Positions 1 through 64,000 of a DNA stretch of 64,000 nt are shown here, piece after piece. The DNA is taken from the NCBI GenBank assembly GCA_027923505.1, contig BROI01000008.1:682001-746000 (forward strand). Direction: 5' to 3'. A program made the translations under genes and the position numbers. Under the pieces are notes generated by a model. It made no database searches, was not told where the DNA came from, and saw nothing but the letters and a program-made list of their open reading frames with translations. The stretch comes from Mayamaea pseudoterrestris. Lineage: Eukaryota. How positions within the stretch are numbered: position 1 is the stretch's first letter; each line of letters begins with the position of its first letter.

Positions 1-668
1 TACTCTAGAGAAGCTAGACAAGGCGCTGACTAACTTTGGGATGCCCGTTGGACCAATTACCCTTGCCGATGAAGTTGGAATCGATGTCACATCGCACGTA
101 GCTACATTTCTTTCCAACGCAGACCTTGGCGCACGTATGAGTGGTGGCGACGTCAGCTTGATGAGACACATGGTAGAGAAAGGATGGTTGGGCAAAAAGA
201 CTGGCCAGGGATTCTACACCCACAAGGGTAAGAAGAAGGAGATCAATAGCGAGGTGCAAGCCTTCGTGAAATCTTTTGTTGCACAGGATCGCAAGCTCGA
301 TGAGAAAGAAATTCAAGACCGCATCATATCACGGTGAGTTTATTGAATATCTCAGCATGTTGCTTTGACGGTTTGCTAATTCCCGCCTCGTTCATTGCGC
401 TCTCCCACTCGTTAGCTTTGTAAACGAGGCGGTCAAATGTCTCGAGGACGAGATTATTGAAGATCCAGTGGTTGGTGACATAGGATTGGTTTTTGGAACT
501 GGGTTTGCTCCATTCCGAGGTGGTCCTTTTAGATATTTGGACCAAGTCGGCGTTGCAGGCTACGTCGAAATGATGATGCGCTTCACGGACAGGTACGGCG
601 CACAATTCGAGCCTTGTGACATGATGAAGGATTATGCGCGTTCAAACAAGAAGTTTCACAGCAAATAA
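1..668 (+). CDS. HADHA: 3' end of mitochondrial trifunctional enzyme alpha subunit (3-hydroxyacyl-CoA dehydrogenase C-terminal domains); exons <1-333, 416-668
   Basis: Motifs MPVGPITLADEVGIDV, GWLGKKTGQGFY and GDIGLVFGTGFAPFRGGPFRY. GT-AG intron 334-415 joins IISR to FVNEAVKCLED in frame. Confidence 0.9.
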
Positions 669-696
669 AAAGGAGTAATTAATATATTACGTTTCA

Positions 697-2892
697 TTAG
701 AGGCCAGTGTACGGCCATTCTTTTCTAGGAACTCGTCTAGACCAATTCGCATCGAAATCTACCGACACCAAGCGACTTTTTCCAAGTGCATTGATCACTC
801 CCTGGGATACAGCGCCAGCGGTTTTGCATCGGTCAAACACTGAGGCCAACAGTCTTTCCTTTTGGTGTTCTCTGGCTTGCTTCATAATGACAAGTACGAG
901 GAGCGAATAGCTTATGTGATTATATTCACCAAACTCCTGCATACGAAACATTTTTAGCGCTTTGGTCAACGAATAATGCTTCTCTCTGTCCGTCTCGCGA
1001 GTTTGCAAGCAAGCTTTCATGAGAACAGAAAACGTAAATTGGTCCGGTTTTAACTTAGCCTCCCCTGCTCGGTATCGCTTTAACATTTCTTCCAGCAATT
1101 TAGATACTCCCTGCAATGAATCTGGACGTTGACTTCGTGACCATGCGTCCATTGCGATTGTAAACGAAAGCCTATCTGGCTTTACTGACGAACGTTCTGG
1201 CCGCTCCGCCAGGTCGTCCATTCTTGTCAGCAAACTTTCGGCATCTTCAGGACGGCAGCATCGCGCGAGAGAACTTAGTACTGTGTTGTATTCAATGACA
1301 GAAGGAACGAGAGGGCTCTCTGTATCCCCGACATTTTCAATCGTCTCGAGCAGTGCCAATGCTTGATCAGCCATTCCCTTCTTCTGCAAAGCATCCAACA
1401 GAGCAGAGTAACCTATCATGTCTATGTTGCAAAACGATTTCATTCTTCGCAGTGCCAAAAAAGCCTTCTCAACTGAATCGGGACGACGAGTCGCTCTGGC
1501 CCAAGCCGAGACTACCGCATTACCGCAATATGTATCGGGCTTAAAATCCGCATCGCCTGTTTCATTGTATAATTTGATCAAACGCCGCAATAGAATTTCC
1601 GCTCGTTCCGGAGCGTCATTTTGCTGGGTATTGGCCCATGCCGCGATACAATTTGTAAATGCGAGTATGTTTGGTTTGATCGTACTTCCATCCTGGTATA
1701 GACGTAGCATTTGGTTTAAGATCGATTCAGCGCGTCGTGCCGCATCTCCGGTTCGCTCAATTTTTTCGCATTGCGCCCATGCACTTAGTACCATTGTGTA
1801 TGTCCGAGTATTTGGAGCGATTTTGGCAAATGTAGCCTTCTCATTCATCATTGTCATCGTGCGGAGAATTCCTTCTGCATTAGTTGCAGCCTCGCGACCT
1901 CGGCTACTGCGAGACCATGCGGCAATGCACGTGTTAAAAGCAGCAGCATCCAGTCGTATATGCGTAAACCGGCCATCTTGCAAGCGTTTGGATTCGACAA
2001 CCTCATTCAACAATTTGGTAGCTCGTTCCGGCGCATGTGCATGTCGACTTTGGCTCCATGCATCTAATACACCAGTCAATGTGCGTTCCGTCGGAGGCCA
2101 ACCTCGAAAGGAGAACTGTTTATTTTTTAGCCTCCGAAAACTACAATAAGAACGCCAATCCACCATTTTCCTAAACAATCTCTCGGCCATCTTTCCCGCA
2201 TCTACATCACAGCTCTTGGCCCAGCAGTTGATTGCAATGTTCCAACTCTTTGTGCTTGGTTCGCATGGGCGCATGACAAAACCCTCAGAATGTTGAGTAA
2301 ACTCTTGACATAGTATTAGCATACGCCCCAAAATTCTTTCCGCAGCCTCGGCAGCTTCTTTTCGGCCGCCACATACGGCGTACGCCTGGAGAACAACGTC
2401 ATAGTATGATGCATGAGGAACAAGAACCGTCCTTCGTTGACCCTTGAGATTCTTCTCCAGTGCGGAAAGCAGTCGCTCTGCATGTTGGGCAGCGTCAATT
2501 GTTTTTCGCTGCTCCGAGATTCGAATCCAGGCTTCTAATGTATGATAGTAGTCCTCGGCTCTCCTATTTTGTGAAGAGCTAGCCATTTTCAGATCCTTGA
2601 TCAACTGGTCCGTCTTGCGTAACAGGTCGTCGTAGCGCATCCCGTGAGTTGGACAGCCGCATAAGGATGCTCGCTTGTTACTTTTTGCAGGACTTGAAGC
2701 AGCAACGCATGAGTATTTCGCTTGAGTATTTGTCATGGCCGGCTTTTGCCCACGGCCATGAGTGTTAAGTGGATTGAATGCACTAGTTGATGCTGAGGTA
2801 ATGCTGCTATAGCCGCTTAAATTGATATGTCGAGGCGGCGGAACATGATGAGGTCGTGTCTGAGAGATAATACTTCTTTTCAGTATCCTCAT
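697..2892 (-). CDS. Pentatricopeptide repeat (PPR) protein, probably organelle-targeted
   Basis: Repeated PPR-like units (PNTRTYTMVLSAWA, PNILAFTNCIAAWA, PDRLSFTIAMDAWS, PDQFTFSVLMKAC) and a basic Ser/Arg-rich N-terminus. Confidence 0.85.
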   Translation of the reverse strand: MRILKRSIISQTRPHHVPPPRHINLSGYSSITSASTSAFNPLNTHGRGQKPAMTNTQAKYSCVAASSPAKSNKRASLCGCPTHGMRYDDLLRKTDQLIKDLKMASSSQNRRAEDYYHTLEAWIRISEQRKTIDAAQHAERLLSALEKNLKGQRRTVLVPHASYYDVVLQAYAVCGGRKEAAEAAERILGRMLILCQEFTQHSEGFVMRPCEPSTKSWNIAINCWAKSCDVDAGKMAERLFRKMVDWRSYCSFRRLKNKQFSFRGWPPTERTLTGVLDAWSQSRHAHAPERATKLLNEVVESKRLQDGRFTHIRLDAAAFNTCIAAWSRSSRGREAATNAEGILRTMTMMNEKATFAKIAPNTRTYTMVLSAWAQCEKIERTGDAARRAESILNQMLRLYQDGSTIKPNILAFTNCIAAWANTQQNDAPERAEILLRRLIKLYNETGDADFKPDTYCGNAVVSAWARATRRPDSVEKAFLALRRMKSFCNIDMIGYSALLDALQKKGMADQALALLETIENVGDTESPLVPSVIEYNTVLSSLARCCRPEDAESLLTRMDDLAERPERSSVKPDRLSFTIAMDAWSRSQRPDSLQGVSKLLEEMLKRYRAGEAKLKPDQFTFSVLMKACLQTRETDREKHYSLTKALKMFRMQEFGEYNHISYSLLVLVIMKQAREHQKERLLASVFDRCKTAGAVSQGVINALGKSRLVSVDFDANWSRRVPRKEWPYTGL

Positions 2893-3118
2893 ATTGTACC
2901 TTCTGGAACATAATTGAAGCTGCTAACGTTGCGGCCACGATGGATGTGGGATACAGCATCATCACCATGGTGATTGACGGCGACGAAGAAAAAGATGGTG
3001 AGTGTCTCACTGGTTCTTTAGGTCCTGCTGTGACACTTCATTTCCGTTGTGTTGTCCGGGTTCCGACGAGCACCATCAATATATGACGGTACGCGAAAAT
3101 CACGACACAACTTTCACC

Positions 3119-5337
3119 ATGGCGTCCCTTTCGCAGGACTCGGCGACCGGAGCCACTAACTTTTTAAGACTTTTGGAGCTACAGCCGCTGCAGAATCTTG
3201 CGAAGAATTTCGATATTGATGTCGCTTCGTGGTGAGTCAGCTCCATGGTGCTGCTACAACTGCTGCCTCGTCATTGATATTCAACATCATTAGTTGCGAT
3301 GTTGTTGGTAAATGGACCTTGGTGCTCACACAGCCATCTTCCTTCCCACAAAAAGCCTCGATGAAATTATTCATGAGCTAAAGATTGGCCATGACGAAGA
3401 TGACGTTCAGTATGATGCTGAAACGCTCAACTTTGCCCATGCAGCTCTTGCTGTGCAGGTGAGCGCACGGAGGAAAATCATTGCACCTCGCTCGTCTCTT
3501 GTTATCGCATTCTCATGCATCGTCTCCTGTGATCTTTTAGAATTCAGCGCATATTTACAGCCGCAAAGTCGACCATTTGTACTCTCTCGCCACCACGACA
3601 GCCGAAGATATTGCCGACAGCAACAAACAAAAGAAACGAGACGACCGCTCCAAGGAATTGGAAAGCATGGACGCCTTTTTTGAGCTTCATCAAGACCCAG
3701 AATTCTTGCTGCTCGATGATGTGCCCAATGACGCCAAAAAAGATATGGAAGTCAAGTCTGCGCGATTGTCCTTGTCCACCAGGTATTCCCTTTCGTCGCG
3801 GACCAGCATTAACTGGAGCAGAGACAGCATTGAAATGTCGCGCTACGAGGATCAAATGCGACATTCTAGAGTCAACGCGTCAGTCCGCGAGCTGCTACGA
3901 AATTCTGGGAGCGGGTTCTTTTCGAGTAACCAGATCAATGCTGATGGCTGTTTGTGCTTGCCTGGTTCGCGTCCACGAGAAATTGAGAGTAATGGAAAGT
4001 TGTCTCTAAATATCAGTGACCATGTTGAAGGACGTCATGTACACGAAGAGGATGGCGATTTTCCGATGCACGGTATTGATCACGATAATGATGACAACGA
4101 CGGACCAGCGTTTAATTTTCCGACCGAGGACCACGATGACGACAATATCGGATTCGCGGATGATGGACCAACGGCGGACGTTCGGAAGCACGTCTCATTC
4201 GCCCCCGCTACCATTTGTTCCGCCAAGAAAGTAGACATTTGGGAAATGCTTGATCCAAACAAAGAAACACTCAAGGGAAAGCCTCTTCGAGTCGGGAAGA
4301 CTATTGTACTCCCTCCTGGAATTGATTCCCGTCCCTCGGATGTTGTCACGGGTGCGCGCACTCGCCGCATCGCCAGTCGAGCAAAAGAGACCACTATGGC
4401 AGAAGCACCAACGTTTCGTTCGCTGACGATGGAGACGTTCCAGGCGACACTAGCTGCCCGCAAGCGAAGTCATAGCGCTTTGGTGAATGCCGATGATTCT
4501 ATTGGAATTGTTGACGCTCTCATGCCTACCGTACCCTTGCGAGGCTTTTGCTTTGGTTCAGAATTTGCGTATATCGCCAAAGCAAACACCGCACGCAGAG
4601 CGGCCGAACGCCGCGAGCGTCGAAAGGAGGAACAGTTAAAAGCAAACAGTCAGCACGAGATAAACCCTCCAGTCGAGCAGCTTGACTACGACGACGACGA
4701 CGATGATGGCGTTGGCTTTGTTTTTGGTGGAGAGGACGATCATGACAACTATGGAGGAGAACCCGACAGTCAATTTGCAAGTAATACGGGTCTCGCATCA
4801 ATGGATGACGCCTTTCAGCATCGATTGCTTGATCATGCCACGGAAGATGCAGACAATGCTCAAACTTTTGAAGAGCTATGTCGTCTCCATCTTGGTAGTT
4901 TAAAGGAAAGCAATAATAAATACATGAACCGGTCCAAGCTCGCCAAGCGCGTCAACGAATGGCAGGAGCGAATGGCTGTCGCACTGGATGCAGAGATGGA
5001 GCGGCCTGTATTTGACATTCATGAGTACGGTCAGAGCGTCATTCGGTTAGCGGAGAAGGAATCACAACGCCTAGCGTACAGTTCGAAGGATGTTGACTTG
5101 ACGGACGAGGACGCAAGCGAGTGCATTGCATTTCATGAGGTTGTTCGCCATCAGCCACAGCATGAAATTTGCCGAATGTTCCTTGCCACACTCAGTTTAT
5201 GCTGCTCTGGTAACGTGGAAGTCTTGGATAATACTGGTGGTGATGGAAGCACTCTCATGCTCAAGCTGATCAGCGCTAAGGTCGACACACCAATGGAGCA
5301 GTATGTAGCCCCAAGTGAGCTCGCAACCAGACATTGA
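3119..5337 (+). CDS. NCAPH2: Condensin II kleisin subunit H2; exons 3119-3231, 3356-3458, 3541-5337
   Basis: Spliced N-terminus LQPLQNLAKNFDIDVASCLDE...NFAHAALAVQNSAHIYSRKVDHLYSL and C-terminal FDIHEYG...ICRMFLATLSLCCSGNV match the CAP-H2 N and C domains. Both introns are GT-AG. Confidence 0.85.
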
Positions 5338-5453
5338 GCTTATTGCATCTAACTTAGTAGCGTTTAGAAGGGATAAAAGAATTAATTTGTCAATATTGCC
5401 CGCGTACCACATTGCATCTACTCAAGCACTTAAACATGTTCATGTTCTATTAT

Positions 5454-6631
5454 TTATTTTTCCGAGATAAATAGTGTTCTGTATCCATTCGTGATGGACT
5501 CAATCGAAAGCAAGATGATCATCGCGTGTGGTGCACATCTGAATCGTCATCGGGGGAGCAAAGATTAGACTTGTATCGCCAAGGCATCACTGAATGTGTC
5601 GATAAAAAACGTACCTGCCATAGTAAGCCGAGAAACCTGCAAAGAAGCCTCGAGGTCCATCTGTTTTCATAATCTTGGCGGCACAGTCTAGCACACCCTT
5701 ATAGGGATACTCGCTCGTGATGGGGTCTGGCTTTTGTGCCATCAAGCGAGACTTGATGAGGTCGAATGGCAGACTAAACAGGGCGGCGGTAAACCCAGCG
5801 GTTGCCGCCGCTCCTAGACGTGTCGGCAGACTCGGGCCGTTCGTCATTGGATCATTCAAAAGCATCGCAACCGTTTCCTTGGCCTGGTCGTAACAGGCAA
5901 GCATACCAACGTTCATGGACATTCCGCGAAGAATATTTGGAGCCAAACCTTTATATAGCGCACCAACTCCTTCCTCTTTCGTCGTGCGAATGAGTGCGTC
6001 AAAGACATTCTTGTAGTTTCGGCGCTGATCTGGCGCCGCCAGCGAGTCTGACTGCAATCTGACAAGTGCAATGTCAAATGGTGTACCAATGCAGACGGCG
6101 AGTGAGCCACTGGCCATTCCGCTCAACGTCTTCTCCAAAAAGTTTATAGGCTTTCCTTCGTTCCTTTGTACCAACATGTCGCTGAAGGTGCGATGCAAAC
6201 CGATTCGTGCAGTTCCATACACCAACTGACGTCCAATGGCAGCGTCGACTCCCTTGTAGCATGCCGAAATACCATCGGCTTTAAAAAGCTTCGTAAGGAT
6301 TTGAACAAAACTTGGAATTGGTTTTCCTGGGTTGAGTTGACCATAAATCTGCATATGAACTTGGCGATATAACGAACGAGAAGAAAGCAGTGAGTGGGGC
6401 TTTGTGTGCGGCATTTCAGCTTTATAAGCGTCAATTTCTTCATCAATTACCTTTGGCAAGGTCCAGAGGATGGATCACCACGCTTGCAAACGTGGCGCTA
6501 GCTCCGCCGCATACAAATGGCTCGCTATGGAAGAATCGAAGCGAGAATTGTGTGTGAGGCTAGTTGTAGAATGTGCGCCCTTCCATATATACCACAACTC
6601 AATAGACATACATTGTTTTAGCAATCGTCAT
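5454..6631 (-). CDS. Mitochondrial carrier, 2-oxoglutarate/malate (di/tricarboxylate) type; exons 6631-6612, 6524-6451, 6359-5615, 5538-5454
   Basis: Three PX[DE]XX[KR]-type signatures (PLDLAK, PFDIALVR, PFDLIKSR), RQLVYGTARIG and RRNYKNVFDAL. Splicing restores MTIAKTIEPFVCGG and GRCAPHAMII. Confidence 0.88.
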
Positions 6632-7089
6632 TTTCAACAGAGTCCGTTTACAGATAAAATAACTTCAGGCAATGTTCGAGCAGAGCAGGAGGTTGCGCTT
6701 GTAGACAGTCAGAAAATGAGATGCCTTGCCTTGCCTGACTAGTTACGGTGTCTGTGTCAGGTGCCAACTTATAAAATTAGCAAGTTTGTTGGATTGATCG
6801 GGTAGCAACGGTTGGGAAGCAGGAATACTTTCGTCGGGAGAAGAGTAAATGGATTATGAATCAAGATGCAATAGACGACATGCCGATAAACGACGACGGA
6901 GGTGAACAAAAAAGGGAGCGCGATTTTGGCGCGCCAGAAGTGCGTACGCAAGCGAAGGGCATAGATCACGAAATCACACTACTTTGAAAACTAAAACCCC
7001 AGTATTCACAATGACTATTCTACCGTGCTCCAAATTGCTATTGTAACTTGTCCATATTGTAACTGTACAAGCCTGTACTGTACCGTACT

Positions 7090-8100
7090 TTAACGACCGC
7101 GGTAGACTTCCTTTTGTACAAAGGCATCATCCCATCGATTCCACACAAAGCCAATGGCATTCAATCGCTCCAATCGTTGTGGTGTTAGCAGAGATGGCTT
7201 TTGACTCTGCCGCTTAGTAAACTCTTTTCGTTGATTGCTGACCCAATTGGCGAGCTTTGCATTTGTAAAGGAAATAGGAACGTTAAAATCGCCAAACGTC
7301 TGGCGATAATCGAGCAGCTCATGAAACCGGAGCTCCCATTGAATGTCGTGGCGACTCATATTCCAAGTTGGATCAATCTGTTCCAACGCCTGGATTCGCT
7401 GCAACAAATCGCCATTGTCCCCCTTTATCTTTGCCTGCGCAAGCTCCTTGCGTTGCTTACCAAGCCATCGTCGCATTGTCGTTGAGAGAGGGAGTAAGCC
7501 AACTCTTGTTTGGCCTGACGCTTTTAGCAAAGACTCAAGGCATCGATAGCTCGTCCACCAGTCGCCCTCACATTCTCCATGGTGTCGCAGCTTTTGTTGC
7601 GAATTGTCGGTAGCTTCCCAGCAAAAATCGAGCTTGTTAAGAATATCAATTTGTTTTGTCGTCAAAGATGAGTCTTCGCCTAGCATGAGCTTTCGATAGT
7701 TCAGCCTTTGCTTTGATACCCATAAACCAAGATTGCCATGCCCGCGATACCGCTTCGGAACGCATGTTGTGCCATGTTCATTTAAGTAATCATTCAACTG
7801 GGCAATTCTTTCGTTCCATGAATATCTATTACGAATTGCATGAGTTTGATTGGAAGCAGCTTTTCTTGATATGCTTGGCGTCAGCGCCAAGGCATGTGTC
7901 GACGTTCGAGCGTCCACGCTGTCAGCCTCAGGATTCTCCATTGAGAAGAGACATTCTGATGGCCCTAGGGACTGATACTTTACCAGCTTATGCCGCCACT
8001 GTTTGTGCTCTACGTTTTGGAAAGCACATGTTCTTTGCAAACTTGAAGCCATCGCGAAAGCAAGAACGCAGGCTGCAGATCGGATGACAATCTTGTGCAT
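7090..8100 (-). CDS. Helicase-associated (HA) repeat protein with a probable signal/transit presequence
   Basis: Repeats WNERIAQL...HGTTCVP...LGLWVSKQR...LNKLDFCW and WELRFHEL...FGDFNVP...LANWVSNQR...LNAIGFVW. Hydrophobic N-terminus ends in CA-FQ. Confidence 0.8.
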   Translation of the reverse strand: MHKIVIRSAACVLAFAMASSLQRTCAFQNVEHKQWRHKLVKYQSLGPSECLFSMENPEADSVDARTSTHALALTPSISRKAASNQTHAIRNRYSWNERIAQLNDYLNEHGTTCVPKRYRGHGNLGLWVSKQRLNYRKLMLGEDSSLTTKQIDILNKLDFCWEATDNSQQKLRHHGECEGDWWTSYRCLESLLKASGQTRVGLLPLSTTMRRWLGKQRKELAQAKIKGDNGDLLQRIQALEQIDPTWNMSRHDIQWELRFHELLDYRQTFGDFNVPISFTNAKLANWVSNQRKEFTKRQSQKPSLLTPQRLERLNAIGFVWNRWDDAFVQKEVYRGR

Positions 8101-8441
8101 CGTAGTTGACGACAAAAGTAGCCGCTCGAATTTCAGATAATCTCAGCTATAGCATGAGATCATCGAGCACTGCCTGGCATCGAACACATCATCGGCGAGC
8201 CGTCGATACAAGTAGTCCAAGGTTCAAAGAAAGTGACTGACCGCCCGATGTGAAGTCCACATCCATGCACGCGCGAGCGTGCCTTTTGTGACGTCATTGA
8301 GTGAGTTGCGGTACGATGGAGCAACGCGAAGGACCACACCTAATCGTTTCTGTTCGAAGATGGCGTAATCCCACAAGAGCAGCAAGTGGCTAAATTTCGG
8401 CTAAATTCAACAATTCACTGCAACTTATAAATACGGAGGAA

Positions 8442-9306
8442 ATGTTTTCGGCAGCGTCTCGAATTATTTCATACAAGGCGCCGCAGGCAGCTCGCCACTT
8501 GTATCCTGGCAGCGCCACCAGCTCGCTCCGACAGCAAATCCGTTCCGTCTTCATTCAAACGCTCGATACTCCAAATCCAGAGTCTTTGAAATTTGTTCCG
8601 AGCGGTGTACCGGTCCTCAAATCAGACGATGAAGATATCAATGGCTTTTACGTTACGAAAAACGACCCCATTAATGAAATCCTTCGGAGTCCGCTCGCGA
8701 AGAAACTGTTTGATGTAGAAGGAGTCAAGGCTGTTTACTTAGGAGCCGATTTTGTAACGGGTACGAAAGAAAAGAAGTTTGCTGACGTTCACCAAGTGTT
8801 TATGCTCAATGATTATGTCTTTTCTACTAGTCACGAAATTTGCAGAGAAGAAATGGAAACTTTTACGGCCACAGATATTTGAGGTGCTCATGTCGTGGGC
8901 TGACACTGGCAAGCCCGCACTACTCGACAAGCCAGAAGTGACAGATACCACTATTTTGGAAGACGATGATGAAGTAGTCGCTATGATCAAGGAGCTGATT
9001 GAAGCAAGGATCCGACCAGCTGTACAGGAGGATGGGGGGGACATACGATACGTTGATTACGCCGAGGACACTGGACTGGTGACTGTCGAGCTTGCCGGCA
9101 GTTGCGTCGGATGCCCCAGCAGTTCTGTCACATTGAAACAGGGCGTAGAGAACATGCTAATGCACTACATTCCTGAGATTACTGGAGTACAGGCGCTCGA
9201 AAATGAGGAAACCCTTGATATCAACAGCGACAGCAGCTCTGGCGATGGAAGCCAAAAGTCATACGAGGCGCGACTAGCTGCAGCTGGCATTCCATTTTCG
9301 GAGTAA
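8442..9306 (+). CDS. NFU1: Mitochondrial NifU-like Fe-S scaffold; intron 8761-8830
   Basis: [27 protein letters not shown] and [21 protein letters not shown] (CxxC). Confidence 0.93.
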
Positions 9307-9584
9307 TTTTGGAATAGTTTCTTTCTTTTAAAAACATATTCGTTACCACGTTCGCCGTTGCTCGGCCATGCTTCTCCAAGTGGTGTAAAGATCAAGCATG
9401 CAATTGAAAGATAGGTCACGTATCAAATCGGCTCGATTGCTCAGACGTTACTGTTTGACTCGTTAAAGTTCATTGGTTACTGTTGTAGCAATGGATGACT
9501 AATCGCAATGATTATTAAGGCATAGCTAACAAACTGCAACATGTACGTATCATACAAGCATAATGCGCAACATCCATCGTGCTT

Positions 9585-10905
9585 CTAAGTGCTTGTGATG
9601 GCTTTGGCAACGACATGCTGACAACCCACACCCACTCCAGCAGCTGTTACACAGTCTGGCATCTGCGTTAAAAGCTCAAAGATAAAGTTCGGTTGAGGCC
9701 TATTCGAGCTCATGACACGACTGAGTAGGCAAGGTGAAACAACTTCCTCGCGTATAATGCGCCTATTGGCCTTGTTCATTGACAGGTATATGCCAATTTT
9801 CTTCCAAACCACAGAGTCTTCTGATTGCCTGATAAGCGATCCAAGACCTTTTAAAACGGAATGAATAAACATGTTCTCTCGAACCGCTTCAAGGAGTTCC
9901 GTAGCGCATTCATCCATTTTGTTACCATCAAGCAAAACATGGCGTAGTCGCCGCATGGTAGCAAGTCCCTTGCAAAACGCTACGCACCCGTCGCGAGTCA
10001 TCTTGGTCTGAGTCAAGCATAGACTGCACAAGCTTTCGTGATTTTGCAATCCATGAGCGAGGTAGCTGGCACCGTCATCGCGAATTGGGTTGTGTGATAG
10101 TTTCAGTCACAAGCGTCTGATTTTTCTGCAGGCCATGTGCAAGCAATACCCTAATAGCTTTGCCATCCAGCTTGTTTCGACGCAAAGAGAGGGTTTCTAC
10201 GGTCGCGTTGCAAGCAAGCATTCGAGCTAGACCCCTCGCGTCGACGGACCTGAGGTCCATGTCGTCAATGACTAGCGACATAATGGAGGCATTCTCCCTC
10301 AGTGCACGCAGGAGCGTTGGCTTTGTTTCCATTTCTAAATCGATTCTTCGTAAATTCAACGTGCGCAGAGTGCAGGTGTTCTTCAATCCAGCACAAATGT
10401 CTGCCATTCCTTTGGTCGAAACAACAATTTTGACGAGACTGAGCGATGCCAGAGACGACGCTTTTAGAGCGAGCATGCTGCCAAGCAAAGCGCATCCCAT
10501 GTCGTCCAAGAGGCATTTTGAAATATTCAATTCCATCAATTGCTTGTTTCCAAATAAAGTATGGGGTATCGCCATGGGGTTGTCATTGAAACGAAGGTCC
10601 GTGAGCGAAACAATCGTCATCGTCGAATTCTTCAAAAAAACGTCAGCGAAGGCCTTTTGTGCTTTAAGATCCAAATCAGCATTTTGAAAATAAAGCTTTC
10701 TAGCAATGTTATTTCCCGCCAGTGCATTTAGCAGCAAAATAGCAGCTGATTCTCTGACGCTGCAATCAAGATATCCCGATCCGTCAAAGCAGAGAGGCGT
10801 TTCGGGATGCCACTCGTTCTGTTTCAAAAGTTTGAGAGCATTCACCAACGATGCCAAATCTCCCACTGTATAGCCACGGCCGTGCCAGGAAGGGTGTCGC
10901 GTCAT
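9585..10905 (-). pseudogene. RNI-like leucine-rich repeat protein gene interrupted by a frameshift near 10107 (pseudogene, null allele or sequence error)
   Basis: LRR units (NATVETLSLRRNKLDGKA, TLRTLNLRRI). NQTLV continues as LKLSHNPIRDDGASYLAHGLQNH only after a frame change, and there is no room for an intron. Confidence 0.65.
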
Positions 10906-11141
10906 GGTCGTAGCTAGCTTGTTTAGAGAAATTGATTGATTCTACCGGTAGCAGCCGATGCGAAATGCGCATGGAATCGTGCATGTTGGTCAGACCTGAG
11001 TACCGGTACGACGACGTTCTCATCAGTCATCGCTCATTACAGCTGCCTACTGTTTGACCATGGCGCCACCACAGGCCGTTCTGCTGTGTCAACTTTTCTT
11101 CACTCGCTACACAGATCTTTAAAGCACTCTACACATTCGCG

Positions 11142-11696
11142 ATGGAAGCTTTAGATGGCAAAGCGTCGTCATTCAATATTGACAATACTATGGTCGCCTC
11201 CTCAGCGCCATCGCCGCTCCATGTGCTTCAATGCTACCTTGCGTCAGTAACACCTTGTGATAAGGAAGACAATCATGCGATTCAGCAAGAAACACATGAT
11301 CAATTGTTGAGAGTAGCCGACTTTTTATATAACAGTTGCATGGAAGGAGCGCTCAGCATTCTCGACCATGAACCGCCATTGATTACGCAGGTTGTTTCGG
11401 CAGCTTCGCAGCGTTCTTTGTATCTGGTCCAAGGTTCCAGTCACAAGAGCAGATCTAGCAACGAAACATATTTGTGCTACACGTCACCTGACGTCAATGA
11501 TTCCCTTTCGATGCATCATTGCTCTTGTCGTTCATTTTGGGAGCGAAGTCGAAACAGTGGGTCTGCGACACTTTGCAAACATTTGCTTGCCCTGCATCTT
11601 CTTCCAGGTTTAAACGGCAAGTTCCATACCTTGCAGATTGCGTCAGATGAAGAATTTGCTAATATTGTGTTGAGCCGTCTCCGGATCAATTACTGA
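11142..11696 (+). CDS. ZSWIM7: SWIM-type zinc finger protein, Sws1/ZSWIM7-like (Shu complex)
   Basis: CSC...CKH SWIM motif in a small protein, preceded by RSLYLVQGSS...YLC. Confidence 0.7.
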   Translation: MEALDGKASSFNIDNTMVASSAPSPLHVLQCYLASVTPCDKEDNHAIQQETHDQLLRVADFLYNSCMEGALSILDHEPPLITQVVSAASQRSLYLVQGSSHKSRSSNETYLCYTSPDVNDSLSMHHCSCRSFWERSRNSGSATLCKHLLALHLLPGLNGKFHTLQIASDEEFANIVLSRLRINY

Positions 11697-11872
11697 CGCA
11701 TGTATAGAGCTTTGCCGTTTTCTCCTCGGTCGTTTCGACTGGGTCACACCTATTGCAACCTTCTTTTCTGGTGTAATCAATTCGTATAGGTGATAGCCCG
11801 TACTATTAAAGATAGATAACATTACTAATAGATAAAAATGAGGGACAATCGGGGATTGCTTTTGATTCATCG

Positions 11873-13627
11873 TTACAGTAAACTTTTTTGGCGCATTTCC
11901 TCGCGGGTCTGCAGAGTTTGTCGCTTCATTCCAGCTCTTGATGATTGTACGTGGCTGGGCGATATCAAGTCTCGCACAATCTCCTCCGTTGTCATTCCAT
12001 TGGTCGTTTCGCTGGCAGAGTACCCTTCGCTCGGGTGCTTTGCCTCCAGATCAGACAGCACGGCATGTACACGGCTCTTCGTTGCGCGACCAGTTGGAGG
12101 TGGTGGAGGCGGCGGTGGTGGCACTATGGGCTGAATGTACTGAGGAATTGGATGAAACGGACTTAAGGGCCCACGTTCGATGATTTGTTGCATGTGTTGA
12201 GTCTCCCTCTGTTGCTCATATCGTTCGTGCTCCGCCTTTTCACGAAGCTCGTGTAGTTGCTGCTTTAGACTAATTATTTGTTGCTTTGCTTGTCCTATGA
12301 GTTGATCTTGTTTGGTCAAAACTTCATCCTTTCTTTGATTTGTGACTTCCATGAGGCTGAGCGAATCGTTCAAGGCATTCAACGTTGCTTCAAGGTTCTG
12401 CTGCTCCTTCGTGACGCCGTGATAATCGTCCTGAGCTTGTTCCAAAGCAGCTGTAAAACTAGTTGCAAAGAGAAGGCTATCAATGCGAGATACGTGCTCG
12501 TTGCCTTGCTTGCTGTTGCTCAGATACTCATCGACCGCACCTCGAACCGAAAACTCGCTCCAACCATACTCCCTTACCACAGTACGAGCACAACGGTGGC
12601 ATAGAGATACGAGCTGGCTCCAATTTCTGCCAACGTTGTCGTCAGCACTGAGACTCTTGACCAAGGTTGTGAATCCAATGGCTGCTTCGGATGACATGTA
12701 AGGCATTACCAATGAGTCTGTCAGCTCCAGCAGGGCGTGTGCTGATAATTCGCCTGCATTCTTTTCAAAGAATCGGCAAACGATGTCACTCAGGAAAATA
12801 CTCAACTCCTTATTATCGCCATCGAAGGACTCTAGCGCTTTGACAATTACGCGGAAAAGAGAGAACGGTAGCTTAAGCAATGCTTTGACGTCGAGTTGCT
12901 CGAAATTTTCCGCGCACAGATTTTGTGCCGATGCAATGATACGGTCATCCCGATATTCCCAACCTTTGGCGAGGTAGAATGGACCAGTTGTAACGTTTAG
13001 GTCTCGTTGAATGAACTTGTTGACAGCGCCCACAAAGGAATCAACCTCAAAAGTCTTGGCGAGAAAACGCAATGACATTGCATTCTCTGTGGTGATCATT
13101 TCATCTCCTTGTACGATATCGCTCTCGTCGCTTGATGCCAGGTGAAGAGAGGACAAACCTGTCACAGTTGATGCGGCGGTGAGCATCGTATCATGTGACG
13201 CGTTGCGAAAAGAGGCGGCAGTGTATATGTAATCGAGCAGGATCGGAAAATAATCAGCATCTTTTTGATCGAGCTCGATCTTGGTTGATGGCATGGCCTC
13301 AATGTTTCGTCGGCGATGCTTCGTCTTGCCCTTCTTTGCTGAGTCTTGACTTAACATGATCTTAGCAAAGTAACGACTCAGTCTGGGTCCAAAGCAAATC
13401 ACGCTTCTATGGACATGGTAGGTTGCCGTTTTCAGCTCGTTTGTAACGACTATAATTGTCCAATCCGAGTCAGTGACAACTGGGTCGCCTCGCCATGTCA
13501 TGTTTTCGTCGAGCGACATGGTTGGATGGAGATGCGTCTGGATGCTATCAAGCTCGAAGGTATCACCGCTTCCACATTTTGACAAGTGCTGCCTCATTAT
13601 GTCCTCTTCATAAAGGTGTCTAGACAT
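11873..13627 (-). CDS. BTB/POZ domain protein with C-terminal coiled coil and poly-Pro
   Basis: WRGDPVVTDSDWTI...YHVHRSVICFGPRLSRYF...FPILLDYIY, typical of diatom BTB proteins. Confidence 0.8.
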   Translation of the reverse strand: MSRHLYEEDIMRQHLSKCGSGDTFELDSIQTHLHPTMSLDENMTWRGDPVVTDSDWTIIVVTNELKTATYHVHRSVICFGPRLSRYFAKIMLSQDSAKKGKTKHRRRNIEAMPSTKIELDQKDADYFPILLDYIYTAASFRNASHDTMLTAASTVTGLSSLHLASSDESDIVQGDEMITTENAMSLRFLAKTFEVDSFVGAVNKFIQRDLNVTTGPFYLAKGWEYRDDRIIASAQNLCAENFEQLDVKALLKLPFSLFRVIVKALESFDGDNKELSIFLSDIVCRFFEKNAGELSAHALLELTDSLVMPYMSSEAAIGFTTLVKSLSADDNVGRNWSQLVSLCHRCARTVVREYGWSEFSVRGAVDEYLSNSKQGNEHVSRIDSLLFATSFTAALEQAQDDYHGVTKEQQNLEATLNALNDSLSLMEVTNQRKDEVLTKQDQLIGQAKQQIISLKQQLHELREKAEHERYEQQRETQHMQQIIERGPLSPFHPIPQYIQPIVPPPPPPPPPTGRATKSRVHAVLSDLEAKHPSEGYSASETTNGMTTEEIVRDLISPSHVQSSRAGMKRQTLQTREEMRQKSLL

Positions 13628-13894
13628 GGTTATATGCCAATATTTAGCCTGGACGGTATACGTTCCCTTTTACTACTTGCATGCATGGGATGGGATGGAG
13701 GTGCGCTTGGAACTTGGAACGATGGGTCGGAACTTGCAGTCGCCAAAATGTGGAGTGACAAAGCGAAAGGTATCCTTGCAGGCGGGCACGCTCACCTTGA
13801 AAATGATTACTGTACAGTAATAGAGTCACCGCGACTGAAAACTGAAACGTGATAAACAGTGAGTTCCAAGGATCAGCGTTAACTTGACAGTGGA

Positions 13895-14070
13895 ATGACG
13901 TAATTGACACTGGCACTCGTTCCGTATTATTGCCTTATGACGTAATTGACATTGGCACTCGTTGCGCAATAAAGCCTTGTGGCATTATTGACACTGGCAC
14001 TCGTTTCGTACTATGGCCTTATGACGTAATTGACACTGGCACTCGTTTCATACTATTGCCTTATGACGTA
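13895..14070. repeat. 42-bp tandem minisatellite, about 4.2 copies, in a divergent promoter
   Basis: Units start at 13895, 13937, 13979 and 14021, with a partial unit at 14063. Approximate consensus ATGACGTAATTGACACTGGCACTCGTTTCGTACTATTGCCTT. Confidence 0.95.
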
Positions 14071-14209
14071 CAAAAGGAATGGCGTACTCTAGAAGTTGAG
14101 GTTTGAGATCATCGTGCACATACATACCGGTATAGCAAGCTTCTTTCAGCTGCAGGTCGTAATCACTTGATCGGAATTGCATTGCGTAGGTTCAGGCCAG
14201 AATTTGTTC

Positions 14210-15412
14210 ATGTCCGAATTGGAGAAAATCCCGACGCGAGAATTGCTATCCAAGCCAGTTTCAATCATTGGCCTCGGCTGCAGTTCCTTCTCGGCCTTCT
14301 TCGACAAGGATGCAGACGATGGATCGTTAAACGTTGAGACGCTATCCCGAGACAATGAAAAAGTGATCGGATGGATAGAGACGATTCACTACGCCATAAA
14401 TGTAGCAGGCATTACTTTATTGGATACTGCACCCTGGTACGGACATGGCATTTCGGAGGTTGTCGTTGGATGGGCCTTGCATGACTTGCGGTTGACTGAG
14501 CAACGGCGTGGAATGCTCCAGATTCAAACCAAGGTTGGTCGATACGCGGCAGATCCTATAAAGCAGTTTGATTTCTCTTATGACGCAACAATTCGGTCGG
14601 TCCAGCGATCCCTCGAGCGTCTCCACTGCAGCTACATCGATTGTGTCCAGATACATGATCCAGAGTTCGCCCCAAGTCTTGCTCAAGTAATGGCTACTTT
14701 GGAGGGTTTACGTTTCGCCAAAAGGCAAGGCTGGTGCCTATCCATTGGCTTGACAGGCTATCCACTGGCGGTGCAACATCAGATATTGGAGATTAGTCGC
14801 AAGCGCTTCAATTGCAACCTCTTTGATAGATCGCTTACGTACTCGCACTATAATTTACACGATACCAGCCTTTTTCTACATCCATTGCCGTCAATTGAAA
14901 AATCCTTTTTTGAGTATTGTGCAGCGCAAAAGATTGCGGTGTTGGCAGCTGCTCCGCTGTCCATGGGTCTGCTCACCAAGCAAGGCCCACCACGCTGGCA
15001 TCCAGCAAGCGCCGAGCTTAAAAAGGCTTGCCGAGAAGCTGCTAAGATATGCGACTCGCATGGACTTGATATTTCCATTCTAGCATTAATGTTTGCGCTG
15101 GCAAGTCCCCAGCTGCCATGCACCATTTTAGGAATGAAGAGTGTGGAGGAAGTCAAGCTAGCTCAGAACGTGGCGAATCGGTTTCAGAACATCGACCCAT
15201 CGCTTATGTTCACACAAGACCGAGTGCTAAAGCATGTGTTCACAGAGAAAGAGAAGTTATGTTTCATTGCTGTTCGAGATCCTATCTCTGGTCCCTTTGC
15301 CACCTTATGGAACAACGGTGATTTTCGGTGGGATGGTGTACAATCTGCTACAGCCTTCTGGGCTCAGGCCGAGAACGCTTCCATTCCCGATTGGCAAACG
15401 AAAGATAGATAG
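14210..15412 (+). CDS. Aldo-keto reductase, L-galactose/D-arabinose dehydrogenase-like
   Basis: LDTAPWYGHGISE, TKVGRY, FDFSYDATIRSVQRSLERL, IHDPEF, IGLTGYPL and AAPLSMGLLT. Confidence 0.85.
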   Translation: MSELEKIPTRELLSKPVSIIGLGCSSFSAFFDKDADDGSLNVETLSRDNEKVIGWIETIHYAINVAGITLLDTAPWYGHGISEVVVGWALHDLRLTEQRRGMLQIQTKVGRYAADPIKQFDFSYDATIRSVQRSLERLHCSYIDCVQIHDPEFAPSLAQVMATLEGLRFAKRQGWCLSIGLTGYPLAVQHQILEISRKRFNCNLFDRSLTYSHYNLHDTSLFLHPLPSIEKSFFEYCAAQKIAVLAAAPLSMGLLTKQGPPRWHPASAELKKACREAAKICDSHGLDISILALMFALASPQLPCTILGMKSVEEVKLAQNVANRFQNIDPSLMFTQDRVLKHVFTEKEKLCFIAVRDPISGPFATLWNNGDFRWDGVQSATAFWAQAENASIPDWQTKDR

Positions 15413-15481
15413 TGATTAAGGCTACAAAATGAGTGCATATCCACTTAAATAAAATAAACCACACACTAGCGACACCGGCGC

Positions 15482-17835
15482 TCAATCGACTTCTTCAACG
15501 CTAGGGCCGCCCATGCCTTCGCCATCTAAATCCTCTGGCAAAAAGCTGTCCTCTTGCCCTGCGCCATCCGCACCACCTGATGCTGACTCATACGCTCGTT
15601 TTAAAATAGGATTGGCTATCTTTTCGACTTCCTTCTGCTTTTCTTCGTTCTCGATTTTGTCAGCTGCAGGATGGTCTTCCAGCCATATAAGAGCGTCGTC
15701 GACTGCTTTTGAAAGTGCCGTCTTGTCTTCGTCGTCCAATTTGGCGGACAGAGTATCGCTGACAGAGTTTTTCAAATTATAAAGATACGATTCCAATTCA
15801 TTCCTTGTCTGGATCTTTTCCTTCTCCAACTTGTCTTGTTCGGCAAAGTCTTCTGCTTCCTTGACCATTTTTTCAATTTCTTGTTCCGACAGCCGACCCT
15901 TTTCGCTAGTGATCGTCAACGACTGCGTCTTGCCAGTTCCTTTGTCTGCCGCGGCAATACTTAAAATGCCATTGGCATCCACGTCAAAGCTGACTTCAAT
16001 TTGCGGCACACCACGAGGCGCTGGAGGAATGCCACCAAGCTCAAACGATCCCAAGAGCCGATTAGACTTGGTCATGGCGCGCTCTCCCTCGTACACTTGA
16101 ATATTCACAGCAGGCTGGTTATCGGCAAACGTGGAAAAGACTTGCGACTTCTTGACGGGTATGGTGGTCCCCCGCTTGATCAGCGGCGTCATGACGCCGC
16201 CGGCAGTCTCAATGCCGAGTGATAGTGGTGCTACGTCAAGCAGAAGAACATCTTTCGTCGCTTCAGCCGCGTCGCCACTCAAAATTCCTCCCTGAACTGC
16301 CGCTCCGTAAGCCTGCGCGAGACAAAATGTGTTCGGTGAGATGGTGCGAAAGGAAGCGACAACCGTAAAACAGTTCTTGTGTGCTTCAGTCGGTTTGTAA
16401 CATTCACATCAGGAAATGACAAGCGGTAAGACCCGATAACTACTCCGGCCGCCAGCAATTCATCAGAAGCCAAGCGTTACAATGATATCGTCACGAGCAC
16501 ACACGACTATGCACATAGTGCACAATATCATGAACGTACCACTGCTTCATCTGGATTTATGCTTCTGCACAGTTCCTTGCCTCCAAAAAAATCAGAGAGC
16601 ATTTCCTGGACCTTTGGAATTCGCGTGGAGCCACCGACAAGAATGATCGTGTTAACATCACTCTTGCCCATACCAGCATCCTTTAAAACCTGAGTCACAG
16701 GCGCCATAGTCTTTTTGAACAGATCCTGGTTCAGTTCTTCAAACTTGGCTCGCGAGATTGTGGTGGAGAAGTCGATGCCATTCGCCAACGCTTCGCAGTC
16801 GATTGTAGCCGACGTTTGTTGCGAAAGAGTACGCTTCGCCATTTCACACTGCTTGCGCAACCGCTGTATCGCTCGCTTATCGCCCGTGATATCGATACCG
16901 GTCTTTCGCTTGAACTGATTAATGCAGTACTCAATCATACGATAGTCGAAATCTTGTCCTCCTAAATGAGTGTTCCCTGAAGTCGCCCTCACTTCGAACA
17001 CACCATGGTCAATACTGAGCAGAGTCACATCGAAGGTCCCTCCTCCCAAATCAAAGACGAGAATATTCTCCTCTCGGTCCTGCTTGTCAAGTCCGTAAGC
17101 TATCGCAGCTGCGGTCGGTTCGTTAATGACTCGCTCCACCTTGAGACCAGCAATGGTACCGGCATCCTTGGTGGCTTGTCGTTGGGCGTCTGTGAAGTAG
17201 GCGGGGACTGTCACGACTGCATGCTTGACTTCGCATCCCAAATATGTTTCTGCAATCTCTTTCATTTTGCGAAGAATCATTCCGCTGATTTCTTCTGGCG
17301 TGAAACTATCCTTTGATTGCTTAGATGCGATTTCAGGATCGAGTCGAAGAATGGGCTTTCCATTCGCGTCTTGGTCGATGGCATATGGAAGTAGCGTCTT
17401 GTCGGTCTGCACGGTTTGATCAGTAAATTTTCGCCCAATGAGTCGTTTAACGTCAAAGAATGTTCCAGTTGGATTGCTTGGAGCTTGATTTTTGGCAGCG
17501 TCTCCAATGAGGCGCGAACCGTCGTTGCAAAACGCCACGTAACTGGGAGTGATGCGGTTTCCTTGTTCATTGGGACAAACATCGACTCGATTATTCTTCC
17601 ATACAGCGACGCACGAATATGTGGTTCCCAAGTCGATTCCAATGCAAGGGCCTTGAATCTTATTGTTAGGATCAGAAGCACCGCCTCGCAGAGTCGAGAT
17701 GCGAGAGAAGGCTTCGGCCGAAGTGCGTTTCAATGACGATCGAGCTGAAGTCCGCACGCCGAATAGCGATGCCGCTGATAACGTACATTGGCATACGAGC
17801 GCCGCGACTACGGGTAATAAAGACCTTTTCGCCAT
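15482..17835 (-). CDS. HSP70: Hsp70 with N-terminal signal peptide and C-terminal EEVD (probable periplastid-compartment Hsp70); intron 16313-16539
   Basis: [23 protein letters not shown] and [10 protein letters not shown]. Splicing restores NPDEAVAYGAAVQ. Ends in PSVEEVD. Confidence 0.93.
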
Positions 17836-18097
17836 GTTTTCCGAGTCTGCTTATATGGGAGGGTCGATCTTTGTGCGATGGATAAACAGGAAGTAAATGG
17901 ATTTGTGTTGATGGTCCTCGGTCGAGATCAATCTCGCCCGATTCTTCGCAAAGCCACGTGTCGAACAAACAAGAATGTCTCACCGCAATCGCACTACGTG
18001 TCGTTCCGGTATTCAAGATGGGCGTTGGCGACGCATTATTTCTTGGATGATGTTCACATGCTGTAGGGAGTACAAGTTACTCATTACAACCAAGAAG

Positions 18098-19152
18098 ATG
18101 CTGGGTGCGACACGGATCGCTCCAAAACTGTTGTGGCGTGGACGATTTCACGGATCGTTTCGGTCAGTCGGCCAACTATCTAAATCTTTGGCTGAAGTGC
18201 TTCGTGACGTCCATGAACGAAACGTAAATCCTCACGAGGCAGAAGAACTCATCATGTCCTTGTTGCCGACAAGTAATGAAAACAACTCACAAAACAACGA
18301 CGAAGTACTTCGCCAATATGCTAATATAGATCATGCACGTTCCCTTCGAACTGGATTTCCAGAGGCTGTATTTGCACAAGGAAAATCGCCCGAACAGGTT
18401 GCCAGGATTCTGGACGACATGGCTCGGCATGCAAATGAGAATGCTCCCAGCGATAATCAACCGATCAATCCAATCTTAGCAACCAGGTAAGTGGATGAAT
18501 TTGGTAAGGCCTTGAACTGCCGATGAATTTCGTAGACCTTGCCATGTCGTTGTCGCACCTCATCTCTCACATCCAGCTGGTCATCGCTTGCACTTCCGCA
18601 ACTAGAGTATCGTTGGAAATGTATAAAGAAGTGTCAGCCATTTCTTTCAGCCATGGCGCCATAAAGTACCACGAGACGGCTCGCATTATATCCATGACGA
18701 CATCAAGTGGCGACACTAGCACACCAAATTCTTCGCCACCACCGGCAAAAGCTCGTCGTCGGGTCGTCGTGGTCACTGCAGGGACTACGGACATTTTTGT
18801 TGCAGAGGAAGCTGCTGTTACATTGGAAGCCGCTGGGTGTGTCATTGAGCGCGTCTATGACTGTGGCGTTGCTGGGTTGCACCGCATTGTCCAGGCTACT
18901 CCTCGTTTGCGGCATAAGGATGTTGCGGCAGTCATTGTCTGCGCCGGCATGGATGGCGCCTTACCCAGCGTGGTAGGAGGCCTTGTGGATGTTCCTGTCA
19001 TTGCCGTGCCTACCAGCATTGGCTATGGTGCATCATTTGGAGGGGTGAGTGCCATGCTTACCATGCTCAATACTTGCAGTCCTGGCGTTGCAACTGTCAA
19101 CATTGACAATGGCTTTGGAGCCGCTGCAATTGTTTACAAAATGATAAAGTAA
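18098..19152 (+). CDS. larB: LarB / NCAIR-mutase-like protein (nickel-pincer nucleotide biosynthesis family); intron 18487-18605
   Basis: [43 protein letters not shown] and [34 protein letters not shown]...NIDNGFGAA. Confidence 0.88.
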
Positions 19153-19543
19153 ATTATGTTTGATCTAGAGTTTCACTATCTAAAGTCGTGTACAGAACTG
19201 TGAAATGAAAGTTAGCTATTGGTTCAGTATTCAAAGCTGGGATGGAAATGCCATTAAGCTTCACCTCGCCTGACTCAGCAGCCGAAGATGTTGAACTTCC
19301 AAGCCAATGACGCACGCACGTCCTAGCTGGCTAAGCTATTAACTGAATTGCCTCCTCTGGCGTGTTGTCATAAAAAAGTATATGCCACCTGTCACCAAGC
19401 CAATCAAATCTAATCGTGTGCATCACTTATCGACCAGTGACCAATAAAAGTCATCCAATTTGGAAGGGGCTTAAGGAATTTGCGACGATGTCGCCCATGA
19501 CGCCACCAACAAAGATTCCCGAGGGCTCGAGGGAACGCAAGCC

Positions 19544-21524
19544 ATGGAATCGCACAATCCAACCGTGGCAGCTCTGCCGAAGGAAGTCGAATCACTCGAA
19601 GAACAAGCAGTGATTGAGAGAAGGTGTTCCTCAAGAAGCTTCCATCAGACCATGATCCCTCTCCCAACTAACGCTTCGCATTTACAACCTGATGCACTCG
19701 ACCATGGGAATAGCGACAGCGCTGGACCAAGCGTCAATGAAGGCTTGCCGCTGGCGGAGAAACTGGAGGATGCAGGGGCAGCGCCAGGTGCCAGCAACCC
19801 TAATTTTCCGCCGCAGGTGCCAGGCGCGTCCGATGATGCGGACGAGGATCAAGAGCTCATGAATGAGCTCGACTCAGAAATGGGAGGCGATCGCAATGGA
19901 CATCAACCAGTCGCAGAATTTCTTTATCAGCTCACCAAAATGCTTACGGATGATAACACGGAGGTCATCGAGTGGAGTGACTCTCGCATCAAGGTGCACG
20001 ATCCTCAAAAGCTAGAAGGCGATATTCTCCACAAATACTTTCGTCACTCCAAGTTTGCGTCGTTCCAAAGGCAATTGAACTACTTTGGATTTCGTAAAAT
20101 TGCGGGAAAGGGAAAGATGAGTCCATGGTAAGTTGCTCGAGGCTTGGTATTATATAAATTATAGCGTGACCCTGGGATTTGCTCATCGTTCAATGATTCT
20201 CTTGTTCAGCTCATATGTCAACGATGGAGCCACGACGGATATTCGCAGCTTGCTCCTTATTAAGCGCAAGACAAATGGATCGGCGGCGCGAAAGGCTGCC
20301 ATTCAGCAGCGCTCAATGAATCCCTTGCTTGGCTTGAACCTGCAGACCCTCGCTGCTGCCGGACAGCAAATGAATCTTGCCAATCTCGGCGGTCAAGCCT
20401 TTGGAAACATGGGCGGCCCTTCGCTTGCGAATGCAATGGCGCTGTTATCGGAGAATGCTCTTCGAGCTGGACTAGAGCAAATGCAGAGTGGAAACGGTTT
20501 GACTGGACAGCAGCTTGGGTTACTCGCACTTCAGCAGCAACAGCAACAATATCATCAGTTGCAACAGCAGCAGCAGTTGTTGCAGCATAATCACCAGCAG
20601 CCGCAACAGAGTCAGCAGACGCAGTTGCACCAGCATTTGTTGCAGTTGCAGCAAAGTCAACAACAACAGCAAAACATGCAACAGCCGACTCCGCAGCCGC
20701 AAGTTAGCAGCAACCTCGACCAGATGCGGCAAGGACTAGTGGGGCGAAAAGGTTTGTTGCAATCAAACTCTCTTGATCAGCTGGCACAGTTGACTGCTCA
20801 GCTTCACGAGGCGCAACAGCAGCAGAACAATAATGTTTCTTCTGGGGATTCACCAAGCACATCCACTACGAACATTCATGCTGCAGCGACGAGTATGCAG
20901 TCGCTTCAGAACAATCTAAACATGATTCTAAGTAACCAAAGTGCATCTGGGGCTGCTTCTTCCGCAATGAATCCGGCGTCTGCCGCCTTGTTGGCACAGC
21001 AGAGGGCCATGGGCAATCCTGCTTCGGCCGCACTCCAGGCGATGGATGGTGCGTCGGGTGGAGCGACGGCTGCCGCCGCCAACAGCAACAATTTGTTCGA
21101 ATCGGCCTTGAATTTAAAGTCGTTGCTGCAGGAGCACCAGGAATCCGCGGCCAGGAACCAAGCCGCCAACGGTGGAGGTAACAACATCAGTAGTAATCAG
21201 GGTGTTTCGTCTCGGTTGAACCAACATCGCCTTGGGTCGAGCAATGCTATGTTTCCTGACAACATGAGCACCCTTTCGCTGGGCAATTTGCTCGGAAGTT
21301 CAAATCGCCTCAATTCGTTGTTGAGCCTGAACAGTCTCATGGGGTCTCGGGAACCATCCTTGGCTGATTTCGCCGCCTTGAATGGAATGCATCAGTTTCC
21401 CTACCACGCGCAGTTTCCTCCGCCCGGAGCGACGACTAGTGCTGGAAATGGAGGAGCGGTGGCGAATGCGCCCATGAGTGCTGCAGATTTGGCACAGCGT
21501 TTGCGACAAGCCAATTACTCGTAG
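19544..21524 (+). CDS. HSF: Heat shock transcription factor with Q-rich region; intron 20128-20209
   Basis: [10 protein letters not shown]...[26 protein letters not shown]-binding domain. Start codon uncertain. Confidence 0.9.
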
Positions 21525-21827
21525 CCATTTTTCTCAAGGATATATATTTGTGGTTGTTGGAACATTTTTGTCTTGGCACTAACGTACATTAACAATTTTC
21601 GCTCGGACAACTTAACAAAACCCAATTACTGACAATGAGTACGTTCTTGCATCAAAGCTGCCCGCATGTTTACGTCGTACGACTACTCGTAGCCAAACAA
21701 TGCCGGAGCGACACTTATAAAGAAAATCGCATCCGGTCTGCGACCGCAACATGCCACATCCATGATGATGAGGGAAGCCTTCTGCATATGCGACTACCGT
21801 AGCTAGCGAGCCAACCATTAACTTACC

Positions 21828-23147
21828 ATGCCAAGCGAATCTGCTTTGGCTAAATCACTTTTGGATCTTGGCGACCCATCAGGCCGTCAAGATGGACAGT
21901 ACTGGGACGAATGGTTTCGTCTGGTTTGTTGCGAAAGCAGTAATAGTCATCGGCCATTCGAGTGGTATACGAGTCCTGAGCAAGTGAAGCGAGTGATCTC
22001 CTTTCACATGAAAGAGATGTCGCAGTCTCTGGCAATGGTGGATCAAGTCGGGAGAGACATGCTGCCGCGACAAATGATCCATCCTGGATCGGGAACATCG
22101 TTGGTGCCGCTCGCTTTATCGGAGGAATACCCAGAGCACCGGCATGTGGTGGTTGAGGTATCTCCAGTGGCAATCCAAGAGATGAAGGAGTTCCACGAAA
22201 AACAGATTCTCGAAAGTCGCCTATCGCATCAAGTTTGTCTCATTGACTACGTCCTAGCCGACTTGCTTGACGCGTCAACACCACTCGACCTGCCGCCTCT
22301 GTCTTTCGATGCGTGGATTGACAAGGGGCTGATTGACGCTGTCTTTTCCAACAAAGATCATGATAGAAATCGTGTTCAAGCCAAATACCTGTTCCAACAA
22401 GCTCATTATCTGTTGACTGATTTTGGTATCATGCTGATTGTCAGTGTGGCGGAACGGCATAGCCTTGAACTTGTGCTTGAAAACTGGATGACCACGGCGG
22501 AAAATGGAGATCTCTTATGGGCAACTTTGCATATCTGGGAGATGGAACCAGTATCTGGCGAAATGCTGCCGTTTGGATTCGTGCTAATCAAATCATCGTT
22601 ATCATCAACGATGGAACACTCCGCGTCAGGATCGGCACGTGTTGTTATTCATCCAATGCATGGGATGGCATCAGCATTGTTAGTGACTACAGAAAATGCA
22701 ATTGAAACGGTCGTTGGCTACATCGCCTGTGCAAGAGAAGCATATATTAAGACAACCCGCGCTTCAAAAGACAAGAGACTAATGCTAACGACGCTCGATC
22801 TTAAGCCTTACGATGCCGAAACAGATCTTGTAGCACTTAGTGAGCGAATTCGCACCATGCAGTGGCAAGCCGAGGGACCTGATGGTCTACAAAAACTCAG
22901 GCCTGTGTGGCAAACCTTTTATAAGGATGGCGTTGAGCAATTAGAAGAGATTATTCCTATTGCTTTTGGAATATCCAAGCTTCGCTTACAATGTATTATA
23001 CGTGCGGACGATCTTGAACTTTTAGTTTCGGCTATAAATGATTGGGAAGGCGATGATATCATGGAAGGAGTGCAGTCAGTTGATGTTGACTGGGAAACGA
23101 GCGCCGCGATAGCCGATGTTGCCGCTTTTGTAAAAGACAGGCGATGA
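21828..23147 (+). CDS. Class I SAM methyltransferase (METTL13/Efm4-like) fused to a C-terminal eEF1B GEF-like domain
   Basis: YWDEWF...FEWY, HPGSGTS and FDAWIDKGLIDA in the N-terminal part. C-terminal LDLKPYDAETDL...PIAFGISKL...GVQSVDV. Confidence 0.75.
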   Translation: MPSESALAKSLLDLGDPSGRQDGQYWDEWFRLVCCESSNSHRPFEWYTSPEQVKRVISFHMKEMSQSLAMVDQVGRDMLPRQMIHPGSGTSLVPLALSEEYPEHRHVVVEVSPVAIQEMKEFHEKQILESRLSHQVCLIDYVLADLLDASTPLDLPPLSFDAWIDKGLIDAVFSNKDHDRNRVQAKYLFQQAHYLLTDFGIMLIVSVAERHSLELVLENWMTTAENGDLLWATLHIWEMEPVSGEMLPFGFVLIKSSLSSTMEHSASGSARVVIHPMHGMASALLVTTENAIETVVGYIACAREAYIKTTRASKDKRLMLTTLDLKPYDAETDLVALSERIRTMQWQAEGPDGLQKLRPVWQTFYKDGVEQLEEIIPIAFGISKLRLQCIIRADDLELLVSAINDWEGDDIMEGVQSVDVDWETSAAIADVAAFVKDRR

Positions 23148-23226
23148 GACGCTCAGTAGCGCATGGAAGCGTAGCAATTTGTTACTTTTCACGTATAACT
23201 GTTTAACGCTAAATGCTAAATAAATA

Positions 23227-24601
23227 TTAAAAATGGAGTGAATCGTCCGTCTCGTTACTGCCGTTGATAGGATTGCCGTCATTGCTCCTTTGAACGTTGG
23301 GAAAGTCGACAAAACTCATACCTGACCCACCTGCCGTTACATTCCATGCCTCTCCTTCTTCATCCACTTCCGGAATCATGGCCAAATCAATAAGCGACGA
23401 GTTCCGACTCAAGAAGCCGTAGGTAGGGCGTGATCCTGTACCCTCCAGCGACGTCAAGTCAGACTCGCTCGAGCTGCTGTCAAAAACTTCGTTCACGCAA
23501 TTTGCATAATTTCGCTCCAACTGCGAAAGTGGTTGGTCAGTAGTGGAGTCATCCGACAATGAGCTACTTGCCGCCGATGATGCACTTGGTTCCGTTTCAA
23601 TCATGTAGTTGCTGTCCGCAACAAAATTGCTACTCAATGACCATCCATGGCGTATCCCTCTTCCCGCAGCGCTACGCGCGAGCGCTTGTTGGTGATTCTC
23701 CGTGAGACTTACTGACGAAGGTGGCAAGGAAGGGTCAACGACGACCGTGTTGCCCCTCGTCAGCCTGCCGTTTGCCCGCGCAGCGTTAACCGCAGAGGAA
23801 GCCTTCCTTCTACCACCGATTGGCTTCTCAACTGGGTCTGGTCCCGAAACACTGCCCTTGCGCTGTGTAAGAAAGTCATACGTAGACAGGTGAGGACGAT
23901 GATGTTCTCCTTACCACAACGCATCCTTCAAACCGTTTAAACCTCCAGCCCGCTAGCTAACTTACCTTGATGTATATCAGGCTGCCAAGTTCTCCTTTAG
24001 CAGCTTCGTTCACGTATGAACAAGGTGCCATCTTTCCTTTTCCGGCAAGCTTGCGAAACCCAAAGTAGTTGAGCTGTCTCTGCAACGAGGCAAACTTAGA
24101 GTGTCGAAAGTACTTGTGCAGAACCTCCGTTTCCAGTCGATGCGGATTGTGCACCTCGATGCGGCCAGCTGTACAAGAAAGTGGTGGCAAAGTAAGTACC
24201 TATTCCGCCCAGCTTTCATATAAAAAATAACGAAAAGCAGCGGGTCAATGCGTACCATTATTCCACTCGATAACATCCGAATTTTCGTCCGCCAACATCT
24301 TGGTCAATTGGTACAAGAAGTCAGGTATTGAATGAGGCGAAGTATTGGCTATGTGCGTGTAACTTGGTCGCGTGAAGGTTGGCAGCTTGACCTCGTGTTT
24401 AAAGGGTCGTTGCTGCATCTGCTGCTCTCTCTTGTCAGACGCATCAGAACTCTTGCCGGTAAACGTTGGGAGTTCGTCGGCCGCTGGCAGACCCATGATG
24501 AAGCTGTCGAGGGACGACTCGGAGCTTACGGCGTTAAAAGATCCTCCTTGTTTGATGGTTGCTGATGATAGACTTTTCTCATGGTCGTTCTCTGTGTACA
24601 T
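23227..24601 (-). CDS. HSF: Heat shock transcription factor; exons 24601-24256, 24168-23966, 23862-23227
   Basis: [12 protein letters not shown]...[28 protein letters not shown], with GT-AG introns joining in frame. Confidence 0.88.
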
Positions 24602-25025
24602 AATATCGCTTCAGGAACTTCTCATGAACGCTATGGCGTACGTGAATCAATTTTTTCTTCTGTCTCGTCGGTCGACCTCCGCTTGCTTGGCAGGACTGAT
24701 GGCTTGGACTGACAGTGAGGGTCTGGTTAAATGGGAAGCCACAAAAGAGTGTAACAGCAGCGCTATGAACTACCTTGTTCACTACGCTTGCTCACAACAA
24801 TTAATTATATGGCAACTACTGCTCCACCACGCAAGTCAACAGTTGCTGTTCGTTTGTTCTGCATCGCGTACGAACGCTTGTCTGATGAGCTGTTCCTGTT
24901 TTATAATCCTGGGCCAAGGCAATAGGGCAAGTCATTCGAGTCTTCCTAGTGGCCGATTGTGGATCGACCGACTGCGTCGACTGAGGTGTCGGTCGTATTA
25001 AAAAGCACAGTGTGTGAAAGAGTAC

Positions 25026-25081
25026 AATGACTCATTCATTGATCGAACACGTCATTGACGAACGCATTCCAATGAGTCATT
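25026..25081. promoter_or_regulatory. Putative bZIP site cluster: inverted AP-1-type sites flanking CGTCA/TGACG half-sites
   Basis: AATGACTCATT (25026-25036) and its reverse complement AATGAGTCATT (25071-25081), with ACGTCATTGACG between them. Function is inferred only. Confidence 0.45.
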
Positions 25082-25408
25082 TCTAAACGTGATTATGTCT
25101 TAGTGGTAGTGTGGTGGCGCGGGCAGGCGCGGCGCGAGAAACGCAGAGCATGCACCTCGCGAACGAACTCGCTCGACGAGCTTCCTTTGCGATCCAACCA
25201 TTCCGTGATCAGCCATCCTGGGTAGTAGTGAATGCCCACTACTTCGTGAGGTCTTGCGCAACGGAGGCGGTGAAGAGATTGGCGAAAGGATATGCTCAGC
25301 TGTCAAACTGTTATTGGTACAAGAAGCAACACACTCCTCAAGTTGAATTGGATTTGCTTCCTTCTTTTCTACCTGTTGACGCCGGTCGTCGACTCGTTTC
25401 AGCTGGCA

Positions 25409-28400
25409 ATGGGTGAGTTTTCTTTTGATATCGGCAAACTGTCGGAATTGTGGAAATAGCTATAGTTAAGGAATTTGACTGACTAGAACGTTTTCCTTCT
25501 CTTTCGTGGCATATTCAATTTGCAGGCCTCCTAAAGGTTGGAAACCCCAAGAGTTGGGACGATTCCAAGAAGGATCTCAAGTATATAAGAAGGGCTGGAG
25601 TCAGACAGTTTATCAATACTTACAAGCGTGTCGAGCATTTGCAAGGTGATGAACTTCTCTGGGGTGATGAGATTGAATATGGAGTTTTTGTGCTGGATCA
25701 TGAGCAACGAAAGGTTCGCTTGTCCTTAAGAGCCAAGCAGGTACGTCGTAGAAAGAATGGGTTGGACATGATAAGTACATGAAGCATCTCTCTTATCTCA
25801 TGCGTGACTTCTTTGATTATCCGTTTAGATTATGGATGAATTAAACGACAAGGAGTCATCGTCATCGCAAATGATGGAAGGCTGCACCTTTGTTCCAGAG
25901 TACGGGGCTTGGATGGTCGAAGCAACGCCGAATCGACCGTACACGGGCTACTCGAGCGACCTGCTCCGCGTCGAACGCAATATGCGTCTTCGTCGCAAGC
26001 GCATATTAACCGTGTTGGGTGAAGACGAATGCGCACCAACTATTTCGGCTCCGTTTATGCTTGGTGCGCAGGGCAACGATGGCACAGTGCCGCCCACTGA
26101 CGTCGGAGGCCCTCGTACCTTGAGTGATTATGTTGGCGATGCCATTATCAATCCACATCCACGTTTCGGTACGCTCACGGCAAATATTCGTCAGCGACGA
26201 GGATCCAAGGTTAACATTCGAGTGCCGCTCTTTCGTGACGCTGATACACCAGAGTACTTTAATTATCCAGCCCAGCGAGGCGGAGTGGATGGGTGCTGCG
26301 GAAGTGATGCCCAGCAGTTGTGGCGGTACGGGAAAGGTGATGCCAGTTTGGAGGAGTATGGAAACGATAGTGTTGTTGTTGGTTGCTCAAAATCGCCCAA
26401 CGATGAAGCCTATGACGAGCAGGCTGTGGAGCAAGGGAGAGCTTTACAAAAGTGGCTTGTCGATGTCAAGTGCGACGGATGTCGAGGTTTGTTCTATAGA
26501 AGAGCACCCGGTGAGATTGTACCAGATGCGGATTGGCCACGCAATGGAGACATTGTGCTTGGATATGAACTCCAGGAACATCCTGGATGGGTTCGTTTGC
26601 AGAATGGTTACTATCTTCCGATGAAAAGTGACGATGGACTCATTCCATTTTTGCACAAGGTATCCTCGCGAGCTGAAGCATCGAATTCGGAGATGAAACG
26701 TATCGGATCCAGTACACCCTTGTTTCGCGCCCGTGACTTTGAGAAGGAGAGTTTATCAATGCTGTTAGAAGGCGACGTTTTAGTGAGCACTAGCGGTGCC
26801 ACGGCTGTGCTGACTGCTGCACCCGATATCGTACCAAACGGCAGCGATCCGCGAGTAGGTAATGATTCAGTCCGCGCCGCAATTCACATGGATGCCATGG
26901 CATTTGGAATGGGCTGTTGTTGCTTGCAGATTACTTTCCAGGCGAAGGATATGGACGAAAGTCGCTTTATGTACGACCAGCTCGCAGTCATGGCGCCCAT
27001 TATGATGGCATTGACTGCGTCGACTCCAATTTTAAAGGGACGGCTAGCCGACACAGATTGTCGATGGGGTATCATCAGCGAGTCGGTCGACTGTCGCACA
27101 CTTGCGGAGCGCGGCAGGGACGATCCTAATGCGCCATACCCGGAGTACAACACGAACGGAGTGCGACGCATTTACAAGAGTCGCTATGACAGTATCAGTA
27201 CATACATATACCAAGGAGCAACGACGACAGGAGATAAGCAGCCGAGTGGACTAGCGGATCGCGTCTTGAACATGTACAATGATATTCCAGTGGCTGTCGA
27301 GGAGGAAAGTTACATGCAACTGCGCGAGGCTGGTGTTGATCCTGCGCTGTCACAGCATGTTGCTCACCTGTTCATTCGCGATCCCGTCGTTGTCTTTGAC
27401 GGTGGGGTTGAGGAAGTGGACGATGAAACCCAAACGGATCACTTTGAGAGCATTCAAAGTACTAACTGGTAAGTGTTGACATGTCATGAACGCTTGTGCC
27501 GTGTCGATTTTGTCAACCGCGATTGACATGATTCATGACTTGCTTGCACAGGCAAACGGTCCGATGGAAGCCACCTCCACCACGCAACAGCCCGAATGAC
27601 CCTCACATTGGGTGGCGCACTGAATTTCGAAGTATGGAAATTCAGCTTACCGATTTCGAGAATGCAGCATTTGCGACATTCATTTTGCTCTTGACCCGAG
27701 TCATTTTGACGTTTGATTTGAACCTGTACATTCCTCTCAGTCGCGTCGACGCCAACATGCAGCGAGCGCACAGTCGCAACGCATCCGCCAAGGGCAAGTT
27801 TTTCTTTCGAAGGCACTTGGCTCCACTGGAAGAAGGTGATGATGGATATGGTGTGAAGTATCAGTCCATGTTTTCTAGAACTGTAAATGGCGACAGTGAT
27901 ACATACTTGTCCACCTTTTCAAACTCAACTAATGACGACGATGAATTTGATGGTCACGGGGTCAGTCGGCGTCGAAGACAAGCTCCGTACGCTCCTGGAA
28001 GTGCGGAGGAGAACTCATACGAGGAGATGTCCATGGCTGACATCATGTGCGGTAAGGGTGGTTACTACCCTGGTTTAATTCCACTTGTGCATGTATATTT
28101 GGATCACATCAACTGCGACTCAATTACGAGGCAGCGGCTGAACCAGTATTTAGATTTTATTGAAGATCGGGCTATGGGCGACTTGATCACGCCAGCCTCG
28201 TGGATGCGAAACTTTGTACGAAGCCATCCATCGTACAAAAACGACTCTATTGTCACGGACGAGATTGGATATGACCTAATGAAGGCTTGCAGAGATATTG
28301 GTGAAGGTAAGCTGCATGTTCCAGAGCTTCTCGGTAAAGTGAGAATTGATCCGATAACAACTGAAGGTGCCTATGAAGTCAAGCTGGAGTCATCAAGGGC

Positions 28401-28470
28401 GCAAAACGATCGGGTATTGCACCTTCTTAAACGCTACACGAGCCGAAGGTCGTTTGGTAACCTCACTTAA
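25409..28470 (+). CDS. GCLC: Glutamate-cysteine ligase catalytic subunit (animal/fungal type); exons 25409-25412, 25526-25740, 25829-27468, 27552-28470
   Basis: MGLLKVG, LLWGDEIEY, PEYGAWMVEATP, IHMDAMAFGMGCCCLQITF, KSRYDS, FESIQSTNWQT and GWRTEFRSME. Confidence 0.95.
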
Positions 28471-28520
28471 ATCAAACTAAGTTTTCTTGGATATTTATTG
28501 CGTTTGTGGCCATAAATGAC

Positions 28521-29789
28521 CTATTTCCTGGATTTGATAGTGGTAGGAAGCACCGATTTGCGCCGCTTCTTAGACTCTGGTGCCGAGTACATGACCGTTG
28601 CAGTCACAACTAGCGAGGCTCCGACGAGAAAGGAGAGCGAGGGATGAAAGTCAAAAAGAAAGGCCGATAGAATGCAGCTGGCGACAATGCTAAACGAAGT
28701 GGCAAAGACTTTTAGCACATTGTCAGCGTATCGAACGACGACTGCAACAATTAACCCTCCGACAGCTTGCACAATGACAACCGTCCAAACAATGGTCGAG
28801 TATCCGCCCAGAAACCCAATCTGTGAAATCTCTTTCGAGTCCTTGAAGAAAACAGTCAAGTACGCAATGATAGTCGACGGCAATCCCATCTGAACGTTTC
28901 GCATCCACAGACTGGTCGTAGATCCCTTAAGAATTTTTTCAAAGTAGACGCCACTGAACCCAGATGTACACGCGGCGCACAAGACGGCAACTAAACCAAT
29001 CGTTCGATTTTTGCTGGCATCTTCCGAGCTTTGGGAGTGGTGATCGCCGCTGCCGGAGACTTGCACGACGGCCACGCCAAGTGTGAGAATGACGAGCGAC
29101 AACCACTTCTGCGGACTAAATTTGCGGCCAAGCAGTATCGCACTAAAAAGCGCCGTGGTCAAAATCTTGAGTTGGTACACAACTTGATAAGTACTTGCGT
29201 CTAGATTCGTGAGAGCAAGATAGAGTAGATTGTTCTGTATCGTATAGAGAAAGGATGGAACACAAAGCTTGACAATTTCCATGGGACTTTGAAGAATGTG
29301 CACCTTGAGCTCATAGAAAAGCGATCCTTGCGATTGAATAGCGATGACCAAGAGACATATAACTAGTTTCATGACTTCCATGATAAAGACGGCAGTGGAA
29401 GCAACGTAGAGTGGTTGATCAGGATCCTTGTGCGTGCGCGAAAATCGCATGAGCAAAACAAGACCAACCATTTGCGCAACAAGTAGAAAGAGCGCGGCAT
29501 ACTTAATGAATGCGTTCGATTTGTGCTCATCATCGTGAAACTGAGGCTTGCGTTTCTTTTTGAGCGTAGTAGGAGTAGAGCTGGAGGATTTCTTTGATCC
29601 TCGAAGCTTGGTGGATTGTTCATTATCAGCGCCCGTAGGAAGGAGGAGCGCTTCAACCTCGTCGCTGCGATTATCCATGCGATCCGTCATCTCCATGTCG
29701 TCCATGACTTCTGATTCCTTTTCTACTGGAGCCATCTTGCTGTCGTTTGGCCAGTTTACATTGGCACATGCAGGCGTCCTTGGCGGCAT
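28521..29789 (-). CDS. Nucleotide-sugar transporter, SLC35A family (UDP-Gal/CMP-Sia/UDP-GlcNAc type)
   Basis: VPSFLYTIQNNL, TYQVVYQLKILTTALF, SGFSGVYFEKILK and VVRYADNVLK. The start is uncertain, as the ORF is open to 29921. Confidence 0.9.
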   Translation of the reverse strand: MPPRTPACANVNWPNDSKMAPVEKESEVMDDMEMTDRMDNRSDEVEALLLPTGADNEQSTKLRGSKKSSSSTPTTLKKKRKPQFHDDEHKSNAFIKYAALFLLVAQMVGLVLLMRFSRTHKDPDQPLYVASTAVFIMEVMKLVICLLVIAIQSQGSLFYELKVHILQSPMEIVKLCVPSFLYTIQNNLLYLALTNLDASTYQVVYQLKILTTALFSAILLGRKFSPQKWLSLVILTLGVAVVQVSGSGDHHSQSSEDASKNRTIGLVAVLCAACTSGFSGVYFEKILKGSTTSLWMRNVQMGLPSTIIAYLTVFFKDSKEISQIGFLGGYSTIVWTVVIVQAVGGLIVAVVVRYADNVLKVFATSFSIVASCILSAFLFDFHPSLSFLVGASLVVTATVMYSAPESKKRRKSVLPTTIKSRK

Positions 29790-29919
29790 TTTGTACTCAT
29801 GGTCCTCGCTCTCGCCCAAGCAAAACGTTGTCGCACCGATTATAATTGAGTACCGGTACGACGAAAATAGTGCGACGGAACAAACCATGGCCATCAACAG
29901 CCAAAAATCATTCATCACC

Positions 29920-31575
29920 ATGGCGTCTCCTCCGACCTATTCACCGATTTTAATTGAGCTAGGACTCGCCACCACGACTCATAACGACCTTTACAAACGA
30001 CTAAATGCGGTAGACATCCTGCAACGACTTTTAGAAACGAACATTCTGACAGAGGATGTCCTTCGATCGGCGCATGATGCTTTGGCCAATTCTCTTCAGC
30101 AGGCACAGCAATTCACGACGAAACAGAAAGAAGAGAAGAGGTCTGAGACTACCCGTAAGAAGGAGTTGAAGATAGATTTGAGCAACTTACGGACAAGGCA
30201 TGTTGCCTTGCGTATTTACTACGATGGCGGAGCCTACTCTGGTCTTGCAGAAAACGTTGGTCAAGCGTCGGACCAATCGGTGGAAAGGGCTTTGTTTCAA
30301 GCACTCCAAAAGGCTCAATTCATTGAATCGCGTGAAACTTGCGGATACTCTAGGTGCGGAAGGACTGATCGGGGAGTGAGCGCGGCTGGACAAGTGGTAG
30401 CGCTTCGAGTCAAGTCCGCTTTTGGAATGGATGCCTCGTTCGACTCAAACGGTGAGAATCTTATCCAAGACGCGGATCTACCAAGCAACGCGCACGATAT
30501 GATCCAAGTTCATGTGCCGGCTCGGAAAAAGAATAGCAATGAACATGCTGACGGTCAACCTACGGTTCGAACGCAGCGATTGCTATCAGAGTATCCATAC
30601 GACCGAGTGCTTAACAATTTGCTACCCAAGGATGTCCGTGTCGTAGGTTGGTGCCCAGTATCTGATGAATTTTCGGCTCGCTTCTCTGCCGCAACGCGAA
30701 CATATCGGTATTTCTTCTACAAGCGGCACATGAATTTGGGGTTAATGGATCAAGCCTTGCAGTTGCTCGTTGGAAATCACGACTTTCGCAACTTCTGCAA
30801 AATGGACGTGGAGAAGGTTTACAACTTTGAACGTGTCATTTATAGCGCGAGCATTGTAGAGCAGGAGACTGGAGTATGCTACATGATGATTCATGGCCAA
30901 GCCTTCTTGTGGCACCAAATTCGTTGCATTGCCGAGATTCTATTCTTGGTGGGACGAGAGAAGGAGTCGCCCAGCATCGTATTGGACTTGTTAAACATCA
31001 ACAAGCATCCCAGAAAACCAAGCTATCCGTTGGCTGATGAGCGGCCCCTGGTACTTCATGATTGTGGCTACAAGAAGCTACAAATACAGTACTCTGTACA
31101 AAACTTGTGGGCAGTCACGTGCCTGCAGGAAAAGCAGTGGGAGGACTTGATGTTGACGGCCGCAAGAATTCGCAATAGTCTCAATAGCTTGAAAGATAAT
31201 GCAAGTGTTTTAGGCGGCGATTTAGAGGCTTTTGCCGGCCGCGTCGCTGATGCCCGTAAGAAGCGCAAGTCGATTACGCCGACTAACGGACAAGTATTTC
31301 CCTTCAAAGGAACTCAGCATGTCGCGTGGAGCGATGCGCTCCAGTGGATTCATGATAGTCTCGGTATATGGCCTGGGCCAAACAATGAAAAAGAGTTGGC
31401 ATATGCACCACTTATGAGTCGATCCAAGGGAACGACCTACGAAGAAAAGGTGGAGGCTGCTATGAAATCCGCTAGACGAAACGAGCGTTATGTAATGAAT
31501 GTTGTCAAAAAGCGTAAGTCGAAAGAAGAAGACATTGCATTCTACAAACATATGGCTAATCAAGGAAATTTTTAA
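29920..31575 (+). CDS. PUS3: tRNA pseudouridine(38/39) synthase, TruA family
   Basis: RHVALRIYYDG, YSRCGRTDRGVSAAGQV, FSARFSAATRTYRYFF, HDFRNFCK and AFLWHQIRC. The start may instead be 29887. Confidence 0.9.
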   Translation: MASPPTYSPILIELGLATTTHNDLYKRLNAVDILQRLLETNILTEDVLRSAHDALANSLQQAQQFTTKQKEEKRSETTRKKELKIDLSNLRTRHVALRIYYDGGAYSGLAENVGQASDQSVERALFQALQKAQFIESRETCGYSRCGRTDRGVSAAGQVVALRVKSAFGMDASFDSNGENLIQDADLPSNAHDMIQVHVPARKKNSNEHADGQPTVRTQRLLSEYPYDRVLNNLLPKDVRVVGWCPVSDEFSARFSAATRTYRYFFYKRHMNLGLMDQALQLLVGNHDFRNFCKMDVEKVYNFERVIYSASIVEQETGVCYMMIHGQAFLWHQIRCIAEILFLVGREKESPSIVLDLLNINKHPRKPSYPLADERPLVLHDCGYKKLQIQYSVQNLWAVTCLQEKQWEDLMLTAARIRNSLNSLKDNASVLGGDLEAFAGRVADARKKRKSITPTNGQVFPFKGTQHVAWSDALQWIHDSLGIWPGPNNEKELAYAPLMSRSKGTTYEEKVEAAMKSARRNERYVMNVVKKRKSKEEDIAFYKHMANQGNF

Positions 31576-31621
31576 CCGTGTGAACTACCTTGCAATTACA
31601 ACTAATACTCTAAACTCGTAA

Positions 31622-33296
31622 TCACTGGGATGGTCGATAATCCGCTGGCATTTCACCGCAGTCCGAAATAACGACATCCACCTCCGGCTTGTCCGAGGCT
31701 CCGACCTTCGTATTCTCAATTTTGCGGATCACATCCATGCCTTCCACCACATGGCCAAACACGACATGCTTGTTATCCAGATGCTGCAGATGAAAAAGAA
31801 TAACGAAATTGATGTCAGATCTGACATCACAGTGTTTGTAAGCAAATTCGCGTGGCATAAACTTACCGGCGTAGCCTTGGCAGTCACAAAAAACTGACTA
31901 CCATTTGTTCCTTTGCCAGCGTTGGCCATTGATAGCTGGCCTTCCTTCGTGTGTTTGATCTTGAAGTTCTCGTCTTCGAATTTCTCGCCTGTATTGCATT
32001 GTGAGATTTTAAAAAGGACGATAAGAAACGCGACACGTAAATTTGTGAAGGTAGCAGAAAACCCCATTTTCACTCACCATAAATACTAGCGCCGCCAGTG
32101 CCGTCTCCATTTGTAAAGTCTCCGCCTTGAATCATGAAGTCCTTAATCACACGATGAAAGATGCTGCCTTTGTAGTGCAATGGCTTGCCAGATTGACCAA
32201 TACCCTTCTCCCCAGTGCACAACGCTCTAAAATTTTCTGCCGTCTTGGGCACAATATCCTTGTATAGCTGCATGACCACACGTCCAAGGTTCTCGTCGCC
32301 CTGCTTGATATCAAAATAGACATGGGGATTGTCGCCCTTGGCATTAGGCAGGAAGAGACCTTCCTTGTCGTCGTACATGCTAACTTTGCCAAAAATGCCA
32401 CCAAATGCTTGCTTCTCCTTCTGCTTGGCCAGCGCGTGTGCGTCCTTCAGCTGTTTCATTGCCTTGAGCACATCCTTGTTGCCATTGTCAAGGTTGTAAG
32501 CTGCCATTAGATCTTCCTTTGCCTCCTTGAGCAATCCAAGGTGCAACTTGGCCAGACCCCGTCTGTACAAGGCCTTAATGTTCGAGGTCCTTTCCGACGC
32601 AAGTCCAAGAACCTTGTCGCAGGCTCGTTTCGCTGCCGCCCAATCCTTCGTCTTGATGTAGCACATGGCAGCGTTGGACCAGCAACTCACGTAAAACTGT
32701 CGCTCCTCGTCCGGAATTTCGTCTCCAGAAACATCATCATCATCGACAATGTAGTCGGCCGCATTCTCGTACTTCTGCGACGCTTCCGCATAACTTTGGC
32801 TTTGAAAAAGTTCCGTTCCTTCCGTCTTGAGTTTCTTGGCGACGTCGCTTCGCTCATCCAAAGTCATTTCCCACTTCTCCTTTTGTTTTTCATAGAAATC
32901 CAACAGTTCCACTTCGAAATGAAGGACCGCATGGGGAGGAATTTTTGGAGGGCTACCAGATGGGCCGTAGCCATAATCTGGTTGGATCTCGAGGATCGCT
33001 CTCTCGCCCACCTTCATCGAAGCGAACCCTTCATCCCATCCCCGAATGACTTGGCCATGACCAATGGAGAACTCAAAGGGTTTGCCGCGATCCAAACTTG
33101 AATCAAACTTGCTTCCATCGCTGGCCAACGTTCCAGTGTAGTGAGCCTTGATTTGAACTCCGTCAGGTGGCGGACCCTTGGCGTCGGAAGGTGCTTCTTT
33201 GATAATCTTCTTGCGAACGCCGCCATCTTGCGCAATGGAAACGTCAACCCACTCAGTGTCGGGCATGGTTTCAGTGGTGGAAGGTTCGTCAGTCAT
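31622..33296 (-). CDS. FCBP: Dual immunophilin FKBP-TPR-cyclophilin; introns 31989-32077 and 31784-31866
   Basis: FKBP motifs ([22 protein letters not shown]), TPRs (KALYRRG) and cyclophilin motifs ([45 protein letters not shown]). Confidence 0.93.
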
Positions 33297-33531
33297 AATG
33301 CGCGCAAGTGAATAGGAGTAGTAGCTTTTGTGAAATTGTGAGATGATGTTGTGTCGTCCATCATGGTTGGGATGATCGAGGTTCCACGTGTCGTCTGTTT
33401 TGCTCGAAACGGTTCATGGTGCGACATTAATCTCATCTCACAACCATGCATCACTTCGTTCGTCTCGACATGCATCACTTCATCGTCTCGCCTCGATTAT
33501 TTGAAAGCAACCAAGTATTTTCGTCGGAATC

Positions 33532-34483
33532 ATGAGATATCTTCCACTCTACAATTTATGCTATTTGCTATTTATCCTGGGCTGTCATATCGAGACAAAC
33601 CATGCGTTTGTCATTCAGCAACCAACGACCACTTCAATCTCAATCATTTCGAAGCCACAATGTCGTCTACATGCATCTGGTCCATTGTACGCCGGTGGTT
33701 TTGAATGGAACGATCCAACTGAAGCCTTCGACCAAGGTGTGGAAAATCCTTACAAAAATCCTGCGCTAATGCAGGGAGAGGAAGGCATCAAAATCGATCC
33801 AGCAAGATTGCTTTCGCCACGATTGGCGGGCGTCAATTTGTACTTTGTCGGAATGATGGGCAGTGGGAAGAGTCGAATCGGAGACAAGGTTGCAAGACGT
33901 GAGTGAACTGACAGGTATGCATGAGGTATTGTAAGTTGTTTTTGCCTTAACCGATGTTCCATTCGTCAACGCAGGGATGGGGACATACAATTTTCTAGAT
34001 ACTGATCAAATCATTGAAAAGGCATCCGGCATGACGATACCCCAAATATTCGCAGCGGAAGGTGAGGAGGGATTTCGAAAATTAGAGTCACAAGTCTTGG
34101 ACTCGGTGCACCCTTACGTGCGATGCGTGATTTCGACCGGCGGTGGAATCGTTTGCCAGCGAGAGAACTGGAGCAAACTTCACACTGGCTTGACAGTTTG
34201 GCTAGATGTCTTACCCGAGATCATCATTAAGCGTATTGAAAACTCTGATAGACCACTTCTGCAAATTGACAATCCACTGGAGACATTACGACGACTATTA
34301 GATGAGCGACAGGAATCATACGGCCAAGCGGATGTGCGAGTCAGTATCTTGGAGGATTTGGATGAGGACGAAGTGACAGACTTGGTGATTCGGCACCTTC
34401 ATGACTTTATTGACGAGAATCCTCCGGCCTGGAAAGTTGCCAAGGCCAAGGCTCAGGCAGAAGGTCTCGACTGGGTAAAGTAG
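33532..34483 (+). CDS. aroK: Shikimate kinase, probably plastid-targeted; intron 33899-33974
   Basis: P-loop GMMGSGKS, IFAAEGEEGFR, VISTGGG and RPLL. Signal peptide ends HA-FV. Confidence 0.92.
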
Positions 34484-34525
34484 TTGGTGCAAAGACTCTA
34501 ATAGGAATTTAACAGCTCTACGCCT

Positions 34526-34978
34526 CTACCCAGCAGTCCACGTCATGAGAGGCTTTGAGTTAGGGCCTACCAATGGTGTATCTTTGGAAGGTTTCTTCTT
34601 CTTTGGCGGATAAGCGCCTTGCTTTTTTAATCTTAGCTCGGCAGCTGCCGCTCGTTCTGCACGTTGTTGCTCTTGTTCCTCCATTGTCAGATTCAGATCG
34701 CCCTTGTGTATTGGCGCAGGTTCTAGTGATGCGGACACTTCGTTCTTCCTTGCATTTGAAACATCGGCATCGTGGTATCGCTCGCTTTTCGCTCCTAGAC
34801 GTTGACCCTGATGGAGAATCGAAAGTGCACAACGCATGCATGAGAAGATTTCGTTGTTGCCAAGACGAACCAAGCGTCAATTTGACCACCACCTACTTTG
34901 AAGCACTATACGTACCTCCCCCTTGAAGGCATTCTGGTCGACGGCAAGAGAATCGTCACAACCGCAACAGTTCCCCAT
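34526..34978 (-). CDS. Small acylated protein, SVIP-like; exons 34978-34916, 34807-34526
   Basis: The spliced protein starts MGNCCGC (myristoyl/palmitoyl motif), contains RAERAAAAELR (VIM-like) and ends LMTWTAG. Confidence 0.6.
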
Positions 34979-35245
34979 CGTCGAATTTCTGTGTGCAAAA
35001 CAGTTTCGTCACACTTTGAATCCTACCGGTACTCATCTCTTGTTTGGCAGAACAAGCGCCGCGCCATCACCATGGAAAACATGGAATGAAGGAACTTTAA
35101 GCAGCAGATCGCACCGATTGTCGCTCATCGATTCGGGCAAGTATCAAACCCTGTTGGAAGCTCTTCTCATTATAGGTGAAATCGGTGGAATAGCTGCTAA
35201 TCGATTGCCTGGGGCGACTACCGTAGCTCGAAGGAAAGTTAGAGT

Positions 35246-36865
35246 ATGGAAACCACAGCTGCCAGCCGATCGTCCAGGATTAGAAGGCATCCATACCAGG
35301 CAGTGAGCCCTGCACCTTCATCGGAAGCTTACTTCGATGAGACCTCTGATGAAGTTCATGAAAGTCAAGACGACACACGCGTCCACATCGACCCAAATGA
35401 CACAGCAGAACATGCAGCAATAACAATCGATGAGGCCATTGAACGACTCACCATGGGTCGCTTCCAGTACACAATACTATGCGCAAGTGGCCTTTGCTTT
35501 GCCGCCGACGCCATGCAGGTTATACTTTTGAGTTTTGTTTCGCTCGTCATGCAGCGAGAGTGGAATCTGGACAATCATCAGACAGCCCTGCTGACGTCCA
35601 TGCTCTTTGCAGGGGCCATGGTTGGCACTCTCTGTCTGGGACCATTGGCAGATCGAATTGGTCGCCGACCCGTGTTTCTGATTGCTGCATCCATCATTTG
35701 TTTCTTTGGAATGCTTCTGGCGGCGTGTGCAAGTTACTTGTCTGCTCTCTGCACCATTCTTGGAATTGGCTTTGGTGTCGGTGGCTTGACGATCCCCTTT
35801 GATACACTCGCCGAATTTTTGCCGGCAAAGGGTCGTGGCACCAATCTGCTACTCATTGAATACTTTTGGACTGTGGGATGCCTCTATGTTGTTGCTGCGG
35901 CGTATTGCACATTACAAGGAGCAGATGCGCAATGGCAAAAGTTGGTGCTTCTTTGCAATCTGCCATGCGTCGCAGCCCTCATCATTGGATACGTGTGCGT
36001 GCCTGAGAGTCCAAGGTGGCTGGTCTCTCGAGGCAGATGCGATGAAGCGCTGCACGTGCTGCGAAAGGTGGCAAAAATAAATGGACTTGATGCCCAAACT
36101 GTCTTTCCCCAAGGCCTTGAACTTGCGCAGGAGGAACATGGGCCGGAAGCGACAATCGCTGATCTTTTGCAACCAGAATGGAGGGCGATAACATTGTGTT
36201 TGTGGGGCACCTGGTGTGGATTTGCATTTGGTTACTACGGTGCCATCTTGACAATTACCAAGGTGTTCAAATCCAGTGATAGTTCACCATCGACAACAAG
36301 TCCCTATTCATTTGACTACTCGGCCATTTTTGTAAGTAGCTCGGCCGAAATTCTCGGGACAACTCTTGCTATTCTTGCCATTGATCGGCTCGGGCGTATT
36401 CCGTCTCAGGTCGCCTCTTACGTGGCAGCTGGCATCTCAATTTGTCTTCTGGGTATACTGTCCGAGGAGCACGCTTCTCGCAATATCTTGGTCGCACTTG
36501 GCTTCTTAACACGAGTATTTGAAATGTGTGGAACATGCTCCACATGGGTTGGGACGGCTGAGATCCTCACGACCGAAGTTCGCACCACTGGACATAGTGC
36601 CGCCAACGCCGTTGCTCGGATCGGTGCCTTTGTATCTCCGTTTGTGATTGCCGACAACAGCCCGCGGAACATTGGACTCGTCATGTTGCTCGTGCATTTG
36701 TTCACGGCAGCATGCGTCTCCAAGCTCCCCGAAACGAAAGGCAAATCATTAGGTGCTTCTAATCCAAGCGTCGAGGATGGAAATGACGTTTTGCTGGATC
36801 AAAACAATGCCGACATTTTTCACGCTGATGAGTGCACTATCGAGGGCACGTCAGCTTTAACGTAA
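35246..36865 (+). CDS. MFS transporter, SVOP/SV2-like
   Basis: GRFQY...FAADAM, ADRIGRR, PESPRWL, DRLGR and LPETKG, with multiple TM helices. Confidence 0.9.
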   Translation: METTAASRSSRIRRHPYQAVSPAPSSEAYFDETSDEVHESQDDTRVHIDPNDTAEHAAITIDEAIERLTMGRFQYTILCASGLCFAADAMQVILLSFVSLVMQREWNLDNHQTALLTSMLFAGAMVGTLCLGPLADRIGRRPVFLIAASIICFFGMLLAACASYLSALCTILGIGFGVGGLTIPFDTLAEFLPAKGRGTNLLLIEYFWTVGCLYVVAAAYCTLQGADAQWQKLVLLCNLPCVAALIIGYVCVPESPRWLVSRGRCDEALHVLRKVAKINGLDAQTVFPQGLELAQEEHGPEATIADLLQPEWRAITLCLWGTWCGFAFGYYGAILTITKVFKSSDSSPSTTSPYSFDYSAIFVSSSAEILGTTLAILAIDRLGRIPSQVASYVAAGISICLLGILSEEHASRNILVALGFLTRVFEMCGTCSTWVGTAEILTTEVRTTGHSAANAVARIGAFVSPFVIADNSPRNIGLVMLLVHLFTAACVSKLPETKGKSLGASNPSVEDGNDVLLDQNNADIFHADECTIEGTSALT

Positions 36866-37239
36866 CATTTTGGGACAAAATAAATCAACCGATACATTCT
36901 TTTGCTTTAACATCAAGCATTACCCGGCTTGGTTTTGCTCAGTAACTTAATTATGAGCACTATGATGAGCTTGGCTTGACAGACTGTTTCCGCTTGGTTG
37001 CTACCCTAGGAATTTTCACAAGGGACTCACATTTGACACATTGGGTTCGGTGGTTCAGCTCTGTGCTTTCTTTTCATGATGGCAGTCATTCACAGTCACT
37101 ACCGATACAGCATGGGCCATGGGCAATGGTCGCAAGTTGTGGCTCCGGTTTGACAACACTAATCGCTTGACTCTCTGTCTCCTTCATGTTTAATATAATC
37201 TACATTGCCTTGACCATCACTGGAACGTTTCCTCTTCGA

Positions 37240-37806
37240 ATGTCAACGTTTCTTCTTTGTCTCGCAGCGCTTCAAATGATGCATTTCAGCTCGCGCGCAT
37301 CCGCATTCATCCTGCGTCCTTCCTACAAGGCTCAGAAGTTATCATCGCAGAGATACCGAAGCTTGCCGTTATCCTCGGGGAATGCTTTAGTATCATCATC
37401 TGGCTACTCCGACGCGGAGGTCGGCGAGATGGAGTCACTGATTCTGAACCTGTCCAACCTGCCGACTGACGAATCAAGGCGGACGAAAGTCGCTCAGATA
37501 TTCAACGAGACCTTTTCTGCTTCTGCAGATGGTTTAAACAAGTCCAAACGGTTCTGTGAATTATTTGATATAATCTTGATTCGTGTTGGGGATCAGGTGC
37601 GAAGGGAAGCGGCAGAGCCGATGGGCGTTGCTGCGAGCGACTCGGATGCCACTGCCTCTGAAGTAGCTGCTATTAACCCAAAAGTTGAGCGCACCAAGAC
37701 CAAGGAGGAACTTCAATTATGGGCGCTAGTTGACATGATGGTGCAATCTAAAACGCTCGTCAAGCGGGCGACTGGAGAACTCGGCAAGGATGGTGCTTTT
37801 GGATAG
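37240..37806 (+). CDS. Hypothetical protein with a bipartite plastid-targeting presequence
   Basis: Signal peptide ending ASA-F followed by an S/R-rich transit region. No domain recognised. Confidence 0.65.
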   Translation: MSTFLLCLAALQMMHFSSRASAFILRPSYKAQKLSSQRYRSLPLSSGNALVSSSGYSDAEVGEMESLILNLSNLPTDESRRTKVAQIFNETFSASADGLNKSKRFCELFDIILIRVGDQVRREAAEPMGVAASDSDATASEVAAINPKVERTKTKEELQLWALVDMMVQSKTLVKRATGELGKDGAFG

Positions 37807-38096
37807 AGTAAAGCTTGTAAAATTTGCTTCTAGACACTTCATTTATTTAAATCTTACTCATTGTTTAAATGCTTATACCTACCAGTAGTTCCGTAAGCCT
37901 TCTTACACGCTGTCCTGGAGAAACTAACTTTGGCATTCGTACGATAGCTAGCGTTAACTTTAACTCCATTGTGTGTGCGAGAAAAACGGTTGAACGGTCA
38001 TGCAGCATGGTGCCCATGTTCCCGATGTTCAAGGTGACGAGCGAGCGGCACGGTGAGAAGATTCTATAGTAGCAACAAGGAACGATCAATTGCGCC

Positions 38097-39944
38097 ATGA
38101 ACAGCAATCCCTTTGGTGTTCCACCGCCAGCCCCTGTTCATACGGGTGTTACGTCTCCATCGTCAGCCATGGTGAATCCGTTTGATCCACTCGCTCCGCC
38201 TTTAGCCGATCCGTTTGGACAAGCGCCACCGATGCAGCCGACTCCCACGAGTGCCAGTGGTGGCGGAGCCAATCCATTTGCGTCTCCAGTTTCGACGGTG
38301 ACAGCATCGGCTTCCTATGCATCTCCATTTCAGCCAGCGGCGTCTGCTCCGACTCCTCCAGTTCAGCAGCTGCAGCAGCAGCAGCAACCGTCACCAGCCT
38401 CCTACGACACGGCACTGGTTCCTTCGCAATATCAGTCCAATCCTTACGGAGGAATGGTAATGTTGGGTGGCCAATCGGCTCCTCCGGCGCAAAGTCAAGC
38501 AACCAACAATTACCAGTGGGGATTGGATGCGGGCGCGGCTCCGTCTGCGTACGGACAGCAAGGAGGGTCATTTTCCAATGAGCAGCAGGCATTTGATTAC
38601 TCGGCGCAGGCTCCATCGCCGACAAATTATCAACAGCATCAGCAGTTGCAACCGACATTGACGGAGTCGCAGCGTCCGCCGAGTCCACCGAAGCAACATG
38701 ACCCATCGTCGCCATCAACGGCCATGACAAACTACCAGAAACCGAAATCAGTCGACGTTCCCATTGAATCCAAAGAAATTCGCCCAACTGCCTATGAGTA
38801 CGGTCAGCGCGAAGTACCTTCGGACGAACACCGTCGCGAGGATGAATTTAAAAACTATGTCAATCCCTACAGGGGCGACTTGGCGCGCGAAGCACCCATG
38901 GGGTCGAGTCCCTTGCCCAAGCCAGACTTGGTTCGCAAAAAGGGTTACGTCTTGTCGAGAATCTCATTTAGAACCATTGTTATGAAGAAGTGGAAGCAGT
39001 CGTTTTGGGTTCAGTAAGTAGATTGCGTTACTTTTAATGTCATATTACGGCATTCAACTAACCTGCATTCACTAACGTTGACGTCAGGTACGGTCCTCAT
39101 ACGATGCTTTGGTTCCGCAACGAATCCGACTTTTCCGACTGGCTAAACAATCCCTACCACGACCAGGCAACTCGCAATTTTTTAATCAAACTTGCAGTCA
39201 ACTTTGTCCACGACTTGTACAAGCCAAATGTTCGGGGATATCAAGTGACGCAATGTCGCACCAAGGCGTATGGAAACAAGATGGTGCGTCAGTTCAAATT
39301 GGAGCGATGGATGGATTATGGGCCGACAATTGCGGCGGCATTTGGTTCATATGACCCAAAGGAAGTGGACGAGCTGAGATCTGCCATTGTCGAGTGCATG
39401 CGCAACACTCCGCTCAATTCTGGCATTCGGGCGACGGGAGCAGTTCGTCAGAACCGACCGGATGGTGAAGAGGAAGCAAGTCATGATAGACATGATGATG
39501 ACCGTCGCGGTTACGCCAGTAATTCAGGTGATGGTGAGCGCTTGTCGTCGCAGGAGAATTTGAAATCGGCTCCATCCGCGGAAGAGTCGGTCGAGGCGGT
39601 GGAAGAGGATTTGATGGATGTTAACAATTGGGATGACGTTCCTACTGGTACGCAACATCCGTCGATGGGATATGGCCAGCAGCAACAACAGCCGCCAGTG
39701 AACGCTGCCTATGGTGTGCCTCTTCCTACATATCCGTATGCGCAACCTCCACCACCGCCGCCTCACCAGTACGCGCAACAACAATCACCACCGCAGCAGC
39801 ATCAGAGTGTTTACCAGCAACAAGGCGCCATGGTTCCATTTGCTGGTGCACCTAGTCCCTATCCCGGTGCGCCTCCGCCGCCGCAGCAACAACAATACGT
39901 CGCAGACCCCTGGGCAGGCCAGGCCCAACCGTATCCAGCGCAGC

Positions 39945-39975
<31 letters not shown>

Positions 39976-40024
39976 GCAGAGTTATGGTCCGCCGCCTCCG
40001 CAGTACAATAGGCCGGCGTACTAG
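38097..40024 (+). CDS. Pro/Gln-rich protein with a central PH-like domain and NPF/DPF/DPW motifs; intron 39014-39087
   Basis: RKKGYVLSR...KKWKQSFWVQYGPHTMLWF PH-like start, low-complexity flanks, and an in-frame splice. Confidence 0.7.
39944..39973 (+). repeat. (CAA)10 coding microsatellite (poly-Gln)
   Basis: Read directly; the copy at 59944-59973 has the same length. Confidence 0.9.
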
Positions 40025-40072
40025 TCAGTGGTGTATACGTGTAGAAAGTGTTTCTTGACTCGTGTGTACTTT

Positions 40073-41170
40073 TTATTTATGCCTTCTCTTATGATGCAAC
40101 GTTACATGCAAGTCTCGAATCGACTGTATGACTTCTCTTGTCACTGGTACCAATTTCGCTTCAGCTGTAGCAGCGCATGCGGTCGGCATGTCCGCGGGCT
40201 GAAGAGAAAACACATATGTGCATGCGTCATGAACGGGAAAGCTCCTGCGATCCAACGCCTTTCGTGGTATGTATGGGTGTAGAAGGCAACGATCAAGTAC
40301 AATGCGGCCTACATGATGGTATACATTGCCGTTGGCGTCCTCTAGCTCACGAGCCACATCTTCAATCCGCCATTGATTGAAAGGAGGCTATGTAAATATA
40401 CAAAGAAAACTGTCAGTGACAAGCAGGTTGCAACAAATGCAGGCCGAAGCTGCAGCACACGGCATGGTTCTTACCTTTGTCTTGTGGTTCATGTGGATTT
40501 GACAGCGAGGCGATGCAAAGCTAGCAGCACTTTTTAGAAACCTCCTGACAAGGTCCTTATTCAACTCCATTTCCTTGTTTTGACCATCTTGCCCTTTGCA
40601 AATTGCCGAGCACGGGAAATTCCAGATAATTCTATCAAACTTGACATTGCTATCGCTAGAAAGAGGTAGGGTGCTGGCAAGATTTGTCGCGTCAACTTGA
40701 AAGAAGATGGAAACTCCAAGACTCTCAAGTTCTTTCAGCGTCTTCTCAATGTGAGGATACACGGTCTCCACTGTTCTGCGACTTTCGTAACTGGTAGCCG
40801 TGAGCGTCACGCCAAGTCGAGCCAGCGCCAAGCTAAAGGAAAAGTCGCCGTCGCCAACCGTGAGTACCTTCAAACCAGGTCCGTATCCGAGAATTTCTGT
40901 ATAGGCGTCATAAGAGTTTCTATTCGATCTTGGACAAAGTTCCGGTCGTTGGTTGGGTACGATTCGGCAAAACTCCTCGTCCAAGGCAACGTCAAAGCAG
41001 CAAATCTTGTAAGCGCATGGAACGCATCGTTGCGACGAGGCACAATTCAACGTTCGATCCGACACCCATAGATTGCGGCAGTCTCGCGTCGGAAAACTTG
41101 CATTTTTGTTAGACGATGCCTTGTGCTCCAACCTAGCTCGCTTTGCTGTGCAATGCTGATGATCTGACAT
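40073..41170 (-). CDS. 25S rRNA uridine-N3 methyltransferase BMT5-like (DUF2431); intron 40388-40474
   Basis: VLTVGDGDFSFSLAL, ATSYES, FQVDAT and FDRIIWNFPC. Spliced HKTKPPFNQW...YIPRKALDRRSF. Confidence 0.85.
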
Positions 41171-41415
41171 GAGTATAATGCAACTCGTTTGGGTATTTAT
41201 GGTTGAGAACAAAGTCATGTCATGGTACAAGTTACAAGTAAGCGGTGGAGGGACGAGCACGCATCCCTATCGTACCGGTTTTAAAAATGTGTCGCTGTGC
41301 GACATCTTGCATGCACCGCGCCCGCGTCCAGCAGCCCGTGGCATGACCATTATCTCAGAAAACCACCATTTGCCTCCACGATTAATCGAATTAGATGTAA
41401 AAAAGCCTTGGACCC

Positions 41416-42885
41416 ATGCAGCACGAGATTCCATCGCAAGAATTTGCGCAATTGAAGAAAGATTCGATGTCTGAAGACGTGGAAGCGACAGGTACTAATG
41501 AAGATTTGCCAGTGAGCAGTAACGTCGACGAGCCACCACAAAAGAACGTCGCCAATGATAGAACAGAAAATGGTCGTCCTCCAGCGGAGTTTAAAATCGG
41601 TGAGGTGGTTTACGCGGCTGATGAAAACGATTTGATTTACGAGGCGACGATTCGTCGCAAACTCTACGGAGTCAACTACCAGAAAAAAGTGGTTGCCGGC
41701 ATGGTAACATCAGTCGAGGAAGCTAACGCGCTTCTGGCTCAACAAGAACTTCCGGTATGGCATTACTTTGTGCATTACCATGGCTGGAGCGTCAAATGGG
41801 ATCGGTGGACTTCAGCTTCTAAAATTTTTGTTCATTCAGATGCGTCCAAGGCGCTTGCTAAACGGCTGCAGGAGGAATATCGCAAGGTTAGGGATGAGCT
41901 TTCTGGTTTAGCCAAAGGAAAGAGACCACGAAAAGTGACTGCAGAGGAACTTTTGCCAGTGTGGAAGTCATCGATGTTAAAGATATACAGGGCCTTTGAG
42001 CTGCGCCAAAATCAGACGGAAGAGGAGCAAGCGGAAGCAGCGAACGATGGCATTGCCATACCCAATGTAGTTACTGCGCCACACATAGAGCTTCCCGTTT
42101 TCACCAACAATACCAATCAGTGTAAAGGAGAAGATATCCGCGATGCTGCGCTGCATACTGAACTGGCATTTCGGAAGAAAGGCCTCACGAGCTTGCACAT
42201 TTACGGCGCCTTCATACCTCTTCCAGTTACGCTTAAGCGAATTCTTGTCGACGCATGGGAAAATATCACCCAGTGCAGCTCAGTTCCAATTCTTCCAGCG
42301 AAAGTTAGCGTCAAAGATGCTCTAAACCTTTACATACAACGCAAGGGAGTTGAGCTCGAGTGCGCCACAGTTGATGCTGAGCTAAATGACGCGAACGCGT
42401 CCGCTTCCGCTGCTAGCCTTCACGATATAAATGCGAACAAGCAGCAATGGATTGACATGATAGATGGCATTTGCCAGTATTTTGACGAGACACTTCCTTG
42501 TCACCTCTTGTATGCGGAGGAATTGGCCCAACTTCACACCATGTGCGCGGACGATGAAACAAACATCGAATCCTATTCGGAAATTTACGGGTGTGAACAT
42601 TTACTTCGACTGTTGACGAGGTTGCCGGCGCTACTCCTCGACAATGCCGCCGAGCAGGAGCTGCGTCCGATCCTTGCCAAGGTGAATGACTTTGTTCGCT
42701 TCATGCACAAGAGTGATTCGCTGTGGGCGTTGAGCTACCGACCATTAAATGACGCGGAGCTTGGTGAGAAGATAAAGTTGGAAAAGATGAAAGATACAAA
42801 AAGAAAGCGCGATACCAAGTCTGATGCTATGGGAGATTTTTCTTCTGAAATGGGAGGCAAGCGACAGATGACTGTGCCGGATTAG
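41416..42885 (+). CDS. EAF3: MRG15/Eaf3 family chromatin protein (chromo-barrel plus MRG domain)
   Basis: YFVHYHGWSVKWDRW, LKRILVDAWENIT, LLYAEE and SEIYGCEHLLRL. The start may be 41468. Confidence 0.85.
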   Translation: MQHEIPSQEFAQLKKDSMSEDVEATGTNEDLPVSSNVDEPPQKNVANDRTENGRPPAEFKIGEVVYAADENDLIYEATIRRKLYGVNYQKKVVAGMVTSVEEANALLAQQELPVWHYFVHYHGWSVKWDRWTSASKIFVHSDASKALAKRLQEEYRKVRDELSGLAKGKRPRKVTAEELLPVWKSSMLKIYRAFELRQNQTEEEQAEAANDGIAIPNVVTAPHIELPVFTNNTNQCKGEDIRDAALHTELAFRKKGLTSLHIYGAFIPLPVTLKRILVDAWENITQCSSVPILPAKVSVKDALNLYIQRKGVELECATVDAELNDANASASAASLHDINANKQQWIDMIDGICQYFDETLPCHLLYAEELAQLHTMCADDETNIESYSEIYGCEHLLRLLTRLPALLLDNAAEQELRPILAKVNDFVRFMHKSDSLWALSYRPLNDAELGEKIKLEKMKDTKRKRDTKSDAMGDFSSEMGGKRQMTVPD

Positions 42886-43204
42886 ACACACCTCCTGTTT
42901 GATCTGTGCTTCCACTAATCTGGTATCAGGTCGGTGCCATATAAAAGTGTAGTCTATTACAATCTTCTGCTGGTATGTACAGAGTTTGAATTATTTACCG
43001 CACATAACTTACATCGTCTATGTACTGGGACGATGGGAAAAGGTGTGTCGCGGCAGGTCGTTCTTATCCCGTTGTGACACTTTCGGCATCTTCCTCGACG
43101 AAGACGCTCTTCATTTTCACGAAGTAACTTCATTACACGCTGTTTTTAATCCGATTGCTGTAAGGAACTAACTGTTGAATTGGGGTGAACTTTAAAAGGG
43201 AATC

Positions 43205-43963
43205 ATGGCATATGAAAAACGATGGAACGCTCATTCGTTGATCGCCAGCCAGATCTTTCTGTCAGGCATTTTCGCGCTGCTTCGGTTATGTCACACAGCC
43301 GCACATGGACCAGTTCCCATTGACCTAGGAACAACTTTGATTGCACTCAAATACAAAGATGGTGTCGTTGTCGCCGCTGACACTCGAACTTCCATGTCAA
43401 GCTACGTGAGTCACCGATCGGCCGACAAGATTGTTCCAGTCTCCTCGCATTGTCTTGTTGCTCGGTCAGGCAGTGCGGCTGACACACAGATGTTGGCGCA
43501 CGTTACAACGCAACATATTCTAGAACGCTTTTATAAACATGGAATGGTTTCTACAGTTTCGCAAAGTGCAAGGCTGATGGAAAATCTGGTGGGGTCGTCC
43601 TCGAACGAGTTGGGTGTGAGTTTACTAATCGCTGGCTACGACAAGGAGAGCTGTGCTAGTAAAATTTACAGCTTAGCAGCCAGTGGAGCGCTGTTGGAAG
43701 AAGGAACTTTTGCTATTGCAGGCTCTGGGTCGTCTTTTATCTCGGGATACATGGATACGCATGCCGTCGGAGGCTCAGAAATCTTGGACGAAGCGGCAGC
43801 GATTCGAGTATGTCAACACGCGATGCAGCTGGCCATGACGCGAGATGCTTCCTCGGGAGGCTTTATTCGCATCTTCGTATGTAATGATAAGGGATGTCGG
43901 CAGGAAACCAATCGTCCCGCGTCATTGCAAGTTGATGCAGGTGCAGATCGCAGAGTTTCATGA
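43205..43963 (+). CDS. PSMB6: 20S proteasome beta-1-type subunit with a signal-peptide-like leader
   Basis: DLG|TTLIALKYKDGVVVAADTRTS, RSGSAADTQ, AGSGS and RDASSGG. Confidence 0.85.
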   Translation: MAYEKRWNAHSLIASQIFLSGIFALLRLCHTAAHGPVPIDLGTTLIALKYKDGVVVAADTRTSMSSYVSHRSADKIVPVSSHCLVARSGSAADTQMLAHVTTQHILERFYKHGMVSTVSQSARLMENLVGSSSNELGVSLLIAGYDKESCASKIYSLAASGALLEEGTFAIAGSGSSFISGYMDTHAVGGSEILDEAAAIRVCQHAMQLAMTRDASSGGFIRIFVCNDKGCRQETNRPASLQVDAGADRRVS

Positions 43964-44002
43964 CGGCTGGATTAGTTTTGATCAAGCACAAAAGAATAGC
44001 CT

Positions 44003-47000
44003 CTATGTAATACTTTTCTTTGCGTCACTAGTGTTATCCATTTGTGGATCTTTGATAGCACCCGGCAAACAAAAACGCATTATTGCTGGGACAGGATCAG
44101 GGACTGTCAAACGAACTTTCCTACCTTGGCCATCGACCTCAACGGTTACAACAAATGAGTCTCCCGTCTTCGATCCCTCCGGCACTTTTATATCAAACGA
44201 CTTATCCATGCTGATATCCGAAGCTTTCCGCTTCCGCTTTTGAATTGGCTTTCTCGAATAGTAATTACCAGATAGGTTCGGGAAGAGCTTCTTACTGTGA
44301 TTTAGTGACGAGCGGAGCAGGGACGTCTGGCGAGAGTCGCCATTCCAGTCTGCTAGCTGGTCATGGATCAGTGGACCATTGCTAAATTGCGCATATGTCT
44401 CGATTAAAGAAAGGGCGACGGCCTTGATTGGGTCGAACATATGGTGAATCGTCCATAAGCGGAAGCATTTCGCGAGAGCTTCTTCCGAGCAGTTGAGGCG
44501 GAGGAAGCATGAATAAGCAGTTTTAAGACTTCTTTCTTTAGCGAATTCTGATAATAGCTTGCCTGCTTGAACGTCTTGTACTATGAGTTGAGCAAGACAA
44601 CCATTAGCATGCCGTTTAACAGTCGTCAGAAAGAAATGCGACGACAGCGACCGGGTCGGCAATAAACGATCACTGGAATGGTGCACCTGGGGAGCACCTC
44701 CTTGTGCCTTGGCACTTGCTGCGAAGAAAGAAGGCAGATCGCGGCCAGCCCCATAGAAAAATTTCATGAGCGTCTCGATGTCGTCTCGACGACTGCATAG
44801 TCGCAACAGGTTTAAGTATGCCAATATATATTTTCCTCGGAGACGATCGTATTTCCGGACTGTCTGATTTAGTACAGCAAATGGCGATGCGGAGCCCGTC
44901 GTTACCCAAACCGCGCAAAGTTGAGGCCGCCGCTTTTCAAAGAGAACGCTTAGAACCGTTGCTGCACTTGAATACGCGTTCGACGAGTTAAACCCTCGAA
45001 GCTTGGCCGCCTTTGACGCCGACACAGTACCAGCGCTGCCGCGACACCACTGGTCGATAGGGTTGTCCAATACAGGTGCCCACAAAAGCGCCTGAGCATG
45101 TCGATACACTGAACGGTGAAAATAAGAGAAGTCAAGTCTACATCTGGCAAGCGCATCGACAACGTCTGTGAGGACCGTCCAAACCCTTTCACGGACGCCC
45201 GACTGCCGATGCACAGGATCAGAGTAGAAATTCATTTCCGTGAGTCGAAGTGCCTCGGTTTCGGCCAAATACCGTTCGCCTTCCTGGTGGTTCACACCAT
45301 AAATGAGGCATTTCAGACGCAACGCATGCAAGCGATAAAGTACCTCGGCAGAACCGTGATCGCTTCCTCCGTTCTGTTCCGCATTAAGCAATCCTCCCTT
45401 TTCGACTGCCAAAGAGACTTCTAGGGAATACGCGTATTCAAGTAATGCAGTCTTCATATGAACTTCATATCTTCGAATGGTGTCTGGGCCGCTTATTGTC
45501 CCACTAAAGGATTCATTCCGAAATGTGTTCGCAATCTTCTCGTGGCACTTTCCTTGCATAAATCGAAGGCCGTACTTGTGCAGCCTAATGTCACCATCAT
45601 GTGTCAGAGCAGCGTCGGCCCTCGCAAAACACTCCAACGCGACTTCTGCAAGATCACGTTTACGCTTACTTGTAAGAGCACTCATGGGACACCCATAGCG
45701 CTGACACCCTGAGAGTTCCGAGTACATCACGACACCCAAACATTCCATACATTCAGAAAGCATTTGCTTCGACTCATTATTTGAAACATCTGTGTCTTGA
45801 GCAAGAATGTAGAGAGCAAGACATATGCATCGGGTAGCGATTATACGTAAGGAGGCGACGAACAAACCTCCCCATGTCTGTTGCCAGTTACTGACGTCCT
45901 CATTTTCTATACACGATAGTTTCAAGCATAGTAAGCGCTCATTTGTTTCATTGTCATCAATGCAGGGGTCGCGATAGAATGCTGCAGCTTCGGCGGAACA
46001 TGCTTGCAGTGAAGCGAATGAAGACCAGATATATCTTGTGTAAAGGGAGAGGTTCGCGCCAATTGAGCTTACCCAACCTTCACCTTTATAATTCGACTCG
46101 TTTTCATGCTCCTGCAGTAGCTCCGGCAGTCTGCGGCGACGCCCCAATGCCACTGGACGCTCAGGGACTGTAAAGCAACTGTTGTGATTGTCACTGCGAC
46201 TAGGGCCAATTCGATCAGCAATGAGATTTGCCTTCTCCACGATGCATTGCGCGGCTTTGTACCAGCCACGAAAATCGCTTGCATCTCCAAGCCAAAGACT
46301 TTCAAGAATAGCATTGAATTTTTTGGACAACTCCTCCTCGATTCTTATTGATTCGGCCCTATCGCAGTCGTTTGCCTGCTCTGGTAGCGCTCCTTGCGCA
46401 AGTAGTTGCGAAATTCCACGCCGAACAATACTTGTTGCTTCGTCCTCGCTTTCTCGCGTGCCATTTTTATTAAAAACATTTCTTACTTTTGTAAATGGTA
46501 GCTCCCAATACTCACTGCGATTAATAATAGCACGTACTTCTGAGAGGGGATTACATGATTGTCGCGAGAATAGATACGTCTGTATATCGTCCCGCTGAGC
46601 CCCATCCTCCGAGGAGAGCGGTGGGAGCGCATCCAGAATAACATCCAGAGCTGCCTTGGGTGGTGACTTCCTTCCTTGGGAGTAAGCTCGCATGATGCAT
46701 CGATATAGCGCTATAGCTGCATTGAGATTCTCAGGCTTGTACTGATGTACCTTCAAAGGACTACAACTCGGCGCTACTACGTCCTTTATTTCGTTGTTGT
46801 TAGTGAGGATGACGCGATGGAGACACTTGTACGCTTTATAAAGTAGCCTGTCCAGCAACGCGCCTATCGTTCTGGTACCAAATGGATAGTCGTTCCAGAT
46901 TGCTTTTTGGCGGGTAGAATCGTCGCCGTCAGCAAACGCAATGAGAAGCTTGTCGGCGATCCAATTAAGAACGCGCGCGACCACAAGAGGCAGCAATGGG

Positions 47001-49958
47001 CCATTTTTAGTTGTAGACCCTTCATAATGCTTAATAGACACTGCTTCTTCTTCGTCGATGGCCGAGAAAACGCCATTGATAGCTTGTACCATCTGACCGA
47101 GTAGACAAAGAAGGTTTTTTCCTTGCCTTGCCGCCACTATTTCAGCGTCGGCACTGCTAGTCTCGCTTATTAACTGTGCTGCGCTAGTATCTGAGTCAAA
47201 AATATCTGTAGCTGAAGTTGCAGCATGAGTGTTTGACGCCCGTGCGCCACTGTCACCCGAGAAGCCGCACAATCCAACTATAGCGGTTGCCACCGGTACC
47301 ATAAGCCTTGCTTTCAAGTTTAACTCGTTTATTAAGGCAGTCTCCCATAAACACAAGAGACTTTCGCATACTTCTGCGAGCATCGTACTCAAGGAATCAT
47401 GGTCGTTTAAGACGTCAGGGTCAAAGGAACCAGATTTTGTCACAATTATGTCAGACAATTCCTGCCCAAGCATACAACATGCTTTAGCGAGCAACGTTGC
47501 TCTCGACTTCCCAAGCCTTTGTCGAAGAAATTGGCCTGTGGGGCCCTGTTCATGGTTAACGATGGCACGCAGGACGGATGTTTGTTTAATAATTATGTTC
47601 GCAGCTCCTCGTACAACCGATTGACGAAGTGTGCCTAATAACTGGGGATGGAGTTGGATCGTTTTTAAAAAAGTCATGACAGAATTTAAAAGGTCGACGT
47701 CATCTTGAGGACCGTCAACCGCATAAGGAGGCTGATTAAGAGAATACACGAACCAATCAGCGCAGAGACACAACGAAAGTTGAACCATGTGAATGCAGAT
47801 CTCCGACGCAACAAACGTAAAGAAAAGTTGCTCATTCTCTTCCGTTATTGCAATTGCGTGTATCTTTCCCAAAAGAAGTTGGAGAAGCGTCATGTGCTTC
47901 CTTAAACCTTCGGTGACTGAGGAAAAGCTCGTTCCTGCGCTCTTGTTAAAAGACTCATCGTCAGTATCATCCAATGAAATTTTTTTGCAATTCGACCGCC
48001 CTTGCGATAGTTTCGACCGACAATAAATGCAGATGGCAATAATGAGACGACTATATAGCTTCAGCAATGCAGATGTCTCCTTCTGTGCTACCAAACAACA
48101 GCTCATGATACTGAGGATAGATATTGACGCGCAACTGGACAAGCCCTGAAGTACTGTTGAGTCGACGGAACTCGAAAGCACCAACGAATCGAACCAATCT
48201 TTCAACGAGATTATGTCCGTCAATTCCATTCGACTTCGGATAAGTGTGTTGCCATGAAGCCGCAAAAAGTCATCGACTATTTCGTGAAGCTTTTCGTCCA
48301 AAACTTCACCAGTTCCATGATAACGTTCAAGTAGAGCCTGCCCGACGTCTAAAAACACACGCGCACTGTCACTGCCCGACAGATTGTTGCGTATTATATT
48401 CGAAATTGCTTCCAAACACGCCTCTTGTGTTGACAAAATTACCGATGATGCCGTAATTTCATTGTAGAACACTTCGAGAGATTGCGCCGTCAGAACTTTG
48501 CAGTAGCTGGCCTCGGCTTCAGACTCCAAGTGTGGTGTCGCAACTTCTCCGACCATGTCAAGTATCTCAATTGTAAATTTTAAGTATTTTAAGGCTTCCC
48601 CTTCGGCAGATCTTGATTCGGACACGTTTCGCGTTGACCTACACTTCCAAAGTAAGTATCGAGTGGTCATCCAGTAAATTCGAACCTTCAAGCTTGAAAC
48701 GTGTTGTGTGCCACTTTGCAACATTAAGTCGGTATTTTGGAGCGATTGACATAGCGTTGACACAAGAAGGGAAAGTTTGCTTGGTTCAGAATCGAAGCTA
48801 AAGCTCTGTGTCTCTAGGCGCTTTTCCACTCGCGTCAAAAGCTGCTCGCCATGCAAGAGGTCGATCGCAACTTTTTCCAAAAAACTTAAATTAGCGTCTG
48901 CAGGAGCTTTAAGATCACCTCTTGACCAGCTTGGTACAAGTGCAACATGACAGTGGGATTGGCGAAGAAGTAACTCGATACCTGCGAGAATCGGGTGGAG
49001 AAATGAGCGTGTTTTGAAAAGTATCAGACGACAGCACTTGATGGGGAAACAACTTACATTCATTTAAAGACGACGAGAGAGTCTGCGACGAACCTCTATC
49101 ACTTGCAAAAATTTCTCCAATGTGAAGACTGATGTGTGACGCGAAACGGAACAACAAGCCGAGCGCAGAGATAGGCCAGTCGATGGTAAGAAATGCTGCA
49201 AGGGTCGAGTCACTCAGCCGCTCTTTAGTCTCTTCACGCACTCGACTAGCACTGGCTGCAGGTATTCGAGTAGTGATTCCGCTGAAACGATCAAGACTCA
49301 CGGCCCGTGGAGGTAGTAAGCTGTCACAATCCAACGTCGTTTCGTTGAGAGCGCTCGTCTCGCCATTGCATCGCAACATAAGCGCTCGCAAGCAATACGC
49401 AACAGATTGTCGCCGCTTCAAACGCTCTGCGCGTTTTCCTTCCGTTATTACCTGTGTCCGAAGCCGCTTTGAAACGCGATTGATTGGAGTCGTTGGGTCG
49501 TCGATCGTTGGCTTGTCCGTCTTGCTTTCGGGCGATTCTACCAATTCTAAGATCTTAAAGTCTTCCTGTAACAGCGATTCATCTTTTCTAGCGATAGTTT
49601 TTAGATGATCCACGGTGGCTCGAGTTGAAACGACCGAAAGCGATAAATCTTTGCAGGTACACTCTAATGAGTGTTGATCGATTGCAGACAAGTAGGAACA
49701 CACGATTCCCACAATGCCACACGGCAGTCTAAGAATCGGCGCCAAATCTAACTCCACAACAGTTGATATACCAGCTATTTCCTGCTGTACAGTAGCCTTC
49801 CAGTGTTGATGAGTTGCATGTGGACCTCCGCCACGAACGATACGAAGCAGAGTTCTGGCAAGTGTCGACCAAGAATTGTATCTCGAAATGACAATCCTCG
49901 TTCTCGTAACAAAGAATGGTTGTCTTATTAAAGAGGCATAGCCCGAAGGATTTTCTTC
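44003..49958 (-). CDS. Large CABIN1/HIR3-like alpha-helical protein, 5'-truncated at the duplication junction; intron 48982-49057
   Basis: The frame is open from 49958, splices into the 44003-49063 ORF, and totals about 1,950 codons. C-terminal LYRLHALRLK and FHRSVYRHAQAL resemble CABIN1. The family call is tentative. Confidence 0.6.
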
Positions 49959-51575
49959 CTAGGACTCGCCACCACGACTCATAACGACCTTTACAAACGA
50001 CTAAATGCGGTAGACATCCTGCAACGACTTTTAGAAACGAACATTCTGACAGAGGATGTCCTTCGATCGGCGCATGATGCTTTGGCCAATTCTCTTCAGC
50101 AGGCACAGCAATTCACGACGAAACAGAAAGAAGAGAAGAGGTCTGAGACTACCCGTAAGAAGGAGTTGAAGATAGATTTGAGCAACTTACGGACAAGGCA
50201 TGTTGCCTTGCGTATTTACTACGATGGCGGAGCCTACTCTGGTCTTGCAGAAAACGTTGGTCAAGCGTCGGACCAATCGGTGGAAAGGGCTTTGTTTCAA
50301 GCACTCCAAAAGGCTCAATTCATTGAATCGCGTGAAACTTGCGGATACTCTAGGTGCGGAAGGACTGATCGGGGAGTGAGCGCGGCTGGACAAGTGGTAG
50401 CGCTTCGAGTCAAGTCCGCTTTTGGAATGGATGCCTCGTTCGACTCAAACGGTGAGAATCTTATCCAAGACGCGGATCTACCAAGCAACGCGCACGATAT
50501 GATCCAAGTTCATGTGCCGGCTCGGAAAAAGAATAGCAATGAACATGCTGACGGTCAACCTACGGTTCGAACGCAGCGATTGCTATCAGAGTATCCATAC
50601 GACCGAGTGCTTAACAATTTGCTACCCAAGGATGTCCGTGTCGTAGGTTGGTGCCCAGTATCTGATGAATTTTCGGCTCGCTTCTCTGCCGCAACGCGAA
50701 CATATCGGTATTTCTTCTACAAGCGGCACATGAATTTGGGGTTAATGGATCAAGCCTTGCAGTTGCTCGTTGGAAATCACGACTTTCGCAACTTCTGCAA
50801 AATGGACGTGGAGAAGGTTTACAACTTTGAACGTGTCATTTATAGCGCGAGCATTGTAGAGCAGGAGACTGGAGTATGCTACATGATGATTCATGGCCAA
50901 GCCTTCTTGTGGCACCAAATTCGTTGCATTGCCGAGATTCTATTCTTGGTGGGACGAGAGAAGGAGTCGCCCAGCATCGTATTGGACTTGTTAAACATCA
51001 ACAAGCATCCCAGAAAACCAAGCTATCCGTTGGCTGATGAGCGGCCCCTGGTACTTCATGATTGTGGCTACAAGAAGCTACAAATACAGTACTCTGTACA
51101 AAACTTGTGGGCAGTCACGTGCCTGCAGGAAAAGCAGTGGGAGGACTTGATGTTGACGGCCGCAAGAATTCGCAATAGTCTCAATAGCTTGAAAGATAAT
51201 GCAAGTGTTTTAGGCGGCGATTTAGAGGCTTTTGCCGGCCGCGTCGCTGATGCCCGTAAGAAGCGCAAGTCGATTACGCCGACTAACGGACAAGTATTTC
51301 CCTTCAAAGGAACTCAGCATGTCGCGTGGAGCGATGCGCTCCAGTGGATTCATGATAGTCTCGGTATATGGCCTGGGCCAAACAATGAAAAAGAGTTGGC
51401 ATATGCACCACTTATGAGTCGATCCAAGGGAACGACCTACGAAGAAAAGGTGGAGGCTGCTATGAAATCCGCTAGACGAAACGAGCGTTATGTAATGAAT
51501 GTTGTCAAAAAGCGTAAGTCGAAAGAAGAAGACATTGCATTCTACAAACATATGGCTAATCAAGGAAATTTTTAA
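49959..51575 (+). pseudogene. PUS3: 5'-truncated second copy of PUS3
   Basis: Lacks its promoter and first 13 codons. There is an in-frame TAA at 49929-49931, and the first in-frame ATG (50427) lies downstream of the catalytic RTD motif. Confidence 0.8.
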
Positions 51576-51621
51576 CCGTGTGAACTACCTTGCAATTACA
51601 ACTAATACTCTAAACTCGTAA

Positions 51622-53296
51622 TCACTGGGATGGTCGATAATCCGCTGGCATTTCACCGCAGTCCGAAATAACGACATCCACCTCCGGCTTGTCCGAGGCT
51701 CCGACCTTCGTATTCTCAATTTTGCGGATCACATCCATGCCTTCCACCACATGGCCAAACACGACATGCTTGTTATCCAGATGCTGCAGATGAAAAAGAA
51801 TAACGAAATTGATGTCAGATCTGACATCACAGTGTTTGTAAGCAAATTCGCGTGGCATAAACTTACCGGCGTAGCCTTGGCAGTCACAAAAAACTGACTA
51901 CCATTTGTTCCTTTGCCAGCGTTGGCCATTGATAGCTGGCCTTCCTTCGTGTGTTTGATCTTGAAGTTCTCGTCTTCGAATTTCTCGCCTGTATTGCATT
52001 GTGAGATTTTAAAAAGGACGATAAGAAACGCGACACGTAAATTTGTGAAGGTAGCAGAAAACCCCATTTTCACTCACCATAAATACTAGCGCCGCCAGTG
52101 CCGTCTCCATTTGTAAAGTCTCCGCCTTGAATCATGAAGTCCTTAATCACACGATGAAAGATGCTGCCTTTGTAGTGCAATGGCTTGCCAGATTGACCAA
52201 TACCCTTCTCCCCAGTGCACAACGCTCTAAAATTTTCTGCCGTCTTGGGCACAATATCCTTGTATAGCTGCATGACCACACGTCCAAGGTTCTCGTCGCC
52301 CTGCTTGATATCAAAATAGACATGGGGATTGTCGCCCTTGGCATTAGGCAGGAAGAGACCTTCCTTGTCGTCGTACATGCTAACTTTGCCAAAAATGCCA
52401 CCAAATGCTTGCTTCTCCTTCTGCTTGGCCAGCGCGTGTGCGTCCTTCAGCTGTTTCATTGCCTTGAGCACATCCTTGTTGCCATTGTCAAGGTTGTAAG
52501 CTGCCATTAGATCTTCCTTTGCCTCCTTGAGCAATCCAAGGTGCAACTTGGCCAGACCCCGTCTGTACAAGGCCTTAATGTTCGAGGTCCTTTCCGACGC
52601 AAGTCCAAGAACCTTGTCGCAGGCTCGTTTCGCTGCCGCCCAATCCTTCGTCTTGATGTAGCACATGGCAGCGTTGGACCAGCAACTCACGTAAAACTGT
52701 CGCTCCTCGTCCGGAATTTCGTCTCCAGAAACATCATCATCATCGACAATGTAGTCGGCCGCATTCTCGTACTTCTGCGACGCTTCCGCATAACTTTGGC
52801 TTTGAAAAAGTTCCGTTCCTTCCGTCTTGAGTTTCTTGGCGACGTCGCTTCGCTCATCCAAAGTCATTTCCCACTTCTCCTTTTGTTTTTCATAGAAATC
52901 CAACAGTTCCACTTCGAAATGAAGGACCGCATGGGGAGGAATTTTTGGAGGGCTACCAGATGGGCCGTAGCCATAATCTGGTTGGATCTCGAGGATCGCT
53001 CTCTCGCCCACCTTCATCGAAGCGAACCCTTCATCCCATCCCCGAATGACTTGGCCATGACCAATGGAGAACTCAAAGGGTTTGCCGCGATCCAAACTTG
53101 AATCAAACTTGCTTCCATCGCTGGCCAACGTTCCAGTGTAGTGAGCCTTGATTTGAACTCCGTCAGGTGGCGGACCCTTGGCGTCGGAAGGTGCTTCTTT
53201 GATAATCTTCTTGCGAACGCCGCCATCTTGCGCAATGGAAACGTCAACCCACTCAGTGTCGGGCATGGTTTCAGTGGTGGAAGGTTCGTCAGTCAT
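51622..53296 (-). CDS. FCBP: FKBP-TPR-cyclophilin, duplicate copy
   Basis: Same translation as 31622-33296. Confidence 0.9.
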
Positions 53297-53531
53297 AATG
53301 CGCGCAAGTGAATAGGAGTAGTAGCTTTTGTGAAATTGTGAGATGATGTTGTGTCGTCCATCATGGTTGGGATGATCGAGGTTCCACGTGTCGTCTGTTT
53401 TGCTCGAAACGGTTCATGGTGCGACATTAATCTCATCTCACAACCATGCATCACTTCGTTCGTCTCGACATGCATCACTTCATCGTCTCGCCTCGATTAT
53501 TTGAAAGCAACCAAGTATTTTCGTCGGAATC

Positions 53532-54483
53532 ATGAGATATCTTCCACTCTACAATTTATGCTATTTGCTATTTATCCTGGGCTGTCATATCGAGACAAAC
53601 CATGCGTTTGTCATTCAGCAACCAACGACCACTTCAATCTCAATCATTTCGAAGCCACAATGTCGTCTACATGCATCTGGTCCATTGTACGCCGGTGGTT
53701 TTGAATGGAACGATCCAACTGAAGCCTTCGACCAAGGTGTGGAAAATCCTTACAAAAATCCTGCGCTAATGCAGGGAGAGGAAGGCATCAAAATCGATCC
53801 AGCAAGATTGCTTTCGCCACGATTGGCGGGCGTCAATTTGTACTTTGTCGGAATGATGGGCAGTGGGAAGAGTCGAATCGGAGACAAGGTTGCAAGACGT
53901 GAGTGAACTGACAGGTATGCATGAGGTATTGTAAGTTGTTTTTGCCTTAACCGATGTTCCATTCGTCAACGCAGGGATGGGGACATACAATTTTCTAGAT
54001 ACTGATCAAATCATTGAAAAGGCATCCGGCATGACGATACCCCAAATATTCGCAGCGGAAGGTGAGGAGGGATTTCGAAAATTAGAGTCACAAGTCTTGG
54101 ACTCGGTGCACCCTTACGTGCGATGCGTGATTTCGACCGGCGGTGGAATCGTTTGCCAGCGAGAGAACTGGAGCAAACTTCACACTGGCTTGACAGTTTG
54201 GCTAGATGTCTTACCCGAGATCATCATTAAGCGTATTGAAAACTCTGATAGACCACTTCTGCAAATTGACAATCCACTGGAGACATTACGACGACTATTA
54301 GATGAGCGACAGGAATCATACGGCCAAGCGGATGTGCGAGTCAGTATCTTGGAGGATTTGGATGAGGACGAAGTGACAGACTTGGTGATTCGGCACCTTC
54401 ATGACTTTATTGACGAGAATCCTCCGGCCTGGAAAGTTGCCAAGGCCAAGGCTCAGGCAGAAGGTCTCGACTGGGTAAAGTAG
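53532..54483 (+). CDS. aroK: Shikimate kinase, duplicate copy
   Basis: Same translation as 33532-34483. Confidence 0.9.
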
Positions 54484-54525
54484 TTGGTGCAAAGACTCTA
54501 ATAGGAATTTAACAGCTCTACGCCT

Positions 54526-54978
54526 CTACCCAGCAGTCCACGTCATGAGAGGCTTTGAGTTAGGGCCTACCAATGGTGTATCTTTGGAAGGTTTCTTCTT
54601 CTTTGGCGGATAAGCGCCTTGCTTTTTTAATCTTAGCTCGGCAGCTGCCGCTCGTTCTGCACGTTGTTGCTCTTGTTCCTCCATTGTCAGATTCAGATCG
54701 CCCTTGTGTATTGGCGCAGGTTCTAGTGATGCGGACACTTCGTTCTTCCTTGCATTTGAAACATCGGCATCGTGGTATCGCTCGCTTTTCGCTCCTAGAC
54801 GTTGACCCTGATGGAGAATCGAAAGTGCACAACGCATGCATGAGAAGATTTCGTTGTTGCCAAGACGAACCAAGCGTCAATTTGACCACCACCTACTTTG
54901 AAGCACTATACGTACCTCCCCCTTGAAGGCATTCTGGTCGACGGCAAGAGAATCGTCACAACCGCAACAGTTCCCCAT
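54526..54978 (-). CDS. SVIP-like small protein, duplicate copy
   Basis: Copy of 34526-34978. Confidence 0.6.
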
Positions 54979-55245
54979 CGTCGAATTTCTGTGTGCAAAA
55001 CAGTTTCGTCACACTTTGAATCCTACCGGTACTCATCTCTTGTTTGGCAGAACAAGCGCCGCGCCATCACCATGGAAAACATGGAATGAAGGAACTTTAA
55101 GCAGCAGATCGCACCGATTGTCGCTCATCGATTCGGGCAAGTATCAAACCCTGTTGGAAGCTCTTCTCATTATAGGTGAAATCGGTGGAATAGCTGCTAA
55201 TCGATTGCCTGGGGCGACTACCGTAGCTCGAAGGAAAGTTAGAGT

Positions 55246-56865
55246 ATGGAAACCACAGCTGCCAGCCGATCGTCCAGGATTAGAAGGCATCCATACCAGG
55301 CAGTGAGCCCTGCACCTTCATCGGAAGCTTACTTCGATGAGACCTCTGATGAAGTTCATGAAAGTCAAGACGACACTCGCGTCCACATCGACCCAAATGA
55401 CACAGCAGAACATGCAGCAATAACAATCGATGAGGCCATTGAACGACTCACCATGGGTCGCTTCCAGTACACAATACTATGCGCAAGTGGCCTTTGCTTT
55501 GCCGCCGACGCCATGCAGGTTATACTTTTGAGTTTTGTTTCGCTCGTCATGCAGCGAGAGTGGAATCTGGACAATCATCAGACAGCCCTGCTGACGTCCA
55601 TGCTCTTTGCAGGGGCCATGGTTGGCACTCTCTGTCTGGGACCATTGGCAGATCGAATTGGTCGCCGACCCGTGTTTCTGATTGCTGCATCCATCATTTG
55701 TTTCTTTGGAATGCTTCTGGCGGCGTGTGCAAGTTACTTGTCTGCTCTCTGCACCATTCTTGGAATTGGCTTTGGTGTCGGTGGCTTGACGATCCCCTTT
55801 GATACACTCGCCGAATTTTTGCCGGCAAAGGGTCGTGGCACCAATCTGCTACTCATTGAATACTTTTGGACTGTGGGATGCCTCTATGTTGTTGCTGCGG
55901 CGTATTGCACATTACAAGGAGCAGATGCGCAATGGCAAAAGTTGGTGCTTCTTTGCAATCTGCCATGCGTCGCAGCCCTCATCATTGGATACGTGTGCGT
56001 GCCTGAGAGTCCAAGGTGGCTGGTCTCTCGAGGCAGATGCGATGAAGCGCTGCACGTGCTGCGAAAGGTGGCAAAAATAAATGGACTTGATGCCCAAACT
56101 GTCTTTCCCCAAGGCCTTGAACTTGCGCAGGAGGAACATGGGCCGGAAGCGACAATCGCTGATCTTTTGCAACCAGAATGGAGGGCGATAACATTGTGTT
56201 TGTGGGGCACCTGGTGTGGATTTGCATTTGGTTACTACGGTGCCATCTTGACAATTACCAAGGTGTTCAAATCCAGTGATAGTTCACCATCGACAACAAG
56301 TCCCTATTCATTTGACTACTCGGCCATTTTTGTAAGTAGCTCGGCCGAAATTCTCGGGACAACTCTTGCTATTCTTGCCATTGATCGGCTCGGGCGTATT
56401 CCGTCTCAGGTCGCCTCTTACGTGGCAGCTGGCATCTCAATTTGTCTTCTGGGTATACTGTCCGAGGAGCACGCTTCTCGCAATATCTTGGTCGCACTTG
56501 GCTTCTTAACACGAGTATTTGAAATGTGTGGAACATGCTCCACATGGGTTGGGACGGCTGAGATCCTCACGACCGAAGTTCGCACCACTGGACATAGTGC
56601 CGCCAACGCCGTTGCTCGGATCGGTGCCTTTGTATCTCCGTTTGTGATTGCCGACAACAGCCCGCGGAACATTGGACTCGTCATGTTGCTCGTGCATTTG
56701 TTCACGGCAGCATGCGTCTCCAAGCTCCCCGAAACGAAAGGCAAATCATTAGGTGCTTCTAATCCAAGCGTCGAGGATGGAAATGACGTTTTGCTGGATC
56801 AAAACAATGCCGACATTTTTCACGCTGATGAGTGCACTATCGAGGGCACGTCAGCTTTAACGTAA
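55246..56865 (+). CDS. SVOP-like MFS transporter, duplicate copy
   Basis: Same protein as 35246-36865, with a synonymous ACA>ACT change at 55377. Confidence 0.88.
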   Translation: METTAASRSSRIRRHPYQAVSPAPSSEAYFDETSDEVHESQDDTRVHIDPNDTAEHAAITIDEAIERLTMGRFQYTILCASGLCFAADAMQVILLSFVSLVMQREWNLDNHQTALLTSMLFAGAMVGTLCLGPLADRIGRRPVFLIAASIICFFGMLLAACASYLSALCTILGIGFGVGGLTIPFDTLAEFLPAKGRGTNLLLIEYFWTVGCLYVVAAAYCTLQGADAQWQKLVLLCNLPCVAALIIGYVCVPESPRWLVSRGRCDEALHVLRKVAKINGLDAQTVFPQGLELAQEEHGPEATIADLLQPEWRAITLCLWGTWCGFAFGYYGAILTITKVFKSSDSSPSTTSPYSFDYSAIFVSSSAEILGTTLAILAIDRLGRIPSQVASYVAAGISICLLGILSEEHASRNILVALGFLTRVFEMCGTCSTWVGTAEILTTEVRTTGHSAANAVARIGAFVSPFVIADNSPRNIGLVMLLVHLFTAACVSKLPETKGKSLGASNPSVEDGNDVLLDQNNADIFHADECTIEGTSALT

Positions 56866-57239
56866 CATTTTGGGACAAAATAAATCAACCGATACATTCT
56901 TTTGCTTTAACATCAAGCATTACCCGGCTTGGTTTTGCTCAGTAACTTAATTATGAGCACTATGATGAGCTTGGCTTGACAGACTGTTTCCGCTTGGTTG
57001 CTACCCTAGGAATTTTCACAAGGGACTCACATTTGACACATTGGGTTCGGTGGTTCAGCTCTGTGCTTTCTTTTCATGATGGCAGTCATTCACAGTCACT
57101 ACCGATACAGCATGGGCCATGGGCAATGGTCGCAAGTTGTGGCTCCGGTTTGACAACACTAATCGCTTGACTCTCTGTCTCCTTCATGTTTAATATAATC
57201 TACATTGCCTTGACCATCACTGGAACGTTTCCTCTTCGA

Positions 57240-57806
57240 ATGTCAACGTTTCTTCTTTGTCTCGCAGCGCTTCAAATGATGCATTTCAGCTCGCGCGCAT
57301 CCGCATTCATCCTGCGTCCTTCCTACAAGGCTCAGAAGTTATCATCGCAGAGATACCGAAGCTTGCCGTTATCCTCGGGGAATGCTTTAGTATCATCATC
57401 TGGCTACTCCGACGCGGAGGTCGGCGAGATGGAGTCACTGATTCTGAACCTGTCCAACCTGCCGACTGACGAATCAAGGCGGACGAAAGTCGCTCAGATA
57501 TTCAACGAGACCTTTTCTGCTTCTGCAGATGGTTTAAACAAGTCCAAACGGTTCTGTGAATTATTTGATATAATCTTGATTCGTGTTGGGGATCAGGTGC
57601 GAAGGGAAGCGGCAGAGCCGATGGGCGTTGCTGCGAGCGACTCGGATGCCACTGCCTCTGAAGTAGCTGCTATTAACCCAAAAGTTGAGCGCACCAAGAC
57701 CAAGGAGGAACTTCAATTATGGGCGCTAGTTGACATGATGGTGCAATCTAAAACGCTCGTCAAGCGGGCGACTGGAGAACTCGGCAAGGATGGTGCTTTT
57801 GGATAG
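57240..57806 (+). CDS. Hypothetical plastid-targeted protein, duplicate copy
   Basis: Copy of 37240-37806. Confidence 0.62.
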   Translation: MSTFLLCLAALQMMHFSSRASAFILRPSYKAQKLSSQRYRSLPLSSGNALVSSSGYSDAEVGEMESLILNLSNLPTDESRRTKVAQIFNETFSASADGLNKSKRFCELFDIILIRVGDQVRREAAEPMGVAASDSDATASEVAAINPKVERTKTKEELQLWALVDMMVQSKTLVKRATGELGKDGAFG

Positions 57807-58096
57807 AGTAAAGCTTGTAAAATTTGCTTCTAGACACTTCATTTATTTAAATCTTACTCATTGTTTAAATGCTTATACCTACCAGTAGTTCCGTAAGCCT
57901 TCTTACACGCTGTCCTGGAGAAACTAACTTTGGCATTCGTACGATAGCTAGCGTTAACTTTAACTCCATTGTGTGTGCGAGAAAAACGGTTGAACGGTCA
58001 TGCAGCATGGTGCCCATGTTCCCGATGTTCAAGGTGACGAGCGAGCGGCACGGTGAGAAGATTCTATAGTAGCAACAAGGAACGATCAATTGCGCC

Positions 58097-59944
58097 ATGA
58101 ACAGCAATCCCTTTGGTGTTCCACCGCCAGCCCCTGTTCATACGGGTGTTACGTCTCCATCGTCAGCCATGGTGAATCCGTTTGATCCACTCGCTCCGCC
58201 TTTAGCCGATCCGTTTGGACAAGCGCCACCGATGCAGCCGACTCCCACGAGTGCCAGTGGTGGCGGAGCCAATCCATTTGCGTCTCCAGTTTCGACGGTG
58301 ACAGCATCGGCTTCCTATGCATCTCCATTTCAGCCAGCGGCGTCTGCTCCGACTCCTCCAGTTCAGCAGCTGCAGCAGCAGCAGCAACCGTCACCAGCCT
58401 CCTACGACACGGCACTGGTTCCTTCGCAATATCAGTCCAATCCTTACGGAGGAATGGTAATGTTGGGTGGCCAATCGGCTCCTCCGGCGCAAAGTCAAGC
58501 AACCAACAATTACCAGTGGGGATTGGATGCGGGCGCGGCTCCGTCTGCGTACGGACAGCAAGGAGGGTCATTTTCCAATGAGCAGCAGGCATTTGATTAC
58601 TCGGCGCAGGCTCCATCGCCGACAAATTATCAACAGCATCAGCAGTTGCAACCGACATTGACGGAGTCGCAGCGTCCGCCGAGTCCACCGAAGCAACATG
58701 ACCCATCGTCGCCATCAACGGCCATGACAAACTACCAGAAACCGAAATCAGTCGACGTTCCCATTGAATCCAAAGAAATTCGCCCAACTGCCTATGAGTA
58801 CGGTCAGCGCGAAGTACCTTCGGACGAACACCGTCGCGAGGATGAATTTAAAAACTATGTCAATCCCTACAGGGGCGACTTGGCGCGCGAAGCACCCATG
58901 GGGTCGAGTCCCTTGCCCAAGCCAGACTTGGTTCGCAAAAAGGGTTACGTCTTGTCGAGAATCTCATTTAGAACCATTGTTATGAAGAAGTGGAAGCAGT
59001 CGTTTTGGGTTCAGTAAGTAGATTGCGTTACTTTTAATGTCATATTACGGCATTCAACTAACCTGCATTCACTAACGTTGACGTCAGGTACGGTCCTCAT
59101 ACGATGCTTTGGTTCCGCAACGAATCCGACTTTTCCGACTGGCTAAACAATCCCTACCACGACCAGGCAACTCGCAATTTTTTAATCAAACTTGCAGTCA
59201 ACTTTGTCCACGACTTGTACAAGCCAAATGTTCGGGGATATCAAGTGACGCAATGTCGCACCAAGGCGTATGGAAACAAGATGGTGCGTCAGTTCAAATT
59301 GGAGCGATGGATGGATTATGGGCCGACAATTGCGGCGGCATTTGGTTCATATGACCCAAAGGAAGTGGACGAGCTGAGATCTGCCATTGTCGAGTGCATG
59401 CGCAACACTCCGCTCAATTCTGGCATTCGGGCGACGGGAGCAGTTCGTCAGAACCGACCGGATGGTGAAGAGGAAGCAAGTCATGATAGACATGATGATG
59501 ACCGTCGCGGTTACGCCAGTAATTCAGGTGATGGTGAGCGCTTGTCGTCGCAGGAGAATTTGAAATCGGCTCCATCCGCGGAAGAGTCGGTCGAGGCGGT
59601 GGAAGAGGATTTGATGGATGTTAACAATTGGGATGACGTTCCTACTGGTACGCAACATCCGTCGATGGGATATGGCCAGCAGCAACAACAGCCGCCAGTG
59701 AACGCTGCCTATGGTGTGCCTCTTCCTACATATCCGTATGCGCAACCTCCACCACCGCCGCCTCACCAGTACGCGCAACAACAATCACCACCGCAGCAGC
59801 ATCAGAGTGTTTACCAGCAACAAGGCGCCATGGTTCCATTTGCTGGTGCACCTAGTCCCTATCCCGGTGCGCCTCCGCCGCCGCAGCAACAACAATACGT
59901 CGCAGACCCCTGGGCAGGCCAGGCCCAACCGTATCCAGCGCAGC

Positions 59945-59975
<31 letters not shown>

Positions 59976-60024
59976 GCAGAGTTATGGTCCGCCGCCTCCG
60001 CAGTACAATAGGCCGGCGTACTAG
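58097..60024 (+). CDS. Pro/Gln-rich PH-like protein, duplicate copy
   Basis: Copy of 38097-40024. Confidence 0.68.
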
Positions 60025-60072
60025 TCAGTGGTGTATACGTGTAGAAAGTGTTTCTTGACTCGTGTGTACTTT

Positions 60073-61170
60073 TTATTTATGCCTTCTCTTATGATGCAAC
60101 GTTACATGCAAGTCTCGAATCGACTGTATGACTTCTCTTGTCACTGGTACCAATTTCGCTTCAGCTGTAGCAGCGCATGCGGTCGGCATGTCCGCGGGCT
60201 GAAGAGAAAACACATATGTGCATGCGTCATGAACGGGAAAGCTCCTGCGATCCAACGCCTTTCGTGGTATGTATGGGTGTAGAAGGCAACGATCAAGTAC
60301 AATGCGGCCTACATGATGGTATACATTGCCGTTGGCGTCCTCTAGCTCACGAGCCACATCTTCAATCCGCCATTGATTGAAAGGAGGCTATGTAAATATA
60401 CAAAGAAAACTGTCAGTGACAAGCAGGTTGCAACAAATGCAGGCCGAAGCTGCAGCACACGGCATGGTTCTTACCTTTGTCTTGTGGTTCATGTGGATTT
60501 GACAGCGAGGCGATGCAAAGCTAGCAGCACTTTTTAGAAACCTCCTGACAAGGTCCTTATTCAACTCCATTTCCTTGTTTTGACCATCTTGCCCTTTGCA
60601 AATTGCCGAGCACGGGAAATTCCAGATAATTCTATCAAACTTGACATTGCTATCGCTAGAAAGAGGTAGGGTGCTGGCAAGATTTGTCGCGTCAACTTGA
60701 AAGAAGATGGAAACTCCAAGACTCTCAAGTTCTTTCAGCGTCTTCTCAATGTGAGGATACACGGTCTCCACTGTTCTGCGACTTTCGTAACTGGTAGCCG
60801 TGAGCGTCACGCCAAGTCGAGCCAGCGCCAAGCTAAAGGAAAAGTCGCCGTCGCCAACCGTGAGTACCTTCAAACCAGGTCCGTATCCGAGAATTTCTGT
60901 ATAGGCGTCATAAGAGTTTCTATTCGATCTTGGACAAAGTTCCGGTCGTTGGTTGGGTACGATTCGGCAAAACTCCTCGTCCAAGGCAACGTCAAAGCAG
61001 CAAATCTTGTAAGCGCATGGAACGCATCGTTGCGACGAGGCACAATTCAACGTTCGATCCGACACCCATAGATTGCGGCAGTCTCGCGTCGGAAAACTTG
61101 CATTTTTGTTAGACGATGCCTTGTGCTCCAACCTAGCTCGCTTTGCTGTGCAATGCTGATGATCTGACAT
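60073..61170 (-). CDS. BMT5-like methyltransferase, duplicate copy
   Basis: Copy of 40073-41170. Confidence 0.83.
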
Positions 61171-61415
61171 GAGTATAATGCAACTCGTTTGGGTATTTAT
61201 GGTTGAGAACAAAGTCATGTCATGGTACAAGTTACAAGTAAGCGGTGGAGGGACGAGCACGCATCCCTATCGTACCGGTTTTAAAAATGTGTCGCTGTGC
61301 GACATCTTGCATGCACCGCGCCCGCGTCCAGCAGCCCGTGGCATGACCATTATCTCAGAAAACCACCATTTGCCTCCACGATTAATCGAATTAGATGTAA
61401 AAAAGCCTTGGACCC

Positions 61416-62885
61416 ATGCAGCACGAGATTCCATCGCAAGAATTTGCGCAATTGAAGAAAGATTCGATGTCTGAAGACGTGGAAGCGACAGGTACTAATG
61501 AAGATTTGCCAGTGAGCAGTAACGTCGACGAGCCACCACAAAAGAACGTCGCCAATGATAGAACAGAAAATGGTCGTCCTCCAGCGGAGTTTAAAATCGG
61601 TGAGGTGGTTTACGCGGCTGATGAAAACGATTTGATTTACGAGGCGACGATTCGTCGCAAACTCTACGGAGTCAACTACCAGAAAAAAGTGGTTGCCGGC
61701 ATGGTAACATCAGTCGAGGAAGCTAACGCGCTTCTGGCTCAACAAGAACTTCCGGTATGGCATTACTTTGTGCATTACCATGGCTGGAGCGTCAAATGGG
61801 ATCGGTGGACTTCAGCTTCTAAAATTTTTGTTCATTCAGATGCGTCCAAGGCGCTTGCTAAACGGCTGCAGGAGGAATATCGCAAGGTTAGGGATGAGCT
61901 TTCTGGTTTAGCCAAAGGAAAGAGACCACGAAAAGTGACTGCAGAGGAACTTTTGCCAGTGTGGAAGTCATCGATGTTAAAGATATACAGGGCCTTTGAG
62001 CTGCGCCAAAATCAGACGGAAGAGGAGCAAGCGGAAGCAGCGAACGATGGCATTGCCATACCCAATGTAGTTACTGCGCCACACATAGAGCTTCCCGTTT
62101 TCACCAACAATACCAATCAGTGTAAAGGAGAAGATATCCGCGATGCTGCGCTGCATACTGAACTGGCATTTCGGAAGAAAGGCCTCACGAGCTTGCACAT
62201 TTACGGCGCCTTCATACCTCTTCCAGTTACGCTTAAGCGAATTCTTGTCGACGCATGGGAAAATATCACCCAGTGCAGCTCAGTTCCAATTCTTCCAGCG
62301 AAAGTTAGCGTCAAAGATGCTCTAAACCTTTACATACAACGCAAGGGAGTTGAGCTCGAGTGCGCCACAGTTGATGCTGAGCTAAATGACGCGAACGCGT
62401 CCGCTTCCGCTGCTAGCCTTCACGATATAAATGCGAACAAGCAGCAATGGATTGACATGATAGATGGCATTTGCCAGTATTTTGACGAGACACTTCCTTG
62501 TCACCTCTTGTATGCGGAGGAATTGGCCCAACTTCACACCATGTGCGCGGACGATGAAACAAACATCGAATCCTATTCGGAAATTTACGGGTGTGAACAT
62601 TTACTTCGACTGTTGACGAGGTTGCCGGCGCTACTCCTCGACAATGCCGCCGAGCAGGAGCTGCGTCCGATCCTTGCCAAGGTGAATGACTTTGTTCGCT
62701 TCATGCACAAGAGTGATTCGCTGTGGGCGTTGAGCTACCGACCATTAAATGACGCGGAGCTTGGTGAGAAGATAAAGTTGGAAAAGATGAAAGATACAAA
62801 AAGAAAGCGCGATACCAAGTCTGATGCTATGGGAGATTTTTCTTCTGAAATGGGAGGCAAGCGACAGATGACTGTGCCGGATTAG
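61416..62885 (+). CDS. EAF3: MRG15/Eaf3 protein, duplicate copy
   Basis: Copy of 41416-42885. Confidence 0.83.
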   Translation: MQHEIPSQEFAQLKKDSMSEDVEATGTNEDLPVSSNVDEPPQKNVANDRTENGRPPAEFKIGEVVYAADENDLIYEATIRRKLYGVNYQKKVVAGMVTSVEEANALLAQQELPVWHYFVHYHGWSVKWDRWTSASKIFVHSDASKALAKRLQEEYRKVRDELSGLAKGKRPRKVTAEELLPVWKSSMLKIYRAFELRQNQTEEEQAEAANDGIAIPNVVTAPHIELPVFTNNTNQCKGEDIRDAALHTELAFRKKGLTSLHIYGAFIPLPVTLKRILVDAWENITQCSSVPILPAKVSVKDALNLYIQRKGVELECATVDAELNDANASASAASLHDINANKQQWIDMIDGICQYFDETLPCHLLYAEELAQLHTMCADDETNIESYSEIYGCEHLLRLLTRLPALLLDNAAEQELRPILAKVNDFVRFMHKSDSLWALSYRPLNDAELGEKIKLEKMKDTKRKRDTKSDAMGDFSSEMGGKRQMTVPD

Positions 62886-63204
62886 ACACACCTCCTGTTT
62901 GATCTGTGCTTCCACTAATCTGGTATCAGGTCGGTGCCATATAAAAGTGTAGTCTATTACAATCTTCTGCTGGTATGTACAGAGTTTGAATTATTTACCG
63001 CACATAACTTACATCGTCTATGTACTGGGACGATGGGAAAAGGTGTGTCGCGGCAGGTCGTTCTTATCCCGTTGTGACACTTTCGGCATCTTCCTCGACG
63101 AAGACGCTCTTCATTTTCACGAAGTAACTTCATTACACGCTGTTTTTAATCCGATTGCTGTAAGGAACTAACTGTTGAATTGGGGTGAACTTTAAAAGGG
63201 AATC

Positions 63205-63963
63205 ATGGCATATGAAAAACGATGGAACGCTCATTCGTTGATCGCCAGCCAGATCTTTCTGTCAGGCATTTTCGCGCTGCTTCGGTTATGTCACACAGCC
63301 GCACATGGACCAGTTCCCATTGACCTAGGAACAACTTTGATTGCACTCAAATACAAAGATGGTGTCGTTGTCGCCGCTGACACTCGAACTTCCATGTCAA
63401 GCTACGTGAGTCACCGATCGGCCGACAAGATTGTTCCAGTCTCCTCGCATTGTCTTGTTGCTCGGTCAGGCAGTGCGGCTGACACACAGATGTTGGCGCA
63501 CGTTACAACGCAACATATTCTAGAACGCTTTTATAAACATGGAATGGTTTCTACAGTTTCGCAAAGTGCAAGGCTGATGGAAAATCTGGTGGGGTCGTCC
63601 TCGAACGAGTTGGGTGTGAGTTTACTAATCGCTGGCTACGACAAGGAGAGCTGTGCTAGTAAAATTTACAGCTTAGCAGCCAGTGGAGCGCTGTTGGAAG
63701 AAGGAACTTTTGCTATTGCAGGCTCTGGGTCGTCTTTTATCTCGGGATACATGGATACGCATGCCGTCGGAGGCTCAGAAATCTTGGACGAAGCGGCAGC
63801 GATTCGAGTATGTCAACACGCGATGCAGCTGGCCATGACGCGAGATGCTTCCTCGGGAGGCTTTATTCGCATCTTCGTATGTAATGATAAGGGATGTCGG
63901 CAGGAAACCAATCGTCCCGCGTCATTGCAAGTTGATGCAGGTGCAGATCGCAGAGTTTCATGA
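63205..63963 (+). CDS. PSMB6: Proteasome beta-1-type subunit, duplicate copy
   Basis: Copy of 43205-43963. Confidence 0.83.
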   Translation: MAYEKRWNAHSLIASQIFLSGIFALLRLCHTAAHGPVPIDLGTTLIALKYKDGVVVAADTRTSMSSYVSHRSADKIVPVSSHCLVARSGSAADTQMLAHVTTQHILERFYKHGMVSTVSQSARLMENLVGSSSNELGVSLLIAGYDKESCASKIYSLAASGALLEEGTFAIAGSGSSFISGYMDTHAVGGSEILDEAAAIRVCQHAMQLAMTRDASSGGFIRIFVCNDKGCRQETNRPASLQVDAGADRRVS

Positions 63964-64000
63964 CGGCTGGATTAGTTTTGATCAAGCACAAAAGAATAGC

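What the first reader, a model, noticed from the sequence alone, without database searches (positions are those of the whole stretch)
29959..64000. Near-identical head-to-tail tandem duplication with an exactly 20,000-bp period
Seen: 49959-64000 repeats 29959-44000 with no net indel, including introns, intergenic DNA and a (CAA)10 tract. It duplicates nine intact genes (FCBP, shikimate kinase, SVIP-like, SVOP-like, a plastid hypothetical, PH-like, BMT5-like, MRG15 and proteasome beta). Unit 1 is 29959-49958 and unit 2 leaves the window. Inference: this is either a very young segmental duplication/CNV or an assembly or in-silico artefact. The round period and the lack of repeats or a TE at the breakpoint make an artefact at least as likely as biology.
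Basis: partly seen in the sequence, partly recalled or inferred. Interest (0 to 1): 0.85.

Follow-up and report, generated by a model that had tools for sequence, protein, structure and literature searches.

The report
False 20-kb duplication from genome assembly
The repeat is truly in the window, but sequencing reads of the same organism never join the end of the block to its start, so the second copy is an assembly error and not a gene duplication.

Summary
Window 29959-44000 and 49959-64000 agree at 14,041 of 14,042 positions at an offset of exactly 20,000, with a sharp left edge.

The biology does not hold. I laid read-derived contigs of 4 public runs (3 samples, 2 studies) on 42000-58000.
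- In 4 of 4 runs no contig bridges 49958/49959.
- In 4 of 4 runs the contig arriving from the left runs on past 49959 into sequence that is absent from the window.
- In 4 of 4 runs the contig entering 49959 from the left carries the 30 letters that precede 29959.
- In run X4 both boundaries are crossed by long unbranched contigs (12,714 and 6,699 letters). A tandem junction at allele-like frequency would prevent this.
- In run X1 a contig lying almost wholly in the true right flank has depth 161.7, against 147-184 inside the unit, so depth is not doubled.
- The junction depth bin leaves no room for an unlisted junction contig in X1 or X4.

The single difference between the copies sits in a patch that is polymorphic in the reads. 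This points to a false duplication made inside the assembly pipeline by a late step that works on coordinates. I did not identify which step. The genes in the unit are ordinary single-copy diatom-type genes. Interest is low.

The parts
29959..49958 (.). Unit 1, the genuine sequence. It is single-copy according to the read contigs.
   Evidence: Searches give the extent. In one search contigs of runs X1 and X4 match 42000-49816 and 42000-49959 with 0 other letters, then continue past 49959 into sequence that is not in the window.
49959..64000 (.). False second copy (the head of 'unit 2', which leaves the window). It equals 29959-44000 except at 55377.
   Evidence: 14,041 of 14,042 positions identical; every contig that enters 49959 from the left carries the 30 letters of window 29929-29958 (4 of 4 runs).
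49958..49959 (.). Artefactual junction between the end of the unit and the start of the unit.
   Evidence: no listed contig bridges it with 31 letters on both sides (0 of 4 runs), and no joint is listed there. Loose ends occur on both sides in 4 of 4 runs; the listed pieces fully account for the depth bin over the junction in X1 and X4.
29958..29959 (.). True continuity between the left flank and the unit. It is not a copy-number boundary.
   Evidence: record 3 (X1) and record 10 (X4), each 6,699 letters, run unbranched from 3,139 letters left of the boundary to 3,560 letters inside the unit.
35377..35377 (+). The only difference between the copies (A here, T at 55377). It is synonymous: ACA against ACT, Thr, codon 44 of the MFS ORF.
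   Evidence: In one search the only contig laid at 55377 reads A in each of 4 runs, at lower depth (59.7 against 147-167 in X1). That contig also reads A at 55330, where both window copies have T.
29920..31575 (+). tRNA pseudouridine synthase ORF. It crosses the left breakpoint if it starts at 29887 or 29920.
   Evidence: PF01416, E 5e-29; positions of in-frame ATGs; an X6 RNA-type contig extends 43 letters left of the boundary.
32070..33296 (-).
   Evidence: PF00254 at 1.9e-32 and PF00160 at 2.5e-18. X6 skips two introns here, 83 and 89 nt long, with CT..AC ends on the + strand.
33977..34483 (+). Shikimate kinase, last exon.
   Evidence: PF01202 at 3.5e-36. X6 skips 76 nt (GT..AG) at 53898-53975 in copy 2.
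35246..36865 (+).
   Evidence: PF00083 at 1.2e-39.
40388..41260 (-). BMT5-like rRNA methyltransferase.
   Evidence: PF10354 at 5.1e-33.
41416..42885 (+). MRG/chromodomain protein.
   Evidence: PF05712 at 3.8e-28.
43205..43963 (+). Proteasome subunit.
   Evidence: PF00227 at 9.1e-37.
44003..49757 (-). Large orphan gene made of two ORFs joined by a 76-nt intron. Transcribed sequence continues to the right, past 49958.
   Evidence: no Pfam family passes its cutoff. X6 record 26 skips 48979-49054 and runs 798 letters beyond 49959.

Best explanation
The second copy is not in the organism's DNA at any appreciable frequency. It is a false duplication created while the genome sequence was built. The real locus is flank, then one 20-kb stretch, then a different right flank. 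The sequence in the window goes back to base 29959 after base 49958 and prints the same stretch again.

Shown: the reads of the same strain lack the junction, cross both 'boundaries' without branching, and show no doubled depth.

Inferred: the copy was made by a step that works on coordinates (a chunk, offset or block-merging step), because the period is exactly 20,000. It was made late, when the consensus was already free of indel errors, because the period has not drifted. It was made before or between separate consensus or polishing passes, because the copies differ at one read-polymorphic site.

It comes before a last short-read polish, and its published method can place one block twice. 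I did not find a 20-kb parameter in that tool.
For: All contig evidence below comes, where contigs of 4 runs (X1; X4 and X5 from one sample; X6) were laid on 42000-58000.
1. 0 of 4 runs have a listed contig bridging 49958/49959, and no joint is listed there.
2. In 4 of 4 runs a contig ending at 49959 continues with a 30-letter consensus (beginning AAGTTCC) that has 0 matches in the window at up to 2 mismatches.
3. In 4 of 4 runs a contig starting at 49959 is preceded by the 30 letters that stand at window 29929-29958 (compare).
4. X4 record 9 (12,714 letters) runs from 2,051 letters before 42000 to 2,703 letters past 49959 without a break. X4 record 10 and X1 record 3 (6,699 letters each) run from 3,139 letters left of 29959 into the unit.
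5. Heterozygous variants at roughly a third of the depth do break these same contigs and are kept as separate contigs. Examples in X1 are 55330/55377 at depth 59.7 and 57618-57676 at 43.4 of 133.5. A junction at allele-like frequency should therefore have been visible.
6. Depth in X1: record 2 has 1,695 of its 1,868 letters in the true right flank and depth 161.7. Contigs inside the unit have 147.3-183.7. There is no 2:1 step.
7. The printed depth of the bin 49476-50009 equals what the listed pieces give: X1 185.7 computed against 185.8 printed, X4 47.1 against 47.1. A 60-letter junction contig at half depth would add about 10 in X1 or 2.7 in X4.
8. The runs are the same strain as the window: 0 other letters over 7,817 letters (X1 record 1) and 7,960 letters (X4 record 9).
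9. The period is exactly 20,000 with no indel, and there is no repeat, TE or microhomology at the breakpoints.
10. The only mismatch lies at a site where the laid contig of all 4 runs carries the copy-1 letter at lower depth.
11. Nanopore reads with N50 8.6 kb were assembled twice. Each assembly was polished, the two were merged with MAC 2.0, and the result was polished again with short reads. The assembly is 30.6 Mb against a k-mer estimate of 27.2 Mb.
12. Passages of PMC7005248 give a worked example in which the merged adjacency holds one block twice.
Against: - All four runs are kept as contigs, not raw reads. Contigs show presence better than absence and drop rare variants, so a junction carried by a small minority of molecules is not excluded.
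- Contig depths are means over whole contigs, and the tool warns that they are no copy number.
- Table 8 lists only the longest pieces (58 more are not shown). For X5 and X6 I therefore rely on the loose-end and joint tables alone.
- The T of copy 2 at 55377 is not seen in any laid contig. That site is a polymorphic or uncertain patch rather than a clean two-allele site.
- I did not see the far end of unit 2 (expected near 69958, outside the window), the whole contig, or any intermediate assembly.
- No tool or paper I read contains a 20-kb parameter (0 occurrences of '20 kb' or '20000' in PMC7005248), so the step that made the copy is unidentified.
Confidence: 0.9

Rival explanations
1. A copy was made in silico after the assembly was finished. 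Examples are overlapping stored chunks joined without trimming, or a copy planted when the record or window was prepared.
For: The period is exactly 20,000, the edge is sharp and unrelated to any sequence feature, and there are no indels. Like the assembly-stage reading, this one predicts that the junction is absent from reads, as one search shows.
Against: A pure copy would be identical. The copies differ at one site, and that site lies in a read-polymorphic patch where the laid contig of 4 of 4 runs carries the copy-1 letter. X1 shows 10 variable places in the 16,001 bases laid. By my arithmetic, a random change hitting one of them with the matching letter has a chance of roughly 2 in 10,000. 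Earlier notes of this scan hold no other round-period duplication, but that is a weak negative.
Confidence: 0.07
2. It is a real, very young tandem duplication, fixed or heterozygous in the strain.
For: The structure is head-to-tail, identity is near perfect, and the ORFs inside are open. Long-read assemblers can resolve such repeats when reads span them.
Against: In one search, 0 of 4 runs show the junction. Unbranched contigs of 12,714 and 6,699 letters cross both supposed copy-number boundaries, although heterozygous variants at about a third of the depth do break these contigs. Flank depth is 161.7 against 147-184 in the unit. The junction depth bin has no room for a junction contig. The round period would have to be coincidence. 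If the paper's data apply, a read N50 of 8.6 kb could rarely span a 20-kb unit.
Confidence: 0.01
3. It is a real duplication carried by only a small fraction of cells or chromosomes of the culture. The fraction is below what read contigs retain, but one long-read assembler followed it.
For: Contigs drop rare variants (tool text), so absence from contigs does not exclude a rare form.
Against: A period of exactly 20,000 bases would be coincidence. An assembler would need several reads across a rare junction at 52x total coverage (if that paper applies). X5 has contigs with many 1-2-base gaps, which I infer come from a noisy long-read library, and it shows the same two loose ends at 49959 and no junction.
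Confidence: 0.02

Closest known systems
False duplications in genome assemblies, homotype kind (Ko et al. 2022, Genome Biol 23:205, PMC9516828; abstract and passages read)
   Same: A stretch is present twice in the assembly but once in the genome. It is recognised because the reads support neither extra depth nor the join. The result is false gene gains, here about ten ORFs. There are no haplotype-specific differences between the copies, which that paper calls homotype.
   Different: That paper attributes homotype cases to read errors (under-collapsed sequence) and lists gaps between duplicates on one scaffold as a hallmark. Here there is no gap, the copies abut directly, and the period is a round 20,000. 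This points to a coordinate or block-merging error rather than under-collapse.
Haplotig (heterotype) false duplication in diploid assemblies (same paper; Purge Haplotigs, as used in PMC9724779)
   Same: It occurs in diploid, heterozygous organisms such as diatoms and inflates assembly size over the k-mer estimate (30.6 against 27.2 Mb in PMC9724779, if that assembly is the source).
   Different: The two copies would then differ at the heterozygous sites. Several variable places in 49959-58000 are seen in the X1 contigs (for example 54900, 55330, 55377 and five places in 57618-57676), yet the copies differ at only one. So copy 2 is not the other haplotype.
Biological tandem segmental duplication or copy-number variant
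   Same: The arrangement is head-to-tail and the copies are near identical.
   Different: The junction is absent from the reads and depth is not doubled. There is no microhomology or repeat at the breakpoints.

Membership tests
False duplication in an assembly (criteria as in PMC9516828, passages) | Reads do not support the join between the two copies (discordant or absent spanning reads). | tested here: met
   0 of 4 runs have a contig across 49958/49959. In 4 of 4 runs contigs diverge there on both sides, into the true right flank and into the copy-1 left flank; no unlisted contig fits in the junction depth bin for X1 or X4.
False duplication in an assembly (criteria as in PMC9516828, passages) | Read depth of the duplicated stretch is not raised relative to single-copy flanks. 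Equivalently, depth is halved when reads are mapped to both copies. | tested here: met
   X1: a contig with 1,695 of 1,868 letters in the true right flank has depth 161.7, and in-unit contigs have 147.3-183.7. The caveat is that these are contig mean word depths, not mapped raw reads.
False duplication in an assembly (criteria as in PMC9516828, passages) | [quoted passage not shown] | tested here: not met
   the window holds only A, C, G and T; the copies abut directly. The paper lists this as a frequent hallmark, not a requirement.
Heterotype (haplotig) false duplication | The copies carry haplotype-specific differences at heterozygous sites. | tested here: not met
   1 difference in 14,042 positions; several variable places are seen in read contigs within 49959-58000, and the copies differ at only one of them.
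Biological tandem duplication / CNV | A novel junction sequence is present in the organism's reads. | tested here: not met
   (0 of 4 runs).
Biological tandem duplication / CNV | There is a copy-number step at the boundaries (graph branch and doubled depth). | tested here: not met
   unbranched contigs of 12,714 letters (X4 record 9) and 6,699 letters (X4 record 10, X1 record 3) cross the boundaries. There is no 2:1 depth step.
Biological tandem duplication / CNV | A breakpoint signature is present (microhomology, flanking repeats or a mobile element). | tested here: not met
   no homology left of the edge; no repeat family at either breakpoint; no shared 40-mers other than at offset 20,000.

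The most novel reading that the evidence does not exclude
The junction is real but rare. A 20-kb tandem duplication arose in a minority of cells of the clonal culture, at a frequency too low to survive in read contigs, and one long-read assembler followed it. That would be a snapshot of a segmental duplication of about ten genes at birth in a diatom, and its exactly 20,000-base period would be coincidence.
Probability: 0.02. Interest if true: 0.3.

Novelty: not a real feature. Interest (0 to 1): 0.05.

Why it matters
The finding matters only for data quality. About ten ORFs in 49959-64000 and beyond would be counted as brand-new paralogues: pseudouridine synthase, the FKBP-cyclophilin immunophilin, shikimate kinase, an MFS transporter, BMT5-like, MRG, a proteasome subunit and several orphans. 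The assembly also carries 20 kb too much at this place. A round-number, gap-free false duplication is not the usual haplotig kind and is not removed by haplotig purging. The same pipeline step may therefore have left other copies elsewhere in this assembly. Anyone using the assembly for gene-family or copy-number work should screen for them.

Tried and rejected
- Whole-genome look-up of the junction failed because no genome is held for this window. I could not see the far end of unit 2, the junction's coordinate in the contig, or other round-period copies.
- I searched the window for the start of the true right flank given by the loose ends and found 0 matches at up to 2 mismatches. It lies outside the window.
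- Earlier notes of this scan hold no look-alike stretch in other genomes and no other round-period duplication.
- I looked for a 20-kb parameter in the description of the assembly-merging tool. '20 kb' and '20000' occur 0 times in PMC7005248.
- A literature search for 'MAC2.0' listed 10 papers, none of which holds the term. The causal step therefore stays unidentified.
- The haplotig reading is rejected: the copies differ at 1 site and not at the heterozygous sites.
- Depth comparison across the left boundary was not possible in the same call. The 20,000-base limit of read laying cannot hold both the left flank and the junction.
Full report
1. THE OBSERVATION

The repeat is in the sequence exactly as described. 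At an offset of 20,000, window 29959-44000 equals 49959-64000 at 14,041 of 14,042 positions, without any indel. Everywhere to the left of 29959 the identity at the same offset is 22-28% per 1,000-base bin, which is chance level.

The left edge is sharp. 29958 and 49958 differ, and the 58 bases before them show only scattered matches. Offset 20,000 is the only offset at which the window shares 40-mers with itself (13,963 of them), and there are no inverted 40-mer matches. No other repeat family touches either breakpoint. The CAA tract (10.7 units) is present in both copies. The one difference, 35377 A against 55377 T, is a synonymous third-position change (ACA/ACT, Thr) in an MFS transporter ORF.

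2. WHAT THE UNIT HOLDS

Pfam finds the following in the repeated part:
- a tRNA pseudouridine synthase ORF (29548/29920-31575, +)
- an FKBP + TPR + cyclophilin protein (32070-33296, -)
- shikimate kinase (33977-34483, +)
- an MFS/sugar transporter (35246-36865, +)
- a BMT5-like methyltransferase (40388-41260, -)
- an MRG/chromodomain protein (41416-42885, +)
- a proteasome subunit (43205-43963, +)

Three ORFs (37186-37806, 38097-39017, 39104-40024) have no Pfam match even at E up to 1. The tail of unit 1 (44003-49757, -) is a large orphan gene. The left flank holds a nucleotide-sugar transporter ORF whose ATG is at 29921 on the minus strand.

Its in-frame ATGs at 29887 and 29920 lie left of the breakpoint, and the next is at 30427. 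That gene may therefore lack its start in copy 2.

3. THE TEST THAT DECIDES

No whole genome is held for the window. I therefore looked for public sequencing runs that hold the 2 kb around the junction. I then laid the read-derived contigs of four of them on 42000-58000. The four were X1, X4 and X5 (one sample), and X6, which together make 3 samples and 2 studies.

The runs are the same strain as the window. X1 record 1 matches 7,817 letters and X4 record 9 matches 7,960 letters, each with 0 other letters. X6 is RNA-like, because its contigs skip 76-89-nt stretches with GT..AG or CT..AC ends. X5's contigs carry many 1-2-base gaps, which I take to mean a noisy long-read library (inference).

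Result at the junction:
- In 0 of 4 runs does a listed contig bridge 49958/49959, and no joint is listed there.
- In 4 of 4 runs a contig coming from the left runs on behind 49959 into a sequence (30-letter consensus beginning AAGTTCC) that does not occur in the window (0 matches at up to 2 mismatches).
- In 4 of 4 runs a contig that starts at 49959 is preceded by the 30 letters that stand at window 29929-29958, the left flank of copy 1.

So the reads know only two paths: left flank into the start of the unit, and end of the unit into a different right flank.

4. WHY THIS IS MORE THAN 'NOT SEEN'

Three points go beyond simple absence.

First, the contigs do not even break at the two supposed copy-number boundaries. 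X4 record 9 (12,714 letters) runs from 2,051 letters before 42000 to 2,703 letters beyond 49959. X4 record 10 and X1 record 3 (6,699 letters each) run from 3,139 letters left of 29959 to 3,560 letters inside the unit. In a word graph a tandem junction makes a branch at both places. That such branches would be kept is shown by the heterozygous variants of this very stretch. In X1, alternative contigs at 59.7 (55330/55377) and 43.4 of 133.5 (57618-57676) are kept and break the main contigs.

Second, depth is not doubled. X1 record 2 has 1,695 of its 1,868 letters in the true right flank and depth 161.7. Contigs inside the unit have 147.3-183.7.

Third, the printed depth of the bin 49476-50009 equals what the listed pieces alone give: X1 185.7 computed against 185.8 printed, and X4 47.1 against 47.1. 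A 60-letter junction contig at half depth would add about 10 in X1 or 2.7 in X4.

Caveats:
- These are contigs, not raw reads.
- Their depths are means over whole contigs, and the tool itself warns against reading them as copy number.
- For X5 and X6 only the loose-end and joint tables speak, because 58 pieces are not shown.
- A junction in a small minority of molecules cannot be excluded.

5. WHAT KIND OF ARTEFACT

The copies are not the two haplotypes. Read contigs show several variable places within 49959-58000, for example 54900, 55330, 55377 and five places in 57618-57676. The copies differ at only one site.

They are also not a plain copy-paste of finished sequence. The single difference lies in a patch that is polymorphic in the reads. 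At 55377 the only laid contig of each of the 4 runs reads A, the copy-1 letter, at lower depth. That contig also reads A at 55330, where both window copies have T. The T of copy 2 at 55377 is not seen in any laid contig. The simplest reading is that the two copies went through consensus calling separately (inference).

The period is still exactly 20,000. So no net indel correction touched unit 1 after the copy was made, which places the event late, on sequence already polished. It also points to an operation on coordinates or blocks rather than a mis-overlap of noisy reads (inference).

6. A POSSIBLE SOURCE STEP (LEAD, NOT SHOWN)

I did not check this.

Passages of the paper on that species' assembly (PMC9724779) describe the pipeline:
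- Nanopore reads (N50 8.6 kb, 52x) were assembled separately with two assemblers.
- Each assembly was polished.
- The two were merged with MAC 2.0.
- The merged assembly was polished again with short reads.
- Haplotigs were then purged.
The assembly is 30.6 Mb against a k-mer estimate of 27.2 Mb.

The merging step sits exactly where the reasoning above puts the event. The method paper (PMC7005248, passages) shows a worked example in which the final adjacency contains one block twice. Reads of that length could rarely confirm or refute a 20-kb repeat.

However, I found no 20-kb parameter ('20 kb' and '20000' occur 0 times in that paper). A search for 'MAC2.0' gave nothing useful. I did not verify that the window is from that assembly. 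The step therefore remains unidentified.

7. COMPARISON WITH WHAT IS KNOWN

This is a false duplication in the sense of Ko et al. 2022 (PMC9516828; abstract and passages). Their criteria of unsupported joins and no extra read depth are met here. Their frequent hallmark of a gap between the copies is not met. By their classes it is homotype-like, with no haplotype-specific differences.

The round period and direct abutment differ from their under-collapse mechanism. As a biological tandem duplication it fails every defining test that I could run: junction in reads, copy-number step, and breakpoint signature.

8. VERDICT

The duplication is not a real feature of the organism (confidence about 0.9).
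- An in-silico copy made after assembly remains possible (about 0.07).
- A rare subclonal duplication is possible (about 0.02).
- A fixed or heterozygous one is very unlikely (about 0.01).

Interest is low. The practical value is a warning that about ten ORFs here are false paralogues, and that the same pipeline step may have left other copies in this assembly.

Noticed in passing
window 13895-14070: A 42-nt tandem repeat of 4.2 copies (83% matches). Its unit holds TGACGTAATTGACA, and it lies about 100 nt upstream of the ORF 14177-15412 (+). The TGACGT core resembles bZIP/CRE-type binding sites (recalled), so this may be a promoter-proximal array.
   Followed up: no
window 32070-33296 (-) and its false copy 52070-53296: One ORF joins an FKBP domain, TPR repeats and the start of a cyclophilin domain. 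RNA-type contigs splice two short introns downstream of it. This is a dual-family immunophilin of the kind described in apicomplexans (recalled).
   Followed up: partly
window 44003-49757 (-): A large orphan gene made of a 1,686-aa ORF plus a 280-aa ORF, joined by a 76-nt intron in RNA-type contigs (48979-49054). No Pfam family passes its cutoff. There is only a weak F-box hint at the N-terminal part (E 0.041, 14.3 bits, below the cutoff of 20.5). Transcribed sequence continues 798 letters to the right of 49959 in the real genome.
   Followed up: partly
window 29919-29922: A CCATGG palindrome supplies an ATG to both divergent ORFs: the nucleotide-sugar transporter on the minus strand (ATG at 29921) and the pseudouridine synthase on the plus strand (ATG at 29920). 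At most one of the two is likely to be the true start at this spot.
   Followed up: no
window 50536 (= 30536): Contigs of X5 and X6 carry one extra CAA behind this place, while X1 and X4 do not. This is a trinucleotide length variant inside the pseudouridine synthase ORF.
   Followed up: no
window 55001-55388 and 57618-57676: These are patches of clustered heterozygosity in the read contigs. The first is marked by contig breaks, with contigs at roughly a third to half of the neighbouring depth. The second has five variants within 59 nt, on a contig at about a third of the depth, in X1, X4 and X5.
   Followed up: no
window 25832-27472 and 27535-28470 (+): Glutamate-cysteine ligase (PF03074) is split over two ORFs that match profile positions 1-174 and 175-372. 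This implies a short intron between them.
   Followed up: no
window 49787 (run X1): A 19-letter loose end before this place in one X1 contig looks like a library adapter tail (identity recalled, not tested). It explains why X1's contig breaks at 49787-49816 while X4's does not.
   Followed up: no
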